DNA of 64,000 nt, from positions 109,052 to 173,051 of the forward strand of contig CAWIJI010000007.1 in the NCBI GenBank assembly GCA_963836435.1, read 5' to 3'. Below the pieces are notes generated by a model. The model was not told the DNA's origin, ran no database searches, and saw nothing but the letters and a program-made list of their open reading frames with translations. Made by a program: the position numbers and the translations under genes. Positions 1-64,000 of this stretch are shown in pieces; within the stretch, counting starts at the first letter, position 1; each line of letters starts with the position of its first letter. Source of the DNA: an uncultured Acidobacteriota bacterium. Its GTDB lineage: Bacteria; Acidobacteriota; Terriglobia; 20CM-2-55-15.

Positions 1-407
1 CCTTCAAAAGAAAAGGTAATTGTGATCTCATTGAAATACTCATCCCTTCGCTTGGCGGCCGTTATGCTTCGAGGACCGAGTGTGATATTCAGCTTCTTTG
101 CAGCATCCTCAACGATGGTCTGCAGCTCAACCGATGCCAGCGAAGGATTATCCCCGCGGATCAGGCGGCCCTCGCCTTCTGCAATGCTCTTCCTGGCTTG
201 CTCCAGAAGCTGCACATAATGGTCCTTGGCCGACAGCGCCCTGCGGAACCGCTTCAACTGATCTTCCTTCTCTTCGACGGCACTCGACTTGTCATGAAGC
301 TCGTCCCATGCCGGCATAACCACATGAGATGCAAGCAGGTAAACACCGACCGCCGAAGCCAGAACAATCCCCGCCCGCTTTTCACCTCCGCGCAGCACCA
401 CTTTCAT
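1..407 (-). CDS. gspM: Type II secretion GspM/PilO-like inner membrane protein (runs off the left edge)
   Basis: Not in the ORF track. ATG at 407 overlaps the gspL stop (ATGA). Translates MKVVLRGGEKRAGIVLASAVGVYLLASHVVMPAW..., one TM helix then coiled coil. Position after gspL fits GspM. Confidence 0.7.
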   Translation of the reverse strand, partial: MKVVLRGGEKRAGIVLASAVGVYLLASHVVMPAWDELHDKSSAVEEKEDQLKRFRRALSAKDHYVQLLEQARKSIAEGEGRLIRGDNPSLASVELQTIVEDAAKKLNITLGPRSITAAKRRDEYFNEITITFSFE

Positions 408-1741
408 TGAGGCACCTCGATGGTTGCTTTCAGGGTGAACCGGTCTTTACCTTTCGGATCGTGAGTCACGGCCGTTGTGAATTGCACTTCCTTGAAAAGA
501 GGACTGTCTTCAACGAGTTTCTGAATCTCCGAGGCCTTTGGTGCAAGGCCCGATATCGTGATCGTTCTGTCCTGATAGCCGTAGGTCGATATCCAGGCCG
601 TCTCGGGCAGGATACGTGTGAGTTCCAGCATTGCTTCCAGGGCATAGTCGCGGTTCCTGAAATGCCCAGCCAACACGCCGTATTTTCCGGAGAGCCGGGT
701 CAATTCCGACTGCTGACTGACAACCTCGCTGGCAACTGGCGCGATGCGCCGAATTTCTGTATCGAGCTTGGAGGCGTACACCGTTAATTGGTACGGTTCG
801 CGGCCCAGGAGGAGCATCCCGAGCAGCAGAGCCAGCCCGAAAAAAACGTATGTCGGAATCCATTGAACCTGATTCCGGCGATAGCGGAGCTCCCTGGGAA
901 CCAGGTTCGACTGGAAACCCGTCCTGCGAAACCCAAGCATTGCCGCCGCAATGGAACCAAAACGATCACTGCTGTCGAGTGCCGCATTCTCCATGGGCAA
1001 CGCGACATGTTCCATCGACTTCAGGCCCGAAGAGGCTGGGCCGAAAACAAGCAACCGCGCACTCGCAAGAGACGACAAGCGCCCCACAGCCATCAAACGC
1101 TCGACCGCCGTCTTCGCCGTGGAAATAACATCTTCTCCTGTCTGGGTCAGCGAGGCGAGTTGTCCGTCCTGAACCAGGCAACCCTCAACACGCCCTTCCT
1201 GGCAATCCAGAACGACGGTCGAGGAATCTCCGGGCCACAAAACGCCGACACCGTGCGCGTGGACGACCGACGACAGACACGCACCCGAAAGCGGCATACC
1301 TGCGTTCCTGAATAGAACAATCCACGGGTCGAGCGCGTCCCGGGGAATAATGGCGACGGTGACTCGGATCGTCCTGGAACCGCGACGGAGCGGCTCCTGG
1401 CTGAAATCCCAATAAATCTCGTCGGCAGGCCAGGGGGAGAGCGCCTCGATCTGGAGCGCAATCGCGGATTGAAGCTTCTCTGCTACCTCGACAGGAAACT
1501 CCAGCTGACGGATGGTTCCTCGATCACGCGGCAGGCTCAGGAACACATGCTGGATGGGAAGCTTGTGCAGCGTCACCAACTTCCCTATCTCGGACCTTTG
1601 TTCTTCCGGCGCCAGATCGAGGAACCCGGGTATTTCCAGTGTGCTTGAAAGCCGGAACTTCCTGCCCGAACTACGAACAACGGCCAGGCGAAGATCGTTT
1701 CCGGCAAGCTCGAGCCCGACACCTGTTCTGACGAAAATCAT
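404..1741 (-). CDS. gspL: Type II secretion GspL / PilM-PilN-like protein
   Basis: N-terminal actin-like cytoplasmic region (ALSPWPADEIYWDF), one TM helix, then a PilN-like C-terminus (LPETAWISTY...ISGLAPKASEIQKLVEDSPLFKEVQF). Likely start MIFVRTG at 1741. Confidence 0.75.
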   Translation of the reverse strand: MIFVRTGVGLELAGNDLRLAVVRSSGRKFRLSSTLEIPGFLDLAPEEQRSEIGKLVTLHKLPIQHVFLSLPRDRGTIRQLEFPVEVAEKLQSAIALQIEALSPWPADEIYWDFSQEPLRRGSRTIRVTVAIIPRDALDPWIVLFRNAGMPLSGACLSSVVHAHGVGVLWPGDSSTVVLDCQEGRVEGCLVQDGQLASLTQTGEDVISTAKTAVERLMAVGRLSSLASARLLVFGPASSGLKSMEHVALPMENAALDSSDRFGSIAAAMLGFRRTGFQSNLVPRELRYRRNQVQWIPTYVFFGLALLLGMLLLGREPYQLTVYASKLDTEIRRIAPVASEVVSQQSELTRLSGKYGVLAGHFRNRDYALEAMLELTRILPETAWISTYGYQDRTITISGLAPKASEIQKLVEDSPLFKEVQFTTAVTHDPKGKDRFTLKATIEVPQ

Positions 1742-1769
1742 ATCGGTTGACCGCTCCGCCTTCGCTCCA

Positions 1770-2759
1770 CTATTCAAACCGCCAACGATCAAATTTTGTT
1801 TCGATCACCCGCTTGTAGACCAAAGGCTGCAACGTGATGAATTGCAGCCGCTCCTCGCGCTTAAAGAGCATCCGCACCGTACGCGATATCCCAGTCGTCC
1901 CGATTACAGCTTTGGAAACCAGCTCTACCGGTGAACCGTTGTCGAATCTGAGATAGTCGAGCGTGTCTTTTTCGGTTAGCTCTGGAACTCTCTTCACAAG
2001 GTCGTCGGCGTTTTCGAAATTCTTGCTCTCCCGCTCAGCCGCGACGTGGGCGGCGATTTCTGCATTCATCAAGGGCAGCGCCATGAGGACTTCGACGGAT
2101 GCCAGGTTTGGGTTCACCCTGGCGTCTCCGGATTGCACCGTGACGAGGTCGCGAAGCCCCGGAATACGTCGATAGCGGCCGGTCGAAGGTTCCTGAACGA
2201 GCGAACCAAAGAAGATTTCCTCCGTCATGTTCCGAACCAGAAGAAGTTCGTCCACCGTTTGAAACGCGGCGTTTCTCGGCCTGCGCAATTGTCCCGCCGG
2301 CGCCACTGGATAGTCCGCGACTTCTCCGCCATAGAGGTGGGGAATGTCGTCGGCGTCGATCCAATCCAGAACGGAATCGACCAGCCGATTCCTTGTATCG
2401 CGGTCCACCCCCAACGAATCAAACATCGAAGCCAGCATTTTGTCCGACGCCTGATTGACATCGATGCGGCCCGCATCGGAGCCGAATTTCACATGCACCT
2501 CGCCGGAATCGAATGGGAAAATGTACTCACCGTTCTCCTGTCTGATCGGCGAGTCTTCCGGAATCGGCAGCTGTTTGCTATAGCTGTTAAACACGATTTC
2601 CGCGGCGCTCTTTGCCATTAAGAAAGCGCGTTCGGAATCGAACGCCTGGCTGGCCGATTCCATTTCAACCCGCACCGTCGAAGCCAGGGAGAGCGAAACC
2701 AGCGACAAAACCAGCACAATCCACAGAACGCTCATCAGAACTGACCCGCGCGCGTTCAT
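1770..2759 (-). CDS. gspK: Type II secretion minor pseudopilin GspK
   Basis: RG|SVLMSVLWIV N-terminus; GRIDVN, LVDSVLDWIDAD and RNAAFQTVDELLLV motifs. Confidence 0.9.
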   Translation of the reverse strand: MNARGSVLMSVLWIVLVLSLVSLSLASTVRVEMESASQAFDSERAFLMAKSAAEIVFNSYSKQLPIPEDSPIRQENGEYIFPFDSGEVHVKFGSDAGRIDVNQASDKMLASMFDSLGVDRDTRNRLVDSVLDWIDADDIPHLYGGEVADYPVAPAGQLRRPRNAAFQTVDELLLVRNMTEEIFFGSLVQEPSTGRYRRIPGLRDLVTVQSGDARVNPNLASVEVLMALPLMNAEIAAHVAAERESKNFENADDLVKRVPELTEKDTLDYLRFDNGSPVELVSKAVIGTTGISRTVRMLFKREERLQFITLQPLVYKRVIETKFDRWRFE

Positions 2760-3295
2760 TTGCGATTCACCATTTGAACGACGAAAGTGTCGTCGTCCAG
2801 CCGGACTCGCATCGCGGGTGGTATACCGTCATCCGTCTTCCACTCCGTTATCCATGCGGGCTTTTTGTCGACCTCTCCGAGAAACTCGAACGATAACCGA
2901 TTGAACTGCGCCAGAACCGTTGACGGACGAACTGCCGGCTGTCCGGGTATATATTCGACAAACGGCAGATCCGCATAAAGGAAGCGCCCCTGGTCCGATG
3001 CGTAATCGACTTTCCGAAGGTCCCCTGGACCGTCGACAAGGGAATAGTCCGAGAAGAATTCCAACCTGTCGCTCGTGCCCTGGAACAACTCTCCCGACAT
3101 CGCCAGCGGCAGTTGACGGCGGATCAACCGTTCCACGGTCGAACGTCGTTCGAGACGGTTGGCGGCCTTTGTTCCCCGTTCCCACGCGTTGAGGCCGACG
3201 CGAAACCCCGCAAAGGCAACGGTCATGACCATCGCCATGATGGCCATTGCGACAATCAACTCGATGAGAGTAAAGCCTTTACTCCGGAAGCGCAT
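2756..3295 (-). CDS. gspJ: Type II secretion pseudopilin GspJ-like
   Basis: Prepilin motif KG|FTLIELIVAMAI. Gene order H-I-J-K. Start is either 3295 (MRFRSKGF) or 3328. Confidence 0.75.
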   Translation of the reverse strand: MRFRSKGFTLIELIVAMAIMAMVMTVAFAGFRVGLNAWERGTKAANRLERRSTVERLIRRQLPLAMSGELFQGTSDRLEFFSDYSLVDGPGDLRKVDYASDQGRFLYADLPFVEYIPGQPAVRPSTVLAQFNRLSFEFLGEVDKKPAWITEWKTDDGIPPAMRVRLDDDTFVVQMVNRK

Positions 3296-3728
3296 CTTCG
3301 ATAGCCTGTTTGAAATCGTCGTTTTCATAGGACAACGCCGTGGCTTTCAGAGCTTCAAGTTTGATCTTCCGTTCACCCGATCGTCCCTGCCAGCGGACTT
3401 CCACATCGATTTTCATCACGGCTTCCGGCGTATTCCTCTCCAGCTTGCTGGGTATCCAGGGAGTGATATTGACGGTCCAGTGAGCCGGCGGGGCCGTCAG
3501 TTCACCGTCGATCACCGCCCCGGGAGGCAGCTTCGAAAGAAGCAGCGTCCGGTTCATGAGATCCTCGCCAGCCAACTGATAATGACGGACATCTTCGATC
3601 TTCTTGAGATTCGCCAGTGATCTCGACAGGAGAGCGAAAAGGGACGTCGTGGCGATACCGAATATCGCTGCAGCGACGATGACCTCAATGAGAGTAAAGC
3701 CACGTTGACTCCGCACGGGCGGCGTCAC
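3279..3728 (-). CDS. gspI: Type II secretion pseudopilin GspI-like
   Basis: QRG|FTLIEVIVAAAIF prepilin motif; C-terminal IDVEVRW. Confidence 0.75.
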   Translation of the reverse strand: MTPPVRSQRGFTLIEVIVAAAIFGIATTSLFALLSRSLANLKKIEDVRHYQLAGEDLMNRTLLLSKLPPGAVIDGELTAPPAHWTVNITPWIPSKLERNTPEAVMKIDVEVRWQGRSGERKIKLEALKATALSYENDDFKQAIEDALPE

Positions 3729-4123
3729 GGAAGAACGATCTCATGGGCGCCGCTACGAAGCCGGACGGTTCCTCCGCGAACAATCCCCGATGGCATCACA
3801 AAGAACGCGGCCGTGCGGGCATCGTTTTCCAGCACGATGTCGATTGAAGACGGCAGCACCGACTCGCGAATTGGCTTCATCTCATCGTTTACAAGAGAGA
3901 TGGCGCGGCGATTCCGATCGAAAACAACATATTGTGATTTCTCTGTACGCTCGGCCTGAAGACGGGCCATACGGATAAAACCGCGTGTCGCCTGTGCGGC
4001 GCTGTTCATCTGGAGACGATCGAACCCCGCCCCAATACGGGGCCCGACCAATCCTGTGACTATGGCCACAATCACCATAACCACAACGACTTCGATGAGA
4101 GTAAAACCGCGTCTTCCGGTCAT
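3725..4123 (-). CDS. gspH: Type II secretion pseudopilin GspH/FimT-like
   Basis: RRG|FTLIEVVVVMVIV; ARLQAERT; FFVMPSG. An alternative start MPTSSAGNS at 4195 overlaps the end of gspG. Confidence 0.75.
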   Translation of the reverse strand: MTGRRGFTLIEVVVVMVIVAIVTGLVGPRIGAGFDRLQMNSAAQATRGFIRMARLQAERTEKSQYVVFDRNRRAISLVNDEMKPIRESVLPSSIDIVLENDARTAAFFVMPSGIVRGGTVRLRSGAHEIVLP

Positions 4124-4169
4124 ACATTCATCAAGACGCGGCAGCGGCTTAAAAAGACGAACCGATGCG

Positions 4170-4607
4170 CTATTTCCAGCTGACGATGTCGGCATCGTTC
4201 CCTTCGCCGCCGTCGGCGCCGTCGGCGCCAAGTGACAGGAGATCGTAATCGCCGTGCAGGCCGGGCTGGGTGTAACGGTAAGGATGGTTCCAGGGGTCGA
4301 GCGGAATATCCTTCTTCATATAGGGGCCGTCCCAGTTCTCGACGTTCGGAGGCTTCACCTGCAGCGCGGCAAGCCCCTCTTCCGTGGTGGGATACCGCCC
4401 GACCTCCAGGCGGAAGGTATCGAGCACAGTACCGAACTCTCCGATCTGGCTCTTGGCCTGTAATTGTTTTCCCTTGTCCACTTGCTTGAACAAGCGGCCG
4501 CCCACCAGGGTCGCGAAAAGGGCAAGGATAACCATCACGACAAGCAGCTCAATCAGAGTGATGCCACGTTTGTTTTTCCGGCTGACCGGATTTGCAGCTG
4601 TGTTCAT
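4170..4607 (-). CDS. gspG: Type II secretion major pseudopilin GspG
   Basis: RG|ITLIELLVV; LDTFRLEVGRYPTTEEGLAAL, WDGPY, DPWNHPYRY, SLGADGADGGEGNDADI. Confidence 0.95.
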   Translation of the reverse strand: MNTAANPVSRKNKRGITLIELLVVMVILALFATLVGGRLFKQVDKGKQLQAKSQIGEFGTVLDTFRLEVGRYPTTEEGLAALQVKPPNVENWDGPYMKKDIPLDPWNHPYRYTQPGLHGDYDLLSLGADGADGGEGNDADIVSWK

Positions 4608-5815
4608 AGTCCAATGTCCGCGATGCTGATAATGGCCATCAGGATCGACAGCACAACCGCGCCGACCAGAACTCCCATCACCAGGATAATTGCGGGTTCA
4701 AATACCGACGTCAGCGCTTTGACCGACGAACGCACGTCTTTCTCGTAAACATCCGCGATCTGAAGCAACATCGTGTCGAGCCGCCCGGTTTCTTCACCAA
4801 CCTCCACGAGATGAACCGCCAGGGCAGGAAACACGCCGGCCTCCCGCATCGGTTTAGCAACCCCTTCACCCCGTTTGGCTCCTGCGGCGATTTTTGAGAT
4901 CCCTTCAGCCACGAGCTGGTTTCGCGCAATATCATGGACGATGCGAACCCCGGCGATAAGGGGAACGGCGCTCGAAGTCAACGTTCCCAGCGTTCTGGCA
5001 AAACGTGCCACTTCAATTTTCAGCACCGTCGCTCCGAGCAACGGCAGACGTATGATCCAGGAGTCCCAGACACGGCTGCCCTTCGGCGTGCGAAGCCAGG
5101 AACGCAATCCCGCAACGGCTCCCGCCATCAATAGCAGCGCCAGCCACCAGTAGCTGGTCGTGAAAACCGAGATTGCGAGCAGGACATGTGTGGCCGGTGG
5201 AACAGGAACGCCAAGATCCTGGAAAATCGCCGCGAATTTGGGAATCACGAAATAGAACAGAATACCGACGGATCCGATTCCGACTGCTGTCAGCAGGCAC
5301 GGGTAAACCAGGGATGCGGCCAGATAGCTTCTCATCTCATCCGCCGACCGTTCGAACTCCGCCAGACGTTCGAGAATCACATCCAGGACGCCTCCGGCCT
5401 CTCCCGCCCGAATCATGTTCACATACAAACGGGAGAAGTGCTTTGGATGCGAGGCGAGCGACTCGGCCAGGGACTTTCCACCTTTGATCTGCTTCAGGAC
5501 ATCCAGCACAACAGCGCGCAATGCCGGCTTGGCTGTGAGCTCCGCCGTTACCGCGAGGGCTCGATCCAGAGGCAGTCCAGCCCGGACAAGTGTCGTCAGC
5601 TCCTCCGTAAAATACAGAATGTCCCGCTTCGTGACCCATTGAAGGTTGAGCCCGCGAAGGGATTTCTTTTTCCTGTCGGCAGGTTCATCGATTGAAACAG
5701 GAATCAGACCCATGGCCTGAAGACGAGAAGCGGCCGCACGCGTATCGGCAGCTTCGAGGCGGCCTTCGGCAAAACGTCCTTCGTCATTGACCGCTTTATA
5801 AGTGAATGTCGCCAT
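4604..5815 (-). CDS. gspF: Type II secretion inner membrane platform protein GspF
   Basis: AGLPLDRAL, NMIRAGEAGGVL, VGEETGRLDTML, EPAIILVMG motifs. Confidence 0.95.
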   Translation of the reverse strand: MATFTYKAVNDEGRFAEGRLEAADTRAAASRLQAMGLIPVSIDEPADRKKKSLRGLNLQWVTKRDILYFTEELTTLVRAGLPLDRALAVTAELTAKPALRAVVLDVLKQIKGGKSLAESLASHPKHFSRLYVNMIRAGEAGGVLDVILERLAEFERSADEMRSYLAASLVYPCLLTAVGIGSVGILFYFVIPKFAAIFQDLGVPVPPATHVLLAISVFTTSYWWLALLLMAGAVAGLRSWLRTPKGSRVWDSWIIRLPLLGATVLKIEVARFARTLGTLTSSAVPLIAGVRIVHDIARNQLVAEGISKIAAGAKRGEGVAKPMREAGVFPALAVHLVEVGEETGRLDTMLLQIADVYEKDVRSSVKALTSVFEPAIILVMGVLVGAVVLSILMAIISIADIGL

Positions 5816-5825
5816 ATACTTTCCG

Positions 5826-7522
5826 TCAAACTTCCTGGGTTACTCGAAGCACTTCGTCGGGCGTCGTGATGCCGGCGAGAACTTTCGAACAACCGTCATC
5901 CTTGAGCGAACGCATGCCGGAACGACTGGCCTGGGCCTTGAGCACCTTAGAATCCGATTTTGTGACCATCAACCGCCGCATTTCTTCGTCGATATCGAGC
6001 AGTTCGAATATTCCCAGCCGGCTTTCATAACCAGTGAGATCGCACGCCTTGCAGCCCCGACCGCGCTGCAGTTGACGTATTCTCCCAGGCCGTCCACCGG
6101 GAATCCGGCATCACGGAGCCCTTTCGCCGGAATGGATTCTGGCGCCTTGCATTCTCTGCAGTTCACGCGGACCAGACGCTGGGCCAGGATTCCGATCAGC
6201 GAAGAGGCCAGCAGATAATCCTGGACGCCCATATCCACCAGCCGCGTCACTGCGCTGGGCGCATCGTTCGTGTGCAGCGTACTGAAAACCAGATGGCCGG
6301 TGAGGGCCGAACGGATCGCGATCTCCGCCGTTTCCAGATCGCGGATTTCGCCGATCATGATGACATCCGGATCCTGCCGCACGATGTGCCGCAGTCCGGT
6401 GGAAAACGTCAGCCCAATCTGCGGATTCACCTGAATCTGATTGATCCCGTCCATCTGATATTCGACGGGATCTTCGATGGTGATGATCTTGCGATCCGGA
6501 ATATTGATTCGCTTCAGCGCGCTGTAGAGCGTGGTGCATTTGCCGCTGCCGGTCGGTCCCGTCACCAGGAAAATGCCGTGGGGTTTGGAGGTCATCTCAC
6601 ATACTTTCCCGTAGAGATCCTCCGGAAATCCCAGCATGCTCAGGTCGATCAGCGATGAATTGGATTGGTCCAGAATACGCATGACGACGCTTTCGCCATA
6701 CATCGTCGGAAGCGTCGATACGCGCAGGTCGATTTCCTTGCCGAGAACCTTGAGCTTGATGCGGCCGTCTTGCGGCAGCCGGCGCTCGGCAATGTTCAGT
6801 TTCGCCATCAGCTTGATGCGCGAAATGATCGCCGCCCGGATGGGGTTTGGCGGAGGATCGATGTTATGAAGGACGCCATCCACGCGATAGCGAAGACGCA
6901 GATCCCTTTCGAACGGCTCAATATGGATATCACTGGCCCGGGATTCCACTGCCCGGGAAATAATCAGGTTGACCATGCGGATCACCGGAATTTCCGACGC
7001 AAGGTCCCGCAGGTGTTCGATGTTTCATCGTCTCCGCCCGAGATCTCCCAGAGCCTCGATGGACGTCTCCGCCGGAATCGCCTCTCTTCCATACAGCTTG
7101 TCGAGTTCCGCCATGATCTCCGATTCGGCGGCCATGAAGATCCGAAGCGTGTGGCCGGTTCGAACCTGCAACGCGTTCAAGGTGTCGGTATCGTGAGGGT
7201 CGGCCGCAACGATTGAAAGAAGATCGCCTTCGAGATGGACGGGAAGCACACGCTGGCCCGAGGAAGTCGGTAGGGCAGCCTGGCGGGCTCAATCGGAACC
7301 GCCGGATATTCTCCGGCAACAGCGGACTTTCAACTGGTCCGCCAGTACGCGGACCACATCGCTTTCGGCGATGTAGCCCAGATCGATCAGTATCCGTCCC
7401 AGTTTATCGCGTCGTTCTTTCTGCAACGACAGCGCACTCTGAAGATCCTCGGCGGAAAGGAGTCCCCGCTCCTGGAGCAATTCCCCCAGGGGTCGAGTCG
7501 CCGTAGCGAGCAGCTCTTTCAT
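5826..7522 (-). CDS. gspE: Type II secretion ATPase GspE, split by several frameshifts (probably sequencing errors)
   Basis: Fragments 7289-7522 (MshEN-like [11 protein letters not shown]...LGRILIDLG), 7025-7249, and 5969-6985 ([52 protein letters not shown]). The C-terminus [28 protein letters not shown] is in another frame and ends at 5826. Confidence 0.9.
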
Positions 7523-7989
7523 CAGATCTCTTTGTAAGTGACCAGCTGCGGTGCAGATTTCTTCGCGCTGAATACCAGTTGCTTCGGTAGATTCGGGACG
7601 AAAAGAGGATTGTAGTTGTCCAGATGGACGACAATCGTCAGAGATTCGTCCTCCCCAATCGATTCCATCGAGGTTATGCGCTGTTTGATCAGGGCCGTAA
7701 TCCTGGACTTAATTTCCTTTTGTCGATCGCGAACGTGAGCAAGCACCAGTTCCTTCGAGGTCGCGCTGGGAAAGAGTGGATTGCTGGGCGGCTCGAATGC
7801 GACTTCAACGCTCACGATAACCCCGTAGCCTTCGATCAGCATCGCCCGCGACCCGGACATCAAACTGGATCCGGTTTCCCTCACCAGGTTGTCCGACTCG
7901 TTCTGAAGCGGCGTCATCTCCTTTTTGAACGCGTCAATCGGAGACTGAAGCGCCCCGGCAAGAATCACGAATATCAAAGTCTTGAGCAT
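7522..7989 (-). CDS. Hypothetical exported protein
   Basis: Signal-peptide-like MLKTLIFVILAGALQ. Lies between the anti-sigma gene and gspE with tight spacing. Confidence 0.7.
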   Translation of the reverse strand: MLKTLIFVILAGALQSPIDAFKKEMTPLQNESDNLVRETGSSLMSGSRAMLIEGYGVIVSVEVAFEPPSNPLFPSATSKELVLAHVRDRQKEIKSRITALIKQRITSMESIGEDESLTIVVHLDNYNPLFVPNLPKQLVFSAKKSAPQLVTYKEI

Positions 7990-7991
7990 TG

Positions 7992-8501
7992 TCAGTCTCC
8001 CGACCCGGCAGAACGTTCCCCGGCAAGTTTCTGCACGGCGGATCCCCACTCGTAAATCATCCGCCGCTGTTGCTCGTTAAGATTTGCGAGACCTGCGATC
8101 TGGCTTCGGAGTTCCTGGATTTCCAGAGATGTCTGCTGCTCCGCTGCGGACGGCTGCTCCACTGACGCGCCGAACGCAATCGTCAGCTGCGAGTCTTGCC
8201 ACTGCACGTGAATGGGCGCCGCCATCGCCACAACGATCAACAGAACCGCCGCAGTGGCCATGGGGACGAGCCACCTCCAGGTCCATCGCCGAACGGGTCT
8301 TTCAAAAACAAGAGCTGAGCTGCGAGGCGGATCGAAATCGGGCACGGACTTGAGCAAAGACCTCGTCCGCTGGAAGTGCTCCACGGCCACCCTGCACTCC
8401 CCGCATTTCGCGACGTGCGCCCTGGCCTCCGCCATCTCCGCCGCAGACAACTCCTCAAAAACATAGTCTGTAATGTGGTCTCCCAAATGTGACATGACCA
8501 A
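7992..8501 (-). CDS. Zinc-binding (zf-HC2/ZAS) transmembrane anti-sigma factor
   Basis: HxxxCxxC motif (HVAKCGEC), one TM helix, directly downstream of an ECF sigma gene. Confidence 0.85.
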   Translation of the reverse strand: MVMSHLGDHITDYVFEELSAAEMAEARAHVAKCGECRVAVEHFQRTRSLLKSVPDFDPPRSSALVFERPVRRWTWRWLVPMATAAVLLIVVAMAAPIHVQWQDSQLTIAFGASVEQPSAAEQQTSLEIQELRSQIAGLANLNEQQRRMIYEWGSAVQKLAGERSAGSGD

Positions 8502-8506
8502 GCTCC

Positions 8507-9034
8507 TTACCCAAGAATGTCGCGAAGCTTCTCAAAGCTCATATATAGCCGCGACTTCACCGTCGAAACGGGCGCATCCTGAATCGCCGCGATTTCTTCA
8601 AACTTCAGCTCCTGATAGACCTTCAAAATTACAACCTCGCGTTGATCCTCCGGCAATTGCCGCAGCGCGTTCTGCACCGCGATCCGGTTTTCAGGCGACG
8701 GCGATCGGAATCCGGCTTCCGGGTCCAGCTCCACAAAGGTCTTGCCGATATCCTTCCGCAGCCGCGAGTAACATGTGTTGTGCGCAATCCGATAGAGCCA
8801 CGCTTTGAAACGGTCTCGATCCTGGAGGGTGCCCAACTCCCGAAAGGCCTTCAGAAAGACGTCCTGGCAGAGGTCCATGGCTTCATCGCGGCTACCCATC
8901 ATCCGCAAAATGAAGTTGTATATGGGCTTTTCCCACTGCCGGACCAGAAGATTGAACCCTTCCGAATCGCCATTGAGCACGCGCTCGATGAGGTTTCTTT
9001 CAGTCCTCACACTCTTAAGACTCCAATCCTGCAC
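8507..9034 (-). CDS. ECF RNA polymerase sigma-70 factor
   Basis: Region 2 (AMDLCQDVFLKAF, FKAWLYRIAHN) and region 4 (LPEDQREVVILK...FEEIAAI...STVKSRLY). Confidence 0.93.
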   Translation of the reverse strand: MQDWSLKSVRTERNLIERVLNGDSEGFNLLVRQWEKPIYNFILRMMGSRDEAMDLCQDVFLKAFRELGTLQDRDRFKAWLYRIAHNTCYSRLRKDIGKTFVELDPEAGFRSPSPENRIAVQNALRQLPEDQREVVILKVYQELKFEEIAAIQDAPVSTVKSRLYMSFEKLRDILG

Positions 9035-9046
9035 GGAAAGACGAGT

Positions 9047-10669
9047 CTATCTGTAGATTCTGACCCGTTCCCGGAAGGGGTGCCGAAGGAACTCGAAGCC
9101 AAAGGTCATCAGGCCCAGGAAGTTCTTTCGATCCATAGCCGTGATCTGCTTGAGCACCATAAGGAAGACAACATAGACAGGAGCGAAAACGATGAAATCG
9201 AGAGCCAGCTTCGCCGGAATCAGATACCGGACCTGCCTCAGGGAATCCACCACAGGCAGCAGGTGATGAAGCCCGGAGGCCGCACAAATGGCAGCAAGAC
9301 CTGAAACGACCGGCCGGGCGTGGATGTCTCGGAACATCTCTTCGGCCGGAGTTCCCAGGTATTTGCGATGGAACATGACGAGTAAATAGACCGCCGAGAT
9401 GAGGAGCGCAGCGGCCGTTCCGGCAGCCGCGCCGGGAGCTCCGAACCGCTGTACCAGCGCGACTCCCAGGATGGGACTGAGCACGATGAGCAGGATGGTA
9501 CTTTGCATGTCGAATTCCGGCCTGCCAACTCCAGCTCCAATCTGGCTTGCCGCGCCGCCAAGAACGTTGGCGCCATACCCGATCGCCAGAATCTGCAGAA
9601 TCATCACCGACCGGACATCGAACCGGTCGCCAAGCCACAATCGAAAGATAGAATCCGCTTCCAGGACTATGAAACCCACCAGACCGATCGTGATCAGCGC
9701 CACATATTTCGAGGTCATCGCATAGGTTCGAAGGATTTTCGTCTTCTCGTTGCGCATGCCGAGTTCCGATGCGGCAGGGATAATCGCCGACATCATCAGG
9801 AGCGGAACGGCTCGCATCAGGGTGGCCATTCTGGCGCTCACTTCGTAGAACTTTACTGACGCTACTCCCAGAAACTTTGCTGCAATCAGCTTGTCCAATT
9901 GAAAGCACGTCAGGCCGCCAACCCGACTCACCAGGATCTGCGTTCCATAAGTGAACATCTCTTTCAGCAGCTTCCCGTCGAAGTAGAATCCCAGCGAAAT
10001 TGCCGGAATGGCGCGTCGAACGGAATACCAGGAAATCACAACATACATCACAGAATTGGCTATGGCGTTCAGCGCAAGCCCCTGGAGTCCAAGATGCGCA
10101 GGGAGGACGATAACCGTGCCGACAATGTTGATAATACTCAGTGCCATGTCGATGGCGTTGGCCTTATCCATCCGCTGAACCCCGCGGAAAACCGACGAAA
10201 ACATCATGCCGAAATTTCCGACCGCGCAGGCGATCAGCACGTAGACGTAGGTGTTCGACAAACCGCTGATCGCGGACAAATGAAGTACAGAAAAGGCCAG
10301 CGGGCGAATGGCCAGCCCCACCGCAAGAAAAAGCACACCGTGGAGGACGTAGAAGATGAATCCCGAGAAGAGAACCTTGTTGATTTTCTGATAGTCCCCG
10401 CAGGTGTAATACGCGGAAATAAACTTCACGAACGATGAACCAAGGCCCAGATCGAGCAGCCCCGTCACGTTCAGGAGAATGCTCAGAATCGCCCATACGC
10501 CGAATTCGCTGTCGCTCAGATAATGGAGCATGAAGGGAGTCAGCAGGATTGTCGCCGCAAAACTCCAGAATCGTCCGAGGAAATTGAAGAAGGTGTTGGC
10601 GACAAGCTTTTGGGAGAAGTCGCCCAGCAGAGTTATTGGTTCGTCGTTTTTGCCAGACGGCTCAGTCAT
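9047..10669 (-). CDS. Wzx-like polysaccharide flippase (MOP superfamily)
   Basis: Many TM helices; LVANTFFNFLGR, EFGVWAIL, LLDLGLG, QLDKLIAAKFLG, LRTY. Likely start MTEPSG at 10669. Confidence 0.85.
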   Translation of the reverse strand: MTEPSGKNDEPITLLGDFSQKLVANTFFNFLGRFWSFAATILLTPFMLHYLSDSEFGVWAILSILLNVTGLLDLGLGSSFVKFISAYYTCGDYQKINKVLFSGFIFYVLHGVLFLAVGLAIRPLAFSVLHLSAISGLSNTYVYVLIACAVGNFGMMFSSVFRGVQRMDKANAIDMALSIINIVGTVIVLPAHLGLQGLALNAIANSVMYVVISWYSVRRAIPAISLGFYFDGKLLKEMFTYGTQILVSRVGGLTCFQLDKLIAAKFLGVASVKFYEVSARMATLMRAVPLLMMSAIIPAASELGMRNEKTKILRTYAMTSKYVALITIGLVGFIVLEADSIFRLWLGDRFDVRSVMILQILAIGYGANVLGGAASQIGAGVGRPEFDMQSTILLIVLSPILGVALVQRFGAPGAAAGTAAALLISAVYLLVMFHRKYLGTPAEEMFRDIHARPVVSGLAAICAASGLHHLLPVVDSLRQVRYLIPAKLALDFIVFAPVYVVFLMVLKQITAMDRKNFLGLMTFGFEFLRHPFRERVRIYR

Positions 10670-11684
10670 GACGTTCAATGGCGAGATTCGGAATCCTCTG
10701 GCCCCCTGACTGCGGGACAGGGTTGGCAGTGTGTCCGTTCTCCACCGATCGAACGTATTCACGGTAGCCAAGGAAGAAGTGGTAGCGAATTGCCCAGTAA
10801 TAGTGCTGATCGAGAGCGGCGCCAACCTTCCCTGTTCCGCGACGCTCTTCCCACTCCGTTAATCCCTTATAGAAGGGGTTGGATGCAGTCATCAGCATTC
10901 GATAAAAGACATGAAAGCGTTTCAGCACACCCATGCGCTTGCCGTTTTCCGTAAACCGCTTCCGCAGCTCCGGGTGCAACTCAATCATCTTGCCAAGCGA
11001 GTATCCCGCCTGCTGGCATCGCTCAATGAACTGCTCGCAGGTCGGAAAATACTTGTGCCGGCCCTTCGCCGCAACCCCGGGAACCATCCGACACCCGCTT
11101 TTTTCCAGCCTGTAGCCAAGTTCGATGTCTTCCATGCCGTAGACAAAGAATTCCTCGTTGAAGCCGTCGACTTCCCAGAGCTGCTTGCGGCTGGTTGACA
11201 CGTTGCCCGTATGGTAGTAGGAAAAATCCATCGGTTGGCCGCAGGCGATGCTATACGGATTGAAGATTCCCCTGTCGCGAAGGTAACGAAGAAACGGATC
11301 GGTGGAATCCTGCCATGACGACATCACGGTTCCAATAATCGACGCGTCAGGATTCTCGTCGTGGTATTGGATGTGCCTCTCCACGAGGTCCGGCTCGGCC
11401 AGAATGTCGTCGTCGATGAAGAGCACGATTTCGCCGGAAGCCTGGCGAATGCCGACGTTGCGTGTGGCTGCCGCCCCAGGCTTAGCCTGGACGAAACCCT
11501 TGAAATTTGGGTAAACAGCCGCTTTTTGGGCCAGCACGGCCGGAGTGCTGTCTGAGGAGTTATTATCGACGATAAGAACTTCGTAGACGTCCCGACCAAC
11601 TGTTTGATTCTCAATCAGATCGATCGTTGTCGCCAGCATGTCTGCGCGATTCAACGTCGGAATGACCACACTAACTCTATACAC
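10662..11684 (-). CDS. Glycosyltransferase family 2
   Basis: VSVVIPTLNR, VDNNSSD, LFIDDD, GFNEEF..YGMEDIELGYRL. Confidence 0.93.
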   Translation of the reverse strand: MYRVSVVIPTLNRADMLATTIDLIENQTVGRDVYEVLIVDNNSSDSTPAVLAQKAAVYPNFKGFVQAKPGAAATRNVGIRQASGEIVLFIDDDILAEPDLVERHIQYHDENPDASIIGTVMSSWQDSTDPFLRYLRDRGIFNPYSIACGQPMDFSYYHTGNVSTSRKQLWEVDGFNEEFFVYGMEDIELGYRLEKSGCRMVPGVAAKGRHKYFPTCEQFIERCQQAGYSLGKMIELHPELRKRFTENGKRMGVLKRFHVFYRMLMTASNPFYKGLTEWEERRGTGKVGAALDQHYYWAIRYHFFLGYREYVRSVENGHTANPVPQSGGQRIPNLAIERHD

Positions 11685-11703
11685 TTATTATCCTTAGTGC
11701 GAC

Positions 11704-12789
11704 TTATTGAGACAGTGACGTTTCCTGCAGACGGACCCAGGGATGATCATGGCCGCATCTGACCTCAGCGTGAAGCAAGTACGGAATATAACGAATGTGC
11801 TCCACCAAAGCAATTGCGAACAAAGCCTTACTCCGTAACGAGTAAGCGCTCGTAAGTAACCGGTGCCGAAGGAAATTCCAGAATAACTTCCGATCTTTTC
11901 TTCCGCCGAACCGGTAATACAGAAAGAGAGAATTCCTAAAACTAAAGTAATTTTCTTGGGTCCGCCGCTTTCCCGGGACCACGTCCTGCGTGAAGTGCTG
12001 GACCACCGCAGCGGGCTCGTAGACGCACTTCCAGCCCAGCAACCATAACTTCCAACTGAGATCGACGTCTTCGCAATACATGAAGAAAAGACGCTCATCA
12101 AACCCCCCCACCTCCTCAAAAGCCTTCCGGCGAATCAAGGCGGCCGCCCCCGAACACCAGGTGGTCTCCCCGGTCGACCGATCCCAGGCTTTGGGATGCT
12201 CCCGTGGCGTCTGCCGCGCATCGCAGATTCCGATTCGATCGTCCGACTGCGCACGAGCCAGCAAGTTTTCCAGACAACCGGGTTCCAATTCGGTGTCGGG
12301 ATTCAGAAGGAACATGAACCTGGCCTGGCTCTGATTCGCCAACAGATTCATGCCCCGGGCAAAACCGTTGTTGCGCAGAGATCGAAGGACGTGCACGGGA
12401 AAAGGCAAAGTCCCGGCCGCGGCAGCCAGCAGATCCGGAGTTCCGTCGCTGGACCCGTTGTCAATGAAATAGCCGTTGATGGGAATGGAAATTCGTTGGA
12501 GGCTTTCAAGCAACCCGGGAATCCAGCGTCGGCTATTGTGCACAACGACCAGCAGATCTACCTCTGGTTGATGGCTGCGCCCTGCCGGGCTTGCATTCGC
12601 TCCGGGCATCTCTTGTTGGCTGCGCCCTGCCGGGCTTGCATTCGCTCCGGGCATGCCTTGTTGGCTGCGCCCTGCCGGGCTTGCATTCGCTCCGGGCATC
12701 TCTTGTTGGCTGCGCCCTGCCGGGCTTGCATTCGCTCCGGGCATCTCTTGTTGGCTGCGCCCTGCCGGGCTTGCATTCGCTCCGCTCAT
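11704..12789 (-). CDS. Glycosyltransferase family 2 (WbbL-like putative rhamnosyltransferase) with an N-terminal repeat-derived extension
   Basis: VVVHNS, IDNGSSDG, NNGFARGMN, LLNPDT, SGAA, GGFDERLFFMYCEDVDLSW. The first ~73 aa are about five copies of MPGANASPAGRSQQE. Confidence 0.88.
   Translation of the reverse strand: MSGANASPAGRSQQEMPGANASPAGRSQQEMPGANASPAGRSQQGMPGANASPAGRSQQEMPGANASPAGRSHQPEVDLLVVVHNSRRWIPGLLESLQRISIPINGYFIDNGSSDGTPDLLAAAAGTLPFPVHVLRSLRNNGFARGMNLLANQSQARFMFLLNPDTELEPGCLENLLARAQSDDRIGICDARQTPREHPKAWDRSTGETTWCSGAAALIRRKAFEEVGGFDERLFFMYCEDVDLSWKLWLLGWKCVYEPAAVVQHFTQDVVPGKRRTQENYFSFRNSLFLYYRFGGRKDRKLFWNFLRHRLLTSAYSLRSKALFAIALVEHIRYIPYLLHAEVRCGHDHPWVRLQETSLSQ
12568..12789 (-). 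repeat. Tandem array of ~5 x 45-bp REP-like units inside a CDS
   Basis: Unit GGAGCGAATGCAAGCCCGGCAGGGCGCAGCCAACAAGAGATGCCC, nearly identical copies, internal GCCC-N4-GGGC hairpin. Confidence 0.95.
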
Positions 12790-12884
12790 CTGTTGACCGC
12801 TTCGCTCATGGATTTACGCGACCGCCCTCCAGATAGGCTGTGCTCGCCAGTAGGAGCACGAAACGCCACACGAACGTCACCGCC

Positions 12885-14045
12885 TTAATGGGAAACAGCA
12901 GCTTCCGCAACAACATCCAGAAGTTCTCCGCCAATCCGGTCCCACGTAAACCGTTTCAGGATCATTTGCCGTGCATTTCGCCCGATACGTCGCCTCAGCT
13001 CAGGATCGGAAATCAAACGCCGTAGGACGCGTTCGTATTCAGCCGGCGTCTCAGCCAGGAATGCCTCCTGACCGCTCTGAATCGGAAAACCCATCGCGCC
13101 GATCTTCGTCGTCACGACGGGACATGCCATCGAAAACGCCTCAAGAAGCTTCACTCTCTGTCCACTCCCCGAAAACAGTGGCGCCAGGACAATGGTCTGC
13201 GACGACCGGTATAACGACCGGGTATCCGGGACGTAACCGGGATACTCGACATTCGGTCTACTGCCCAGACCCTGCGGCTCCGGCGCTCCCGCGATGACAA
13301 ACCGCACGCCCGCAAACCTCGGGGCAACGTGCTTCACCAGAAACTCTGCCGCTTCCACATTCGGCTGGTGTCGAAAGTTCCCCACGAAGAGAACCGAAAC
13401 AGCCATCGCCGCGTCTTCGCTAAACGCGTCCGGCGCGAACTCCTCGGAGTCAATACCGATGGGAACGGCTCTAACCGTCGCCTCCGGAGCGTAGGATTTG
13501 AAGTACTCCGCATCGTCTTTTGTCATTGTGACAATGCGATTGAACTTCCTAAGTTGTCCTATTTCGTAACGAAGGATCTGCATCCACCGGTAAAAAAGCC
13601 GGAGCTTTTCAGCCGGATCGGTCTCCCCTTCAAATGCCTCATGAGCATTTTTTGACTGCGCTTCGTGCGCAGTAAGTACAGAAAAAACACAGTCACGCCG
13701 AAACTGTGCCATTTGCAAGTACTCACACTGCAGAACATCAATTTTTCCAGCACGCAGCGTGCCATCCACTGCCCGATGCATTTCAGGTGTGCTGAATTCG
13801 CGAACTATGAAAGGAGTCAGGGACAACCAGTGCGGACGGAAGTCGGGAATTCGTCTAATCCCGCGGAGCGATTCACAAAATGGGCGGACCGAAGCAAGCA
13901 TGTCCTGCTCTTCGTCGCTTCCTACAAATGACAGCACGTGGACCCGATGTTTCTCCGACAGAATCCGGATGTTGTGGAACATCCGCACGCCACCTCCGTG
14001 ACGATTCAACACCGGAGGGTAAGCGGTCACCATGAGGACGTTCAT
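12885..14045 (-). CDS. Glycosyltransferase family 4
   Basis: MNVLMVTAYPP...HGGGVR; LFVGNFRHQPNVEA; GSGQRVKLLEAFSMACPVVTT. Start at 14045 overlaps the upstream stop. Confidence 0.92.
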   Translation of the reverse strand: MNVLMVTAYPPVLNRHGGGVRMFHNIRILSEKHRVHVLSFVGSDEEQDMLASVRPFCESLRGIRRIPDFRPHWLSLTPFIVREFSTPEMHRAVDGTLRAGKIDVLQCEYLQMAQFRRDCVFSVLTAHEAQSKNAHEAFEGETDPAEKLRLFYRWMQILRYEIGQLRKFNRIVTMTKDDAEYFKSYAPEATVRAVPIGIDSEEFAPDAFSEDAAMAVSVLFVGNFRHQPNVEAAEFLVKHVAPRFAGVRFVIAGAPEPQGLGSRPNVEYPGYVPDTRSLYRSSQTIVLAPLFSGSGQRVKLLEAFSMACPVVTTKIGAMGFPIQSGQEAFLAETPAEYERVLRRLISDPELRRRIGRNARQMILKRFTWDRIGGELLDVVAEAAVSH

Positions 14046-15127
14046 CGCGTCAAATCTATGACGTCCCGGTCGCCGAGAACATGCGATCCCATATTTGCTA
14101 GGCGGCGGTGGATCGCCAGCGGCAGCCGCAAACACGCGCGAAGATAAGCGCGCAATTCGAACGCCGCGCCATACTGCGTGATTGCCCGACCATGAATTGC
14201 GGGAAGCCTCACCAGGTGCTCGACCAACATTCGAAAGTCCGTCAGGTTCTTCCACACGAAGAGGTAGTGATTCCGGCGCGTGGTGTTGTTCACGAACAAC
14301 TCGCCGAATCGTGGCCCGCTTGTAGCGCGATGTTTGTGCATCACGCGGCTGCCGGGAGCAAACAGAGAGTGCCACCCACGCTTCCACGCCTGATACGACA
14401 GATCGGTGTCCTCCACATAGAAAGGGTGATACAGCGAATCGAACCCGCCGAGGGCCCTGAACTTCCGGCAGTCAATCGCGCAGGCTCCGCCACCCGCCCA
14501 GAAAACGGGAAGCGCAGCGCGCCCCTCATCTTGCAAGGTTACCGGATCATGCCAAAGGTAAAACAGACCGCTCTCGAAGCGAGCCCTGGTCTTGCCAGTT
14601 TCCTGTTTGGATTTCGCGGGATCGGGGACTGTAATCTGCGACGCCACCGCAAAGACCTGGGGGTCGACAAACGGAAGGAGGAGAGGTTTCAAAAACTCGG
14701 GATCAACAGACATGTCGTTGTTCAGAAGAACGACAAGGTCCGTCTGCACCTGCGCTATGCCTCGATTATTCCCAACCGAAAAGCCGTAGTTCCGATCGAG
14801 TTCCAGCACGCGAACCTGCGGGAACCGGCTTTTCAGGAACTCGACGCTTCCGTCGGTGCTTCCGTTGTCTACCACCAGAATCTGGTGTCCCTTTGACGCT
14901 GTCAGCACGCTGGGAAGAAATTCCTCCAGCAAGTGTTTGCCGTCCCAGTTGAGAATCTGAATCGTCACAGATTCGGCGTTTGGCTGCCGAACCGGAATAG
15001 AACTTCGTCGGAGCAGCGACAGCGGAAGGGATGCCGCTTGTGCGATCAAAAGCAGAACTGACACAACGGCGTCGGCAGGCAGGAGACAGGCCACGAAAAC
15101 GAACACGCGGATTCTTTGAACGGTCAT
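14042..15127 (-). CDS. Glycosyltransferase family 2
   Basis: ILNWDG, VVDNGSTDGS, NYGFSVGNN, LLNND, GGFDSLYHPFYVEDTDLSY. Confidence 0.92.
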   Translation of the reverse strand: MTVQRIRVFVFVACLLPADAVVSVLLLIAQAASLPLSLLRRSSIPVRQPNAESVTIQILNWDGKHLLEEFLPSVLTASKGHQILVVDNGSTDGSVEFLKSRFPQVRVLELDRNYGFSVGNNRGIAQVQTDLVVLLNNDMSVDPEFLKPLLLPFVDPQVFAVASQITVPDPAKSKQETGKTRARFESGLFYLWHDPVTLQDEGRAALPVFWAGGGACAIDCRKFRALGGFDSLYHPFYVEDTDLSYQAWKRGWHSLFAPGSRVMHKHRATSGPRFGELFVNNTTRRNHYLFVWKNLTDFRMLVEHLVRLPAIHGRAITQYGAAFELRAYLRACLRLPLAIHRRLANMGSHVLGDRDVIDLTR

Positions 15128-15206
15128 CTTGTTTGTTGGCTTCGCGCTATCCCTTACGGCTTCGCGCTTTCGCGCTCACGCTCCGCGCGGGCTCGCCTTC
15201 GCTTCG
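15125..15206 (-). repeat. Expanded variant of the 45-bp REP-like element
   Basis: Minus strand GAAGCGAAGGCGAGCCCG...GCGAAGCCAACAAACAAGATG. Ends match the 45-bp unit; the middle matches 18580-18630. Confidence 0.6.
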
Positions 15207-16042
15207 AGATATTCGGCCAGGGCCTGGCGCCAGTGAAGCATCTGATTCAATCCCAAATCTTTCAACCGCTTGTTCTCAAGCACGGAATACCGTGGGCGCA
15301 GCGCCGGAGACTTATAGAGAAGAGAAGTCGTCGGCTGGAGGTCTGCCCGGATGCCGGCGAGATCGAAAATCGCAGACGCAAACTCATACCAGGAGCAGGA
15401 CCCTTCATTTGTGATGTGGAACAATCCGTAATGGGATGTCGGAAGCAAGACTACCATCTGCCGAGCCAGATCGAGGGTCGAAGTCGGTGTCAGCGTCTGA
15501 TCGTTGACCACCTGGATCGGGTCGCCATTCCGAGCCTTCTTCAGCATCGTTTCGACAAAGTTCCCGCCCTTGCCCTGCGAGCCTGCGTGTCCATAGAGTC
15601 CGCAGCTCCGGATGACAAAGTGCCTCCGGGCCGTGCTTCTGACGAGGTATTCCCCGGCCAGCTTGGAATTTCCATAGACGCTCAACGGGCGCGGTTCGCT
15701 GGATTCAACGTACGGCGTCGACCTCGACCCATCGAACACGTAATCCGTACTGACGTGCGCGAGGGGCACGTCAAGATCGTTGGCGATACGAACGAGATTC
15801 AAGACAGCCAGGGTATTCGCGCCATAAGCCAGCTCGGGGAGGGACTCGCAATCATCCACGCGATGATACGCCGTGAGATTCACGATCGTTTCTGGCCGCG
15901 ACTCGGTCAAGACCGACCGGGCCCTTGCATGATCTGTAACGTCGAAATCCATGCGAGTCAATGCAATGATTTCATGGCCTGACAGCGCTGTGGTCAGGTC
16001 GCTTCCGAGTTGTCCGTTGGAGCCGAGTATTGCGATCCGCAT
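15176..16042 (-). CDS. rmlD: dTDP-4-dehydrorhamnose reductase
   Basis: MRIAILGSNGQLG, HVSTDYVFDG, PLSVYGNSKLAGE, VVNDQTLTPT, PALRPRYSVL. Confidence 0.95.
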   Translation of the reverse strand: MRIAILGSNGQLGSDLTTALSGHEIIALTRMDFDVTDHARARSVLTESRPETIVNLTAYHRVDDCESLPELAYGANTLAVLNLVRIANDLDVPLAHVSTDYVFDGSRSTPYVESSEPRPLSVYGNSKLAGEYLVRSTARRHFVIRSCGLYGHAGSQGKGGNFVETMLKKARNGDPIQVVNDQTLTPTSTLDLARQMVVLLPTSHYGLFHITNEGSCSWYEFASAIFDLAGIRADLQPTTSLLYKSPALRPRYSVLENKRLKDLGLNQMLHWRQALAEYLEAKASPRGA

Positions 16043-16099
16043 GACAAGCGTGAAGTTAGTGTATCCTGAAACGCTTAACTTCATGAATGGAGGCATCTG

Positions 16100-16681
16100 A
16101 TGGCAGCGTTTGTTTCTCAACCCGCCCCTGAATTCAAAGCCGATGCTTATGTGAACGGTGAGTTCAAAGAAATCTCTTTGAACCAGTACAGGGGCAAAAA
16201 AGTAGTCTTGTTCTTCTATCCTCTCGATTTTACTTTTGTTTGCCCGACAGAGATCCTGGCCTTCGCAGACAGCATGGAGGAATTCAAGAAACGGAATACC
16301 GAGGTCCTCGGAGTGTCCGTCGACTCCAAATTTACTCACCATGCCTGGGCGAACACCGCGCGGGAAGATGGCGGGATCCAGGGCGTCAACTACCCTCTGC
16401 TGTCGGATCTGAACAAGCAGATCGCCAGGGACTATGGCGTTCTGATTGAAGGACCGGGAATCGCGCTACGCGGCCTGTTTATCATCAACAAAGACGGGGT
16501 GCTCAAACACGCGACGATCAATCATCTCGATCTCGGCCGCAATATCGATGAAGTCCTGCGACTGCTCGACGCAGTGGACTACACCGAACAACACGGTGAA
16601 GTCTGCCCCGCCAACTGGAAGAAGGGTGAAAAAGCGATGAAGCCTACGGCCGAAGGACTCAAGGAATACGCCAGAAAGTAA
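16100..16681 (+). CDS. ahpC: 2-Cys peroxiredoxin (AhpC/Prx1)
   Basis: FYPLDFTFVCPTEI and C-terminal GEVCPANW. Confidence 0.95.
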   Translation: MAAFVSQPAPEFKADAYVNGEFKEISLNQYRGKKVVLFFYPLDFTFVCPTEILAFADSMEEFKKRNTEVLGVSVDSKFTHHAWANTAREDGGIQGVNYPLLSDLNKQIARDYGVLIEGPGIALRGLFIINKDGVLKHATINHLDLGRNIDEVLRLLDAVDYTEQHGEVCPANWKKGEKAMKPTAEGLKEYARK

Positions 16682-16693
16682 GGAAGAGAGATG

Positions 16694-16807
16694 AGGGGAC
16701 GGATGGAATTCGGGGCCGTGCACCTCGAACCCCGAATTCAAATCCGCTAAGCTTGTGGAAGAATTCGGGGTTCGAGGTGCACGGCCCCGAATTGCTGTCC
16801 GTCCCCT
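16694..16807. repeat. REPIN-like double-hairpin element, copy 1 (between convergent genes; may act as a terminator)
   Basis: AATTCGGGGCCGTGCACCTCGAACCCCGAATTC at 16707-16739, its inverted copy at 16761-16793, and an outer AGGGGACGGA/TCCGTCCCCT stem. Confidence 0.9.
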
Positions 16808-16813
16808 GATCCC

Positions 16814-17077
16814 CTACAACAGCACCACACTCTTGCTCGTAATCTCGATCCGGCGGCGGCACTTCGAACAGCTGACGACATCGTCGAGACGAATCATGTA
16901 GTCGCGAGCTTTCTGGAACCTCACACGGTCTTCCGCACCCGCACCTCCCGGAAGCGCGGGTTTCTTTGTTCTGCGTATCCAGCGAATCGGATAATCCGCA
17001 ACCTGCTTGCACATCGGACAACTCAGCGACTGTGGTTGAGATTCCGTCTTCTCGGTAAAAAACTGCCGTTCGTCCAT
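16814..17077 (-). CDS. Small zinc-ribbon-like hypothetical protein
   Basis: CPMC...CSKC pair; starts 2 bp downstream of the fumC stop. Confidence 0.75.
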   Translation of the reverse strand: MDERQFFTEKTESQPQSLSCPMCKQVADYPIRWIRRTKKPALPGGAGAEDRVRFQKARDYMIRLDDVVSCSKCRRRIEITSKSVVLL

Positions 17078-17079
17078 CG

Positions 17080-18495
17080 TTACTCGCCTTTCGCAGCGAT
17101 CCCTGGCATCGTCATGCGCATGGGATCGAGAATCTCGTTCAAGCGCTCGGCAGTCAGGATGTTCTTTTCGAGAGCGATTTCCCGAACCGTCCTGCCGGTC
17201 TTGTAAGCCTCCTTCGCAATCGCCGCAGCATCATCGTAACCAATTTCGGGCGCAAGCGCCGTACACATTGCGAGACTCTTCTCAATCATCTCGTTGCAAC
17301 GTTCGGCGTTCGCGCGGATTCCCGAAATGCATCGATCTGCAAAGTTATTCGCAGAGGCCGCCAGCAGAAGGATCGATTGCAGGAGATTGTGCGTCATTAC
17401 GGGCATCATGACATTCAGCTCCAATACGCCGGCCTGCCCGCCGATCGTAATCGCCGCGTCGTTGCCGATAACCTGGGCGGCGACCATCAAGACGGACTCT
17501 GCAATCACAGGATTCACCTTGCCTGGCATGATCGACGAACCCGGCTGCACCTCCGGCAGGAGGATTTCGCCGATCCCGCAGCGGGGACCCGAACCCAACC
17601 ATCGAATATCGTTCGCGATTTTCGTCAGGCTGACCGCCAGTGTCTTCAGGGCACCGCTTGCTTCGACTATGGCGTCCTTTCCGCTCTGGGCCTCGAAGTG
17701 GTTTTTTGCTTCCCTGAATCGAATGCCGGAGATGCTCGAAAGATGTTCAATCGCGGAGGCTGGAAATCTCGGGTCCGTATTGATGCCCGTCCCTACGGCC
17801 GTCCCGCCCAGCGGCAATTCGCCGAGCGTCTCGCGCAGTTTCTCGAGCCTGCGAGCCGCCAACTGGATCTGCCGCGCATACCCGCCAAACTCCTGTCCCA
17901 ACCGCACGGGGGTGGCATCCTGCAGGTGCGTTCTGCCAATCTTCACAATGGAGTCGAATTCTTCCGCTTTGGCTGCGAGTGCAGATTGGAGGTTGTTCAA
18001 AGCAGGAAGCAATGACCGCTCGATGGTTTCCAGCGCCGAAACGTGCATTGCGGTGGGGATGACGTCGTTGCTCGATTGCCCCATATTGACGTGATCATTC
18101 GGGTGGACGGGACTTTTCGAGCCCACAACTCCGCCGAGCATCTGGATCGCCCGATTCGCGAGAACCTCGTTAGCGTTCATGTTCGTGGACGTTCCGGACC
18201 CGGTCTGGAAAATATCCACGACAAAATGCCGATCGAGTTTGCCTTCGATCACTTCCTGCGCTGCGGCACAGATCGCGTCGCCGACCTTCCGGTCCATCAG
18301 GCCCAGGTCCATATTGGCGCGCGCGGCAGCGAGCTTGATGAGACCGAGGGCCCGCACAAACTCTCGAGGAAACCGTAAGCTGCTGATCGGGAAATTCTCG
18401 ACAGCACGCTGGGTCTGAGCTCCATACATCGCGTCTGAAGGAACGCGCATCTCTCCCATGGAGTCTTTTTCGGTCCGGAAAGTTTCTTTCTTCAT
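17080..18495 (-). CDS. fumC: Class II fumarate hydratase
   Basis: QTGSGTSTNMNANEV, HPNDHVNMGQSSND, GRTHLQDA, GSSIMPGKVNP. Confidence 0.95.
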   Translation of the reverse strand: MKKETFRTEKDSMGEMRVPSDAMYGAQTQRAVENFPISSLRFPREFVRALGLIKLAAARANMDLGLMDRKVGDAICAAAQEVIEGKLDRHFVVDIFQTGSGTSTNMNANEVLANRAIQMLGGVVGSKSPVHPNDHVNMGQSSNDVIPTAMHVSALETIERSLLPALNNLQSALAAKAEEFDSIVKIGRTHLQDATPVRLGQEFGGYARQIQLAARRLEKLRETLGELPLGGTAVGTGINTDPRFPASAIEHLSSISGIRFREAKNHFEAQSGKDAIVEASGALKTLAVSLTKIANDIRWLGSGPRCGIGEILLPEVQPGSSIMPGKVNPVIAESVLMVAAQVIGNDAAITIGGQAGVLELNVMMPVMTHNLLQSILLLAASANNFADRCISGIRANAERCNEMIEKSLAMCTALAPEIGYDDAAAIAKEAYKTGRTVREIALEKNILTAERLNEILDPMRMTMPGIAAKGE

Positions 18496-18577
18496 GGTCT
18501 GGCCAATCTGCTAACTGTCCACGATTTTCACATGTCTAACCCAGCGAACTGTGGATAATTATACCGGTCCGGCGGCC

Positions 18578-18650
18578 GCAAGCCCGACCGAGCCCGCGCG
18601 AAGCATCAGCACGACAGCGCGAAACCTCAGGCGCAGAGCGCCGCGATCAA
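18578..18650 (+). repeat. Degenerate copy of the GCAAGCCCG REP-like family
   Basis: GCAAGCCCGACCGAGCCCGCGCGAAGCATCAGCACGACAGCGCGAAACC resembles the reverse complement of 15150-15200. Confidence 0.5.
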
Positions 18651-18669
18651 GACAAAGAAAGGGACACTG

Positions 18670-19611
18670 ATGAGCAGCTTAACGCCAAAAGAAGGTGGGA
18701 GTTATCAACCCCCGAGACCCTCTCCTAGCAGGACACCTCTCTGGATTCCCCTGGTATTGATTGTCGCAATCATCGCTATTGGGGTCATGGCCTACGGGCA
18801 ATATTCCGCCAATGTGTCCAAGGCAGCGCTCGAATCACGTGTCGCTTCCCTGGAATCCCAGCTTGCCCAGACGGTCCAGAACATGCAAAAGGAAGACACG
18901 TCTCTGGCCTCCGATATCGAGGTCGTGACCAAGCGCGTCGGCGTCACAGCCCAGGAATTGGCCTCTGCCCGGAAGTTCGCAGAAAAAGTCCGCGAAGATG
19001 CGGAACAGGCGAAGGCCCAGCTCGCGACTGAGCTCGCGACAAAAGCCAGCGCCAGCGAAGTTGCTGCCAACGTCGCCGCCGCCCGCGAGGAGGCTGCCAA
19101 CAAAGTTGCTGAAGTTCAGAAATCTGCCGACACGAAGATCAACGGTGTATCGGGTGAAGTGAAAGTTGTCGCCTCGAATCTGGAAGCGACAAATCGGGAT
19201 CTCGCCGAGAGTAAACGCGCACTCGTCGACGTCAAGAGCACTCTGAGCGATCAGATCGCCCGTAACGCCACCGAGCTCGCCACACTCAAACTCAAAGGTG
19301 AACGCAACTTTACGGAGTTTGAGCTCAAGAAGGCCAAAAAGAACGAAATGCAACGGGTTGGCGACATTCGCCTGGAACTGCGAGACACGGACACCAAGAA
19401 GCAGAAGTACAACATCATCATTCAGGTGGACGACAATAAACTCGAGAAAAAGGACAAATTGGCCAACGAACCGATCCAATTTCTTGTCGGCAAAGACAAG
19501 CTGCGCTATGAGATCGTCGTCAACAACGTCGAGAAAGATCGTATTACCGGGTACCTGAGCACGCCCAAAGACAAGGCTCTTTCGGCGGAACGACCGGTCA
19601 CGCGCGACTAG
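18670..19611 (+). CDS. Membrane-anchored coiled-coil hypothetical protein
   Basis: N-terminal TM helix, long Ala/Glu/Lys coiled coil, beta-rich C-terminal domain (GERNFTEFEL...NEPIQF...DRITGYLSTPK). Confidence 0.85.
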   Translation: MSSLTPKEGGSYQPPRPSPSRTPLWIPLVLIVAIIAIGVMAYGQYSANVSKAALESRVASLESQLAQTVQNMQKEDTSLASDIEVVTKRVGVTAQELASARKFAEKVREDAEQAKAQLATELATKASASEVAANVAAAREEAANKVAEVQKSADTKINGVSGEVKVVASNLEATNRDLAESKRALVDVKSTLSDQIARNATELATLKLKGERNFTEFELKKAKKNEMQRVGDIRLELRDTDTKKQKYNIIIQVDDNKLEKKDKLANEPIQFLVGKDKLRYEIVVNNVEKDRITGYLSTPKDKALSAERPVTRD

Positions 19612-19633
19612 TGACGCGTAACACCCGTATTAA

Positions 19634-20350
19634 GTGCCACCAGTGACGTCATCGCTCGCTGCGATCCTGGCCCTGGGCTTCATCCTTGGTCTGAAGCACG
19701 CCACAGACGCGGACCACGTGGTCGCCGTGACGACTTTCGTCAGCGAGCAGAAAAGCCTGGTTCGAAGTTGCTGGATCGGCGCCTTCTGGGGCGCCGGTCA
19801 CACGTTTTCTCTGGCCGTCGCCGGTCTCGCCGTCATTCTTCTGAAAATCCAAATTCCGGCGTGGCTGGAGACCCGGCTTGAGCTCGGCGTGGCTGTCATG
19901 CTGGTCGTTCTCGGCGCTCGAGTTCTGTACAAAACCTGGAATCAAGAACTCGAATTGCACCGCCATCTGCACGCCCACGCTCCCGGCGCAAGTCCCCACG
20001 TCCACTGGCACCTTCACAAGCGAGGGACGCTGCACGAACACAGGGGGTGGCTGCACGTCGGCCTGCGTCCTCTTCTGGTGGGAATGGTCCATGGAGCTGC
20101 AGGAAGCGGCGCACTGATGCTTCTCGTTCTCTCGACGATTCACTCTTCCCTGCAGGCAATACTCTACATCGTGGTTTTCGGAGTCGGCAGCATTGCCGGA
20201 ATGCTTGTAATCAGCATGCTCCTCGCTCTACCCATGCATTGGATCGGAACCCGTGTCGCCAGCAGCTATCGGCCGATTCAAATTTTCGCCGGTCTGTTCA
20301 GTTGTGTGTTTGGGTTGATTTTGGGGGTGGAAATCTGGCAGTCCTTCTGA
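19634..20350 (+). CDS. HoxN/HupN/NixA- or UreH-like nickel/cobalt transporter
   Basis: GLKHATDADHVVAV (HxxxxDH), His-rich loop, GMVHGAAGSGAL. Confidence 0.85.
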   Translation: MPPVTSSLAAILALGFILGLKHATDADHVVAVTTFVSEQKSLVRSCWIGAFWGAGHTFSLAVAGLAVILLKIQIPAWLETRLELGVAVMLVVLGARVLYKTWNQELELHRHLHAHAPGASPHVHWHLHKRGTLHEHRGWLHVGLRPLLVGMVHGAAGSGALMLLVLSTIHSSLQAILYIVVFGVGSIAGMLVISMLLALPMHWIGTRVASSYRPIQIFAGLFSCVFGLILGVEIWQSF

Positions 20351-20371
20351 GTGATCGGAGCAACGACCCGC

Positions 20372-20749
20372 TCAGAGCCCCAGGACCGCTCGATGACCGG
20401 TAAGAGCGGCCGCAACGATCCCCAGAGCGGCCAGCAACTCCAGCAATAGCCAGGACTGGGCGTAGACACCCGCATCTTCTCCGCGGGCCACGCGCGAGTA
20501 TCTCAACATCGCGAGGATCACGATGACGAAGGTGCTCGTGATCGCCGACCCTGCATGCACGGGCATTTGAGACATCTGTCCCCCCGACAACAGCAATCCC
20601 GTGAGAACCGCCAGGGCGCCGCCAACTGCAGCCCAGAACGTGAGGCGATATCCCGCTTCGTGATTCCCGTTGAGGTCACAAAACACGGCCGCAAGGATCA
20701 GAACCAGCGGAAAGTGAACGATCAGGAAGTGATAAGGAACGCCAAACAT
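20372..20749 (-). CDS. Small 4-TM membrane protein (DUF2231-like)
   Basis: HFLIVHFPLVL N-terminal motif, conserved His residues, C-terminal TGH. Confidence 0.65.
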   Translation of the reverse strand: MFGVPYHFLIVHFPLVLILAAVFCDLNGNHEAGYRLTFWAAVGGALAVLTGLLLSGGQMSQMPVHAGSAITSTFVIVILAMLRYSRVARGEDAGVYAQSWLLLELLAALGIVAAALTGHRAVLGL

Positions 20750-20754
20750 GGACG

Positions 20755-21341
20755 TCAGTCCGCCGGCGCTTCGAAGCAGAGCCGGCAACGTGCTTCGTAA
20801 GAGTCCGTCGCTCCGACCAGCACCCGGTCGGCGTTGTCCACGGTTCGCTGCGTCCGGTTCGCCGGCGCGCCGCATATGACGCAGATCGCCAGCGTCTTGG
20901 TGATGTATTCGGCAACAGAGAGCAACTGAGGCATCGGATCGAAAGGCCGGCCCCGGTAGTCCTGGTCGAGCCCCGCAACAATCACGCGCTTGCCCATGTC
21001 CGCAAGCTTGTTACTCACAGAAACGAGATCCACATCGAAAAACTGCCCTTCGTCGATCCCCACCACCTGGGTGCGGCTGTCGAGCAGCGTCAGGATGTCG
21101 GCCGCACAGTTCACCAACTGCGATTTCATTTTCATGTCGCTATGACTGACGATGTGATCGTCGCTGAACCGGTTATCGAGCCTCGGCTTTGAAGATCTGA
21201 ACCCGCTGTTTCGCAATCTGTGCACGCCGCAGCCGTCGTATCAGCTCCTCGCTCTTTCCGCTGAACATGCTGCCCGCAGATGACCTCGATCCAGCCGAGA
21301 TTCCGCGTTGATGGGCAGTTGTTCAGTCAGTCGTTCCACAT
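20755..21341 (-). CDS. tdk: Thymidine kinase, N-terminus frameshifted (probably sequencing errors)
   Basis: [36 protein letters not shown] reads across frames, then [22 protein letters not shown] and zinc ligands CVICG...RCRLC. Start is approximate. Confidence 0.9.
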
Positions 21342-21387
21342 AAAGAAAAAGGGTACGAAATTATAGCCCTTGTATAATGTTTCCGTA

Positions 21388-22618
21388 ATGGCGAGATTCC
21401 CCGCGGCGATGCATCCCTGTTCAGACGGAAGCGTTGTCTGATCGGCGGGGTCGCATCCCATCGCGTTCAGTCCATGACCAACACCGATACGGCGAGACGT
21501 GGCGCGACCGTATCGGGCAGATTCGAGGCGCTGGCTCTTGCCGGATCCGAACTGGTTCGCATCACGGTCAATCACACGAAGCTGCCGCGCCGTACCTGAA
21601 ATCGTCGGACGACTCCGATAGCCTCGGCGTGGATACCCGATCATCGGGGATTTTCATTACAACGGGCACATCCTCCTCGCGAAATATCCGGAGTGCGCGC
21701 GGGCCCTGGACAAGTACCGCATCAATCCCGGAAACGTCGGCATGGGCCGGCAACACGACGACAATTTCCGCGCGATCATCGAAATTGCCAACGAACACGA
21801 TAAAGCCGGTCCGGATCGGAGTCAACTGGGGATCCCTGGACCAGTCTCTGGTAACGCGCCTGATGGACGAAAACGCACTGGCATTCCAGCCGAAGGAGTC
21901 GCGCGGAGTGATGATGGAAGCGATGGTCCGTCAGCGCACTCGATTCGGCCGAATGGCGATAGTATGGAATGCCGGAGAATCGCATCATCCTCAGCGCGAA
22001 AGTGTCCGGCGTGCAGGATCTGATCGATGTGTATCGGGAGCTCGCGGCGGGGTCCCGGCTACTCGCTGCATCTCGGGCTGACTGAGGCCGGCATGGGACG
22101 CCGCGGCATCGTCTCCAGCACTGCTGCCCTTTCCGTTCTGCTGCAGGAAGGCATCGGGGACACGATTCGCGCGAGCCTTACGCCCGTCCCCGGCGGCGAC
22201 CGCACAGAGGAAGTGCGCACCTGCCAGGACGTGCTCCAAAGTCTCGCCATCCGGACTTTTTCTCCGCAGGTCACCGCCTGTCCCGGTTGCGGCCGAACCA
22301 CGAGTACGACGTTTCAGGAGATGGCGCGCGACATCAGAAGCCTATCTTGGCGACCGAATGGCGGCCTGGCGCGAAACCTACGCTGGTATCGAGAATCTGA
22401 AAGTCGCCGTCATGGGATGCGTCGTCAACGGGCCCGGCGAATCGAAACACGCGAACATAGGGATATCGCTTCCCGGAACCGGCGAGGATCCAAAAGCCCC
22501 TGTCTATGTGGACGGCCGTTTGATGACAACTCTTGAAGGGCGCCGCCATCGTCAGGAATTCATGAAGATTCTCGAAGACTACGTCAAGCAGCATTATGGA
22601 ACCCTTACCCGACAATGA
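21388..22618 (+). CDS. ispG: 4-hydroxy-3-methylbut-2-en-1-yl diphosphate synthase, multiply frameshifted
   Basis: Pieces read [82 protein letters not shown]. Confidence 0.92.
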
Positions 22619-24044
22619 CCAGGATATAACCGTGGAAGATCTCAATTTTAATCGGATCGTCTCGCAGCAGTTCGACCGCGCCGCGCAATATCTCCATGTC
22701 CAACCGGCGCTGCTCGCCCAGATCAAGGCGTGCAACAACCTCTACTATTTTCAGTTTCCCGTCAGGTTTAGCGACAACCACTGCGAAATCTTCGAAGGAT
22801 GGCGGGCGGAACACAGCCAGCATCAGAAGCCCTGTAAAGGCGGCATCCGCTACAGCGAACTCGTCAATGCCGACGAGATAATGGCGCTCGCCGCGTTGAT
22901 GACATACAAGTGCGCGCTTGTCGATGTCCCCTTCGGCGGTTCGAAGGGTGGAGTACGCTTCAATCCCAGGAAATATTCTGCCGAACAAATCGAGAAGATC
23001 ACCAGGCGCTACACCGCCGAATTGATTCGCAAGGACTTTATCGGGCCCGGGGAAAACGTTCCGGCCCCTGACGTCGGAACCGGAGAACGCGAAATGGCAT
23101 GGATCGCCGATACCTATGACGCCTTCAAGCAAGGCGGTATCGACAATCGTGCATGCGTAACAGGGAAACCCATTTCGCAAGGCGGCATCGCCGGCCGCCG
23201 CGAGGCGACCGGGCGCGGGGTCCAGTTCGGCATACGCGAGGCGCTACGGTTCAAAGAGGACTGCGAGAGGCTCGGGATGTCCGCGGGGCTCGATGGAAAG
23301 CGAGTCGCCGTCCAGGGCTTCGGCAACGTCGGCTATCACACGGCCCTGTTTCTTTCCCAGGAGGACGGCTGCCGCATCGTCGCTATCGGAGAGTGGGATG
23401 CCTGCGTCGTCAATCCCAGGGGTTTGGATATTACGGAACTGGATAACTATCGCAAAACCACCGGGTCCGTTCGCAACTTTCCGGGCGGCCAAACGCTGCC
23501 CAAAGATGCCTTCTGGGACACCGAATGCGACGTGATGATTCCGGCGGCCCTCGAGAATCAGATCACCCTGGAAAACTGCGGGCGAATCCGGGCGAAAGTG
23601 CTGGCCGAGGCGGCCAATGGGCCAACGACGCCGGGAGCGGAAGAGTACCTGCACCAGCGCGGAGTCATGATCATCCCAGACGTTTATCTGAATGCCGGAG
23701 GGGTAACCGTTTCCTATTTCGAATGGGGAAAGAACCTTTCACATATGCGATTCGGCCGCCTGCAAAAGCATCTCGACGAAATGCGCAACGCCCGGCTGGT
23801 CACATCGATTGAAAGTCTGATCGGAAAGGGATTCTCGGAAACCGATAGAAAGTTCCTGGCCCATGGCCCGGACGAAATCGACCTGGTGAATTCCGGGCTC
23901 GAAGAAACCATGGTCAGCGCTTATCGCGAAATCCGCGACATGCACCTCACCAAAGCACCCAAAGACAGCATGCGCACCGCCGCTTTCATCATCGCGATCG
24001 ATCGAGTTGCCACCGCCTACGAGCAATTGGGCATTTTCCCGTAG
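22596..24044 (+). CDS. gdhA: Glu/Leu/Phe/Val dehydrogenase (glutamate dehydrogenase)
   Basis: [65 protein letters not shown]. Confidence 0.93.
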
Positions 24045-24106
24045 GGCGGTTCGCGACAACCGGCGACGGGACGCGAAACAGGGTGGTACGAGCGGGGATG
24101 ACTATG

Positions 24107-24532
24107 CTACTTGGCTAACGGTATCTGGTCCCGGGTGGTTTCGAATTTCGCGATATTCGACGTCCGTCCCGTCGTCGTGTCGACGACCCACACTTCGTGA
24201 GTCCCAATCTGCAACAGGAAACTCTCGATTTCGTGATTGAACTCGCCCTTTTCGTCGGTATACATCGGCAGCACATTGAACTCTGTGCCATTCGGTCTCT
24301 TTAAGTGAGACTCCACATCCGCATGGGGCGTAAATCCCGTACCGTGCATCTTGGTGATACCACCCTGCGGAACCCGAGCAAGCGAAAGCGTGATCTGCGG
24401 GCCCTGGGCGGCAGCAGCCGCGGGGGCAGTGGCCTGCGCGCCGGAGGTGGCGGACGCCGATTTTTCACCGCACGCCAGCAACAGAAAAGAAACTGCCAGA
24501 AGGGTTATAAGTGCGAAACGATTCTTATTCAT
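24107..24532 (-). CDS. Hypothetical lipoprotein
   Basis: Signal peptide with lipobox LLLAC, Ala-rich linker, small Ig-like beta domain (GTGFTP). Confidence 0.75.
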   Translation of the reverse strand: MNKNRFALITLLAVSFLLLACGEKSASATSGAQATAPAAAAAQGPQITLSLARVPQGGITKMHGTGFTPHADVESHLKRPNGTEFNVLPMYTDEKGEFNHEIESFLLQIGTHEVWVVDTTTGRTSNIAKFETTRDQIPLAK

Positions 24533-24551
24533 AGACTCTCTCTAAGAGAAC

Positions 24552-24673
24552 AGGGGTATTTCGTTAGAGCAATTCGGGGCCGTGCACCTCGAACCCCGAA
24601 TTCAATCCGTTAAGCCTGGCTGAATTCGGGGTTCGAGGTGCACGGCCCCGAATTGCTCTAACGAAATACCCCT
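24552..24673. repeat. REPIN-like element, copy 2 (perfect ~53-bp inverted arms)
   Basis: AGGGGTATTTCGTTAGAGCAATTCGGGGCCGTGCACCTCGAACCCCGAATTCA and its exact reverse complement at 24621-24673. Confidence 0.92.
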
Positions 24674-24691
24674 TTAGTTACTGACTCTTTC

Positions 24692-27025
24692 TTACGAAAT
24701 CCAGCTATACCCCTGCTTATTGATCGGGGTTGTCCGGATACGTACACCAGATGCAGCGAAGATCGCATTGGTAATCGCCGGGATAGACGGCGGCAATGAC
24801 GGTTCGCCCAATCCAGTGGTTGTATAGTTGGTCTTGAGGAATTTCACTTCGATCTTCGGTGGAACGTGTGCCATGCGAGTTGGAACGTAATCCGGGAAGT
24901 TCTTCTGCACGACTCGGCCCTTATCGATGGTGATTTCCCACGCCATGAGGTGGCTCATGCCTTCGATGAATCCGCCCTGAACCAGATTTTCTGATTGGGA
25001 AGCGTTCACGACCTGGCTGCCGATATCCACGGCGCACCATACGTTGTTGATCTTGATCTTCTTGTCGGCACCGACGGCGGCTTCAACCACGTACGCCACA
25101 TAACCACTGTGAGCGAATTGGAAAGCCACGCCTTTGCCGGTCCCTTTCGGAAGTCTCGAACGATTGTTCCAGTCGGACATATCGCGCACGGCGGTGAGGA
25201 CACCGCTCGCACGTTCCGCACTGAAGCCTCCAGGAGCACCACCTGGCACGGGGTTCGCGAGTAGATCAAGGCGATATTGCAATGGATCCTTTCCAGCAGC
25301 CACTGCGATTTCATCGATGATGGATTGCATCACGAACGAAATGCCGTTGGTGCTGGGAGCGCGCATTGCACCGGTCGGAATATCGAACGGCGCGATGGCC
25401 GTGGGCGCGACCTGGAAGTCGGCAACGAACCCCCTGGGGAATTCGCCGGCAGGAGCAACACCGGCGGCACTGGGGACAATGTCACGGAACGCAACCAGTT
25501 TTCCGGAACCGTCAACCGCAGCCTTGAAGTAGTGATAACCCGCCGGGCGATAGTCATCGTGACCCATATCGTCTTCGCGAGTCCACAGGAGCTTCACGGG
25601 AACGCTGGGCTGTCCGGCAGCAGCGCGCTCGTCGGCAACCACTCGAGCGATCTTCGAGACCTCATTGTCATATTCGCGATAGAGACGACGACCGAAACCG
25701 CCGCCGGCACGGACCAGGTGCATCGTCACGTCAGCGGATTGAATGCCCGCCGCGTTTCCTGGCTCGCCGGTCTGGGGAATCTGGCTCGGAGACCAGATCT
25801 CGAGCTTTCCATCCTTGAAGATCGCGGTGGAATTCATCGGCTCGAGCGGTGCATGGGATAGAAGCGGGAAATGATATTCCGCTTCGATCACCTTGCCGCC
25901 GGAGGACGCAGCTTTTGCGAATGCGGCATCGACATCGCCCAACGAAGTGACTGCCGGGCCACCACCGAAACCACCACCGCCGCCACGACCGCCGCGGCCA
26001 GCTCCCGCAGGAGCAGGGGGCGGCACTACAACGGGCATCACCGAGATTTCCTTCGCAGCCGCCATGTAGCCCGCGCTGGTCTGCGTTGCAACCGGACCTT
26101 CATTCCAAACAACCTTCAGCGACTTGCGCGCGTTTTGCGCGAGCCACCAGTTGTCGGCGACGATCGCGACGCCGGAATTCACGATTGGGGTCGGCGCGCC
26201 GGCAGCGGGACCGCCGCGCTGCGGGCCCTGGTTGAAAACCTGATCGACAATAAACGCATGCTTGATGCCGGGCAGCTTCTTGATGTCATCCAGATTCGCG
26301 CTCACGGCCTTACCACCGAAAACAGGGCACTTCTCAAAAACCGCATACAGCATGCCCGGAGGGTTCACGTCGATGCTGAACGACGGCTTCCCCATCACGA
26401 TCGCGGGGTTGTCGGGGCTGCCGATTCGAGTTCCCAGGATCTTGAAGTCCTTGGGATCCTTCATCGCTGCGTTGATGGCGGCGGCGTCGGGAGCCGGCAA
26501 CTTCGCTACAGCGGCTGCCAGTGACGCGTAGGTGGCGGTCCGATTGGACCGTGCATGTTTCACCGCTCCGGAACCCGTGGTGAGTTCGCTCGCGGGTACG
26601 CTCCATTGCGCCGCTGCCGCGGTAACCATCAACAAACGACCGGCAGCGCCAACCTGGCGCATCCGGGGATAGTGGGTGGGAGTCGCCGTACTGCCGCCTT
26701 CGATCTGTGAGGGATACTTCGCGTCGAGATCCGCCTGCTGGATCTTCACCTGCTTCCAATCCACATCGAACTCGTCGGCAACGATCATGGGCAAAGAGTG
26801 GCGAATGCCCTGTCCGGTCTCGGGGTTCTGCGCAATGATCGTGAAGGTGTTGTCCGGATGCACCATGATGTAATTGTCGACGGCTGGCGGAGCGGCCGGG
26901 CCGCCTCCACGTCCCTGCGAGAAAGCGCTGGGGACATACATACCGATCATCACGCCGCCACCGGCGAGCGCGCTGATCTGAAGGAAGGAACGACGATCCA
27001 GTTGTTTGGTGTTTATTTTCTTCAT
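24692..27025 (-). CDS. Xanthine dehydrogenase family molybdopterin-binding subunit (IorB-like), Tat-exported
   Basis: DRRSFLQ twin-arginine signal, ETGQG, EGGS, HAPLEPMN, GGGFGRR, WTREDD, MRAP, GLGEP. Start MKKINTK at 27025. Confidence 0.9.
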   Translation of the reverse strand: MKKINTKQLDRRSFLQISALAGGGVMIGMYVPSAFSQGRGGGPAAPPAVDNYIMVHPDNTFTIIAQNPETGQGIRHSLPMIVADEFDVDWKQVKIQQADLDAKYPSQIEGGSTATPTHYPRMRQVGAAGRLLMVTAAAAQWSVPASELTTGSGAVKHARSNRTATYASLAAAVAKLPAPDAAAINAAMKDPKDFKILGTRIGSPDNPAIVMGKPSFSIDVNPPGMLYAVFEKCPVFGGKAVSANLDDIKKLPGIKHAFIVDQVFNQGPQRGGPAAGAPTPIVNSGVAIVADNWWLAQNARKSLKVVWNEGPVATQTSAGYMAAAKEISVMPVVVPPPAPAGAGRGGRGGGGGFGGGPAVTSLGDVDAAFAKAASSGGKVIEAEYHFPLLSHAPLEPMNSTAIFKDGKLEIWSPSQIPQTGEPGNAAGIQSADVTMHLVRAGGGFGRRLYREYDNEVSKIARVVADERAAAGQPSVPVKLLWTREDDMGHDDYRPAGYHYFKAAVDGSGKLVAFRDIVPSAAGVAPAGEFPRGFVADFQVAPTAIAPFDIPTGAMRAPSTNGISFVMQSIIDEIAVAAGKDPLQYRLDLLANPVPGGAPGGFSAERASGVLTAVRDMSDWNNRSRLPKGTGKGVAFQFAHSGYVAYVVEAAVGADKKIKINNVWCAVDIGSQVVNASQSENLVQGGFIEGMSHLMAWEITIDKGRVVQKNFPDYVPTRMAHVPPKIEVKFLKTNYTTTGLGEPSLPPSIPAITNAIFAASGVRIRTTPINKQGYSWIS

Positions 27026-27030
27026 GATCG

Positions 27031-27504
27031 TTACGCCCTCCTCGTGCTGTTGCCAGCTGCAATATGGATCGCTTCGCGGATCCGCAGATAGGTCCCGCAG
27101 CGGCATACATTGCCCGTCATCGCTGCGCTGATCTGAGCATCGGTGGGTTTCGGGGTCTTCGCCAGAAGGGCGGCCGCCGACATCAGTTGCCCCGCCTGAC
27201 AATATCCGCACTGCGGCACGTCGATTTCCAGCCACGCCTTTTGCAACGGGTGCGACCCATCAGAGGACAATCCTTCGATTGTGGTCACCTTCTTTGATCC
27301 GACCGTGGAAATCTGGGTCTGGCAGGCGCGAAGAGCATTGCCGTCGATCTGTACGGTGCAGGCGCCACAGGCGCCGACGCCGCACCCGAATTTCGTGCCT
27401 TTCATATTGAGGGTGTCGCGCAGAACCCAGAGCAACGGCATATCTGCCGGTACGTCACCTGTCTGCACGTCCTTCCCGTTTACTGACAGTCTGTAATTGG
27501 GCAT
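27031..27504 (-). CDS. (2Fe-2S)-binding small subunit (IorA-like)
   Basis: [33 protein letters not shown]. Confidence 0.93.
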
Positions 27505-27705
27505 AGGTTTACCGTCCTTTTAATTTGGAGAACTGTGGGGCGCCCACGGGCGCAACTTGACCAGAATACGTTTCCATAGCTCGTTAGTGTCCGTAACCTT
27601 ATCGAAATCATAGCCGTGGATCAAGCCTAAGTTGTGTGATAGTTTGAGGCCCCGCAATCTTAAAATTTGTCCGGAATTAAACATTACCGTAATGGGAGGA
27701 CCACC

Positions 27706-29322
27706 ATGATAGGCAGCTTTGCTTTTCTTCTGCTGAGCGCCGCGGTCGCCACAACACCGTGTGAGAGTCTCGCGACGCTGAAAATCTCCGATGCGACTAT
27801 TACCAGCGCGACCGTTATTCCCGAGGGACCACCCCCGGCGCGCGGCGGTGGTGGACGAGGCGGCGGCCGCGGGCAGGCGCAACGGGGCGGTGCGGCAACG
27901 CCCCAGGCAGGGCAACGAGCCAGCAACATTCCAGCCCCTGCCCGCGGTGGTGCTCCGGCAGCGGGCGGCCAACGTGGGGCCGGTGCGGCAGCGGCGCCGC
28001 CGGCCAACATCCCGGCGCATTGCCGCGTCGTCATGGTCCTCAAACCAACTTCCGACTCCCTGATCAACATGGAACTCTGGCTGCCCACCCAAAACTGGAA
28101 CGGCAAATTCATGGGCGTCGGCAACGGCGGATTTGCCGGTTCCATTCAAGGGCTTGCCAACGACATGCCGCAGGCGCTTCGTCTCGGCTATGCCACGGCC
28201 GGAACCGATACCGGCCACCAGGACCCGGGTGGCGAATGGGCGATCGGCCACCCTGAGAAAATGATCGACTTCGGGTACCGCTCGACGCACGAGATGACCC
28301 TCAAGGCAAAACAAATCGTCAAGGCCTACTACGATCAGAACGCCAGGTACTCCTACTTCAAAGGTTGTTCCACCGGCGGACGCATGGCCATGATGGAGGC
28401 ACAACGGTATCCCGACGACTACGACGGCATCATCGCCGGATCGCTGGCCAACCGGCACATTCACATGTGGACTGCCGGCGTCGCTCGCAGCATTGACCTG
28501 GCACGCCATCCGGAAGGGGCCATCACCGCCGAACAGGCCACGCTCGTGAACAATATGGTCATGGGCAAGTGCGATGTCCTCAAGGAAGGCTTCCTCAACA
28601 ATCCGCAGCAGTGCAGCGTGGACTTCTCCACATTGAAGTGCCCGGCCGGGAAGGCCGACAACTCCTGCCTGACCGAACCGCAACTGAAAACTGTGGAGAC
28701 CTACTACGGCGGCGTGAAGAACTCGAAGGGAGAGTTGATCTTCTCCGGTCAGGCTCTCGGCAACCCGATCGGGGCTCAGCGGCCCCCTGCAAACGGGCCG
28801 GGCAGCACCTTCGACCTCGTTCGCATTGCGTACAACGACCCGAACTTTGACTGGCATAACTTCGATCTCGACCGGGATATGAAGTTCCTCGACGAGAAAA
28901 TTGGCTACGTGGATGCCGTGAATCCGGATTTGGGAAAATTCAAAAAGAGCGGCGGGAAACTGCTGATCACGCACGGATGGTCCGACACGACAATCACGCC
29001 GGAAACGACCGTCTGGTACTACGAATCCATTCTCGACAAGATGGGCAAGAATCAAAGCGACTGGATGCGGCTGTTCATGGCGCCGGGCATGGCCCATTGC
29101 GGCAACGGTCCTGGAGTGAATACCTTCGACTCCATCGGCGCTCTCGAGAACTGGGTGGAAAAAGGCATCGCTCCCGACACCATGATGGGAAAGAACAACG
29201 CCGGCACGCTGACGCGGCCACTGTGCCCTTATCCTCAGGCCGCGGAGTATAAAGGAAGCGGCGATTTGAAAGACGCCGCGAATTGGGCTTGCAAAGCGCC
29301 TGCAGCGGAAGGCAAAAAGTAG
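27706..29322 (+). CDS. Tannase/feruloyl esterase family alpha/beta hydrolase, paralog 1
   Basis: Signal peptide, WNGKFMGVGNGG, TDTGH, GCSTGGR nucleophile, HGWSD, PGMAHC, TRPLCPYP. Confidence 0.92.
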   Translation: MIGSFAFLLLSAAVATTPCESLATLKISDATITSATVIPEGPPPARGGGGRGGGRGQAQRGGAATPQAGQRASNIPAPARGGAPAAGGQRGAGAAAAPPANIPAHCRVVMVLKPTSDSLINMELWLPTQNWNGKFMGVGNGGFAGSIQGLANDMPQALRLGYATAGTDTGHQDPGGEWAIGHPEKMIDFGYRSTHEMTLKAKQIVKAYYDQNARYSYFKGCSTGGRMAMMEAQRYPDDYDGIIAGSLANRHIHMWTAGVARSIDLARHPEGAITAEQATLVNNMVMGKCDVLKEGFLNNPQQCSVDFSTLKCPAGKADNSCLTEPQLKTVETYYGGVKNSKGELIFSGQALGNPIGAQRPPANGPGSTFDLVRIAYNDPNFDWHNFDLDRDMKFLDEKIGYVDAVNPDLGKFKKSGGKLLITHGWSDTTITPETTVWYYESILDKMGKNQSDWMRLFMAPGMAHCGNGPGVNTFDSIGALENWVEKGIAPDTMMGKNNAGTLTRPLCPYPQAAEYKGSGDLKDAANWACKAPAAEGKK

Positions 29323-29342
29323 AGACGGCAAAAAGTAGAGAC
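29311..29342 (+). repeat. 16-bp tandem direct repeat at the junction of the two esterase paralogs
   Basis: GGCAAAAAGTAGAGAC x2, spanning the stop codon of paralog 1. Confidence 0.8.
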
Positions 29343-29367
29343 GAATGATAAACAGGAGGAGTCTTCA

Positions 29368-30951
29368 ATGATCGGCACCTTAACATTTGCAGTCCTGGCC
29401 GCTACTATGGCTGCCACTCCCTGCGAGGGATTGAAAGCGATTTCATTACCGAATACCACCATCACGACAGCGGAGTTTGTCCCCGAGGGACCCCAACAAC
29501 CCGCAGGTGGCGGAGCCCGCGGCCGCGGCGGTCCCGGAGGCGGCGCTCCGGCTGCCGGCGGGCGCGCTCAGGCTCCGGCTGGTGCGCCGGCGGCGGCCGC
29601 TAATCGGGGTGGGGGACGAGGTGGCGGTCAACCTGTCGTTCTGCCGGCACACTGCAGAGTCGTTGCGGTCCTGAAACCGACCTCCGACTCGTTCATCAAC
29701 ATGGAACTCTGGCTTCCGCCCGCCGAGAAGTGGAACGGAAAATTTCAGGCGATCGGAAACGGAGGCTGGGCCGGTTCGATTCAGGGTCTGACCAACGGCA
29801 TGCCGGCAGCGCTCCGCGCGGGCTACGCCACCGCCGGAAACGATACCGGACACGAAGGCGGAAACGGCACCTTCGCGATTGGTCACGAGGAGAAACTCGT
29901 TGATTTCGCCTATCGCGCCATGCACGAAATGACCGTCCAGTCGAAAACCCTGGTGAAGAGCTTCTACGACCAGAGCCCCCGGCTTTCCTATTACAACGGC
30001 TGTTCGACCGGTGGGCGCCAGGGACTCATGGCAGCCCAGCGCTATCCTGAAGACTTCGACGCCATCATCGCCGGCGCCCCCGCAAACGATCACCTTTACA
30101 TGCATGCGGCAGATATCGCCCGCATGACCGACATCTATAAGGACCCGGAAGGATATATCCCTCAGGCGAAACAGACGGTGCTGGCTCAGGCGGTCATGAA
30201 CGCCTGCGATGCCCTCGACGGCGTAAAGGACGGCCTTATCACCAACCCGATGGCCTGCAAGGTCGATCCGGCAGTCCTGCTTTGCAAGTCCGGCGATGCG
30301 GCCGACTGCCTGACGCCAAAACAGGTGGCAACCGCAAAGCGCCTTTACGCGCCGGCAAAAACGTCAAAGGGCGAATTGATCTTCCCGGGATATGCCTTCG
30401 GCGGCGAATCGGGCTACACGGTGATGCGGGGAGGAACGGCGCCCGGCAATCTGCAGCTGGATACGTACAAGATCGCGCACAACGATGCGAACTGGGACTG
30501 GAAGACTTTCAATCTCGATACCGATCCGGCACTCGCGAAAAAAGTCCTCGGATTCGTCGACTCCACCGATCCGGACCTGAGCAAGTTTAAAGCTCGTGGC
30601 GGCAAACTCATTCTCTACCACGGATGGGCGGACCCGGCGATTCAGCCCGAACACACGATCAACTACTACAACAGCGTCCTCGCGAAAATGGGCAAGAACC
30701 AGGACAACTGGATGGAACTATTCATGGTTCCGGGAATGGGCCATTGCAGCGGCGGCTCCGGTCCGAACCAGATCGACTGGGTTGGAGCGCTGGAAACCTG
30801 GCGCGAAAAAGGGGAAACACCAAAGTTCATCCTTGGCAAGGGCAACAATGCCGGAACGCCGATGACGCGGCCGTTATGTCCCCATCCGCAGGTCGCGACT
30901 TACAAGGGCAGCGGGGACGTCAACGACGCGGCGAATTTCGTCTGCAAGTAG
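29368..30951 (+). CDS. Tannase/feruloyl esterase family alpha/beta hydrolase, paralog 2
   Basis: AGGAGG RBS, signal peptide, WNGKFQAIGNGG, GCSTGGR, HGWAD, PGMGHC, TRPLCPHP. Confidence 0.92.
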   Translation: MIGTLTFAVLAATMAATPCEGLKAISLPNTTITTAEFVPEGPQQPAGGGARGRGGPGGGAPAAGGRAQAPAGAPAAAANRGGGRGGGQPVVLPAHCRVVAVLKPTSDSFINMELWLPPAEKWNGKFQAIGNGGWAGSIQGLTNGMPAALRAGYATAGNDTGHEGGNGTFAIGHEEKLVDFAYRAMHEMTVQSKTLVKSFYDQSPRLSYYNGCSTGGRQGLMAAQRYPEDFDAIIAGAPANDHLYMHAADIARMTDIYKDPEGYIPQAKQTVLAQAVMNACDALDGVKDGLITNPMACKVDPAVLLCKSGDAADCLTPKQVATAKRLYAPAKTSKGELIFPGYAFGGESGYTVMRGGTAPGNLQLDTYKIAHNDANWDWKTFNLDTDPALAKKVLGFVDSTDPDLSKFKARGGKLILYHGWADPAIQPEHTINYYNSVLAKMGKNQDNWMELFMVPGMGHCSGGSGPNQIDWVGALETWREKGETPKFILGKGNNAGTPMTRPLCPHPQVATYKGSGDVNDAANFVCK

Positions 30952-30969
30952 CAGCAGGCGACCAGCCCG

Positions 30970-31092
30970 ATGATCGGTCGTTTTCCGTCGAATCTTGCCG
31001 TTCTGTGCCTGACGTCTATTCCGGCGTGGGCACAGATCGCACCCTTCGATGAGGCCGGCGTCGCCGCCGGCCCTCGCGAATTCCAGCATTGA
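30970..31092 (+). pseudogene. Truncated N-terminus of an exported protein (possible VOC-family remnant)
   Basis: MIGRFPSNLAVLCLTSIPAWAQIAPFDEAGVAAG...*: a signal peptide plus ~18 aa, stopping just before a REPIN copy. Confidence 0.4.
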
Positions 31093-31098
31093 AGTAGA

Positions 31099-31188
31099 AA
31101 TTCGGGGCCGCGCACCTCGAACCCCAAATGGGGAAATGTGGAGGCTTTCCTCGCATAATTTGGGGTTCGAGGTGCACGGCCCCGAATT
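31099..31188. repeat. REPIN-like element, copy 3
   Basis: AATTCGGGGCCGCGCACCTCGAACCCCAAAT ... ATTTGGGGTTCGAGGTGCACGGCCCCGAATT. Confidence 0.9.
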
Positions 31189-31239
31189 ACATGTGGTAAA
31201 GTCCCGCTTCCAATTTCCTTACGGAGAGGCGAATCGAAC

Positions 31240-32874
31240 ATGTGGCAGCACAACTATCAACCGGTGGGCGGAAGCCTTTATCTTTCGGCATTGGTGGCGG
31301 CAATTCCGTTACTGGCACTGTTTTTCATGCTGGGAATCAAACGGAAGCCAAGCTGGATATCGGCGCTGACGGCATTGGGCGTCGCTCTTGTCGTCTCCAT
31401 ACTCGCGTTCGGCATGCCGGTTCAGCTGGCTCTGATCTCGACTGTTTACGGCGCCGCATTCGGCATGTTTCCCATCGCCTGGATCGTGTTTGCTTCAATC
31501 CTTCTGTACAAGCTGACCGTTGAAACGGGAAAGTTCGAAATCATCAAAGATGCCGTGGGTGGCCTTACCAACGATCGCCGGCTTCAGGCACTCTTCATCG
31601 CGTTCTCGTTCGGTGCTTTCATTGAAGGGGCTGCCGGATTCGGCGCTCCTGTAGCCGTCGCGGCGGCCATGCTCGCCGGACTTGGCTTTTCCCCGTTCTA
31701 CGCAGCAGGCATCTGTCTGCTGGCGAACACCGCGCCTGTTGCCTTTGGTTCGATCGGCGTCCCGGTGACCACTCTTGCAGGCATCACGAGCCTGCCGGTC
31801 CTGCAGCTGAGCGCAATGGTGGGACGCATCTGCGCCCTTGTGTCGGTGGTCATTCCGGCCTACCTGGTCGTGATCATGGCAGGTGTCGCCGGCGCGTTGG
31901 AAGTCCTGCCCGCCATCGTTACCTGCGGCGTGACGTTCGCCGCAGTACAGTTTCTCATTTCGAACTTCGTCGGACCGGAGTTAACGGATATTCTCGCAGC
32001 ATTGACTTCGATCGGGGCCATGGTCGTTGTCATGAAGGTCTGGCACCCCAGGAAGATCTTCCGGCTGGAAGGCGACCTTCCCATCGCGGTCAAGCCGAAG
32101 AAACACTCCGGCAGAGAAGTATTCGTGGCTTCGGCGGCTTATCTGCTGCTCGTTGTCTTCGTACTCGTCTGGGGTTATCCGAAATCGAAAGCGGTGCTCG
32201 ACACGACCAGCGTCGCAATCCAGGTACCGGGGCTTCACAATCTGATCCAGAGAATGCCGCCGGTAACGGATGCGCCCGCCGCGTATGCCGCAGTCTTCAA
32301 TTTCAACTGGCTGAGCGCAACGGGCACCTCGTGCATCCTGGCTGCGGCGTGCGCCGCACTGCTGCTGGGCGTGGGACCACGGAGATTCTTCGGCGTTTAT
32401 CGGGCAACCGGGAGGCAACTGGCATTCCCCATGTTGACCATTGCCTCGGTGCTGGGTCTCGCCTACCTCATGAATTACTCGGGTATGACCTCTACGCTCG
32501 GGCTTGCCTTCGCCGGCACGGGCAAGGCTTTCCCGTTCTTCAGTTCGATTCTGGGTTGGATGGGCGTTTTTCTCACCGGCAGCGACACATCTGCCAATGC
32601 GCTGTTCGGAAATCTGCAGGTCGTCACAGCAAGAGCGTTAGGCATCAATCCCATCCTGACCGCAGCGGTCAACTCCGCCGGCGGCGTCATGGGCAAAATG
32701 ATTTCGCTCTCCAGCATCGCCGTGGCTGTCGCGGCAACGGGCATGCCGTCGTCGGATGAAGGCAAGCTGTTCCGCCTGATGCTCAAGCACAGCATCCTGC
32801 TTGCCGCTGTCATCGGCTTGATTGCTCTCGGCTACGCCTATCTTGCGCCGGGCCTGATTCCGGTGGCACCTTAG
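31240..32874 (+). CDS. lctP: L-lactate permease (LctP family)
   Basis: DRRLQALFIAFSFGAFIEGAAGFGAP, ANTAPVAFGSIG, GVFLTGSDTSANALFG, GGVMGKMIS. Confidence 0.92.
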   Translation: MWQHNYQPVGGSLYLSALVAAIPLLALFFMLGIKRKPSWISALTALGVALVVSILAFGMPVQLALISTVYGAAFGMFPIAWIVFASILLYKLTVETGKFEIIKDAVGGLTNDRRLQALFIAFSFGAFIEGAAGFGAPVAVAAAMLAGLGFSPFYAAGICLLANTAPVAFGSIGVPVTTLAGITSLPVLQLSAMVGRICALVSVVIPAYLVVIMAGVAGALEVLPAIVTCGVTFAAVQFLISNFVGPELTDILAALTSIGAMVVVMKVWHPRKIFRLEGDLPIAVKPKKHSGREVFVASAAYLLLVVFVLVWGYPKSKAVLDTTSVAIQVPGLHNLIQRMPPVTDAPAAYAAVFNFNWLSATGTSCILAAACAALLLGVGPRRFFGVYRATGRQLAFPMLTIASVLGLAYLMNYSGMTSTLGLAFAGTGKAFPFFSSILGWMGVFLTGSDTSANALFGNLQVVTARALGINPILTAAVNSAGGVMGKMISLSSIAVAVAATGMPSSDEGKLFRLMLKHSILLAAVIGLIALGYAYLAPGLIPVAP

Positions 32875-32923
32875 ATGTAAAAACAACGTTGACGGCTCAC
32901 TCGAACCCGAAAACGTACGCGTC

Positions 32924-34654
32924 CTATGCGGACGTCAGCTCGATTTTCTTTCCGGAAGCGTCTATCGATTTGATCTTGAAGGAGCGCAATTCGCCTTCGT
33001 GATAGAACTCGGAGCCGGTCTTTGACGCAGGCTTCACGCCCCCCTTCCAGGCGGCAGAGAGCTGTTCTGCAAGCGATGCGCCGGAAGCAGCGGCAGGCGC
33101 ATCGGACGAGCCGGCCGTTTCGATCACGCACACGCCTTCAACGCCCTCGCCCAATTGCACGCTCACTTCGTTCCCTCGGACCCTGATCACGCGCCCCGTT
33201 ACCTGATCCCCCGGCGCAGCATCCTTTGCAAACTCGTCGGCTGCAGTCGCCTCGAGTTGCTTCATGCTCAATTTCAAGCGCTTCGTCTCCGGCTCCACCG
33301 CCAGGACTATGGCTCGTACCACTTGGCCGACTTTCACGAAATCGCCAGGGCTCTGGATGCGTTTCTCGCTTGTGAATTCCGAAACGTGGATCAAGCCATC
33401 GATGCCTTCCTCGAGTTCCACGAAGGCGCCGAAGTTGGCGAGCCGGGTGATTTTTCCTTCAACTATTTTTCCGACCGGGTAGCGGTCCTTAATTGTATCC
33501 CAGGGATTTCCCAGAACCTGTTTCAGGCCGAGGCTGAGGCGCTGCGACGGCGCGTCGATTTTCAACACCACGGCTTCGACGCGTTCGCCCTGCTTCAGGA
33601 CATCTCCTGGCCGCTGGACGCGCTTCGTCCACGACATCTCCGAGACGTGGATCAACCCCTCCACGCCGGGCATGACTTCGACAAACGCACCGAAATCCAT
33701 GAGTCGAGTAACCTCTCCCGTGACGCGGTCGCCGGGATGCAGTTTTTCGACGAGGTCTTCCCAGGGGTCGCGGGACAGCTGTTTCAAGCCGAGCGAGACT
33801 TTGCGGCCCGCTTTGTCCACCTTCAGGACCTTCACATCGAGGACGTCGCCTACAGCCAACTCCGTCGCGGGATCGGTCACGCGTGCCCAGGAAATGTCTC
33901 CGACGTGCAGCAACCCGTCAATCCCGCCGATATCCACGAACGCGCCATAACTGGCAAGAGACCGCACGGTACCGCGCACCACGCTGCCCTCTTCCAGTTT
34001 GTCGAGTGCGCTTCGCCGAAGTTCTTCGGCTTCCTCTTCCATCACCGACCGGCGGTCGACGACGGCGTCTTCTTCATCGGCATCGAACTTGATGATGCGG
34101 CAGCGGATTTCCTGGCCCACCAGGCTCTGCATTTCCGCAGCGTCTCGAATGCCGCTGCGCGAAGCCGGCAGGAACGCGCGAACCCCCACGTCGACGATGA
34201 AGCCGCCTTTGATCATGCTGGTGACCCGGCCGGCCACAATCTCCTTGGAACTGAAGGCGCGCGCCAGGTCGTCCAGATCACGCGGACGGGGCCCCGCAAC
34301 GCGGGAAAGCTTCGCCATTCCCTCTTCGTTGAATCCGGTAATGGCAACGTCAAAGGTGTCGCCTACCTTCACGGTGAGAGTGCCATCCCTGTCACGAAGA
34401 TCAGCAGCGTGAATCACGCCCTCGGCCTTCGCGCCATGGTCGACCAGAACGGAGTCGCCGGATATCCCGACAACCGTGCCCTGTATCCTGGGTGCACTGG
34501 CGCGCTGTCCCCTGCCTTTACCTTTGCCCCTGGCGCCGCCTTTTCCCACATCTTTGTGTGCGGGTTTGGTGGTGCTTTCAAATTCATTGAGAATATCGGC
34601 GAACGACTTGTCGTCCGCCGCTTCGTTCTGTTCCTGAGGATCGTTCAATACCAT
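32924..34654 (-). CDS. rpsA: 30S ribosomal protein S1-like multi-S1-domain protein (possibly a second paralog)
   Basis: About six S1 repeats (AFLPAS, YGAFVDIGGIDGLLHV, FGAFVEVMPGVEGLIHVSEMSW, FGAFVELEEGIDGLIHVSE). Confidence 0.8.
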   Translation of the reverse strand: MVLNDPQEQNEAADDKSFADILNEFESTTKPAHKDVGKGGARGKGKGRGQRASAPRIQGTVVGISGDSVLVDHGAKAEGVIHAADLRDRDGTLTVKVGDTFDVAITGFNEEGMAKLSRVAGPRPRDLDDLARAFSSKEIVAGRVTSMIKGGFIVDVGVRAFLPASRSGIRDAAEMQSLVGQEIRCRIIKFDADEEDAVVDRRSVMEEEAEELRRSALDKLEEGSVVRGTVRSLASYGAFVDIGGIDGLLHVGDISWARVTDPATELAVGDVLDVKVLKVDKAGRKVSLGLKQLSRDPWEDLVEKLHPGDRVTGEVTRLMDFGAFVEVMPGVEGLIHVSEMSWTKRVQRPGDVLKQGERVEAVVLKIDAPSQRLSLGLKQVLGNPWDTIKDRYPVGKIVEGKITRLANFGAFVELEEGIDGLIHVSEFTSEKRIQSPGDFVKVGQVVRAIVLAVEPETKRLKLSMKQLEATAADEFAKDAAPGDQVTGRVIRVRGNEVSVQLGEGVEGVCVIETAGSSDAPAAASGASLAEQLSAAWKGGVKPASKTGSEFYHEGELRSFKIKSIDASGKKIELTSA

Positions 34655-34796
34655 CCGACTAGTTTAAGACAGACCTGGCAATTCCTGCGAGCAGAGTTGC
34701 TTGGCAAGCGAAAGACGCCTGGGAGGCCCCGGCTTTTCCAAAATTTGACCTCGGATTTGCGGTAAACTTTCGGACGCTCAGGAGGCATTTCACCGA

Positions 34797-35306
34797 ATGG
34801 TTTTAAACAAGGAAGAACTCATCAAGGCGCTTCAGAATGAAGTCCGCATCCTGGTTCATCTCGCGGGCAAGGTCGATCGCAAAGTGCTCGACTATCGGCC
34901 AACGCCGAAGCAGCGCAGCACGCTGGAACTGCTCCAGTATCTCGTTACCATGGGGCCGATGCTGGTCCGCTCTATCAAGGCCGGGGCCTTTGACAGGGAA
35001 GCTTTCGGTGCGGCTACCGCGGAGGCGAAAGCGATGAACTTCGACCAGGCGCTGGGCGCAATTCAAAAACAGAGCAGCACCTACGCGGAACTCCTCTCCG
35101 GCTGGTCCGATGCGGACTTCCGCGACGAGATCGACTTGTTTGGCTCCGGCAAAGCGAGTCGCGGCTCTGTTCTGGTTCATTTAGTGCTGGGAGGCCACGC
35201 GGCGTACCGGACCCAGCTCTTCCTTTACCTCAAAGCGAACGGCCGCGAAGAGTTGAGCACAATGAACCTGTGGGGCGGAGTGGATGCCCCGCCACCGACA
35301 CCATAA
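34797..35306 (+). CDS. DinB-like four-helix-bundle protein
   Basis: LDYRPTPKQRSTLELLQYL and HAAYRTQLFLYLKANG...NLWG; AGGAGG RBS. Confidence 0.75.
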   Translation: MVLNKEELIKALQNEVRILVHLAGKVDRKVLDYRPTPKQRSTLELLQYLVTMGPMLVRSIKAGAFDREAFGAATAEAKAMNFDQALGAIQKQSSTYAELLSGWSDADFRDEIDLFGSGKASRGSVLVHLVLGGHAAYRTQLFLYLKANGREELSTMNLWGGVDAPPPTP

Positions 35307-35436
35307 GATGAGAAAGGGTTCCAACAAATAGTCCAAAAATAAATAACAAATTCCCAAAAGAAAAAGGCTACGAATGGACATTGTTGTGGACTCTTCGCTC
35401 TGTTCTGGTTTATCGACATCGAACATCCATTGGATA

Positions 35437-35796
35437 TCAATCGGATGAAGGCAGGCCGGGGATCTCCAGGACCGGCCGTACTTCAATGGTTCCTTTGCGG
35501 GCGCCCGGAATACGGGAGGCAATTCCGAGGGCCTCGTCGAGATCGCGCGCATCAATGAGGAAAAACCCTCCGAGTTGTTCGCGGGTTTCCGCGAAAGGTC
35601 CGTCGGTGATGAGGGGTTTTCCCTCACGCACACGAAGACTGGTGGCGGTCGCCACGGGGTGAAGGGGCGAGGCACCGAGGTATTGGCCACGATTGTGCAA
35701 GTCTTGCGTGAGTTGGGCCGATTCCCCGTAGCACGCCTGGCGTTCGTCATCGGTCATCGCCTTCTCGTCCATATAAACAAGCAACATGTATTTCAT
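35437..35796 (-). CDS. YciI/DGPF family protein
   Basis: MKYMLLVY, TDGPFAETREQLGGFFLI, IEVRP. Confidence 0.92.
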   Translation of the reverse strand: MKYMLLVYMDEKAMTDDERQACYGESAQLTQDLHNRGQYLGASPLHPVATATSLRVREGKPLITDGPFAETREQLGGFFLIDARDLDEALGIASRIPGARKGTIEVRPVLEIPGLPSSD

Positions 35797-35863
35797 CGGT
35801 CCTCCCTGCCATCTGCCTGGCTGCGCGGTGACGGCCTTGGTTTCGTAACTTCTCCTACCCTTA

Positions 35864-35890
35864 GTCGAGCGGCGGAAGGCCGAATCGACA
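35864..35890 (-). promoter_or_regulatory. ECF42-type promoter for the YciI/DGPF gene
   Basis: Minus strand TGTCGA-N17-CGAC, matching the TGTCGA/CGA(TC) consensus described for ECF42 sigma factors. Confidence 0.7.
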
Positions 35891-35919
35891 CGGCGTGATC
35901 ATTTTTTCTATGATACGGC

Positions 35920-37158
35920 ATGCTTACGGACGCCTACGCTGCTGTTGATGCCGTCTACCGATCAGACTGGGGCCGGATTGTCGCTACGCTCATCCGCCTG
36001 TTTGGCGACTTCGACGTTGCTGAAGAAGCGGCTCAGGAAGCCTTTGCCGCGGCGGCAGATCAATGGATGGCCAGAGGGATTCCGGAATTTCCCCGGGCGT
36101 GGATCATCCAGACAGCACGCCACAAGATCATCGACCGCATCCGCCGGGAGAAAAGTTTTGCCGAGAAATCTGAATCTTACGCGAAATCGGAGATGGGACG
36201 CGCCATCGTGGAGCCTAACTACGAGAAAAGCGATTTTCCCGACGACCGGCTGCAGCTCATCTTCACCTGTTGCCATCCTGCGCTGGCTCCGGAGGTGCAA
36301 GTCGCGCTGACGCTGCGCACCCTTGGCGGCTTGCACACCGGCGAGATCGCACGCGCATTTCTCGTACCGGAGGCCACGATGGCGCAGCGCCTCGTGCGCG
36401 CGAAACGAAAGATTCGCGACGCCAGGATTCCCTACAAGGTGCCCGACGCGGCGGACGTTCCTTCCCGCCTGGACGCGGTCCTGACCGTGATCTATCTCAT
36501 CTTCAACGAAGGCTACGCGGCAACCCACGGCCCGGCTCTCGTGCGGACGGACTTGTGCGGGGAGGCGATCCGACTGGCGCGGCTTGTGAGAACCCTGATG
36601 ACGCCTGGACCGCCACCGGAAGCAACCGGGTTGCTCGCGCTCCTCCTGCTCCAGGATTCGCGACGCGATGCCCGGCTCGACGCCGCGGGAGATCTGGTGA
36701 TCCTCGAAGAACAGGATCGAAGCCGATGGAATCGTAACCAGATCGCAGAAGGGCTGCAGTTCGCGGGAGAAGCCTTCCGCGGCGAACTCGGACCCTATGC
36801 TATTCAGGCCGCCATTGCCGCAGAACATTGCAAAGCTGTACGCGCCGACCAAACGGACTGGCGCAGAATCGCAGCCTTATACGGGTTACTCGAACGTATG
36901 CAGGACTCCCCAATTGTTTCGCTCAATCGCGCGGTGGCGGTTGCCATGGATGAAGGACCGGCGTCCGGCCTGGCACTGATAGAGAACATCGCTGCGGATC
37001 TCGACGGATATCATCTGCTGCATGCGGCAAAAGCCGATTTGCAGCGCCGCTCGGGCAATTTTCTCGAGGCTGCGCAAAGTTATAGGCAGGCCCTGGCGCT
37101 GGTGACAAACGAAAGTGAGCGAAGATATTTGGAACGTCGATTCAGGGAAGTATCTTAA
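35920..37158 (+). CDS. ECF42-type sigma factor with C-terminal TPR-like extension
   Basis: [23 protein letters not shown]...[48 protein letters not shown]. Confidence 0.92.
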
Positions 37159-37269
37159 AGAATTATTGATGATCTTCTCTTGTGCCGTAGGCCTCCGGCG
37201 TGTGATAGAGTCGAGCTATTCCTCCACCGGCCGGCTATCAAATCCGATGGTCCGGTGTTCACGGTGGAA

Positions 37270-37460
37270 AAGAAGACTGGGCTGCTCTAACTCAACGTTT
37301 GTGCCCCAGATAAGGAGCTGCAAACGCCCAACGGGCGCAGCCCTCAGGGCAAGCGAACGAGGACGTTTCCTCGACAGGAGCAGCGGTCGAAAGGAGGCCT
37401 TGGAAATGCCGCCGGAAGAGAATCGGGACAGGGAGGAAACGAGCTCTCCTCCCTGTCCTC
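37270..37460. repeat. Degenerate structured/MITE-like intergenic remnant containing a GGGCGCAGCC REP-like unit
   Basis: 37314-37346 GGAGCTGCAAACGCCCAACGGGCGCAGCCCTCA resembles the 45-bp unit; hairpin GGACAGGGAGGA...TCCTCCCTGTCC at ~37425-37458. Confidence 0.45.
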
Positions 37461-37651
37461 ACACAACCACCAGCCTCCGCTGAATTCCGTACTCGTCCCT
37501 TCCCTCAGGTTGCTTGCCCAGTCGAAGTCAACGGAACCACACGGCTAATTTCTGGTTTGCTTTCCGTAGGTCCTGAAGAGGTAGTTCACGACCGCCGCCT
37601 CCTGCTGCGGCGACACGGGAGCACCGATAGATGCAAAGCCCAGACAGCCGA

Positions 37652-39007
37652 CTACTTCGTAACCACCTTAACCGCCTCGCCAAGGATATTCACAATCTGG
37701 TCGATCTGAGCGTCGGTGGTGATGTATGGCGGGGCAAGGCAATAAATGTCACCGCGGGTCCTGCTATACAGGCCACGGGCACAGCACTCCCTGTGCAGCT
37801 TCTCGCCCATCTTTTTCGACGGATCGTAGGCTTTCTTCGTGCCTTTATCCTCGACCAGCTCGAGACCCACGAGTGTACCCAGACCGCGCACATCACCCAC
37901 GTGGTCCAAACTGAGCAGCTGCTTCACACCTTCAAACAGCTTCCTGCCCTTGCTGGCCGATGCTTCAATGAGGTTTTCCTTTTCGTAGGCGGCGATCGTC
38001 GCCAGGGCCACGGCACATCCCACCGGGTGGGCGGAATATGTAAAGGCGTGCATCCAGCGCTGTGCAGGGGGCGCATCGCTCATGACCTGATAAACGCGGT
38101 CGGACACTCCGACGCCGCCGAGCGGAATATACCCTGACGTTATGGCCTTCGCGAACGTGAGGATATCCGGCTCCACGCCGTAATGTTCAAGGCCGAACCA
38201 GCGGCCCGTGCGGCCGAACCCTGTGATGATTTCATCCGCAATGAAAAGCACATCGTACTTCGTGCAGATCTCGCGAATACGCGGGAAGTAGTCGTCCGGG
38301 GGAACCATGAGGCCTCCGGAGCCTTGCACGGGTTCAGCAAGGAAGGCGGCAACGGTTTCGGGCCCCTCTTCCAGAATGGCCTTCTCCAGAAGATTTGCCG
38401 CGGCAACTCCCGGGCTCACCGAAGGATCTTCCGAAACAAAACGATACGGATATGGCGACTTGATATGGAGAAAGCCCGGCAGTTTGCCGCCGAACATCGG
38501 CCAGAACACGGGCAGGCCCGTGGCGCTCATCGCGGCCAGGGTGACGCCGTGATAGCTGAAGTCGCGGCTGATGATCTTGGACTTCTGGGGCTTGCCTTGA
38601 GTGATCCAGAAAAATCGCGCGGTCTTGAAAGCGGTTTCGTTGGATTCGCCGCCACCAGCCGTAAAAAAGAAGTGGCTGATGGACGGGTAGCAGATCGACG
38701 CCAGCTTTTCGGCCAGTTGCACGGCCGGCACGTTGGTTGCCCCGACGTATCCCGAGACAAAAGCGAGCTCCTCCATCTGTTTCGCCGCAGCCTGCGCCAG
38801 GTCTTTGCGTCCGTGGCCGAGTGTCACATTCCACAAACCGGATAGCCCGTCGATGAGCTGTTTTCCATCTGCCGTGTGAAGGATCGCGCCTTCGCCTTTC
38901 ACCCACACGTACGGATCCTTCTGATCCACGGGATGAAATAGAGGATGAATGAGATGCGCGTAATCGGCTGCTTTTATCTTTTCGACATCGATCGCATGAG
39001 TCGCCAT
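37652..39007 (-). CDS. Class III PLP-dependent aminotransferase (SpuC/omega-transaminase-like)
   Basis: DGLSGLWNVTLGHG, GGGESNETA, SYHG, AFLAEPVQGSGG, IADEIITGFGRTG, ILTFAKAITSGYIPLG, HAFTYSAHP. Confidence 0.93.
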   Translation of the reverse strand: MATHAIDVEKIKAADYAHLIHPLFHPVDQKDPYVWVKGEGAILHTADGKQLIDGLSGLWNVTLGHGRKDLAQAAAKQMEELAFVSGYVGATNVPAVQLAEKLASICYPSISHFFFTAGGGESNETAFKTARFFWITQGKPQKSKIISRDFSYHGVTLAAMSATGLPVFWPMFGGKLPGFLHIKSPYPYRFVSEDPSVSPGVAAANLLEKAILEEGPETVAAFLAEPVQGSGGLMVPPDDYFPRIREICTKYDVLFIADEIITGFGRTGRWFGLEHYGVEPDILTFAKAITSGYIPLGGVGVSDRVYQVMSDAPPAQRWMHAFTYSAHPVGCAVALATIAAYEKENLIEASASKGRKLFEGVKQLLSLDHVGDVRGLGTLVGLELVEDKGTKKAYDPSKKMGEKLHRECCARGLYSRTRGDIYCLAPPYITTDAQIDQIVNILGEAVKVVTK

Positions 39008-39275
39008 GATTCCTCCAATTCAAAACTTAAGAAATTACCACAATCTCCCAGCCGCTCGCGCTCGAATAGAACCGAATGGCATAGTGCCAAAACGATATGA
39101 TGCGTAGAAAAGTACGGCAGCTGTCACCCGGGGGGCCGGCAAAAACCGGGGTCTTGTGGTGAACATGGTAGAACCTCGATAGGTGGCGGACGGCAATCTG
39201 CGGTTTCATGGTCACGTGTTGCGAATTTTGGCCCCGTTATTATAGAGTGCTCTCAACCCGAGTTAAGGAGTAGTC

Positions 39276-39797
39276 ATGAAGACCCGTGTCGCTTTGACGT
39301 CCTCTATCATTGCCGTTTTATTCGGGCTCTCATCTTTAGCCAACGCTCAGTTGAAAGCCGGAAGCCCGGAAGAAGCGGCCTACCAGAAAATAGAAGCTGC
39401 TTCGAGCAGCGATGCCAAGCTGGTTTTGCTGCTCGACTTCGAGAAGCAGTTTCCGTCGACAAATGAGAAGGTCATGTCCAACATTTTTCTAATGGTTATG
39501 GACATCTATTCGGAGAAGGCCGACCAGCCCAAGATGGCGGAATATGGAGACAAAGCCATTGCGAAGGATCCCGAAAACGTTTCCGCGTTGCTGCGGGTAA
39601 GCCGAAATCTGGCGACACAGAGAATTAACCTTGAACGAGCCGTGGAATATGCGGAAAAGGCCAAGACAATCATCGCGACAATGAGAAAAGACCCTACTCC
39701 CCTCGGCCAGACGGAGGCCGAGTACAAGCAGTGGCTGGATGCGAACGCAATGTCCGCCGAGCAATATGCATCCTACGCAAAGGCGCTCATTAAGTAA
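39276..39797 (+). CDS. Exported TPR-like helical protein
   Basis: AAGGAG RBS, signal peptide ending ANA|Q, TPR-like YGDKAIAKDPENVSAL / AVEYAEKA. Confidence 0.75.
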   Translation: MKTRVALTSSIIAVLFGLSSLANAQLKAGSPEEAAYQKIEAASSSDAKLVLLLDFEKQFPSTNEKVMSNIFLMVMDIYSEKADQPKMAEYGDKAIAKDPENVSALLRVSRNLATQRINLERAVEYAEKAKTIIATMRKDPTPLGQTEAEYKQWLDANAMSAEQYASYAKALIK

Positions 39798-39824
39798 TTC
39801 AGAGGGGAGATAAGGGGACAGGGG

Positions 39825-41791
39825 CTATTCCTCTTCCTCCCTGAGTTTTGCCATTACCGAAAAATCTTCCAGCGTCGTCGTGTCTCCGACCGTCTGCACT
39901 GACCTGCGGCGAGATCCCGGAGCAATCGCCGCATGATTTTGCCGCTCCGCGTCTTCGGAAGCGCGTCGGTAAAGCGAATTTCATCGGGCTTGGCGAAACT
40001 CCCGATGGTTTTGGCGACATGGCGTCTCGTAGATCGTCCTTCAGGCTGGGCGATACTGCATGCCCTGCTGCCAGCGTCACGAACGCCACGATACCCTGGC
40101 CTTTGAGATCGTCGGGCCGGCCGACGACCGCGGCTTCGGCCACGGTGGGGTGGCTGACCAGGGCGCTCTCCACTTCCATGGTTCCGATGCGATGTCCGGA
40201 GACATTGATGACATCGTCGATCCGTCCCATGATCCAGAAATAACCGTCTTCGTCACGCCGCGCACCGTCGCCGGTGAAGTACACGCCTTCGAATATCGCT
40301 CCAGTATTGTCTCTTGTAGCGCTCCGGGATCTCCATATATCGTGCGCATCATCGAGGGCCAGGGTCTCTTCACCACCAGGAACCCGCCTTCGTTTGACGC
40401 CGACGGAATTGCCCGCTCGGTCCACGACGTCCGCGATGATTCCAGGCAGCGGGCGCGTCGCCGATCCGGGTTTCGTCAGGGACTGGCGCCAGGTACCGGC
40501 GCGATCATGATCGCGCCGGTTTCGGTCTGCCACCATGTATCCACGATCGGACATCGATCGCCGCCGATGTGTTTGCGATACCACATCCACGCTTCCGGAT
40601 TGATGGGTTCGCCGACCGTTCCCAGCAGCCGCAGGCTCGAAAGGTCGTGTTTAGCGGGCCACTCGTCGCCCCATTTGATGAAGGCGCGGATGGCGGTCGG
40701 CGCGGTATAGAAGATGCTGACCTCGATATTTCTCGACGATCGACCAGAAACGATCGGGCGTCTGGATGGTTCGGTGCGCCTTCGTACATGAGCGACGTCG
40801 CGCCGTTCAGCAGCGGCCCGTAGACAATGTAGCTATGGCCGGTCACCCATCCGATGTCGGCGGTGCAGAAATACGTGTCTTCTTCCTTCAGATCGAATAC
40901 CCACTTTGTCGTGATGTAGGCGCTGGTCATATAGCCGCCGGTCGTGTGAACCACGCCCTTTGGGTTTCCCCGTAGTCCCGCTCGTGTAAAGCATGAACAG
41001 CGGATGCTCGGCATCGAGAGGCTCCGCTGGACAGACCTCCGGAAGCGACATCCATGAGTTCGTGCCACCACACGTCGCGGCCGTGCACCATGTTGACGGG
41101 CTCGCCCGTCCGTCTATACACGATCGACTTTCTTGACGATCGGCGCATCCGTCAGGGCCTCATCCACATTCTTTTTCAGGGGAACGACGCCGCCGCGGCG
41201 ATAGGCGCCGTCCGCCGTGATCAGCACTTTCGATTGCGAGTCGTTGATGCGGTCGCGCAAGAGCCTCCGCGCTGAAGCCGCCAAACACGACATTGTGGGT
41301 CACGCCCATGCGCGCGCAGGCGAGCATTGCAATCGCCAACTCCGGAACCATCCCCATGTAGATGGTCGCGCGGTCGCCTTGTTGCAGTCCCAGGGATTTC
41401 AGAACATTCGCGAAGCGGCAGACCTCACGGTGAACATCTGATAGCTGAGAGCACGAACATCGCCCGGTTCGCCTTCCCAGAGAATGGCGACTTTGTTTTT
41501 TCGCGGGCCGTGGTCAGATGCCGATCGAGGCAGTTGTACGAAATGTTGGTTTTGCCGCCCACAAACCACTTGGCAAACGGCAAATCCCACTCGAACACCT
41601 TGCTTCCATGGTCTCGAACCAGTGCAATTCCGAAGCGATGCCGGCCCAGAAGCCCTCCGGATCGGCGTCTGCTCGTTTGCAGATCGCTGGTAGGCTTCGA
41701 GACTGTGGATGTGGGCGTCTGGCTGAAAACTCACGGGGCTGGGGAAAACTGCGCTTTTCCTTGAGAAGGATTCGATATTGGTTTCAGCCAT
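39825..41791 (-). CDS. acs: Acetyl-CoA synthetase, heavily frameshifted (probably sequencing errors)
   Basis: Pieces read [119 protein letters not shown], ending [17 protein letters not shown]. Confidence 0.92.
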
Positions 41792-41900
41792 GAGATATCA
41801 CCTAACGTACACAAAGTAAAGCCACAAAAGAGCCGCAAGACCAGCAGGCGCTTGTGCACTTCCGGGCCTCTTCTGGTACTGAAATCCGGTCGTATCGAGC

Positions 41901-42169
41901 TTACTTCGGACTGGCCGTAAGTGCTCGTAGTTCATCGGGATGTAGTTCTGCCACTGTTCCGGGACATTGTCTTCCGGGAAAATCGCCGTAACGGGACAAG
42001 CCGGTTCGCAGGCGCCGCAATCGATGCATTCTGCCGGGTTGAATATACAGCATCGTTGCCGCCTCGAAGTCTGGTTCATCCTTCTTTGGATGAATGCAGT
42101 CTACCGGACATGCGTCGACACATGCCGTGTCCTTGGTTTCACACACGGCTCACAAATGATGTATGCCAT
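41901..42169 (-). CDS. 7Fe/8Fe dicluster ferredoxin, frameshifted
   Basis: AAGGAG RBS; MAYIICEPC..KDTACVDACPVDCIHP and ECIDCGACEPACPVTAIF lie in different frames. Confidence 0.88.
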
Positions 42170-42254
42170 AGAATCTCCTTGTAGATGGGGTCCCGTTCAA
42201 AAGCGAAGAAGAATTATACATTCCGCTCCAATGAAATCAAGCGTAAGTCCCTGG

Positions 42255-42410
42255 TCAGAGGATTGCATACACCGCGTTTCGCAGCGCCACATCCCGCGGA
42301 TCCCCTTCGAGTGTGGCCCCATCTGGCTGGTGACATATGCATAGCCGATGCCGGCCTCCGGATCGGCAAAGCCCAGAGAACCGCCCGCCCCAGGTGATTC
42401 CGCGCCATTG
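42255..42410 (-). pseudogene. C-terminal remnant of an EstA/class C beta-lactamase-family serine hydrolase
   Basis: Reads SPGAGGSLGFADPEAGIGYAYVTSQMG / EGDPRDVALRNAVYAIL*. No N-terminal part is present. Confidence 0.6.
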
Positions 42411-42429
42411 ATCGGGCTCCAGCGGCATG

Positions 42430-43137
42430 TCAGGCGGCCACTCGAGCCACGTAGAGACCCCGATCGGTCAGACCCTTCGGATCATAGTCGGCAGCAAGTC
42501 CCGCCTTGCGAAAAGCATCTAACAGCTCTGCCGAGCTGAACAGGCCGAGTTCGTGAATCTCACTCGTGCGTCGGCAGCCCGCAGCGTCGACAATTTCATA
42601 ATCAAAGTGAAGACGTGAAATCCGGTCCTCGATTTCCACTCCGCTCACGCGGGTGACGCAGATACCATCGCCCTGGGCCTGTATTCGACTTACACGCTTT
42701 GGGTCGAGCGCACCAGGCTCAAACCACGGTTCGACAAGGATCACGCCGGCAGGCAAGAGGTGTTCTCGAAAACGATTCAACGCCCGGGCTATCCTATCGA
42801 GCGTTTGGAGATAGCCAATAGAGCTGAACAGGCACAGCACGGCATCGTACCGGTACGGAACGCGGAATTCGCTCATGTCTGCCTTGAAGAAGCGTCCGTC
42901 AGGGTGTTTCTGCTTCGCACTGCGCACGAAAGCCGGATTCAGATCCAGGCCGTCCACGGTGAAGCCTTCAGCGGCCAGGAGTCGCGCGTGCTCACCGGTA
43001 CCACAGGCGACATCGAGGACGGTCTGGCAGCGAGGATTGAACCGGTGCAATAAGTTTGCGATCTGCCTTGTTTCGTTCTTGTAGTTCTTGAACGTCGAAT
43101 AGATCAGATCATAGAACTCTGCGGACGTATCGAACAT
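42430..43137 (-). CDS. Class I SAM-dependent methyltransferase (TylM1/DesVI-like)
   Basis: AEFYDLIY, VLDVACGTGEH, DAVLCLFSSIGY, VEPW, RGLYV. Confidence 0.85.
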   Translation of the reverse strand: MFDTSAEFYDLIYSTFKNYKNETRQIANLLHRFNPRCQTVLDVACGTGEHARLLAAEGFTVDGLDLNPAFVRSAKQKHPDGRFFKADMSEFRVPYRYDAVLCLFSSIGYLQTLDRIARALNRFREHLLPAGVILVEPWFEPGALDPKRVSRIQAQGDGICVTRVSGVEIEDRISRLHFDYEIVDAAGCRRTSEIHELGLFSSAELLDAFRKAGLAADYDPKGLTDRGLYVARVAA

Positions 43138-43374
43138 GCTCGAATGCCTTCGGTTGCCGGCCTTTTGAAGCGCTAGAATCGGAATCCGTCCAGCTTGCGT
43201 ACCGAATGGATGTCCCGAAATTCCAGGCGCGGGCCACCTTCTCACGAAACCTGTAATTCACGCCGCCGTGGACACCGCTTACGCCGCCAGACGCGACCCC
43301 CAGCGAAAGCCCCCCGGTCCCGAAAGGAACTTAGCCTGTTCGAGGCACGAGTGTCATACAACGCCGTCCCACGC

Positions 43375-44832
43375 TCAATCGGTAGGCAGCATGCGTTTGA
43401 GGATCTTTCCGGTAGGGGTCCTGGGAAGATCCGGTACGACGTTAAAGTGCTTCGGAACCTTATAGCTCGCAAGGTTTTCACGGCAGAAATGGCGGAGTTC
43501 CTTTTCGTCAACGGACATGCCGTCGTGGGCAATGACGAATGCTTTGGGTACCTCGCCGCGAGCTTCGTCTTTGACGCCGATCACCGCCACCTCTTTCACC
43601 TTGGGATGCTGCGCGAGGACCTCTTCGATCTCACGAGGATAGATGTTTTCTCCGGCGGAAATAATCAGGTCTTTCTTACGGCCTGTGATGGTGACGTAGC
43701 CGTCAACGTCCATCTTTCCGAGATCCCCGGTGTGCAGCCATTCCCGCGTCAGGGTCTTCGCCGTTTCGTCAGGAAGGTTGTAGTAGCCCTGCATGACGTT
43801 CGGGCCGCGAACCATGATTTCGCCGATCACGTCGGTCTCGAGTGGGCTTTTCTGTTCGTCCCAGATGGCGATTTCCACTCCGGGCAGGGGAAGGCCCACG
43901 GTGCCGAGCTTGTGTTTTCCAGGAACATTGAGCGAAATGACCGGGGCGGCCTCCGTCTGCCCGTAACCTTCAAAAATAGGAACGCCGAAGCGTTTCTCGA
44001 AGGCCTGTGCAATTGCGATGGGCAGAGGCTCGCCTCCGGAGATCGGGAACCTCACAGACTTGACGCTGAAGTCGCCGTCGCTCATTGCCAGAACCCGATA
44101 CATCGAGGGAATCGCCAGGAAAACACTGACCGCGTGTTGATCGATCAATTTCAGAACTTTGACAGGATGGAACCGGTCTACCAACACCATCTTGCAGCCG
44201 CTCAACAGCGGCAACAGGATGGTGCCGGTGATCGCGTAGGTGTGAAAAAACGGAAGCAAGCATAGAAAGCTGTCGCGATGGTCGAACTCCCCGGCGTTCT
44301 GACAGGCCTCCACATTGTGCACAAGGTTGCGGTGCGTCAGCACGACGCCTTTAGGCCTTCCGGTAGTTCCTGACGTGTAGAGATAGAGGGCAGGATCACT
44401 GAAGCTGGACGGGGGCGGTTCCGAGGCCGGCGGCGCAAAGTCTGGAGCATCCGCCATCAGCAGGACTCCCTTGTCGCCAAACAGCGGCTTCAACGCGGCA
44501 ACGGCCTGGGAGAAGAACTGCGAGGTGACAAGTGCCGACATGCCGGAGTCCTTAATAATGAACGCAAGTTCCTGTGGGGGCAGGAGATAGTTCAATGGGA
44601 CCGCCGTTTTGCCAGCCTTCCAAACTCCCAGCAGAGTGGTCACGTATTTTTGCGAGTTCAGCAGGAGAATGCCCACCGTCTTGCCCGGTACTTTTTCGCG
44701 CAACATGCCGGCAACGGCGTCCACTTCGGCCGCCAGTTCGCCGAAAGTCCATTGTTTGTCTTCTTCTACGAGAGCCGTCCGCGAGGAGTTCGCTCTCGCC
44801 GCCTTTTCAAAAGCTTCAGGTATCCATGTCAT
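43375..44832 (-). CDS. Long-chain fatty acid--CoA ligase (AMP-binding)
   Basis: [58 protein letters not shown]. Confidence 0.92.
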   Translation of the reverse strand: MTWIPEAFEKAARANSSRTALVEEDKQWTFGELAAEVDAVAGMLREKVPGKTVGILLLNSQKYVTTLLGVWKAGKTAVPLNYLLPPQELAFIIKDSGMSALVTSQFFSQAVAALKPLFGDKGVLLMADAPDFAPPASEPPPSSFSDPALYLYTSGTTGRPKGVVLTHRNLVHNVEACQNAGEFDHRDSFLCLLPFFHTYAITGTILLPLLSGCKMVLVDRFHPVKVLKLIDQHAVSVFLAIPSMYRVLAMSDGDFSVKSVRFPISGGEPLPIAIAQAFEKRFGVPIFEGYGQTEAAPVISLNVPGKHKLGTVGLPLPGVEIAIWDEQKSPLETDVIGEIMVRGPNVMQGYYNLPDETAKTLTREWLHTGDLGKMDVDGYVTITGRKKDLIISAGENIYPREIEEVLAQHPKVKEVAVIGVKDEARGEVPKAFVIAHDGMSVDEKELRHFCRENLASYKVPKHFNVVPDLPRTPTGKILKRMLPTD

Positions 44833-45039
44833 GGGCCGGGAGTATATAAAGGCCGGGGCGAGAAATCGAGATGCTGCAGCGATTAAGTGTCTTCCAGGCG
44901 TAACCCCCATGCTGGGAGCAGCGTAAAACAAGAGAGGGGTAGTATTGCCTTGCCTTTCTGCAGATTCGATATTCCGTACCTGCCGGCCTATGATCTAATA
45001 CGGCGTTTCTGATGGCCTAGGCGCTAAGGAGTTCACTGG

Positions 45040-46656
45040 ATGGGATTCAAAACAAAAGCTACAGTCGGAGTTCTCGCGGTAGTCGCAATTGGCGGGGCTC
45101 TAAGCTACTGGACACTGGGTCGCGACAGATCCAGCAAGGCGCAGTTTATTAAAGGTACGGTGGACCGCGGGGCAATTCGCATCAGCGTCACGGCAACAGG
45201 AACACTCGAAGCCGTCCGTACTGTCCAGGTGGGTAGCCAGATATCCGGCCAGATCTCTGCCCTTCACGCGGACTACAACTCTCAGGTCAAAAAAGGACAG
45301 TTACTGGCAGAAATCGATCCGCGAACATTCCAGTCTCAGGTCCTGACGGAGGAGGCGCAAAACGCCGCGGCTGCCGCAAGGATGCAGTCTTCGCAGGCCG
45401 ATCTGATTAATCAGGAAGCGAATCTCGCTCAGGTTGAAGCCAGCCTCAAAGTCGCCCAGGTCGCCAACGACAACGCCACTCTTCTGTACGAGAGAGCGAA
45501 ACAACTCATGGAAAAAGGGCTGATTCCGCAGTCGGACCTTGATGTCGCGCGTACGAACTCGGAGTCTGCTGCAGCCAAGGTTGTCCAGGCCGAAGCGGGG
45601 GTGCGACAGGCCCAGGCACAGATCCGGTCGCGGCAGGCATCGGTCGAGCAGGTCAAGTCCGATATCGTCGGGGCCAAAGCGCAACTCGAGCGAGCCCAGA
45701 TCAACCTGGACCTGACCAAGATTTATTCTCCGGTGGATGGCGTGGTGATTTCGCGAAGCGTCGACATTGGCCAGACCGTCGCGGCAAGTTTGTCCGCGCC
45801 TGTTCTGTTTCTGATTGCCAACGACCTGACTCAAATGCAGGTTAAGGCCAACATCGACGAAGCCGACATCGGAAAGATTTCGCCGGATGTACGGGTCACG
45901 TTTACCGTGGATGCCTATCCGAACGATACATTCACCGGGAAAATCCGGGAGGTCCGGCTCGAGCCGCAGACCGTTCAGAACGTCGTGACGTACGGTGTGA
46001 TCATCAGCGTTGAAAATCCGCAACTCAAGTTGAAACCCGGTATGACAACCAATCTGACCATGATTGTCGATGAACACGAAAATGTACTCACGGTAGCCAA
46101 CGCTGCCCTTCGTTTCAATCCTGCGAGTATCCCGGCCGAGCAGATCGCGAAGATGATCCAGGATCTTCCCCCACTCCCATTCCCTGCAGCCGCGGCGCCT
46201 GCGGGAGCAGTGACGGGGCAGGACGGGCAGCAGGCCTCCGGCAGCGACCAGGGGCAGGGTAACGGCGGACGCCGGGGCCGTGGCGGACGCGGCGGGAATG
46301 GCGGCGGCAATGCAGGCGGCGGCTTTAGCGGGGGTGGTGCCGCTGGCGGGGGTTTCAGAGGGGCCCAGAGCGGCAATCCCGGAGGTGCCGGCGGACGCGG
46401 CGGTGGCGGCGGACGAAATCAGCGTTCCGTCCTCTGGATTCAGGATCCAGCAACCCTTGAGCTCAAGCCGGTGCGCGTCAGGCTTGGATTGAACGACGGC
46501 ACGCGGACCGAGGTTTCTGGGCCAGACATCAAGGAAGGAATGGAGATCATCGTTGGCGATCTCGCGCAGACTGCCACAACGACGCAGCAACAACGGCCGG
46601 CAAACAATCCGCTGGTTCCCAACTTCCCCGGGAACCGTGGCCGAGGTGGCTTTTGA
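45040..46656 (+). CDS. MacA-like efflux periplasmic adaptor
   Basis: [26 protein letters not shown]...[24 protein letters not shown]; Gly-Arg-rich insert. Confidence 0.92.
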
Positions 46657-47402
46657 TGCCTGAGCCTTCACCGTCATCCGTTATTTCGTTGAAGAACGTC
46701 CACAAGATCTACCGGACCGGTGAGATCGAAGTCCATGCTCTGCGTGGCGTGTCCCTGGAAGTGGTCAGGGGGGAGTTCGTCGCGGTGATGGGTCCATCGG
46801 GCTCCGGAAAGTCCACCATGATGAACCTCATCGGCTGCCTCGATCGCCCCAGCAGCGGCACCTACATCCTCGACGGTGTTGACGTTTCAACGATGTCCAA
46901 AAACCAGCGTGCGGACACTCGCAATACGAAGATTGGCTTCGTCTTTCAGTCCTTTAATCTGATACCGCGTACCTCGGCAATTGCCAACGTGGAACTTCCG
47001 ATGGTGTATGCCGGAGTAACGCCCAGTGAACGGCGAGAACGTGCACGAGTTGCACTCGCAAGCGTGGGCCTCTCCCAGAAAGAGCACAGCCTTCCGAATC
47101 AGCTTTCCGGCGGGCAACAACAGCGCGTGGCCCTGGCGCGCGCACTAGCCAGCAATCCAGCGATAATTCTTGCTGATGAACCGACAGGTGCGCTGGATTC
47201 AAAAACCGCCGAGGAAATCATGAAGATTTTCCAGCAACTCAACGAGGAGCGACGAATGACCATCGTCCTCGTGACGCATGAACCCGATATCGCGGTTCAC
47301 GCCAAGCGGTTGGTCCGGTTCCTTGACGGCGAAATCCAGGAAGACCGGCCCATCACGCACAAAGATAATCCGATGACACTGCATCCGCCTGTGGAGGTCT
47401 GA
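46656..47402 (+). CDS. MacB/LolD-like ABC transporter ATP-binding protein
   Basis: [33 protein letters not shown]. Confidence 0.95.
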
Positions 47403-47407
47403 CACCC

Positions 47408-48634
47408 ATGAGATTTATTGATATTCAGAAAATGGCCGTTCACGCCCTCGGGAAAAACAAGATTCAGACGGCGCTGACAATGCTGGGCATCGTGATCGGC
47501 GTCTCCGCCGTAATCGCCATGGTGTCACTGGGGCAAGGCGCGCAGAAACTTGTAACGGACCAGGTTGCCGGCATGGGACAAAACGTCCTCCAGGTTCAGG
47601 GCGGAGGCCAATGGCAAGGTGGCGGCGCGCGCCAGTCTGCAGACCAGAGCCAGTCGCTCACTGAAGGGGACGTGGATGCGATCCGAAAACAGATTCCTGC
47701 CGTCGCCATGGCCTCACCGATCGTGCAGGCGCAGGGGCAGTTCGTGTTCGGAAATCAGAATTGGTCGAGCCGTGTCCAGGGGTCGAATGAATCCTACCTC
47801 GATATCCGCGGTTGGAAGATCGCGCAAGGCGAATTCTTCACGGACAACGACGTTCGTACTGCAGCTCGCGTGGTGGTCCTGGGCAAGACGATTGCAGATA
47901 CGCTATTCCCAGGCGGAGATGCCGTAGGTCAAACGATTCGAGTTCGCAACCTGCCTTACCGAGTCATCGGCGTGCTCGCAACAAAGGGGCAATCCGCGAA
48001 CGGGCAGGATCAGGACGATACGGCGATCATGCCGTACACCACGATTCAGAAAAAGATGCTCGGTGCCGCGCTCCCCCGCATCCAGCAAATCACCGTCTCT
48101 GCAATCAGCCCGGAAGCCACGGGTCCGGCGAAGGACCAGATCACGGCCCTTCTTCACGAACGGCACCAGATTCGTCCCGGACAACAAGATGACTTCCGCG
48201 TCAATAACATCACGGAAGTCGCCGAGGCAGCCGAAGCGACGACTCAGGTCATGACCCTGCTTCTTGGCAGTATTGCCGGTGTCTCTCTGCTCGTCGGCGG
48301 GATTGGCATTATGAACATCATGCTGGTTTCCGTAACGGAGAGAACACGGGAGATCGGCATACGAATGGCGATCGGTTCACGCGGCAGCTATATCCGGATG
48401 CAATTTCTGGCGGAGTCTGTGATTCTTTGCATGATCGGCGGATTGATCGGCGTCGCCGCAGGCATCGGATTGTCTCTCGCGATCGCGAGCTTCATGGGTT
48501 GGCCCAGCTTTGTCTCTCCACAAGCCGCCGCCATCGCGTTCGGATTCTCCGCCGCGACAGGAATCTTCTTCGGCTACTATCCCGCGCACAAGGCGGCCTC
48601 TCTCGATCCGATCGAAGCACTGCGCTACGAATAA
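47408..48634 (+). CDS. MacB/FtsX-like ABC transporter permease
   Basis: [61 protein letters not shown]. Confidence 0.95.
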   Translation: MRFIDIQKMAVHALGKNKIQTALTMLGIVIGVSAVIAMVSLGQGAQKLVTDQVAGMGQNVLQVQGGGQWQGGGARQSADQSQSLTEGDVDAIRKQIPAVAMASPIVQAQGQFVFGNQNWSSRVQGSNESYLDIRGWKIAQGEFFTDNDVRTAARVVVLGKTIADTLFPGGDAVGQTIRVRNLPYRVIGVLATKGQSANGQDQDDTAIMPYTTIQKKMLGAALPRIQQITVSAISPEATGPAKDQITALLHERHQIRPGQQDDFRVNNITEVAEAAEATTQVMTLLLGSIAGVSLLVGGIGIMNIMLVSVTERTREIGIRMAIGSRGSYIRMQFLAESVILCMIGGLIGVAAGIGLSLAIASFMGWPSFVSPQAAAIAFGFSAATGIFFGYYPAHKAASLDPIEALRYE

Positions 48635-48640
48635 GGAACG

Positions 48641-48695
48641 GGGGACAGTTTTGGTCCTGTCCCCTATTCGGCGTCCAGGTGCACAGCCCCGAATT
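48641..48695. repeat. GGGGACAG/CTGTCCCC hairpin plus a half REP copy between convergent genes (possible terminator)
   Basis: GGGGACAG-N8-CTGTCCCC, then ATTCGGCGTCCAGGTGCACAGCCCCGAATT (a degenerate REPIN arm). Confidence 0.7.
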
Positions 48696-48712
48696 CATTC
48701 TCCTGCGTGGAT

Positions 48713-49159
48713 TCAGAGTGCTTTGCGGAAGGCGTCCAGCTTCCTGCGGGTATCGGGATATTTGAGCGCGAGAATCCGCGCTGCAAGAATCGCGGCATTT
48801 TTCGCACCGGGTTTGCCGATGGCAACGCCGGCCACAGGGATGCCGGGCGGCATCTGAACCACCGATAGCAGCGAATCCAATCCATCCAGGGCGGCCGGCA
48901 GCGGTACACCGATCACCGGAAGATTCGAATGCGCAGCAGCCACGCCAGGGAGCGCGGCAGACAATCCGGCCATCGCCACAATCACCTCAAACCCGTTCGC
49001 TTCGGCACCCGAGGTCAATTGCGCAGTCCGCTCCGGATGTCGATGGGCCGACGACACTTCCGTGGAACTTTCAATTCCGAGTTCGTCAAGCTGCTTCGAG
49101 CAGACCTCGGCGTATTCCATATCTGATTTTGAACCCAGGACAATAAGAACTTTTGGCAT
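48713..49159 (-). CDS. purE: N5-carboxyaminoimidazole ribonucleotide mutase
   Basis: GSKSD, SSAHRHP, AGLSAALPG, PVIGVP, DSLLSVVQMPPGIPVA, NAAILA. Confidence 0.95.
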   Translation of the reverse strand: MPKVLIVLGSKSDMEYAEVCSKQLDELGIESSTEVSSAHRHPERTAQLTSGAEANGFEVIVAMAGLSAALPGVAAAHSNLPVIGVPLPAALDGLDSLLSVVQMPPGIPVAGVAIGKPGAKNAAILAARILALKYPDTRRKLDAFRKAL

Positions 49160-49304
49160 GACACAAAGTGTATTTCGGAAGTCGCCTGCGCGCAACAGGG
49201 CGCATCCTGTCCGCGGAAAGGGAGTTTCCCTCCTGGATGGGGACAGACCCACGTCTGTGGGGCAAGCCTTCGCATGCTGACAAGAACTGCGAGCACAAAC
49301 TTTG

Positions 49305-49394
49305 GAATTCGGGACCGTTGCACCTCGAACCCGAATTCGGCCACAGGCTTAACGGATTTGAATTCGGGGTTCGAGGTGCACGGCCCCGAATTCC
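49305..49394. repeat. REPIN-like element, copy 4 (opposite orientation)
   Basis: Arms match copies 1-3; the loop GGCCACAGGCTTAACGGATTT is the reverse complement of the AAATCCG(C/T)TAAGC.. loop of copies 1-2. Confidence 0.88.
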
Positions 49395-49395
49395 C

Positions 49396-51072
49396 CTATT
49401 GCAGCGACGCGAGAGCCTTCTCGATCGAAACGTTGTTCTTCTTGAGGGTCAATCCGAGGGCGTGGTCGTAATCCACGAGGGCTTTCTCGTAATTCACCTT
49501 TGCCGCCAGCTCATTGGACTGAGCCTGTTCGAGGTTTCGCTGCTCTTCGAGCACGAATCGGATTGTGGAGGCGCCGAGTTCGAACTTCTTCTGCTCGGCC
49601 GCATACTGTTGTTCGGCGAGTGTCCTGGTTGTCTGCGCCGTCTCGATTCGTGCCTTATTCATCTGGATTTGATTGATCGCGTTACGAACCTCCAGGACGA
49701 TCTGCTGTTCGGTGGCTTTAATGGACTGTTCCGCCGTCATTCTCTGGACGGAAACCTGGGCATATTGCGCTTGCTGCGCTCTGTTGCTCAGAGGGATTTG
49801 CAGACTGAATCCCAGGCTGTAGCCAGTGTTGCCGTAGCTGAAAAGGTCACCGAACGCATCACGGAAACCACCGGGAATCACGTCCAGAATCGGCGCGGTG
49901 GGACCAAATCCCTGACGGATAGTTTGTGTTCCGCCGACGCCGTTCTGGGTATAGCTTGCGTTGAGATCGAGCGTCGGCAGAAGCTGATTTTTGGCGTAAT
50001 CGATGTCAATTTCCGTGTTCCTCAACTGGAGATTCGCCTGACGAAGTTCCGGGCGGTTTTCCATCGCGACCTTGATCGCGTCTCCAACGGGCAGGACATC
50101 TCCTGGCTGCGGGAGACGTGCGGTCTGGGTCGGAGTCAGTCTCGCCAGCACCAGCCCGGGATCCGGCTGCTTGCTGAGCATTTTCTTGATCTGATCCTCG
50201 ATTTCCGTCTGCGTAAATCCGGAGACAACCAGTTCCTCGTTGCGGGTCGCAACCTGTGATTGCGCTTGAACAAGATCGATTTTCGCCATCACGCCGGCGT
50301 CTACCTGGGCCTGATTGTCGCTTAGAGTCTTCTGCGCCAATTCCAGCGATGCCTGTTTCACCTTCTGGTCTTCGGCGGTGAACACCAGATCCCAATAGGA
50401 TTTCTGTGCCTGTGTCACCAGGTCGATCACCTGGCGTTCGAACTGAATCTCCGATATCGTCTTGTTGTTCTGGGCGACGCGAATACCGTGGGTGTTTACG
50501 CTGCGGCCAAAACCGTTCAGCACGTGCTGCGTGATTGAATAGCGCATCAAACCAACCCAGGATGGGTTGTAGGTATTGAAGCCGTTGTTGGACGATGTTC
50601 GGTTCAACGTGAAATCAAGGGCGACGTCCGAGCCTGTCTTCAGCGTTTGGCCATATCCAATGGTGTAATTGTGCGAGAGCTGGCTGATGGAGTCTGTACC
50701 GGTCAGCTGCGTCCGGCTTTTCGACGTGTCACGAGACACGCTCGCGCCGAGACGAAGCATGGGTTCGAACGGACGATAGTTCGTATCGATGATGAACCCG
50801 CTCTGGATCGGGGCGAGACGATTGACTGCGACATCGAGGTTGTTGCTTAGCGTCAGGTCGATCAGGTCGTTGATCGACAGCGGAATCAATCCGTTTTGGA
50901 TGAGCGTGGGCAACGTGTCCTGGGCCGAGACCTGGCTGGCAGGGAAAGTCAACAGCGAGGGCTTGTAACGCCGCAGGAACTGATCGACCCAGTTCTCCCC
51001 GGCGAACGCAGGGGCGGACATCACCCCAAGCGCACCGAACACGAGCCCAACACGCAAGATTCTCCTCAACAT
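49396..51072 (-). CDS. TolC family outer membrane efflux protein
   Basis: Signal peptide (AFA), LSNNLDV, AYWDL-like SYWDLV, AKNQLLPTLDL, EQKKFELGAST. Confidence 0.9.
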   Translation of the reverse strand: MLRRILRVGLVFGALGVMSAPAFAGENWVDQFLRRYKPSLLTFPASQVSAQDTLPTLIQNGLIPLSINDLIDLTLSNNLDVAVNRLAPIQSGFIIDTNYRPFEPMLRLGASVSRDTSKSRTQLTGTDSISQLSHNYTIGYGQTLKTGSDVALDFTLNRTSSNNGFNTYNPSWVGLMRYSITQHVLNGFGRSVNTHGIRVAQNNKTISEIQFERQVIDLVTQAQKSYWDLVFTAEDQKVKQASLELAQKTLSDNQAQVDAGVMAKIDLVQAQSQVATRNEELVVSGFTQTEIEDQIKKMLSKQPDPGLVLARLTPTQTARLPQPGDVLPVGDAIKVAMENRPELRQANLQLRNTEIDIDYAKNQLLPTLDLNASYTQNGVGGTQTIRQGFGPTAPILDVIPGGFRDAFGDLFSYGNTGYSLGFSLQIPLSNRAQQAQYAQVSVQRMTAEQSIKATEQQIVLEVRNAINQIQMNKARIETAQTTRTLAEQQYAAEQKKFELGASTIRFVLEEQRNLEQAQSNELAAKVNYEKALVDYDHALGLTLKKNNVSIEKALASLQ

Positions 51073-51106
51073 AGATTCACTCCTTGAAGGTGAGACAAAA
51101 GGCCGC

Positions 51107-52326
51107 CTATTCGTACCGAAGGGCCTCAATCGGATCGAGGGCCGCAGCCTTGTGAGCCGGGTAATACCCGAAGAAGACCCCAATAGCAGTGGAAAAGCTG
51201 AATGCGATCGTCACCGCCAACTTCGACACCAGGGTGGGCCAATCCAGGTACCAGGCGAAGCCTGCGGCGGTGACGCCGCCGATAATCATGCCCACAACGC
51301 CGCCCGCCAGACTGAGGACGACGGATTCTGTGAGGAATTGCATCCGGATATAGCTTGGTCGTGCGCCGACAGCCATGCGGATCCCTATCTCGCGGGTCCG
51401 TTCCGTGACCGATACGAGCATGATGTTCATGATGCCCACGCCGCCGACAAGCAGGGAAATGCCCGCGATACCCGCGAGCAGCAGCGTCATGATTTCCAGT
51501 ACGTTCCCGGAAGCTGCGGCCACATCGGACATGTTCTGAATTCGGAAATCGTCCGGCTCGTCTTCGGCAATGTGGTGCCGCTGACGCAGCAACTCCGCAA
51601 TTTGAGTTTCCGCCAGCGACGACGCCTGCTCACTAGTGGCAGACACCATGGCCTGCTGAATCGACAGAATCGTTCGTTGCAGAAGCTTCTTCTGCACGGT
51701 GGTGTAGGGCACCACGGCGACATCGTCCTGATCATTGCCAAACGTGCTGCCTTTTTCCGCCAGAACTCCGACAACGCGGAACTGGAGGTTTCCCACGCGC
51801 AAGCTCTTACCCACAGGATCCTCTCCAGGAAAGAGCTTTTCCTCGACGGTCTTGCCGAGAACGATGACGCGCGCGGCCGAACGGACGTCTGCGTCGGTGA
51901 AGAAGGAGCCTTTCTCTGTTTTCCAGTTTCGAATCCTGCTGAATTTTTCGTTAGTCCCCTGAATTCTGAGATTCCAGTTCTGATTGCCGTAGATTCCCTG
52001 GCGGCCGGCTTGCAACATGGGAGACGCTGCGGCGATTCCCGGCAACTCCTGCTCGATAGCGAGCACATCCTCGACTGTCAGCGAATTGGCGCCCCCGGTT
52101 GTGACATTGGCGCCATTCTGGGTGACATTTCCGGGCATCACGAACAGCAGATTGCTGCCGAAGCTGCTGATCTGGCCCTGGACCATGTATTGCGCTCCCT
52201 GACCAATGGAGACCAGGGCGATAACGGCGCTAACACCGATGATGATGCCCAGCGTGGTAAGGGCGGAACGCATCTTGTTTCGCGCAGGGCGCGAGCCGCG
52301 ACTTTAAATACGGCCCAGAAGTTCAT
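51107..52326 (-). CDS. MacB/FtsX-like ABC permease (one frameshift near the N-terminus)
   Basis: [15 protein letters not shown] joins [14 protein letters not shown]; [17 protein letters not shown]; [10 protein letters not shown]. Confidence 0.92.
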
Positions 52327-53097
52327 TCGTCTTCATCTCCATCTACAAGGACCAGAGGCATTGTTTTCAGGACCTCGGAAGCGACGCTGCGTTCGATAAC
52401 TTTTTCGTCGGAGTTGATGCGTCCATCGCGAAAATGAACGATGCGTTCGGCGTAGCGGGCAACGTCCGGCTCGTGCGTGACAACAATAACCGTAAGATTT
52501 TTCTGCTCGATTCAGCCGCTGAAATATCCCCATGACCTCGACAGAGGTTCGGGAATCAAGCGCACCCGTGGGTTCATCGGCAAGAATGATCGACGGATTA
52601 TTCACAAGGGCGCGCGCCAGGGCGACCCGCTGCTGCTGTCCGCCGGAGAGCTGATTCGGCATATTCTTCTCCCGATCGGAGAGGCCTACTTCAGCCAGTG
52701 CCGCGCGCGACCGGCGCTGGCGATCCACCGCCCCCACGCCCGCATACAGAAGGGGCAATTCGACATTTTCGAGGGCCGATGTCCGCGGAACCAGGTTGAA
52801 ACTCTGAAAGACAAATCCGACGCGTTTGTTACGCGTGTCGGCAAGGGCCGCCTTGCCCATCGTTGACGTATCCACGCCTTCGAGGAAATACTGGCCCTTC
52901 GTCGGCCGGTCGAGGCATCCGATGATATTCATCAGGGTCGACTTTCCCGATCCCGAGGGCCCCATGATCGCCACGAATTCGCCGCGTCGAACGGAGAGCG
53001 ACAGGGCCCGCAGCGCATGAACGGTGATGTCCCCCGTATAGTAGGTCTTGCTTACCCGCTCGATGCGGATAACGATGTTGTCTGTGTTTTCCACCAT
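52323..53097 (-). CDS. MacB/LolD-like ABC ATP-binding protein (frameshift near the C-terminus)
   Basis: [26 protein letters not shown]. The H-loop [12 protein letters not shown]...DGDEDE* continues in another frame to 52323. Confidence 0.92.
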
Positions 53098-54551
53098 CAC
53101 TGCCCGCGCTGGCCCTGGCCTCGTTGGATATTGACCTGAGTCTGGGTGTCCACCTGCGTCCCATCGCCCACGATCACCTCGTCGTTCACTTTCAAGTCGC
53201 CCGAAATGAGCTCGGTCATCGCACCGTCGGTGATCCCCAGAACCAGTTTCTTTTCGACCGGTCTTCTATCGGGACCAAGAACGAAGGCGCTGCCCTCATG
53301 TTGTGGATCGTGGTTGAGCGTCGCAAAGCGTAACTTCTCAACCGGATTCCATCGCTGTCCGGGAGCCTGCGGCAGGGAGACTCCGCCCCCTTGCGCCGCG
53401 ATGGCATCAGCCGAATTCTCGGAGGCTATGGTGTCCGCGAATGACGGCGGCGGCGTGCCGGGCAAATGATAGCGAAGCGCGGCATTCGGGATCTTCAGCG
53501 CATTCTCGCGTTCGGCCACGACAATCTTGATGCTTGCCGTCATCCCCGGTTTCAGACGCAGTTCCTTGTTCTGGATGCTGAGAATGACGCCGTAAGTCAC
53601 GACGTTCTGGACGGTCTGGGGATTGAGCCGGATCTCCGCAATTTTGCCGGTGAAGATGGTATTCGGGTACGAGTCCACGGTGAACGTCACCTTTGCGTCT
53701 TCGGAGATACTGCCGATGTCGGCTTCGTCGACGCTGGCCTTGACCTGCATTTCGCTCAGGTCCGTGGCGATAGTGAACAGCGTCGGCGCCGACATGCTGG
53801 CCGCAATTGTCTGGCCAACGTCAACGTCGCGGGAGATCACGACGCCATCGACGGGCGAGAAGATGTTGGCATATTCAAGGTTCACCTGGGTGCGATCCAA
53901 CTCGGCTTCCGCCTGCTGCAATCCGGCCTTGGCTTGAGCAATACCTGCTTCAGTTGTCGCACCTTGCGCATCGACCTGCTGCAACGCCGCTTCCGCCTGC
54001 TGGTATCGCGCCACCGCGGAATCGTAATTGACCTTGGCGGTGTCGAAATCATTCTGCGCCTGCAGCCCTTTCTCCCTCAGCTGGTTGGCCCGGTCGAGTT
54101 GCAGTTTGGCGTTATCCATGGTGACTCGAGCGCCCTCGAGACTCGCCTTTGAGCTGTTGTAATTCGCTTCGTGGGTGCGCACTTCCGCTTCCGCACTGCG
54201 CAGCCGGGCCTGCGCGGAGGCAAGCTGTGCTTTGGCGTTGGTTACGGCCGATTCCAGGTTTCTGGGATCAAGCTTCGCCAAAAGCTGGCCGCGCTTGACG
54301 ACGGAATTGTAGTCCGCGAACAATTCCTGAACCTGGCCGGATACCTGGCTGCCGACAGGAACGGTCACCACGGTCTGGACGATGCCGGTTGCGTTGATGG
54401 TCTTTGCCATGGAACCCTGGGTTATCGTCGCCGTGAAGTACTCCACAGTGTTGGTGGATTTCCTCAGCCGAAAGGCGACCGCAGCAGCAGCCACAACGAT
54501 GATGAGGAGGAAAACGGGAATCGTGATCTTGATCAGTGTCTTCTTGGTCAT
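53097..54551 (-). CDS. MacA-like efflux periplasmic adaptor
   Basis: [49 protein letters not shown]. Confidence 0.92.
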   Translation of the reverse strand: MTKKTLIKITIPVFLLIIVVAAAAVAFRLRKSTNTVEYFTATITQGSMAKTINATGIVQTVVTVPVGSQVSGQVQELFADYNSVVKRGQLLAKLDPRNLESAVTNAKAQLASAQARLRSAEAEVRTHEANYNSSKASLEGARVTMDNAKLQLDRANQLREKGLQAQNDFDTAKVNYDSAVARYQQAEAALQQVDAQGATTEAGIAQAKAGLQQAEAELDRTQVNLEYANIFSPVDGVVISRDVDVGQTIAASMSAPTLFTIATDLSEMQVKASVDEADIGSISEDAKVTFTVDSYPNTIFTGKIAEIRLNPQTVQNVVTYGVILSIQNKELRLKPGMTASIKIVVAERENALKIPNAALRYHLPGTPPPSFADTIASENSADAIAAQGGGVSLPQAPGQRWNPVEKLRFATLNHDPQHEGSAFVLGPDRRPVEKKLVLGITDGAMTELISGDLKVNDEVIVGDGTQVDTQTQVNIQRGQGQRGQ

Positions 54552-54562
54552 TCCATAAGCCT

Positions 54563-57500
54563 TCAGTCCGCTTTCATTGGCTCAACCGCCTCGTTCGAAA
54601 GGCGAACGGGACGAAAGCGCGCGATGAGATCGTCGAACAGGGAATACGCTACGGGTGTAAACAACAAGGTAAGGAGCAGGCAGAGCATCTGCCCTCCCAT
54701 CACCACTATACCGATAGGGGCGCGCGATCCGGATCCCGGTCCGCGGCTAAGAACAATCGGAATCATTCCGGCCACGATGGCCAGCGTCGTCATGAGAATG
54801 GGACGCAGGCGCGCGTGGTTCGCCTGGATCAGGGCTTCGTGCCGGCCAAAGCCGCGCGCCCGAAGAGTGTTCGTGTAATCGATCTGCAGGATCGAATTCT
54901 TTTTGACGATACCGAATAACAAAAGAATGCCAAGACCGCTGAAAAGGTCGAGCTTGGCATTGCAAATCCACAGCGAAAACAGCGCAAACGGAATACTCAG
55001 CGGCAGCGACAACATGATCGTGATCGGATGCAGGAAGCTCTCGAATTGCGCGGCCAGCACCATGTACATGAAGATCGCCGAGAGCAGGAACGCGGTCACG
55101 AAGCTGCTCTGCAACTCTGCAAGAGTCTTGGCTCGTCCCGTCCATTCCGTGCGATAGCCGGGCTTCCAGTCCAGCGTGGCCAGTTGCTTGTCGATCAAGG
55201 CGGCCGCATCGCCGATACCGACACCCGTATCGACGTTAGCGACGAGTGTCACCTGCCGTTCCCGGCCCATCCGTTCAATCTGGGCAGGACCCAGGTCCTT
55301 TTGGAGCGAAGCGAAATTCGAGAGTTGTACCTGCCCCAGACGGCTGGAGGGAACCCACAAATTCCGGATTTTCTCGGGGCGGTCGCGGTCGCTGGCAGGA
55401 AGGCGTAACCGCACAGCGTACTGATCTTCTCCGTCCTTGTACTTCGATACCTCTTCGCCGGCGACCAGAGTGCGAAGCGCACCGGCAACGTCTTCGATGC
55501 GTACCCCGAGGTCGGCAGCCTTCGCACGATCGATGCGAACGTGCACCTCCGGGTTTCCGATGTTCAGAGTGGTGTCCTGGTCAACAACGCCCGGAACTTC
55601 CTTCATCAACGACAGCGCCTGGCTGGAGTACTTCGCAAGTTCCTCAAGATCCGGGCCGCGTACATTCAGTACAAGCGCCTGATTCCGGAAGTTCCCTCCG
55701 CTGACGTTGGACACGACCTGTATTGCCGCCCGCAAGCCGGGGAATTGCTGATTCATCATCCGGCGAGCGTCTTCCATGACGTCAAACTGCGTGAACTTGC
55801 GCTCGGTGAGATCTGTCATCCCAACGTACACCGAACCATCCGTGACACCTGAACTGCCGCCTCCGTTGATTGTTGAAAGAACATGCTTCACGCCGCGAAG
55901 CTTCCAGGCTTCCTGTTCGATTTTCTGGAGAACAAGGTCGTCCCAGCCAGCGATGTGCCGTCCGGCGTTTTGACCACGATTTCAAATTCGCTCTGATCGT
56001 CCTGGTTGATGAAGTCCGTTCCGACCAGCATGAACATCGGAACGATGGAGATCACGACAAGGAAGGAAATACGCCAACCATCACGATGCGGTGGCGAAGG
56101 GCCCATTCGAGCAGCGTTCCGTAGCTTCGGTCGATGAGGCGATAAAAGCCGGACTCCCCTGGACTTGTGCCCGGTATCGCTGCGCTTCAACCAGCGCGAA
56201 CTCAGCATGGGCGTGAGCGTGAAGCTGACCAGCATGGAGACGGCGATGGAACGGCCATCGTCAAACCGAAACTTTTCAGAAAGCGTCCGGGGATCCCGCC
56301 AAGAAAGGCCACGGGAACGAAAGATGACAATCAGGGAGAGGGTTGTGGCCATAACGGCCAGGCCGATCTCCTCGCGTCGCCGCGATTGCGGCCCGGATCG
56401 GGGGATACCCCTCTTCTTCGATATAGCGATAGATGTTCTCGAGCACGACGATCGCGTCATCAATGACAATGCCGACAGCGAGCGTGAGACCCAGCAGGGA
56501 GAGGCTGTTCAGCGTCATATCAAGGGCGCGCATGGCCGTGAACGTCGCGATGATCGAGATCGGAACGGCCAGGGCGGCAATGAGGGTGCTGCGGAAACTG
56601 TGCATGAACAGCAGCACACGACGCGGCCAGCAGGCTGCCGACGATCAGGTGTTCGTTGATGGCGTGGACGGAGGCCTCGATGAACCGCGCCTGATCGCGG
56701 ATGATGTCGGCATGAACGTCGGGTGGAAGCTGGCGACGCAGTCCGTCCAGCTGCTCTTTGATCAGTTTCGCAACGGCGACGGTGTTGGTGCCGGACTGTT
56801 TCCGAACCAGCAGCGAAACCGCCGGCTTCCCGTCCTGCCGCGCAAGGCTCCGCGCTTCTTCGACACCGTCTTCGATCCGCGCGACGTCGCGCAAATAGAC
56901 CGGGCTTCCGCCAACCGTGGACACGGCGATATTGCCCGAAATCCCGAACGCCTCGATCCTTCCGAGAGTGCGGAGGACCAGCTCGTTCGGGCCCTGGTCG
57001 ATGCGTCCGCCAGGAACTTCCGTGTTCTGAGCGCGAATCGCGTTGCGGATCTGGTCGATGCTCAGGCGATAGCGCCTGCAGTTTTGCGCGTCGAGCCATA
57101 CCTGGATCTCGCGCTGTCTGGCCCCCGACGATCTGAATCGATCCAATACCGTCAACGGACTCTAGCCGCTGCTTGATGCGTTTGTCGGCCAGTTCGGTGA
57201 TTTCCCGGATCGGCCGATCACCATAGACAGAGATCGACAACACCGGGGAGGCGTCGAAATCCAGGCGTTCGATGATGGGCGCTTCGGTATCCCGCGGAAG
57301 CTGGCCAACAACAGTGGCAACCTTATCGCGCACTTCCTGGGCGGCCACATCGGAATCTTTGTCGAGTGAGAACTGGACGGTAACCAGGGACAGGCCTTCC
57401 AGTGTTGTGGAGCGCAGTTCGTCGATATTGCTGATCGTGTTGATCGCTTCTTCAATGGGTTTCGTCACCTGAGATTCAATCTCTTCGGGACTTCCGCCGG

Positions 57501-57654
57501 GCAGACGCGTCTGGACAGTGACTGTGGGCAGATCGACCTTGGGATAGAGGTCTATACCCAACTTGCTGTAAGCAAACAACCCCAGAACGACGAAGACAAG
57601 GACGAGCATCGTCGCGAATACGGGACGCTTGACGCAGACTTCTGCAAGCTTCAT
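54563..57654 (-). CDS. RND efflux permease (AcrB/MdtC family), multiply frameshifted
   Basis: Total ~3.1 kb; [68 protein letters not shown]. Confidence 0.92.
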
Positions 57655-58853
57655 CGCGTGGTGACCTCCCGACCCTGTTGAAGACTGCCGAGATTAGAAG
57701 TAGCGATGACGTCGCCTTTGGTTACACCTTCGACGATTTCCACATAGTCCGGACCCCGCGAACCCGTGCGCACGATCCGCTCGCTGACCTTTCCGGCATC
57801 AATGACGAAGAGCTTTTCCAGACCGGCCACCGTGAAAAGCGCGTTCGGAGGAGCGACGAGCGCTTTCTCCGTTTTCCCGGTAAGAATCGTGACTCTGGCA
57901 AAAAATCCAGGCTTCAGAGTGCCATCGTCGTTTTTGACAATGGCTTCCAGTCTCAACGTTCGCGACTGCTGATTCACGGAAGGCGACAAACGGGAGATCC
58001 TGCCGTTGAACGATTTGCCCGGAAAAGAATCCACCGTGAACTGAACGGGTCTCCCGGCGCGAACCGATTCGATCGCCGTTTCAGGCACGTCCACGTGAAG
58101 TTTCAGCGGATTGCTCTGAACCAGAATGAAGGCCGGGCTGTTTGCTTTAAGGTAGGTTCCTTCCGACACCAAACGTTCCTTTACGAGGCCGCTCATGGGG
58201 GCCGTAATCCGCGCATCTCCCAGTTTTTTCTGGGCCAGATCGAGCGCAGCTCTGCGCGCCTCTACGGTCGCTTTAATATTACGAACGGACTCCCGTGCCA
58301 ATTTCACCGCTGCGTCGGCGACATCGAATTTGGCCTGCTGCTCATCGAGTTGCTGTCTGGATAGAACGCCTTCGTCGGTCAACTGCCGCGTTCGGGCCAA
58401 CCGGCTCCTGGCCTCGGAGAGCGTGGCCTCCGCCTGCTTCACCTGACTTGTGGCCGATTCTTCGATGTTGGCGCCTGGGTCGTTGATACCGATTCGGGCC
58501 ATCTCCTGCTGGAGTGCGGCGCTCTGCTGGCGGACCGCCAGTTCAAGCTCACGGGTATCGATGACGGCCAGAACCTCTCCCACTCTGACGAAGTCACCCA
58601 GGTCAACCAGGGCTTTCGAGACTGGTCCCTCTACCTGGTTGCTGACGGTCACTTCTTCATTCGGGTCGAGCGTCCCGATCGCCTCAACCGTGCGCTGCAG
58701 CTCTCGCTCCTGGATTGGAGCGCTGTCCACAGAGATTGCCGTAGGCACCGCGGCCGCGGCAACAGTGGCCACCTCTTTGGAAGTGGACGCGGCGCAGGCC
58801 CCGGAAAGGGCACAAACGATGAGCAGCAGCCCCATAACTAGAACATTCTTCAT
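57651..58853 (-). CDS. RND efflux periplasmic adaptor subunit (AcrA/MdtA family)
   Basis: Lipoprotein-like N-terminus, VDLGDFVRVGEVL, ITAPMSG, VPE, LKPGFFARV. Confidence 0.92.
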   Translation of the reverse strand: MKNVLVMGLLLIVCALSGACAASTSKEVATVAAAAVPTAISVDSAPIQERELQRTVEAIGTLDPNEEVTVSNQVEGPVSKALVDLGDFVRVGEVLAVIDTRELELAVRQQSAALQQEMARIGINDPGANIEESATSQVKQAEATLSEARSRLARTRQLTDEGVLSRQQLDEQQAKFDVADAAVKLARESVRNIKATVEARRAALDLAQKKLGDARITAPMSGLVKERLVSEGTYLKANSPAFILVQSNPLKLHVDVPETAIESVRAGRPVQFTVDSFPGKSFNGRISRLSPSVNQQSRTLRLEAIVKNDDGTLKPGFFARVTILTGKTEKALVAPPNALFTVAGLEKLFVIDAGKVSERIVRTGSRGPDYVEIVEGVTKGDVIATSNLGSLQQGREVTTR

Positions 58854-59440
58854 GCTTTCATTCCCGCTAGATAAATAGATACAAAGGTCCGGACAACTTC
58901 GTTGCGATCAAATTCGCGATTCTTTTTCTGGCCAAAAATCTCCTGCATCTGCACGTGACAGACAAACATCCCAAGGAAGGCGCGCGCCGCCAGCACAGGA
59001 TCGATCTGGCGTAGTGTTCCCGCATCCATCTGCCGCTGAAGATAGGTCACCATCGGATCGCGAATCGCCATCGCGGAAAGAAACATGTTCGCGAGTTCAT
59101 GGCCTTCAAGCGCGCTAAACAGCAGCAGCCGCATAAACGTGCTGTCCTGCTCGTGCCGCTCCAGGAACCGGTGACCTATGAATTCAAGAAAGGTCTGGAT
59201 GTCGCTGGTCTTGGCAAGCTCCTGGACCTCCTTGTGATGATCGTCGGTCTGATGAGCCTTTTCTTCCAGAATAGCCCGGTAGAGCTCCGTCTTATTAGTA
59301 AAATATCTGAAAATAATTGATTCATTAACATCGGCGTGAGAAGCAAGGTCGCGAGTCGTTGTGCCACGAAACCCATTCTTTGCAAAGAGTTCCATGGCCG
59401 CCTTCAGAATGTCTTGTCGTCGTACGTCTCTCGTTATCAT
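58850..59440 (-). CDS. TetR/AcrR family transcriptional regulator
   Basis: ILKAAMELFAKNGFRGTTTRDLASHADVNESIIFRYFTNK HTH. Confidence 0.95.
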   Translation of the reverse strand: MITRDVRRQDILKAAMELFAKNGFRGTTTRDLASHADVNESIIFRYFTNKTELYRAILEEKAHQTDDHHKEVQELAKTSDIQTFLEFIGHRFLERHEQDSTFMRLLLFSALEGHELANMFLSAMAIRDPMVTYLQRQMDAGTLRQIDPVLAARAFLGMFVCHVQMQEIFGQKKNREFDRNEVVRTFVSIYLAGMKA

Positions 59441-59461
59441 GTAAGTAAGTACTTACTTACA
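59440..59461. promoter_or_regulatory. Perfect 22-bp palindrome, probable TetR operator
   Basis: TGTAAGTAAGTACTTACTTACA abuts the tetR start codon; a TTGCCA -35-like hexamer lies upstream on the minus strand. Confidence 0.8.
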
Positions 59462-59605
59462 CGCGTGTGTGCCCTTTTGGCAAGTGAATTCTTGGTGAAT
59501 GGCCGGTGCCACGGAATGCTTGTTCATTCTTCCTGCGCTTTGCCTATGCGCAGGCAGCGTGTCCAAGGTTCATCTGGAGTTGACCTTAGATGTGCGGGCG
59601 GGCGA

Positions 59606-60001
59606 CTACCCGGCGTGCGAAATCGGCGGATGATACAGCACTTGAATCAGGACACCGTCGGGATCATGGAGATAGAACGAACGGGCGCCGTCGCGGTGGG
59701 TCTTGAGCGGATGAACCAGTTCGATACCGCGCCCCAGCACGCGTGCCGCCAGGGCATCGACGTCCTCGATTTTGGCTACGATAAAGCCGATGTGATGAAC
59801 ACTCTGAATAGCGCTCGGTTGTGCGCCTTCAGGCAGCTTGTGGATCGCAAGGTTGTCTGAACCGGAGGTCAAATAGACATTGTCGGGATCGGGTGCCCAC
59901 TCCACCCGCATCCCGAAAAGATCGCGGTAAAAGGACACGGAATGTTGGACATCACGCACGTTCAACGCCACATGGCGAAGGCCTAAAATCCGAGGTTGCA
60001 T
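59606..60001 (-). CDS. VOC/glyoxalase family protein
   Basis: LRHVALNVRD...FYRDLFG, HHIGF, RSFYLHDPDGVLIQ. Confidence 0.9.
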   Translation of the reverse strand: MQPRILGLRHVALNVRDVQHSVSFYRDLFGMRVEWAPDPDNVYLTSGSDNLAIHKLPEGAQPSAIQSVHHIGFIVAKIEDVDALAARVLGRGIELVHPLKTHRDGARSFYLHDPDGVLIQVLYHPPISHAG

Positions 60002-60072
60002 TGACTTAAACTCTCCGCAAAACCTACAATGAATGCTGTACACTGCTGGGAAGCTCCAGCGATATTTGTAGT

Positions 60073-61350
60073 ATGCCTCAGCTGAAACCCAAGAAACCCG
60101 TTTCTTTACAGCGACTAAACTCGTGGCGAATGTATCGCCAGTATTTGGATCGCCCCTATGAATCCAAGAACCTGCTGGAACTGATAAAAGCCGTAGGATG
60201 GATTTATTCCCCCGGTTGTTCCACTCCCTATCTGTCGTTGTTCGCCCGTCTAAACTCGTTCAAAACTGAAGACCTCCACAAGCTTGTCTTCGACGAGCGG
60301 AAGCTGGTTCAGCTGGAAACTCTTCGCGGTTGTACCATGCTGGTGCCGCGAGACCAGGCGGCGGTAGCGCTTCGAATTCGTCCGCGGACGTTCACTGAAC
60401 TTGCGAAGCAAGCCAAGCAACAGATGCCTGTGACGGATGCCGAGATGGATAAGCTGAAGACCTCCCTGCTTCGGGCGCTGGAAGGAGGAGCCAAAACCTC
60501 CGCGCAGCTCCAGCGTGCCGTGCCACCTGCGCTGCTCAAGGATTTCGGCCCGGAACTCAAGCGTATTGGATTTCTGAGCAGTATGTCTCTGGCCCTGAAT
60601 CTTTTGAAGGAAGACGGCCGGATTATCAAGATCCAGACGGAACGGCGGCTCGACTCCACCGAGTACTCCCATATTCTGCTGTCCGATCTGCTTCCCGAAG
60701 TGGACCCGTTCGCGATGCGAAGTCACGAAGCCTGTACTCGGCTGGCGGCGCAGTATTTCCGAGCCGAGTCGCCGGCGCGCGCAAGAGATTTCGCCTGGTG
60801 GGCGGGCATCAACGTGACCGACGCCATCAAGGGCATCGAGGATGCAAAGCCCAGGCTGGTCCCCATCCTGGTGGAAGGCACCAAAGAGGAATATCTGATC
60901 CCGGAAAGCGACGTTGACGAGTTTCACAGGTTTTCCCCTAACGAAAATTCTTTCAACCTCATCCCGTATCGCGACACTTACCTGAAGGGACAGCGCGAGA
61001 TCGTGGATCGTTTCCTGCGCATGGAACATGCGGACAAGCCGTTCTCGAGATGGAAGGGAAAACTGATCAACGATCCGATAGCAACAATCATCCGCGAAGG
61101 CCAGGTTATCGGCGTGTGGGAGTGGAACGAATCCGACAAGAATATTGACCTCATTCTCTTTGAGAACACACCCAAACCCCTTCAAAAAACGATTGAAAAA
61201 CGCGCCCACGATCTCTCGGCCTTTATTCGCAAACATCTGGGCCAGACGCGGCTTCACGGCCTTGATTTTGGTCCGCACCAGATGACATGCATTCACGACC
61301 TGAAAGCTTTCTGGGGTAAAGGAGCACAGGTCGACGTCCGGACCGTATGA
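60073..61350 (+). CDS. Winged-helix HTH_42 family protein (AlkZ/YcaQ-like DNA crosslink glycosylase homolog)
   Basis: PYLSLFARL, TLRGCTMLVP, YFRAESPARARDFAWWAG, LIPYRDTYL, GQVIGVW match the HTH_42 pattern. Confidence 0.75.
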   Translation: MPQLKPKKPVSLQRLNSWRMYRQYLDRPYESKNLLELIKAVGWIYSPGCSTPYLSLFARLNSFKTEDLHKLVFDERKLVQLETLRGCTMLVPRDQAAVALRIRPRTFTELAKQAKQQMPVTDAEMDKLKTSLLRALEGGAKTSAQLQRAVPPALLKDFGPELKRIGFLSSMSLALNLLKEDGRIIKIQTERRLDSTEYSHILLSDLLPEVDPFAMRSHEACTRLAAQYFRAESPARARDFAWWAGINVTDAIKGIEDAKPRLVPILVEGTKEEYLIPESDVDEFHRFSPNENSFNLIPYRDTYLKGQREIVDRFLRMEHADKPFSRWKGKLINDPIATIIREGQVIGVWEWNESDKNIDLILFENTPKPLQKTIEKRAHDLSAFIRKHLGQTRLHGLDFGPHQMTCIHDLKAFWGKGAQVDVRTV

Positions 61351-63176
61351 GACGAATTCGTTCCCGGGCCGCATTCGTTCTCTTCATCCTCCTTGCGATT
61401 TCCGGCCTCAACGCCGGCAGCCTCCCAATCCGCGACCTTTCCGCAGAACGCTACCTGCAGCACGTTTCGTTTCTCGCCTCCGACAGTCTCAAAGGCCGGG
61501 GCAATGGGACACCCGAACTTGACCGCGCGGCTGAATACATCGCTGCGCAATTTCGCACTTCCGGTCTTAAGCCCGCAGGTGACGGCGGAACGTTCTTCCA
61601 GAAGTTCGAGATCACAACCGGTGTGGAATTTGGTGAGAAGAATGCGCTTCAGATCGATGGCGTAGCCAGGCAAAAGGACAAAGACTTTGTCACGCTGCCG
61701 ATCTCCTCTTCCGGCACGTATGAAGGGTCGGTCGTGTTTGCAGGTTATGGAATCACTTCAGCGGCACTGCGGTGGGACGACTACGCGGGCATCGACGCCA
61801 AAGACAAGGCGGTTGTGGTGTTTCGCCACGATCCGGAAGAGGCAAGTCCCAACGATCGATTTGCTAAAGATCCCGCGGAACCCAACAGCTTCGTCAGCAA
61901 GGCCCGGAATGCCCGGCAGCATGGCGCAAAGGCGATTCTGTTCATTACCGATCCCAATAATCACGAGTCCGCCGGGGATGTTCTGGCGCACGATCTGCTG
62001 CAACTGGATGCGCGCGATCTGAGTATCGTGGCAATGTACACCACACGAGCCGCCGTACTGCCGCTCTTCCAGCAAAGCGGGAAAACACCCTCGGACGTCC
62101 AGAAAGAAATCGACGGCAGCCAAAAGCCTCAGTCTTTTGAGTTCAACGGCGCGAGAATTCGGGCTGTGAGCGATGTCAGGCCCGTGCGCAAGACTGTCCG
62201 TAACGTGCTGGCGTCGGTCGCCGGTTCCGACGCGAAGTTGAAGGACGAGTGGGTGGTGATTGGGGCGCACTACGATCATCTGGGAATGGGTGACGCGGGT
62301 CGCGAGATGTATCCCGCCGACGTCGGCCAGATCCATCACGGCGCCGACGACAACGCTTCCGGAACGGCCGGCGTGCTCGAGCTGGCACGGCTGTTCCAGA
62401 AAAACAGGAAGGAGTTCAAGCGCTCGATATTGTTCATGACCTTCGCAGGCGAAGAACTGGGCCTGTTCGGATCAAGCTACTTTGTCAACAACCCGACGGT
62501 GCCCCTCGCCTCGATCACAGCCATGATCAATATGGATATGATCGGGCGCCTTTCAGGACGCTCCCTGAATGTCATGGGCACGGGAACGTCTCCGGATTTT
62601 CCTTCGTGGATTGCGGAAGCGAACAAAGACCTCGGGTTGAATATTACGCTTTCCAACGGCGGCCACGAAGGCAGCGACCACATTTCCTTCGACGGGAAAC
62701 ATATTCCGATACTGTTTTTCTTCTCAGGTCTGCACTCGGACTACCACCGGCCCTCGGATACGGCAGACAAGATTGATTCGAAGGGTGCGATCCGCGTGTT
62801 GTCGCTCGCGGCCGGCGCGGCCGAACGGATCGCCAACGCTCCAGTAAAGCTGCAGTACACAGAGGTCAAGGAAGACCGGCCCCAGGGAGGAACCGGGGGA
62901 GGAAGCCCTTACGGAACCTATTTTGGATCCGTGCCGGATTTTCGCGATGATCTCATGGGAGTCCTGTTCGCAGACGTACACGCGGACAGCCCGGCCGGGA
63001 AAGCCGGACTGAAGGCCGGCGATTTACTGGTGGAATTCGCCGGCGAGCCGATCAAGAACCTTTACGATTTCACCGACGCGCTGGCAGCGAAGAAGCCGGG
63101 AGATGTGGTCGCCGTGGTGGTGAAGCGGGGAACACAGTCGATCAAGGTGAACGTGACTCTGGAAGTGAGGAAGTAG
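61347..63176 (+). CDS. M28 family peptidase with PA and PDZ domains
   Basis: LASDSLKGRG, VFAGYGI (PA), IGAHYDHLG, GADDNASG, GEELGLFGS, NMDMIGR, SDH, DYHRPSD, C-terminal PDZ (SPAGKAGLKAGD). Confidence 0.93.
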   Translation: MRRIRSRAAFVLFILLAISGLNAGSLPIRDLSAERYLQHVSFLASDSLKGRGNGTPELDRAAEYIAAQFRTSGLKPAGDGGTFFQKFEITTGVEFGEKNALQIDGVARQKDKDFVTLPISSSGTYEGSVVFAGYGITSAALRWDDYAGIDAKDKAVVVFRHDPEEASPNDRFAKDPAEPNSFVSKARNARQHGAKAILFITDPNNHESAGDVLAHDLLQLDARDLSIVAMYTTRAAVLPLFQQSGKTPSDVQKEIDGSQKPQSFEFNGARIRAVSDVRPVRKTVRNVLASVAGSDAKLKDEWVVIGAHYDHLGMGDAGREMYPADVGQIHHGADDNASGTAGVLELARLFQKNRKEFKRSILFMTFAGEELGLFGSSYFVNNPTVPLASITAMINMDMIGRLSGRSLNVMGTGTSPDFPSWIAEANKDLGLNITLSNGGHEGSDHISFDGKHIPILFFFSGLHSDYHRPSDTADKIDSKGAIRVLSLAAGAAERIANAPVKLQYTEVKEDRPQGGTGGGSPYGTYFGSVPDFRDDLMGVLFADVHADSPAGKAGLKAGDLLVEFAGEPIKNLYDFTDALAAKKPGDVVAVVVKRGTQSIKVNVTLEVRK

Positions 63177-64000
63177 ATGCAGAAAACGGGCACTTTCGGT
63201 ATGCCTGACCACCCCGGCCTTCGGAGACCCCTCCTCAAGAGGGGGGGACTGCTTGTCCTCTTGTTTTCCACAACGCTGCTGCTTGCGCAACAGGGCCGCA
63301 GTATTCAACCACATCCGAAGGAACGTCATCTCCGCAACATCCGGCAGCTCACCTACGGTGGCGAAAACGCGGAGGCTTATTTCTCCGCTGACGGCAGGAA
63401 AATCATCCTGCAATCCACGCGCGAGCCTTACAAATGCGACCAGATCTTCACCATGAACGCGGACGGCAGCGGTGTGAAGATGGTGAGCACCGGCAAGGGC
63501 CGCACCACCTGCAGCTACTTCACTCCGGACGGCAGCCGGATCATCTATGCCTCCACCCACCTCGGCTCTCCGGATTGTCCGCCGAACCCTGATCGCAGCG
63601 CCGGGTACGTATGGCCCCTCTACAAGACATTCGACATTTTCTCCGCAAAACCCGACGGCTCCGACATGAAGAGGCTGACAACCGCCGATGGTTACGACGC
63701 TGAAGGGACAATCTCGCCGGACGGCAAGAAGATCATCTTCACCTCCACGCGCGACAACGACATCGAGTTGTACGAAATGAACATCGACGGCAGCAATCAG
63801 CATCGACTCACCAACGAGATCGGTTACGATGGCGGCGCCTTCTATTCGCAGGATGGCCAATGGATCGTCTGGCGCGCCAGCCGGCCGAAAACCGATGAAG
63901 AGGTCAGACAGTTCAAGGACCTCCTGGCGAAGGAGCTGGTGATGCCGACAAAGCTGGAGATCATGATTATGAAAGCGGACGGCACCCAGAAGCGGCAGTT
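63177..64000 (+). CDS. TolB-like PD40/WD40 beta-propeller protein (runs off the right edge)
   Basis: Not in the ORF track. ERHLRNIRQLTYGGENAEAYFSADG, GRTTCSYF, GYDAEGTISPDG, GYDGGAFYSQDG. Confidence 0.88.
   Translation, partial: MQKTGTFGMPDHPGLRRPLLKRGGLLVLLFSTTLLLAQQGRSIQPHPKERHLRNIRQLTYGGENAEAYFSADGRKIILQSTREPYKCDQIFTMNADGSGVKMVSTGKGRTTCSYFTPDGSRIIYASTHLGSPDCPPNPDRSAGYVWPLYKTFDIFSAKPDGSDMKRLTTADGYDAEGTISPDGKKIIFTSTRDNDIELYEMNIDGSNQHRLTNEIGYDGGAFYSQDGQWIVWRASRPKTDEEVRQFKDLLAKELVMPTKLEIMIMKADGTQKRQ

Follow-up and report, generated by a model that had tools for sequence, protein, structure and literature searches.

Among the closest described systems is PUMA3 (VreA-VreI-VreR) of Pseudomonas aeruginosa, a cell-surface-signalling system in which the ECF sigma factor VreI raises the expression of the neighbouring Hxc T2SS genes. 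The regulator VreR is a transmembrane protein, the N-terminal half of VreA resembles TonB-dependent transducers and the VreI regulon includes TPS and ExbBD genes as well (PMC2729926). In Vibrio cholerae, loss of eps genes or of the T2SS has been described to induce the RpoE response with increased rpoE promoter activity, which ties an RpoE-type ECF to the state of the T2SS (PMC12369372). An ECF classification paper associates ECF32 (HrpL) with T3SS genes and, through the title of a cited reference, SigP with the T9SS in Porphyromonas; its main text makes no mention of a T2SS-linked ECF group (PMC7826278). On the glycan side, the hormogonium polysaccharide (Hps) loci of cyanobacteria combine pseudopilin and GT2/GT4 genes in one locus, and O-mannosylation of the PMT/TMTC type pairs a GT-C enzyme with a polyprenyl-phosphate-sugar synthase.

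Here, we describe a locus from an acidobacterial contig, of which a 64-kb stretch (the window) was analysed. The host is a soil acidobacterium. As in PUMA3, an ECF and an anti-sigma factor are encoded beside a T2SS cluster; unlike in PUMA3, the anti-sigma factor (169 aa, zf-HC2 type) has a single membrane segment and its gene precedes that of a small exported protein, Pfam and NCBIfam revealed no FecR or TonB-type family in the run, and the ECF is predicted to act on its own operon and on a promoter inside the gsp cluster. The ECF is RpoE-like, as in Vibrio, but whereas sigma-E is a global envelope-stress regulator encoded elsewhere, the gene for the apparently dedicated ECF described here heads the T2SS cluster, an arrangement seen throughout a class of Acidobacteriota. 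HrpL and SigP are likewise dedicated to a secretion machine, although both the secretion systems and the ECF groups differ.

Gene content and organization

An earlier note on this DNA had described a co-directional minus-strand run with junctions under 100 bp, in the order rmlD-GT2-GT4-GT2-GT2-flippase-ECF-anti-sigma-small exported protein-gspE to gspM. This organization was borne out by ORF calls, Pfam and NCBIfam: with the preferred start codons, every junction from rmlD to gspM is an overlap or a gap of at most 95 nt. The run is headed by rmlD (15176..16042, ATG at 16042), which encodes a dTDP-4-dehydrorhamnose reductase (TIGR01214, 294 bits versus a cut-off of 224; PF04321) and from which ahpC (16100-16681, plus strand) diverges. 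Next comes a GT2 glycosyltransferase gene, GT2_c (14042..15127; PF00535, PF13641), whose product has an N-terminal membrane segment (hydrophobic segment 5-34) and whose stop overlaps by 4 nt the ATG (14045) of the GT4 glycosyltransferase gene GT4_u (12885..14045; PF13692, PF00534; TIGR03087-like, E 2.7e-40, below the cut-off). The GT2 gene GT2_b (11704..12789; PF00535 from residue 80) carries at its 5′ end a tandem repeat (12568..12795; 45 bp x 5.1 copies, TRF score 414, 95% matches) with an in-frame ATG in every unit, five in all; the 95-nt gap before this gene assumes the first of these codons, and a start at the last one (12609) would extend it to 275 nt. The glycan part of the run ends with an EpsD-like GT2 gene, GT2_a (10662..11684; PF00535, 97.5 bits; NF041875, E 1.8e-46, below the cut-off), and a MOP-family (Wzx-like) flippase gene (9047..10669; PF13440, 50 bits versus a cut-off of 23; PF01554) with 10 predicted hydrophobic segments.

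The ECF gene (8507..9034; PF04542, PF08281; TIGR02937, 83 bits versus a cut-off of 42.9) matches the RpoE model TIGR02939 below its cut-off (E 8.9e-29), and family alignments place its likely start at GTG 9010 rather than at 9034. It is followed by the gene for the single-pass anti-sigma factor (7992..8501; ZAS-type; PF13490, 28.6 bits versus a cut-off of 22.2; hydrophobic segment 74-102) and by exp175 (7522..7989), whose 155-aa product has a signal-like N-terminus and no match in Pfam or NCBIfam; the ESM Atlas clusters closest to it consist of hypothetical proteins from acidobacteria, and it is Acidobacteriota-restricted as far as seen. The secretion genes, all on the minus strand, comprise the ATPase gene gspE (5826..7522; TIGR02533, 498-543 bits on the core), which is frame-broken in the assembly, the platform gene gspF (4604..5815; PF00482, 178.6 bits; TIGR02120, 390 bits, under the cut-off of 424), the major pseudopilin gene gspG (4170..4607; TIGR01710, 152 bits versus a cut-off of 88.9; PF08334) and four minor pseudopilin genes: gspH (3725..4123, ATG at 4123; PF07963), gspI (3279..3728; PF07963, with XpsI and gspI models below their cut-offs), gspJ (2756..3328; PF07963, with GspJ models below their cut-offs) and gspK (1770..2759; PF21687, 49.9 bits versus 26.2; PF03934, 29.2 bits versus 24.2). 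A gspL-like gene (404..1792) resembles a PilM/PilN-type fusion (PF05137, 42.7 bits; TIGR01709 and TIGR01175 weak) and has orthologs in 21 of 24 other family genomes. Only the 5′ part of gspM (1..407; NF040576, E 2.7e-14; PF10741 on the full 205-aa protein) lies in the window; the gene ends at contig position 108841, to the left of it, where a gene for a 234-aa GspC-like protein (T2SSC, a weak match with E 0.054) and then gspD (TIGR02517, 431 bits versus a cut-off of 351) follow. The same-strand stretch around the run covers contig positions ~56-127 kb (~70 kb, ~60 genes) and is glycan-rich; a shared strand of glycan and gsp genes is thus not peculiar to the run's own members.

Conservation of the ECF-T2SS linkage

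The comparison set consisted of 80 GspF-anchored loci from named Terriglobia records. Linkage was scored when a co-directional ECF gene was located no more than 5 kb upstream of gspF, and loci outside the family were counted if 4.5 kb or more of sequence was available upstream. Of the 65 informative loci, 63 have an ECF gene ahead of gspE, among them all eight family-level loci and 55 of the 57 others. The genes upstream of the ECF in these other loci are unrelated (carboxyltransferase, M20 peptidase, SecA, ABC-F and SSF symporter genes), some of them on the opposite strand. Such conserved adjacency supports a link between the embedded ECF and the T2SS.

A bipartite ECF-type motif

The same association appears in a bipartite motif, GACTTTTT followed by 12 bases and GCGTCTT, which occurs before the ECF gene and again within the gsp cluster. 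With its -35 (AAC/GAC-TTT-type) and -10 (CGTC-type) elements, it probably resembles ECF promoters. GACTT-N15-CGTC was found in 41 of 66 ECF upstream regions, versus a maximum of 5 in 20 shuffles, and sits ~10 nt ahead of the start codon. In 1.39 Mb from the 80 loci, 107 matches reached a PWM score of at least 17, all on the gsp strand, with 56 before the ECF and 50 within the gsp cluster; counted by locus, the site before the ECF is present in 55/67 and the internal site in 48/64. Outside the family, the internal motif falls in the gspK reading frame, where it codes for P-S-F-R-A-R-H-A-S-F, and protein constraint may therefore account for part of its conservation. The codons used at these gspK sites (TCT in 39/43 and TTT in 42/43, versus backgrounds of 5% and 30%) are unusual, an argument that is partly circular because the PWM picked the sites.

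In the window, the relaxed pattern GWCTTT-N14-MGTC has exactly two matches, both on the gsp strand, with 0.5 expected by chance. The first, P1 (9019..9042, minus strand; GTCTTTCC-spacer-GAGTC), follows the flippase stop (9047), precedes the likely ECF start and aligns with the motifs upstream of ECF orthologs. It has a weaker -35 element and AGTC in place of CGTC, scores below 0 with the class-wide PWM and was recognised solely through alignment with its three closest relatives; family members retain P1 even when the ECF gene directly adjoins a flippase or GT gene. The second, P2 (4135..4158, minus strand), lies between the gspG stop and the gspH ATG, has a PWM score of 21.2, is one of four positions scoring at least 20 among 9.88 million genome positions and recurs in relatives. 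Within the 40-kb neighbourhoods of 18 relatives, 35 of 42 pattern matches are directly before ECF, gspL or gspH, relocated or inverted gspHIJK units in six genomes included. No motif was found before the rmlD, GT, flippase or cargo-like genes of this locus or of these neighbourhoods. The proposal of the earlier note that secretion and glycosylation are under control of the embedded ECF is supported for the T2SS and not supported for the glycan genes; the promoter-like site sits exactly at the flippase/ECF boundary.

Relationship between the glycan genes and the T2SS

Considering this evidence, it appears probable that the core unit is an ECF-sigma-controlled T2SS and that the glycan genes are its neighbours and no part of it. 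A less likely possibility is that the T2SS works as one system with the glycan genes around it. Lipid-linked donors from the local GT2/GT4 enzymes and flippase and from a polyprenyl-phosphate-sugar synthase and GT-C/TPR pair would then serve in the periplasm to glycosylate either the pseudopilins or a Ser/Thr-rich protein with Ig-like domains whose gene follows gspD, and the T2SS would export the glycoprotein to form a surface layer or adhesin. The synteny comparison suggested by the earlier note shows the glycan block ahead of the ECF in 8/8 family-level loci; in all eight the T2SS has glycan genes on either side, an arrangement that a purely neutral view leaves unexplained. Of 13 family neighbourhoods, 10 contain the block, and the other three retain rmlD and an epimerase gene, with a double GT2 in the one checked. 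Five Versatilivoraceae-like loci also have it. Outside the family it occurs in 6 of 46 loci, and in the remaining 40 the ECF has no glycan gene upstream. All 14 rows scored as glycan-linked fall in a single clade of a quick GspF tree, with two changes, so that the linkage represents at most one or two events, and the functionally unrelated ahpC and fumC hold their adjacency to rmlD equally well.

In the sequence to the left, to which the earlier note had pointed, gspD is directly followed by the gene for a 553-aa signal-peptide protein with 22.6% Ser+Thr, 6.9% charged residues and no Cys, modelled as a string of Ig-like domains (pLDDT 80.8) with Foldseek matches to AgI/II C123 and PrgB stalks. 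It is followed by a second secreted protein, a 224-aa GT2 whose best NCBIfam matches are AglJ, dolichyl-phosphate hexose transferase and PpgS (polyprenyl-phosphate-sugar-synthase-like), and a 746-aa protein that has a GT-C-fold membrane domain, whose first loop carries an invariant DD pair, and TPRs at its C-terminus. This four-gene order is kept in four relatives (G015, G005, G016 and G006), and full-length orthologs of the 553-aa protein adjoin the T2SS in ~10 family genomes. The pairing of a GT-C/TPR protein with a small Dpm1/AglJ-like GT2 recalls PMT/TMTC-type O-mannosylation, and some homologs of the 746-aa protein are named protein O-mannosyltransferase by JGI; however, this protein has no match to the Pfam PMT family and no solved structure matched by sequence, and its family is so large (2368 matches, with several paralogs on single contigs) that it cannot count as particular to this locus. 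A 466-nt gap upstream and a terminator-like hairpin immediately behind the stop codon make the cargo-like gene appear as a unit of its own, and in family genera with moved gspHIJK it is missing from the locus or represented elsewhere by the C-terminal domain alone. Moreover, no priming phosphoglycosyltransferase, Wzy, ligase or PglL/PglB-type oligosaccharyltransferase was detected in the scanned stretches.

Alternative explanations

It is improbable that gspE is a true pseudogene and the cluster a relic of a decaying T2SS. Compared with the ortholog in relative G002, gspE has five indels (near 7325, 7254, 7054, 7024 and 6092), which yield two in-frame stops and a shifted C-terminus, and its Walker A box reads GSGKC instead of GSGKS, while ~35 neighbouring genes are intact. 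On the other hand, four of the five indels are deletions and they are arranged in frame-restoring pairs, a pattern that fits assembly indel errors; the only ispG of the assembly, 14 kb away, is broken into four or more frame pieces, tdk and all three GspE/PilB-type ATPase loci are split as well, and completeness is merely 68.8% even though the assembly consists of 18 long contigs. The frame break thus probably stems from assembly errors, although a broken gspE means that the T2SS may not work in this organism; a prepilin peptidase was not found in this 68.8% complete assembly.

That the pseudopilus machine exports polysaccharide itself, as in Hps loci, is very improbable: pseudopilin and GT2/GT4 genes do stand side by side, the scanned region showed no export genes of the Wza/Wzc type and Hps models are matched (HpsE, E 1e-19; HpsN, E 8e-15; HpsC, E 6e-4; HpsP, E 3.8e-36; HpsO, E 1.9e-9), but all these matches are far below cut-offs and reflect generic GT or pseudopilin likeness, the Gsp set is complete with its own secretin (GspD and GspG above equivalog cut-offs, GspK domains present), and the ECF-T2SS module lacks adjacent glycan genes in the 40 loci mentioned above.

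Proposed model

In the favoured reading, the unit would consist of the RpoE-like ECF, the zf-HC2 anti-sigma factor, the small periplasmic protein, gspE-M, the GspC-like gene and gspD, and the motif would be a promoter read by this ECF. The ECF is predicted to transcribe its own operon, covering the ECF, anti-sigma and small protein genes and gspEFG, from a compact, near-leaderless P1 directly after the flippase stop, and also to drive P2 before gspH, with transcription continuing to gspD. The upstream rhamnose, GT and flippase genes and the large downstream glycan region would be neighbours by descent in one lineage and are probably transcribed separately; since the flippase-ECF gap is only 36 nt and contains no terminator, transcription of the glycan operon could continue into that of the ECF. 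The anti-sigma factor and the small exported protein presumably keep the ECF inactive until a putative periplasmic cue arrives, and release of the ECF would then place the secretion machine under positive feedback.

Gene order and components of the secretion system

In the window (contig C7:109052-173051), ORF calls and family scans bear out the minus-strand order described in an earlier note, namely rmlD, GT2, GT4, GT2, GT2, a MOP/Wzx-like flippase, an RpoE-like ECF sigma factor, a zf-HC2 anti-sigma factor, a small signal-peptide protein (155 aa, matching no known family) and gspE to gspM. All junctions had been said to be shorter than 100 bp, which holds with homology-guided starts: neighbouring genes either overlap or are separated by no more than 95 nt. 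The widest spacing, in front of the third glycosyltransferase gene (GT2_b, 12789-11704), hinges on the choice among five in-frame ATG codons and could instead be 275 nt. These five candidates sit in a tandem repeat (12568-12795, 45 bp x 5.1 copies, 95% matches) that forms the 5′ end of the GT2_b frame and in which every unit encodes MPGANASPAGRSQQE together with its own ATG; its copy number could alter the N-terminus or the intergenic length. Since the same-strand run spans approximately 70 kb, co-directionality is not specific to the T2SS and glycan genes. Scans of positions 1-17200 gave 5 sigma-70 promoter-like sites (6.5 expected) and 28 terminator-like sites (18.3 expected, sd 4.1), none of them usefully placed at any junction.

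The secretion genes were recognized with different degrees of certainty. GspG, the major pseudopilin, carries a prepilin N-methylation motif (TIGR01710, 152 bits against a cut-off of 88.9; PF08334 and PF07963). Among the minor pseudopilins, GspH, GspI and GspJ contain PF07963 and GspK contains T2SSK domains above the Pfam cut-offs, whereas the equivalog models of all four score under their cut-offs. GspF matches PF00482 but remains below the TIGR02120 cut-off (390 versus 424 bits), GspM matches PF10741, with the rest of its gene lying left of the window, and GspL is recognized solely by PilN and by weakly scoring GspL models. The left-hand sequence, to which the earlier note had pointed for further gsp genes, contains gspD (contig positions 106191-108131), a secretin gene with an N0 domain (TIGR02517, 431 bits, above the equivalog cut-off of 351; PF21305, PF03958 and PF00263), as well as, between gspM and gspD, a gene for a GspC-like protein of 234 aa whose match is weak (E 0.054). 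The prepilin peptidase family PF01478 (GspO/PilD) was not found in the assembly, which scores 68.8% complete.

Integrity of gspE

Compared with its closest ortholog, gspE is not intact: it contains five indels and two in-frame stop codons, its C-terminus is shifted, and its core is GspE-like at 498-543 bits (cut-off 630). A true pseudogene was considered and set aside. Other genes of this assembly are split as well. The sole copy of ispG, 14 kb from gspE, is in at least four frame pieces and tdk is split over several reading frames (both at 20750-22540), a sign that indel errors arose in the assembly of this genome. The GspE/PilB-type ATPase loci, three in number, are all split, including two further genes on other contigs (C16:15131-16415 and C6:484108-485688), each in several frame pieces. 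Low completeness in spite of few long contigs (18) also fits an indel-prone assembly. The breaks are thus probably an assembly artefact and the gene is probably not dead; true decay, a separate question from the readings discussed below, appears improbable. The Walker A motif of gspE (6500-6530) reads GPTGSGKC, as compared with GPTGSGKS in the ortholog of one relative (G002), which is either a further assembly error or a real substitution of a serine that we take to be a catalytic residue.

Conservation of the locus among relatives

GspL-like orthologs are present in 21 of the 24 other genomes of the family. To compare gene order, 36 proteins of the locus were placed on the 40-kb neighbourhoods of 18 relatives, of which 14 belong to the family and 4 to other families. 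Every one of the 13 family genomes with a sufficiently long contig retains the order ECF, anti-sigma, small protein and gspE to gspD; because the relatives are kin, such counts overstate independence. The block of glycosyltransferase and flippase genes precedes the ECF gene in 10 of the 13; in the other three, rmlD and an epimerase gene lie approximately 3 kb upstream of it, with a double GT2 in between in the one scanned (G003). General synteny is still high at this depth, however, because in 9 of these 13 genomes the functionally unrelated ahpC or fumC has likewise stayed next to rmlD. The genes gspHIJK have moved in six family genomes and are sometimes inverted. In these genomes (G003, G018, G014, G010, G004 and G020; loci L033-L044 and L051-L052), gspHIJK lie 5-10 kb away from gspG-gspL, and each relocated unit bears its own copy of the ECF-type motif described below.

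A wider set comprised 80 loci, sharing 7 genomes with the set of 18 relatives and labelled, from record titles, as Terriglobia, Bryobacterales, Bryobacteraceae, Solibacteraceae, Ca. Versatilivoraceae and Ca. Sulfopaludibacter. The GspF alignment served as the anchor, and the GspL alignments had no stretch conserved enough for a scan of the collection. Where the upstream sequence was long enough, gspE/F is preceded by a co-directional ECF gene in all 8 family-level loci and in 55 of 57 others. Glycan genes precede the ECF gene in all 8 family-level loci but in just 6 of the 46 others, namely five Versatilivoraceae-like loci and one weak match; in the remaining loci, the genes at this position are unrelated. 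In a quick, midpoint-rooted IQ-TREE tree of GspF, all 14 glycan-linked rows, together with one unlinked row, fall into one well-supported clade, and two changes are needed. The linkage of glycan and gsp genes described in the earlier note is therefore a trait of one lineage rather than a repeated association.

The ECF sigma factor and its putative target sites

The ECF sigma factor consists of sigma-2 and sigma-4 domains only (PF04542 and PF08281; TIGR02937, 83 bits against a cut-off of 42.9) and is followed after 5 nt by a class I anti-sigma factor with a zf-HC2 domain (PF13490, 28.6 versus 22.2 bits) and one membrane segment. The upstream regions of ECF orthologs share a bipartite motif, GACTTTTT and GCGTCTT separated by 12 bases, which ends approximately 10 nt ahead of the ECF start codon; its core GACTT-N15-CGTC occurs in 41 of 66 ECF upstream regions, as compared with at most 5 in shuffles. 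On the basis of this conservation, we infer a promoter role for the motif, by which the ECF factor may regulate its own gene. A scan of the 80 loci (1.39 Mb) with a PWM built from the ECF-upstream sites gave 107 matches at a score of at least 17. Every match is on the gsp strand, with 56 before the ECF gene and 50 within the gsp cluster. The internal copy is intergenic in the family of the window. It precedes gspH in the canonical order; if gspHIJK have moved, one copy precedes gspL and another the relocated gspH unit. In the other lineages the site is found within gspK, some 450-520 nt upstream of gspL, and is spelled with the rare codons TCT and TTT, although the argument from rare codons is partly circular. 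Across the relatives' neighbourhoods (649 kb), 35 of 42 pattern matches lie before ECF, gspL or gspH, and none of the 42 precedes a glycan gene or a gene for the cargo-like protein.

A relaxed pattern has only two matches in the 64-kb window, both on the minus strand (0.5 expected). The first (9019-9042) lies in the interval separating the flippase stop codon from GTG 9010, where the ECF gene probably starts, and is a weak variant, with a -10 box reading AGTC, that also occurs in the three closest relatives; the second (4135-4158) lies between gspG and gspH. The left flank has a single match (locus L002, 335-358), which is inside a coding region and within chance, since 40 of 200 shuffles gave at least one. 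No regulon is claimed beyond the locus because the best genome-wide PWM matches outside it are ahead of alaS or of no recognizable gene.

Weak PWM matches also brought up a dispersed repeat of approximately 31 nt in the source assembly, TTAGACATTTTGCACGCCGGAGGCGTGAAAG, with a GCACGCC...GGCGTG hairpin and more than 30 copies (for example C6:119548 and 119690, C10:141792-142270, and C11:540406 and 540642), sometimes in arrays with a spacing of approximately 140-240 nt; it looks like a REP-type element.

VreI-Hxc provides a precedent for ECF control of an adjoining T2SS (PMC2729926) but involves a different ECF type. PUMA3/Vre-type signalling combines a FecI-type sigma factor, a FecR-like anti-sigma factor and the receptor-like VreA, whereas the three genes ahead of gspE matched no FecR or TonB-receptor family. 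In Vibrio, the state of the T2SS is linked to RpoE activity (PMC12369372). Among the papers listed by literature searches, none describes this layout in Acidobacteria, and the main text of an ECF classification paper mentions no T2SS-linked group (PMC7826278).

Glycan genes and the genes following gspD

The flippase is the only part of a Wzx/Wzy-dependent pathway found at the locus, with no priming phosphoglycosyltransferase, Wzy polymerase, ligase or export protein: Bac_transf, Glycos_transf_4, Wzy_C, Wza and Wzc had no match either in the gene run of the window or among the ORFs scanned with Pfam at contig positions 69.4-109.5 kb, several of which lack any family. The earlier note had suggested reading the left-hand sequence for a ligase. 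Further glycan genes of the left flank encode GT4 enzymes, a KdsD-like protein, an MsbA/HepA-like ABC protein, heptose enzymes, NeuB/NeuC, a C-methyltransferase, a rhamnosyl O-methyltransferase and a sulfotransferase. The stretch at 69-100 kb of the contig (loci L149 and L002) carries a large set of unusual sugar genes, all on the T2SS strand, including NeuB, UDP-GlcNAc 2-epimerase, a HisH/HisF-like pair, the sugar C-methyltransferase, KdsD, the rhamnosyl O-methyltransferase (CmcI family), the sulfotransferase, and heptose kinase, transferase and phosphatase genes.

After gspD and a gap of 466 nt, whose RNA fold is not unusual (z -1.07), lies a gene for a secreted protein of 553 aa (L002 14964-16625, contig positions 104063-105724), with 22.6% Ser+Thr, 6.9% charged residues and no Cys. 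It has no Pfam match, and its 205 homologs are all unnamed or hypothetical proteins; the modelled structure (pLDDT 80.8) is all-beta and similar to Ig-like stalks known from Gram-positive adhesins. The stop codon of the gene is followed by a terminator-like hairpin, and most metagenome homologs of the protein are on contigs of only about 1.6-2.3 kb; the short contigs, the long upstream gap and the hairpin would fit an abundant single-gene transcript. A second secreted protein is encoded next.

Then come genes for a GT2 of 224 aa, whose best matches are polyprenyl-/dolichyl-phosphate sugar synthases (all below cut-off), and for a 746-aa protein with C-terminal TPRs, whose membrane half models as a GT-C glycosyltransferase (pLDDT 75.7, pTM 0.83). 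The top 40 Foldseek matches of the latter are GT-C enzymes (STT3, AglB, PglB, AftB, Pmt4 and ArnT), and an acidic pair in the first extracytoplasmic loop (D46 and D47), presumably catalytic, is invariant in 11 sequences. Its membrane domain is placed by fold search only, as it has no Pfam match at E values up to 10 and no PDB sequence match, and the Pfam search did not place the protein in the curated PMT family.

Interpretation and implications

The best fit to these data, and in our view a fairly probable one, is a self-contained T2SS module controlled by its own ECF sigma factor, with the glycan genes as neighbours. On this reading the module is old in the class and, in one lineage, lies within a large envelope-glycan region. 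The earlier note had instead proposed a single secretion-plus-glycosylation system, in which the T2SS and glycan genes are functionally coupled under the embedded ECF factor. In favour of such coupling, the genes directly after gspD encode a plausible cargo and a pair of proteins that could plausibly act in periplasmic glycosylation, but the motif gives it no support and the underlying synteny comes from a single lineage; we regard it as unlikely. A more elaborate proposal is improbable when taken as a whole: the ECF factor, the zf-HC2 anti-sigma factor and the small exported protein would form a dedicated T2SS load sensor that acts on two fixed target promoters and is conserved throughout Terriglobia, and in the lineage of the window the T2SS would export an abundant O-glycosylated Ig-like surface protein, with sugars supplied by the flanking glycan genes and attached by the GT-C/TPR enzyme. 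If true, a bacterial T2SS would here be linked with protein glycosylation in building a surface layer. Export of polysaccharide by a pseudopilus, as in Hps systems, was set aside as highly improbable, since HpsB-D pseudopilins and HpsE-G-type glycosyltransferases gave no equivalog-level match, the best Hps models scoring 19-125 bits against cut-offs of 200-575.

The ECF-controlled module with glycan genes as neighbours would add a T2SS case, with an ECF type other than that of VreI-Hxc, to the short list of secretion systems having a dedicated ECF sigma factor. The analysis also carries a caution for genome scans, in that the long same-strand run, which had the look of a single system, is better read as a conserved module in a lineage-specific neighbourhood. 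Acidobacteria are among the most abundant bacteria in soil and, to our knowledge, little is known about how they control protein secretion. A T2SS with its own ECF switch and predictable target sites would offer a direct handle, as release of the sigma factor in a cultured relative should activate the machine and reveal its cargo. Were the cargo-like protein shown to be both glycosylated and dependent on the T2SS, the locus would become a new model for coupled glycosylation and secretion.
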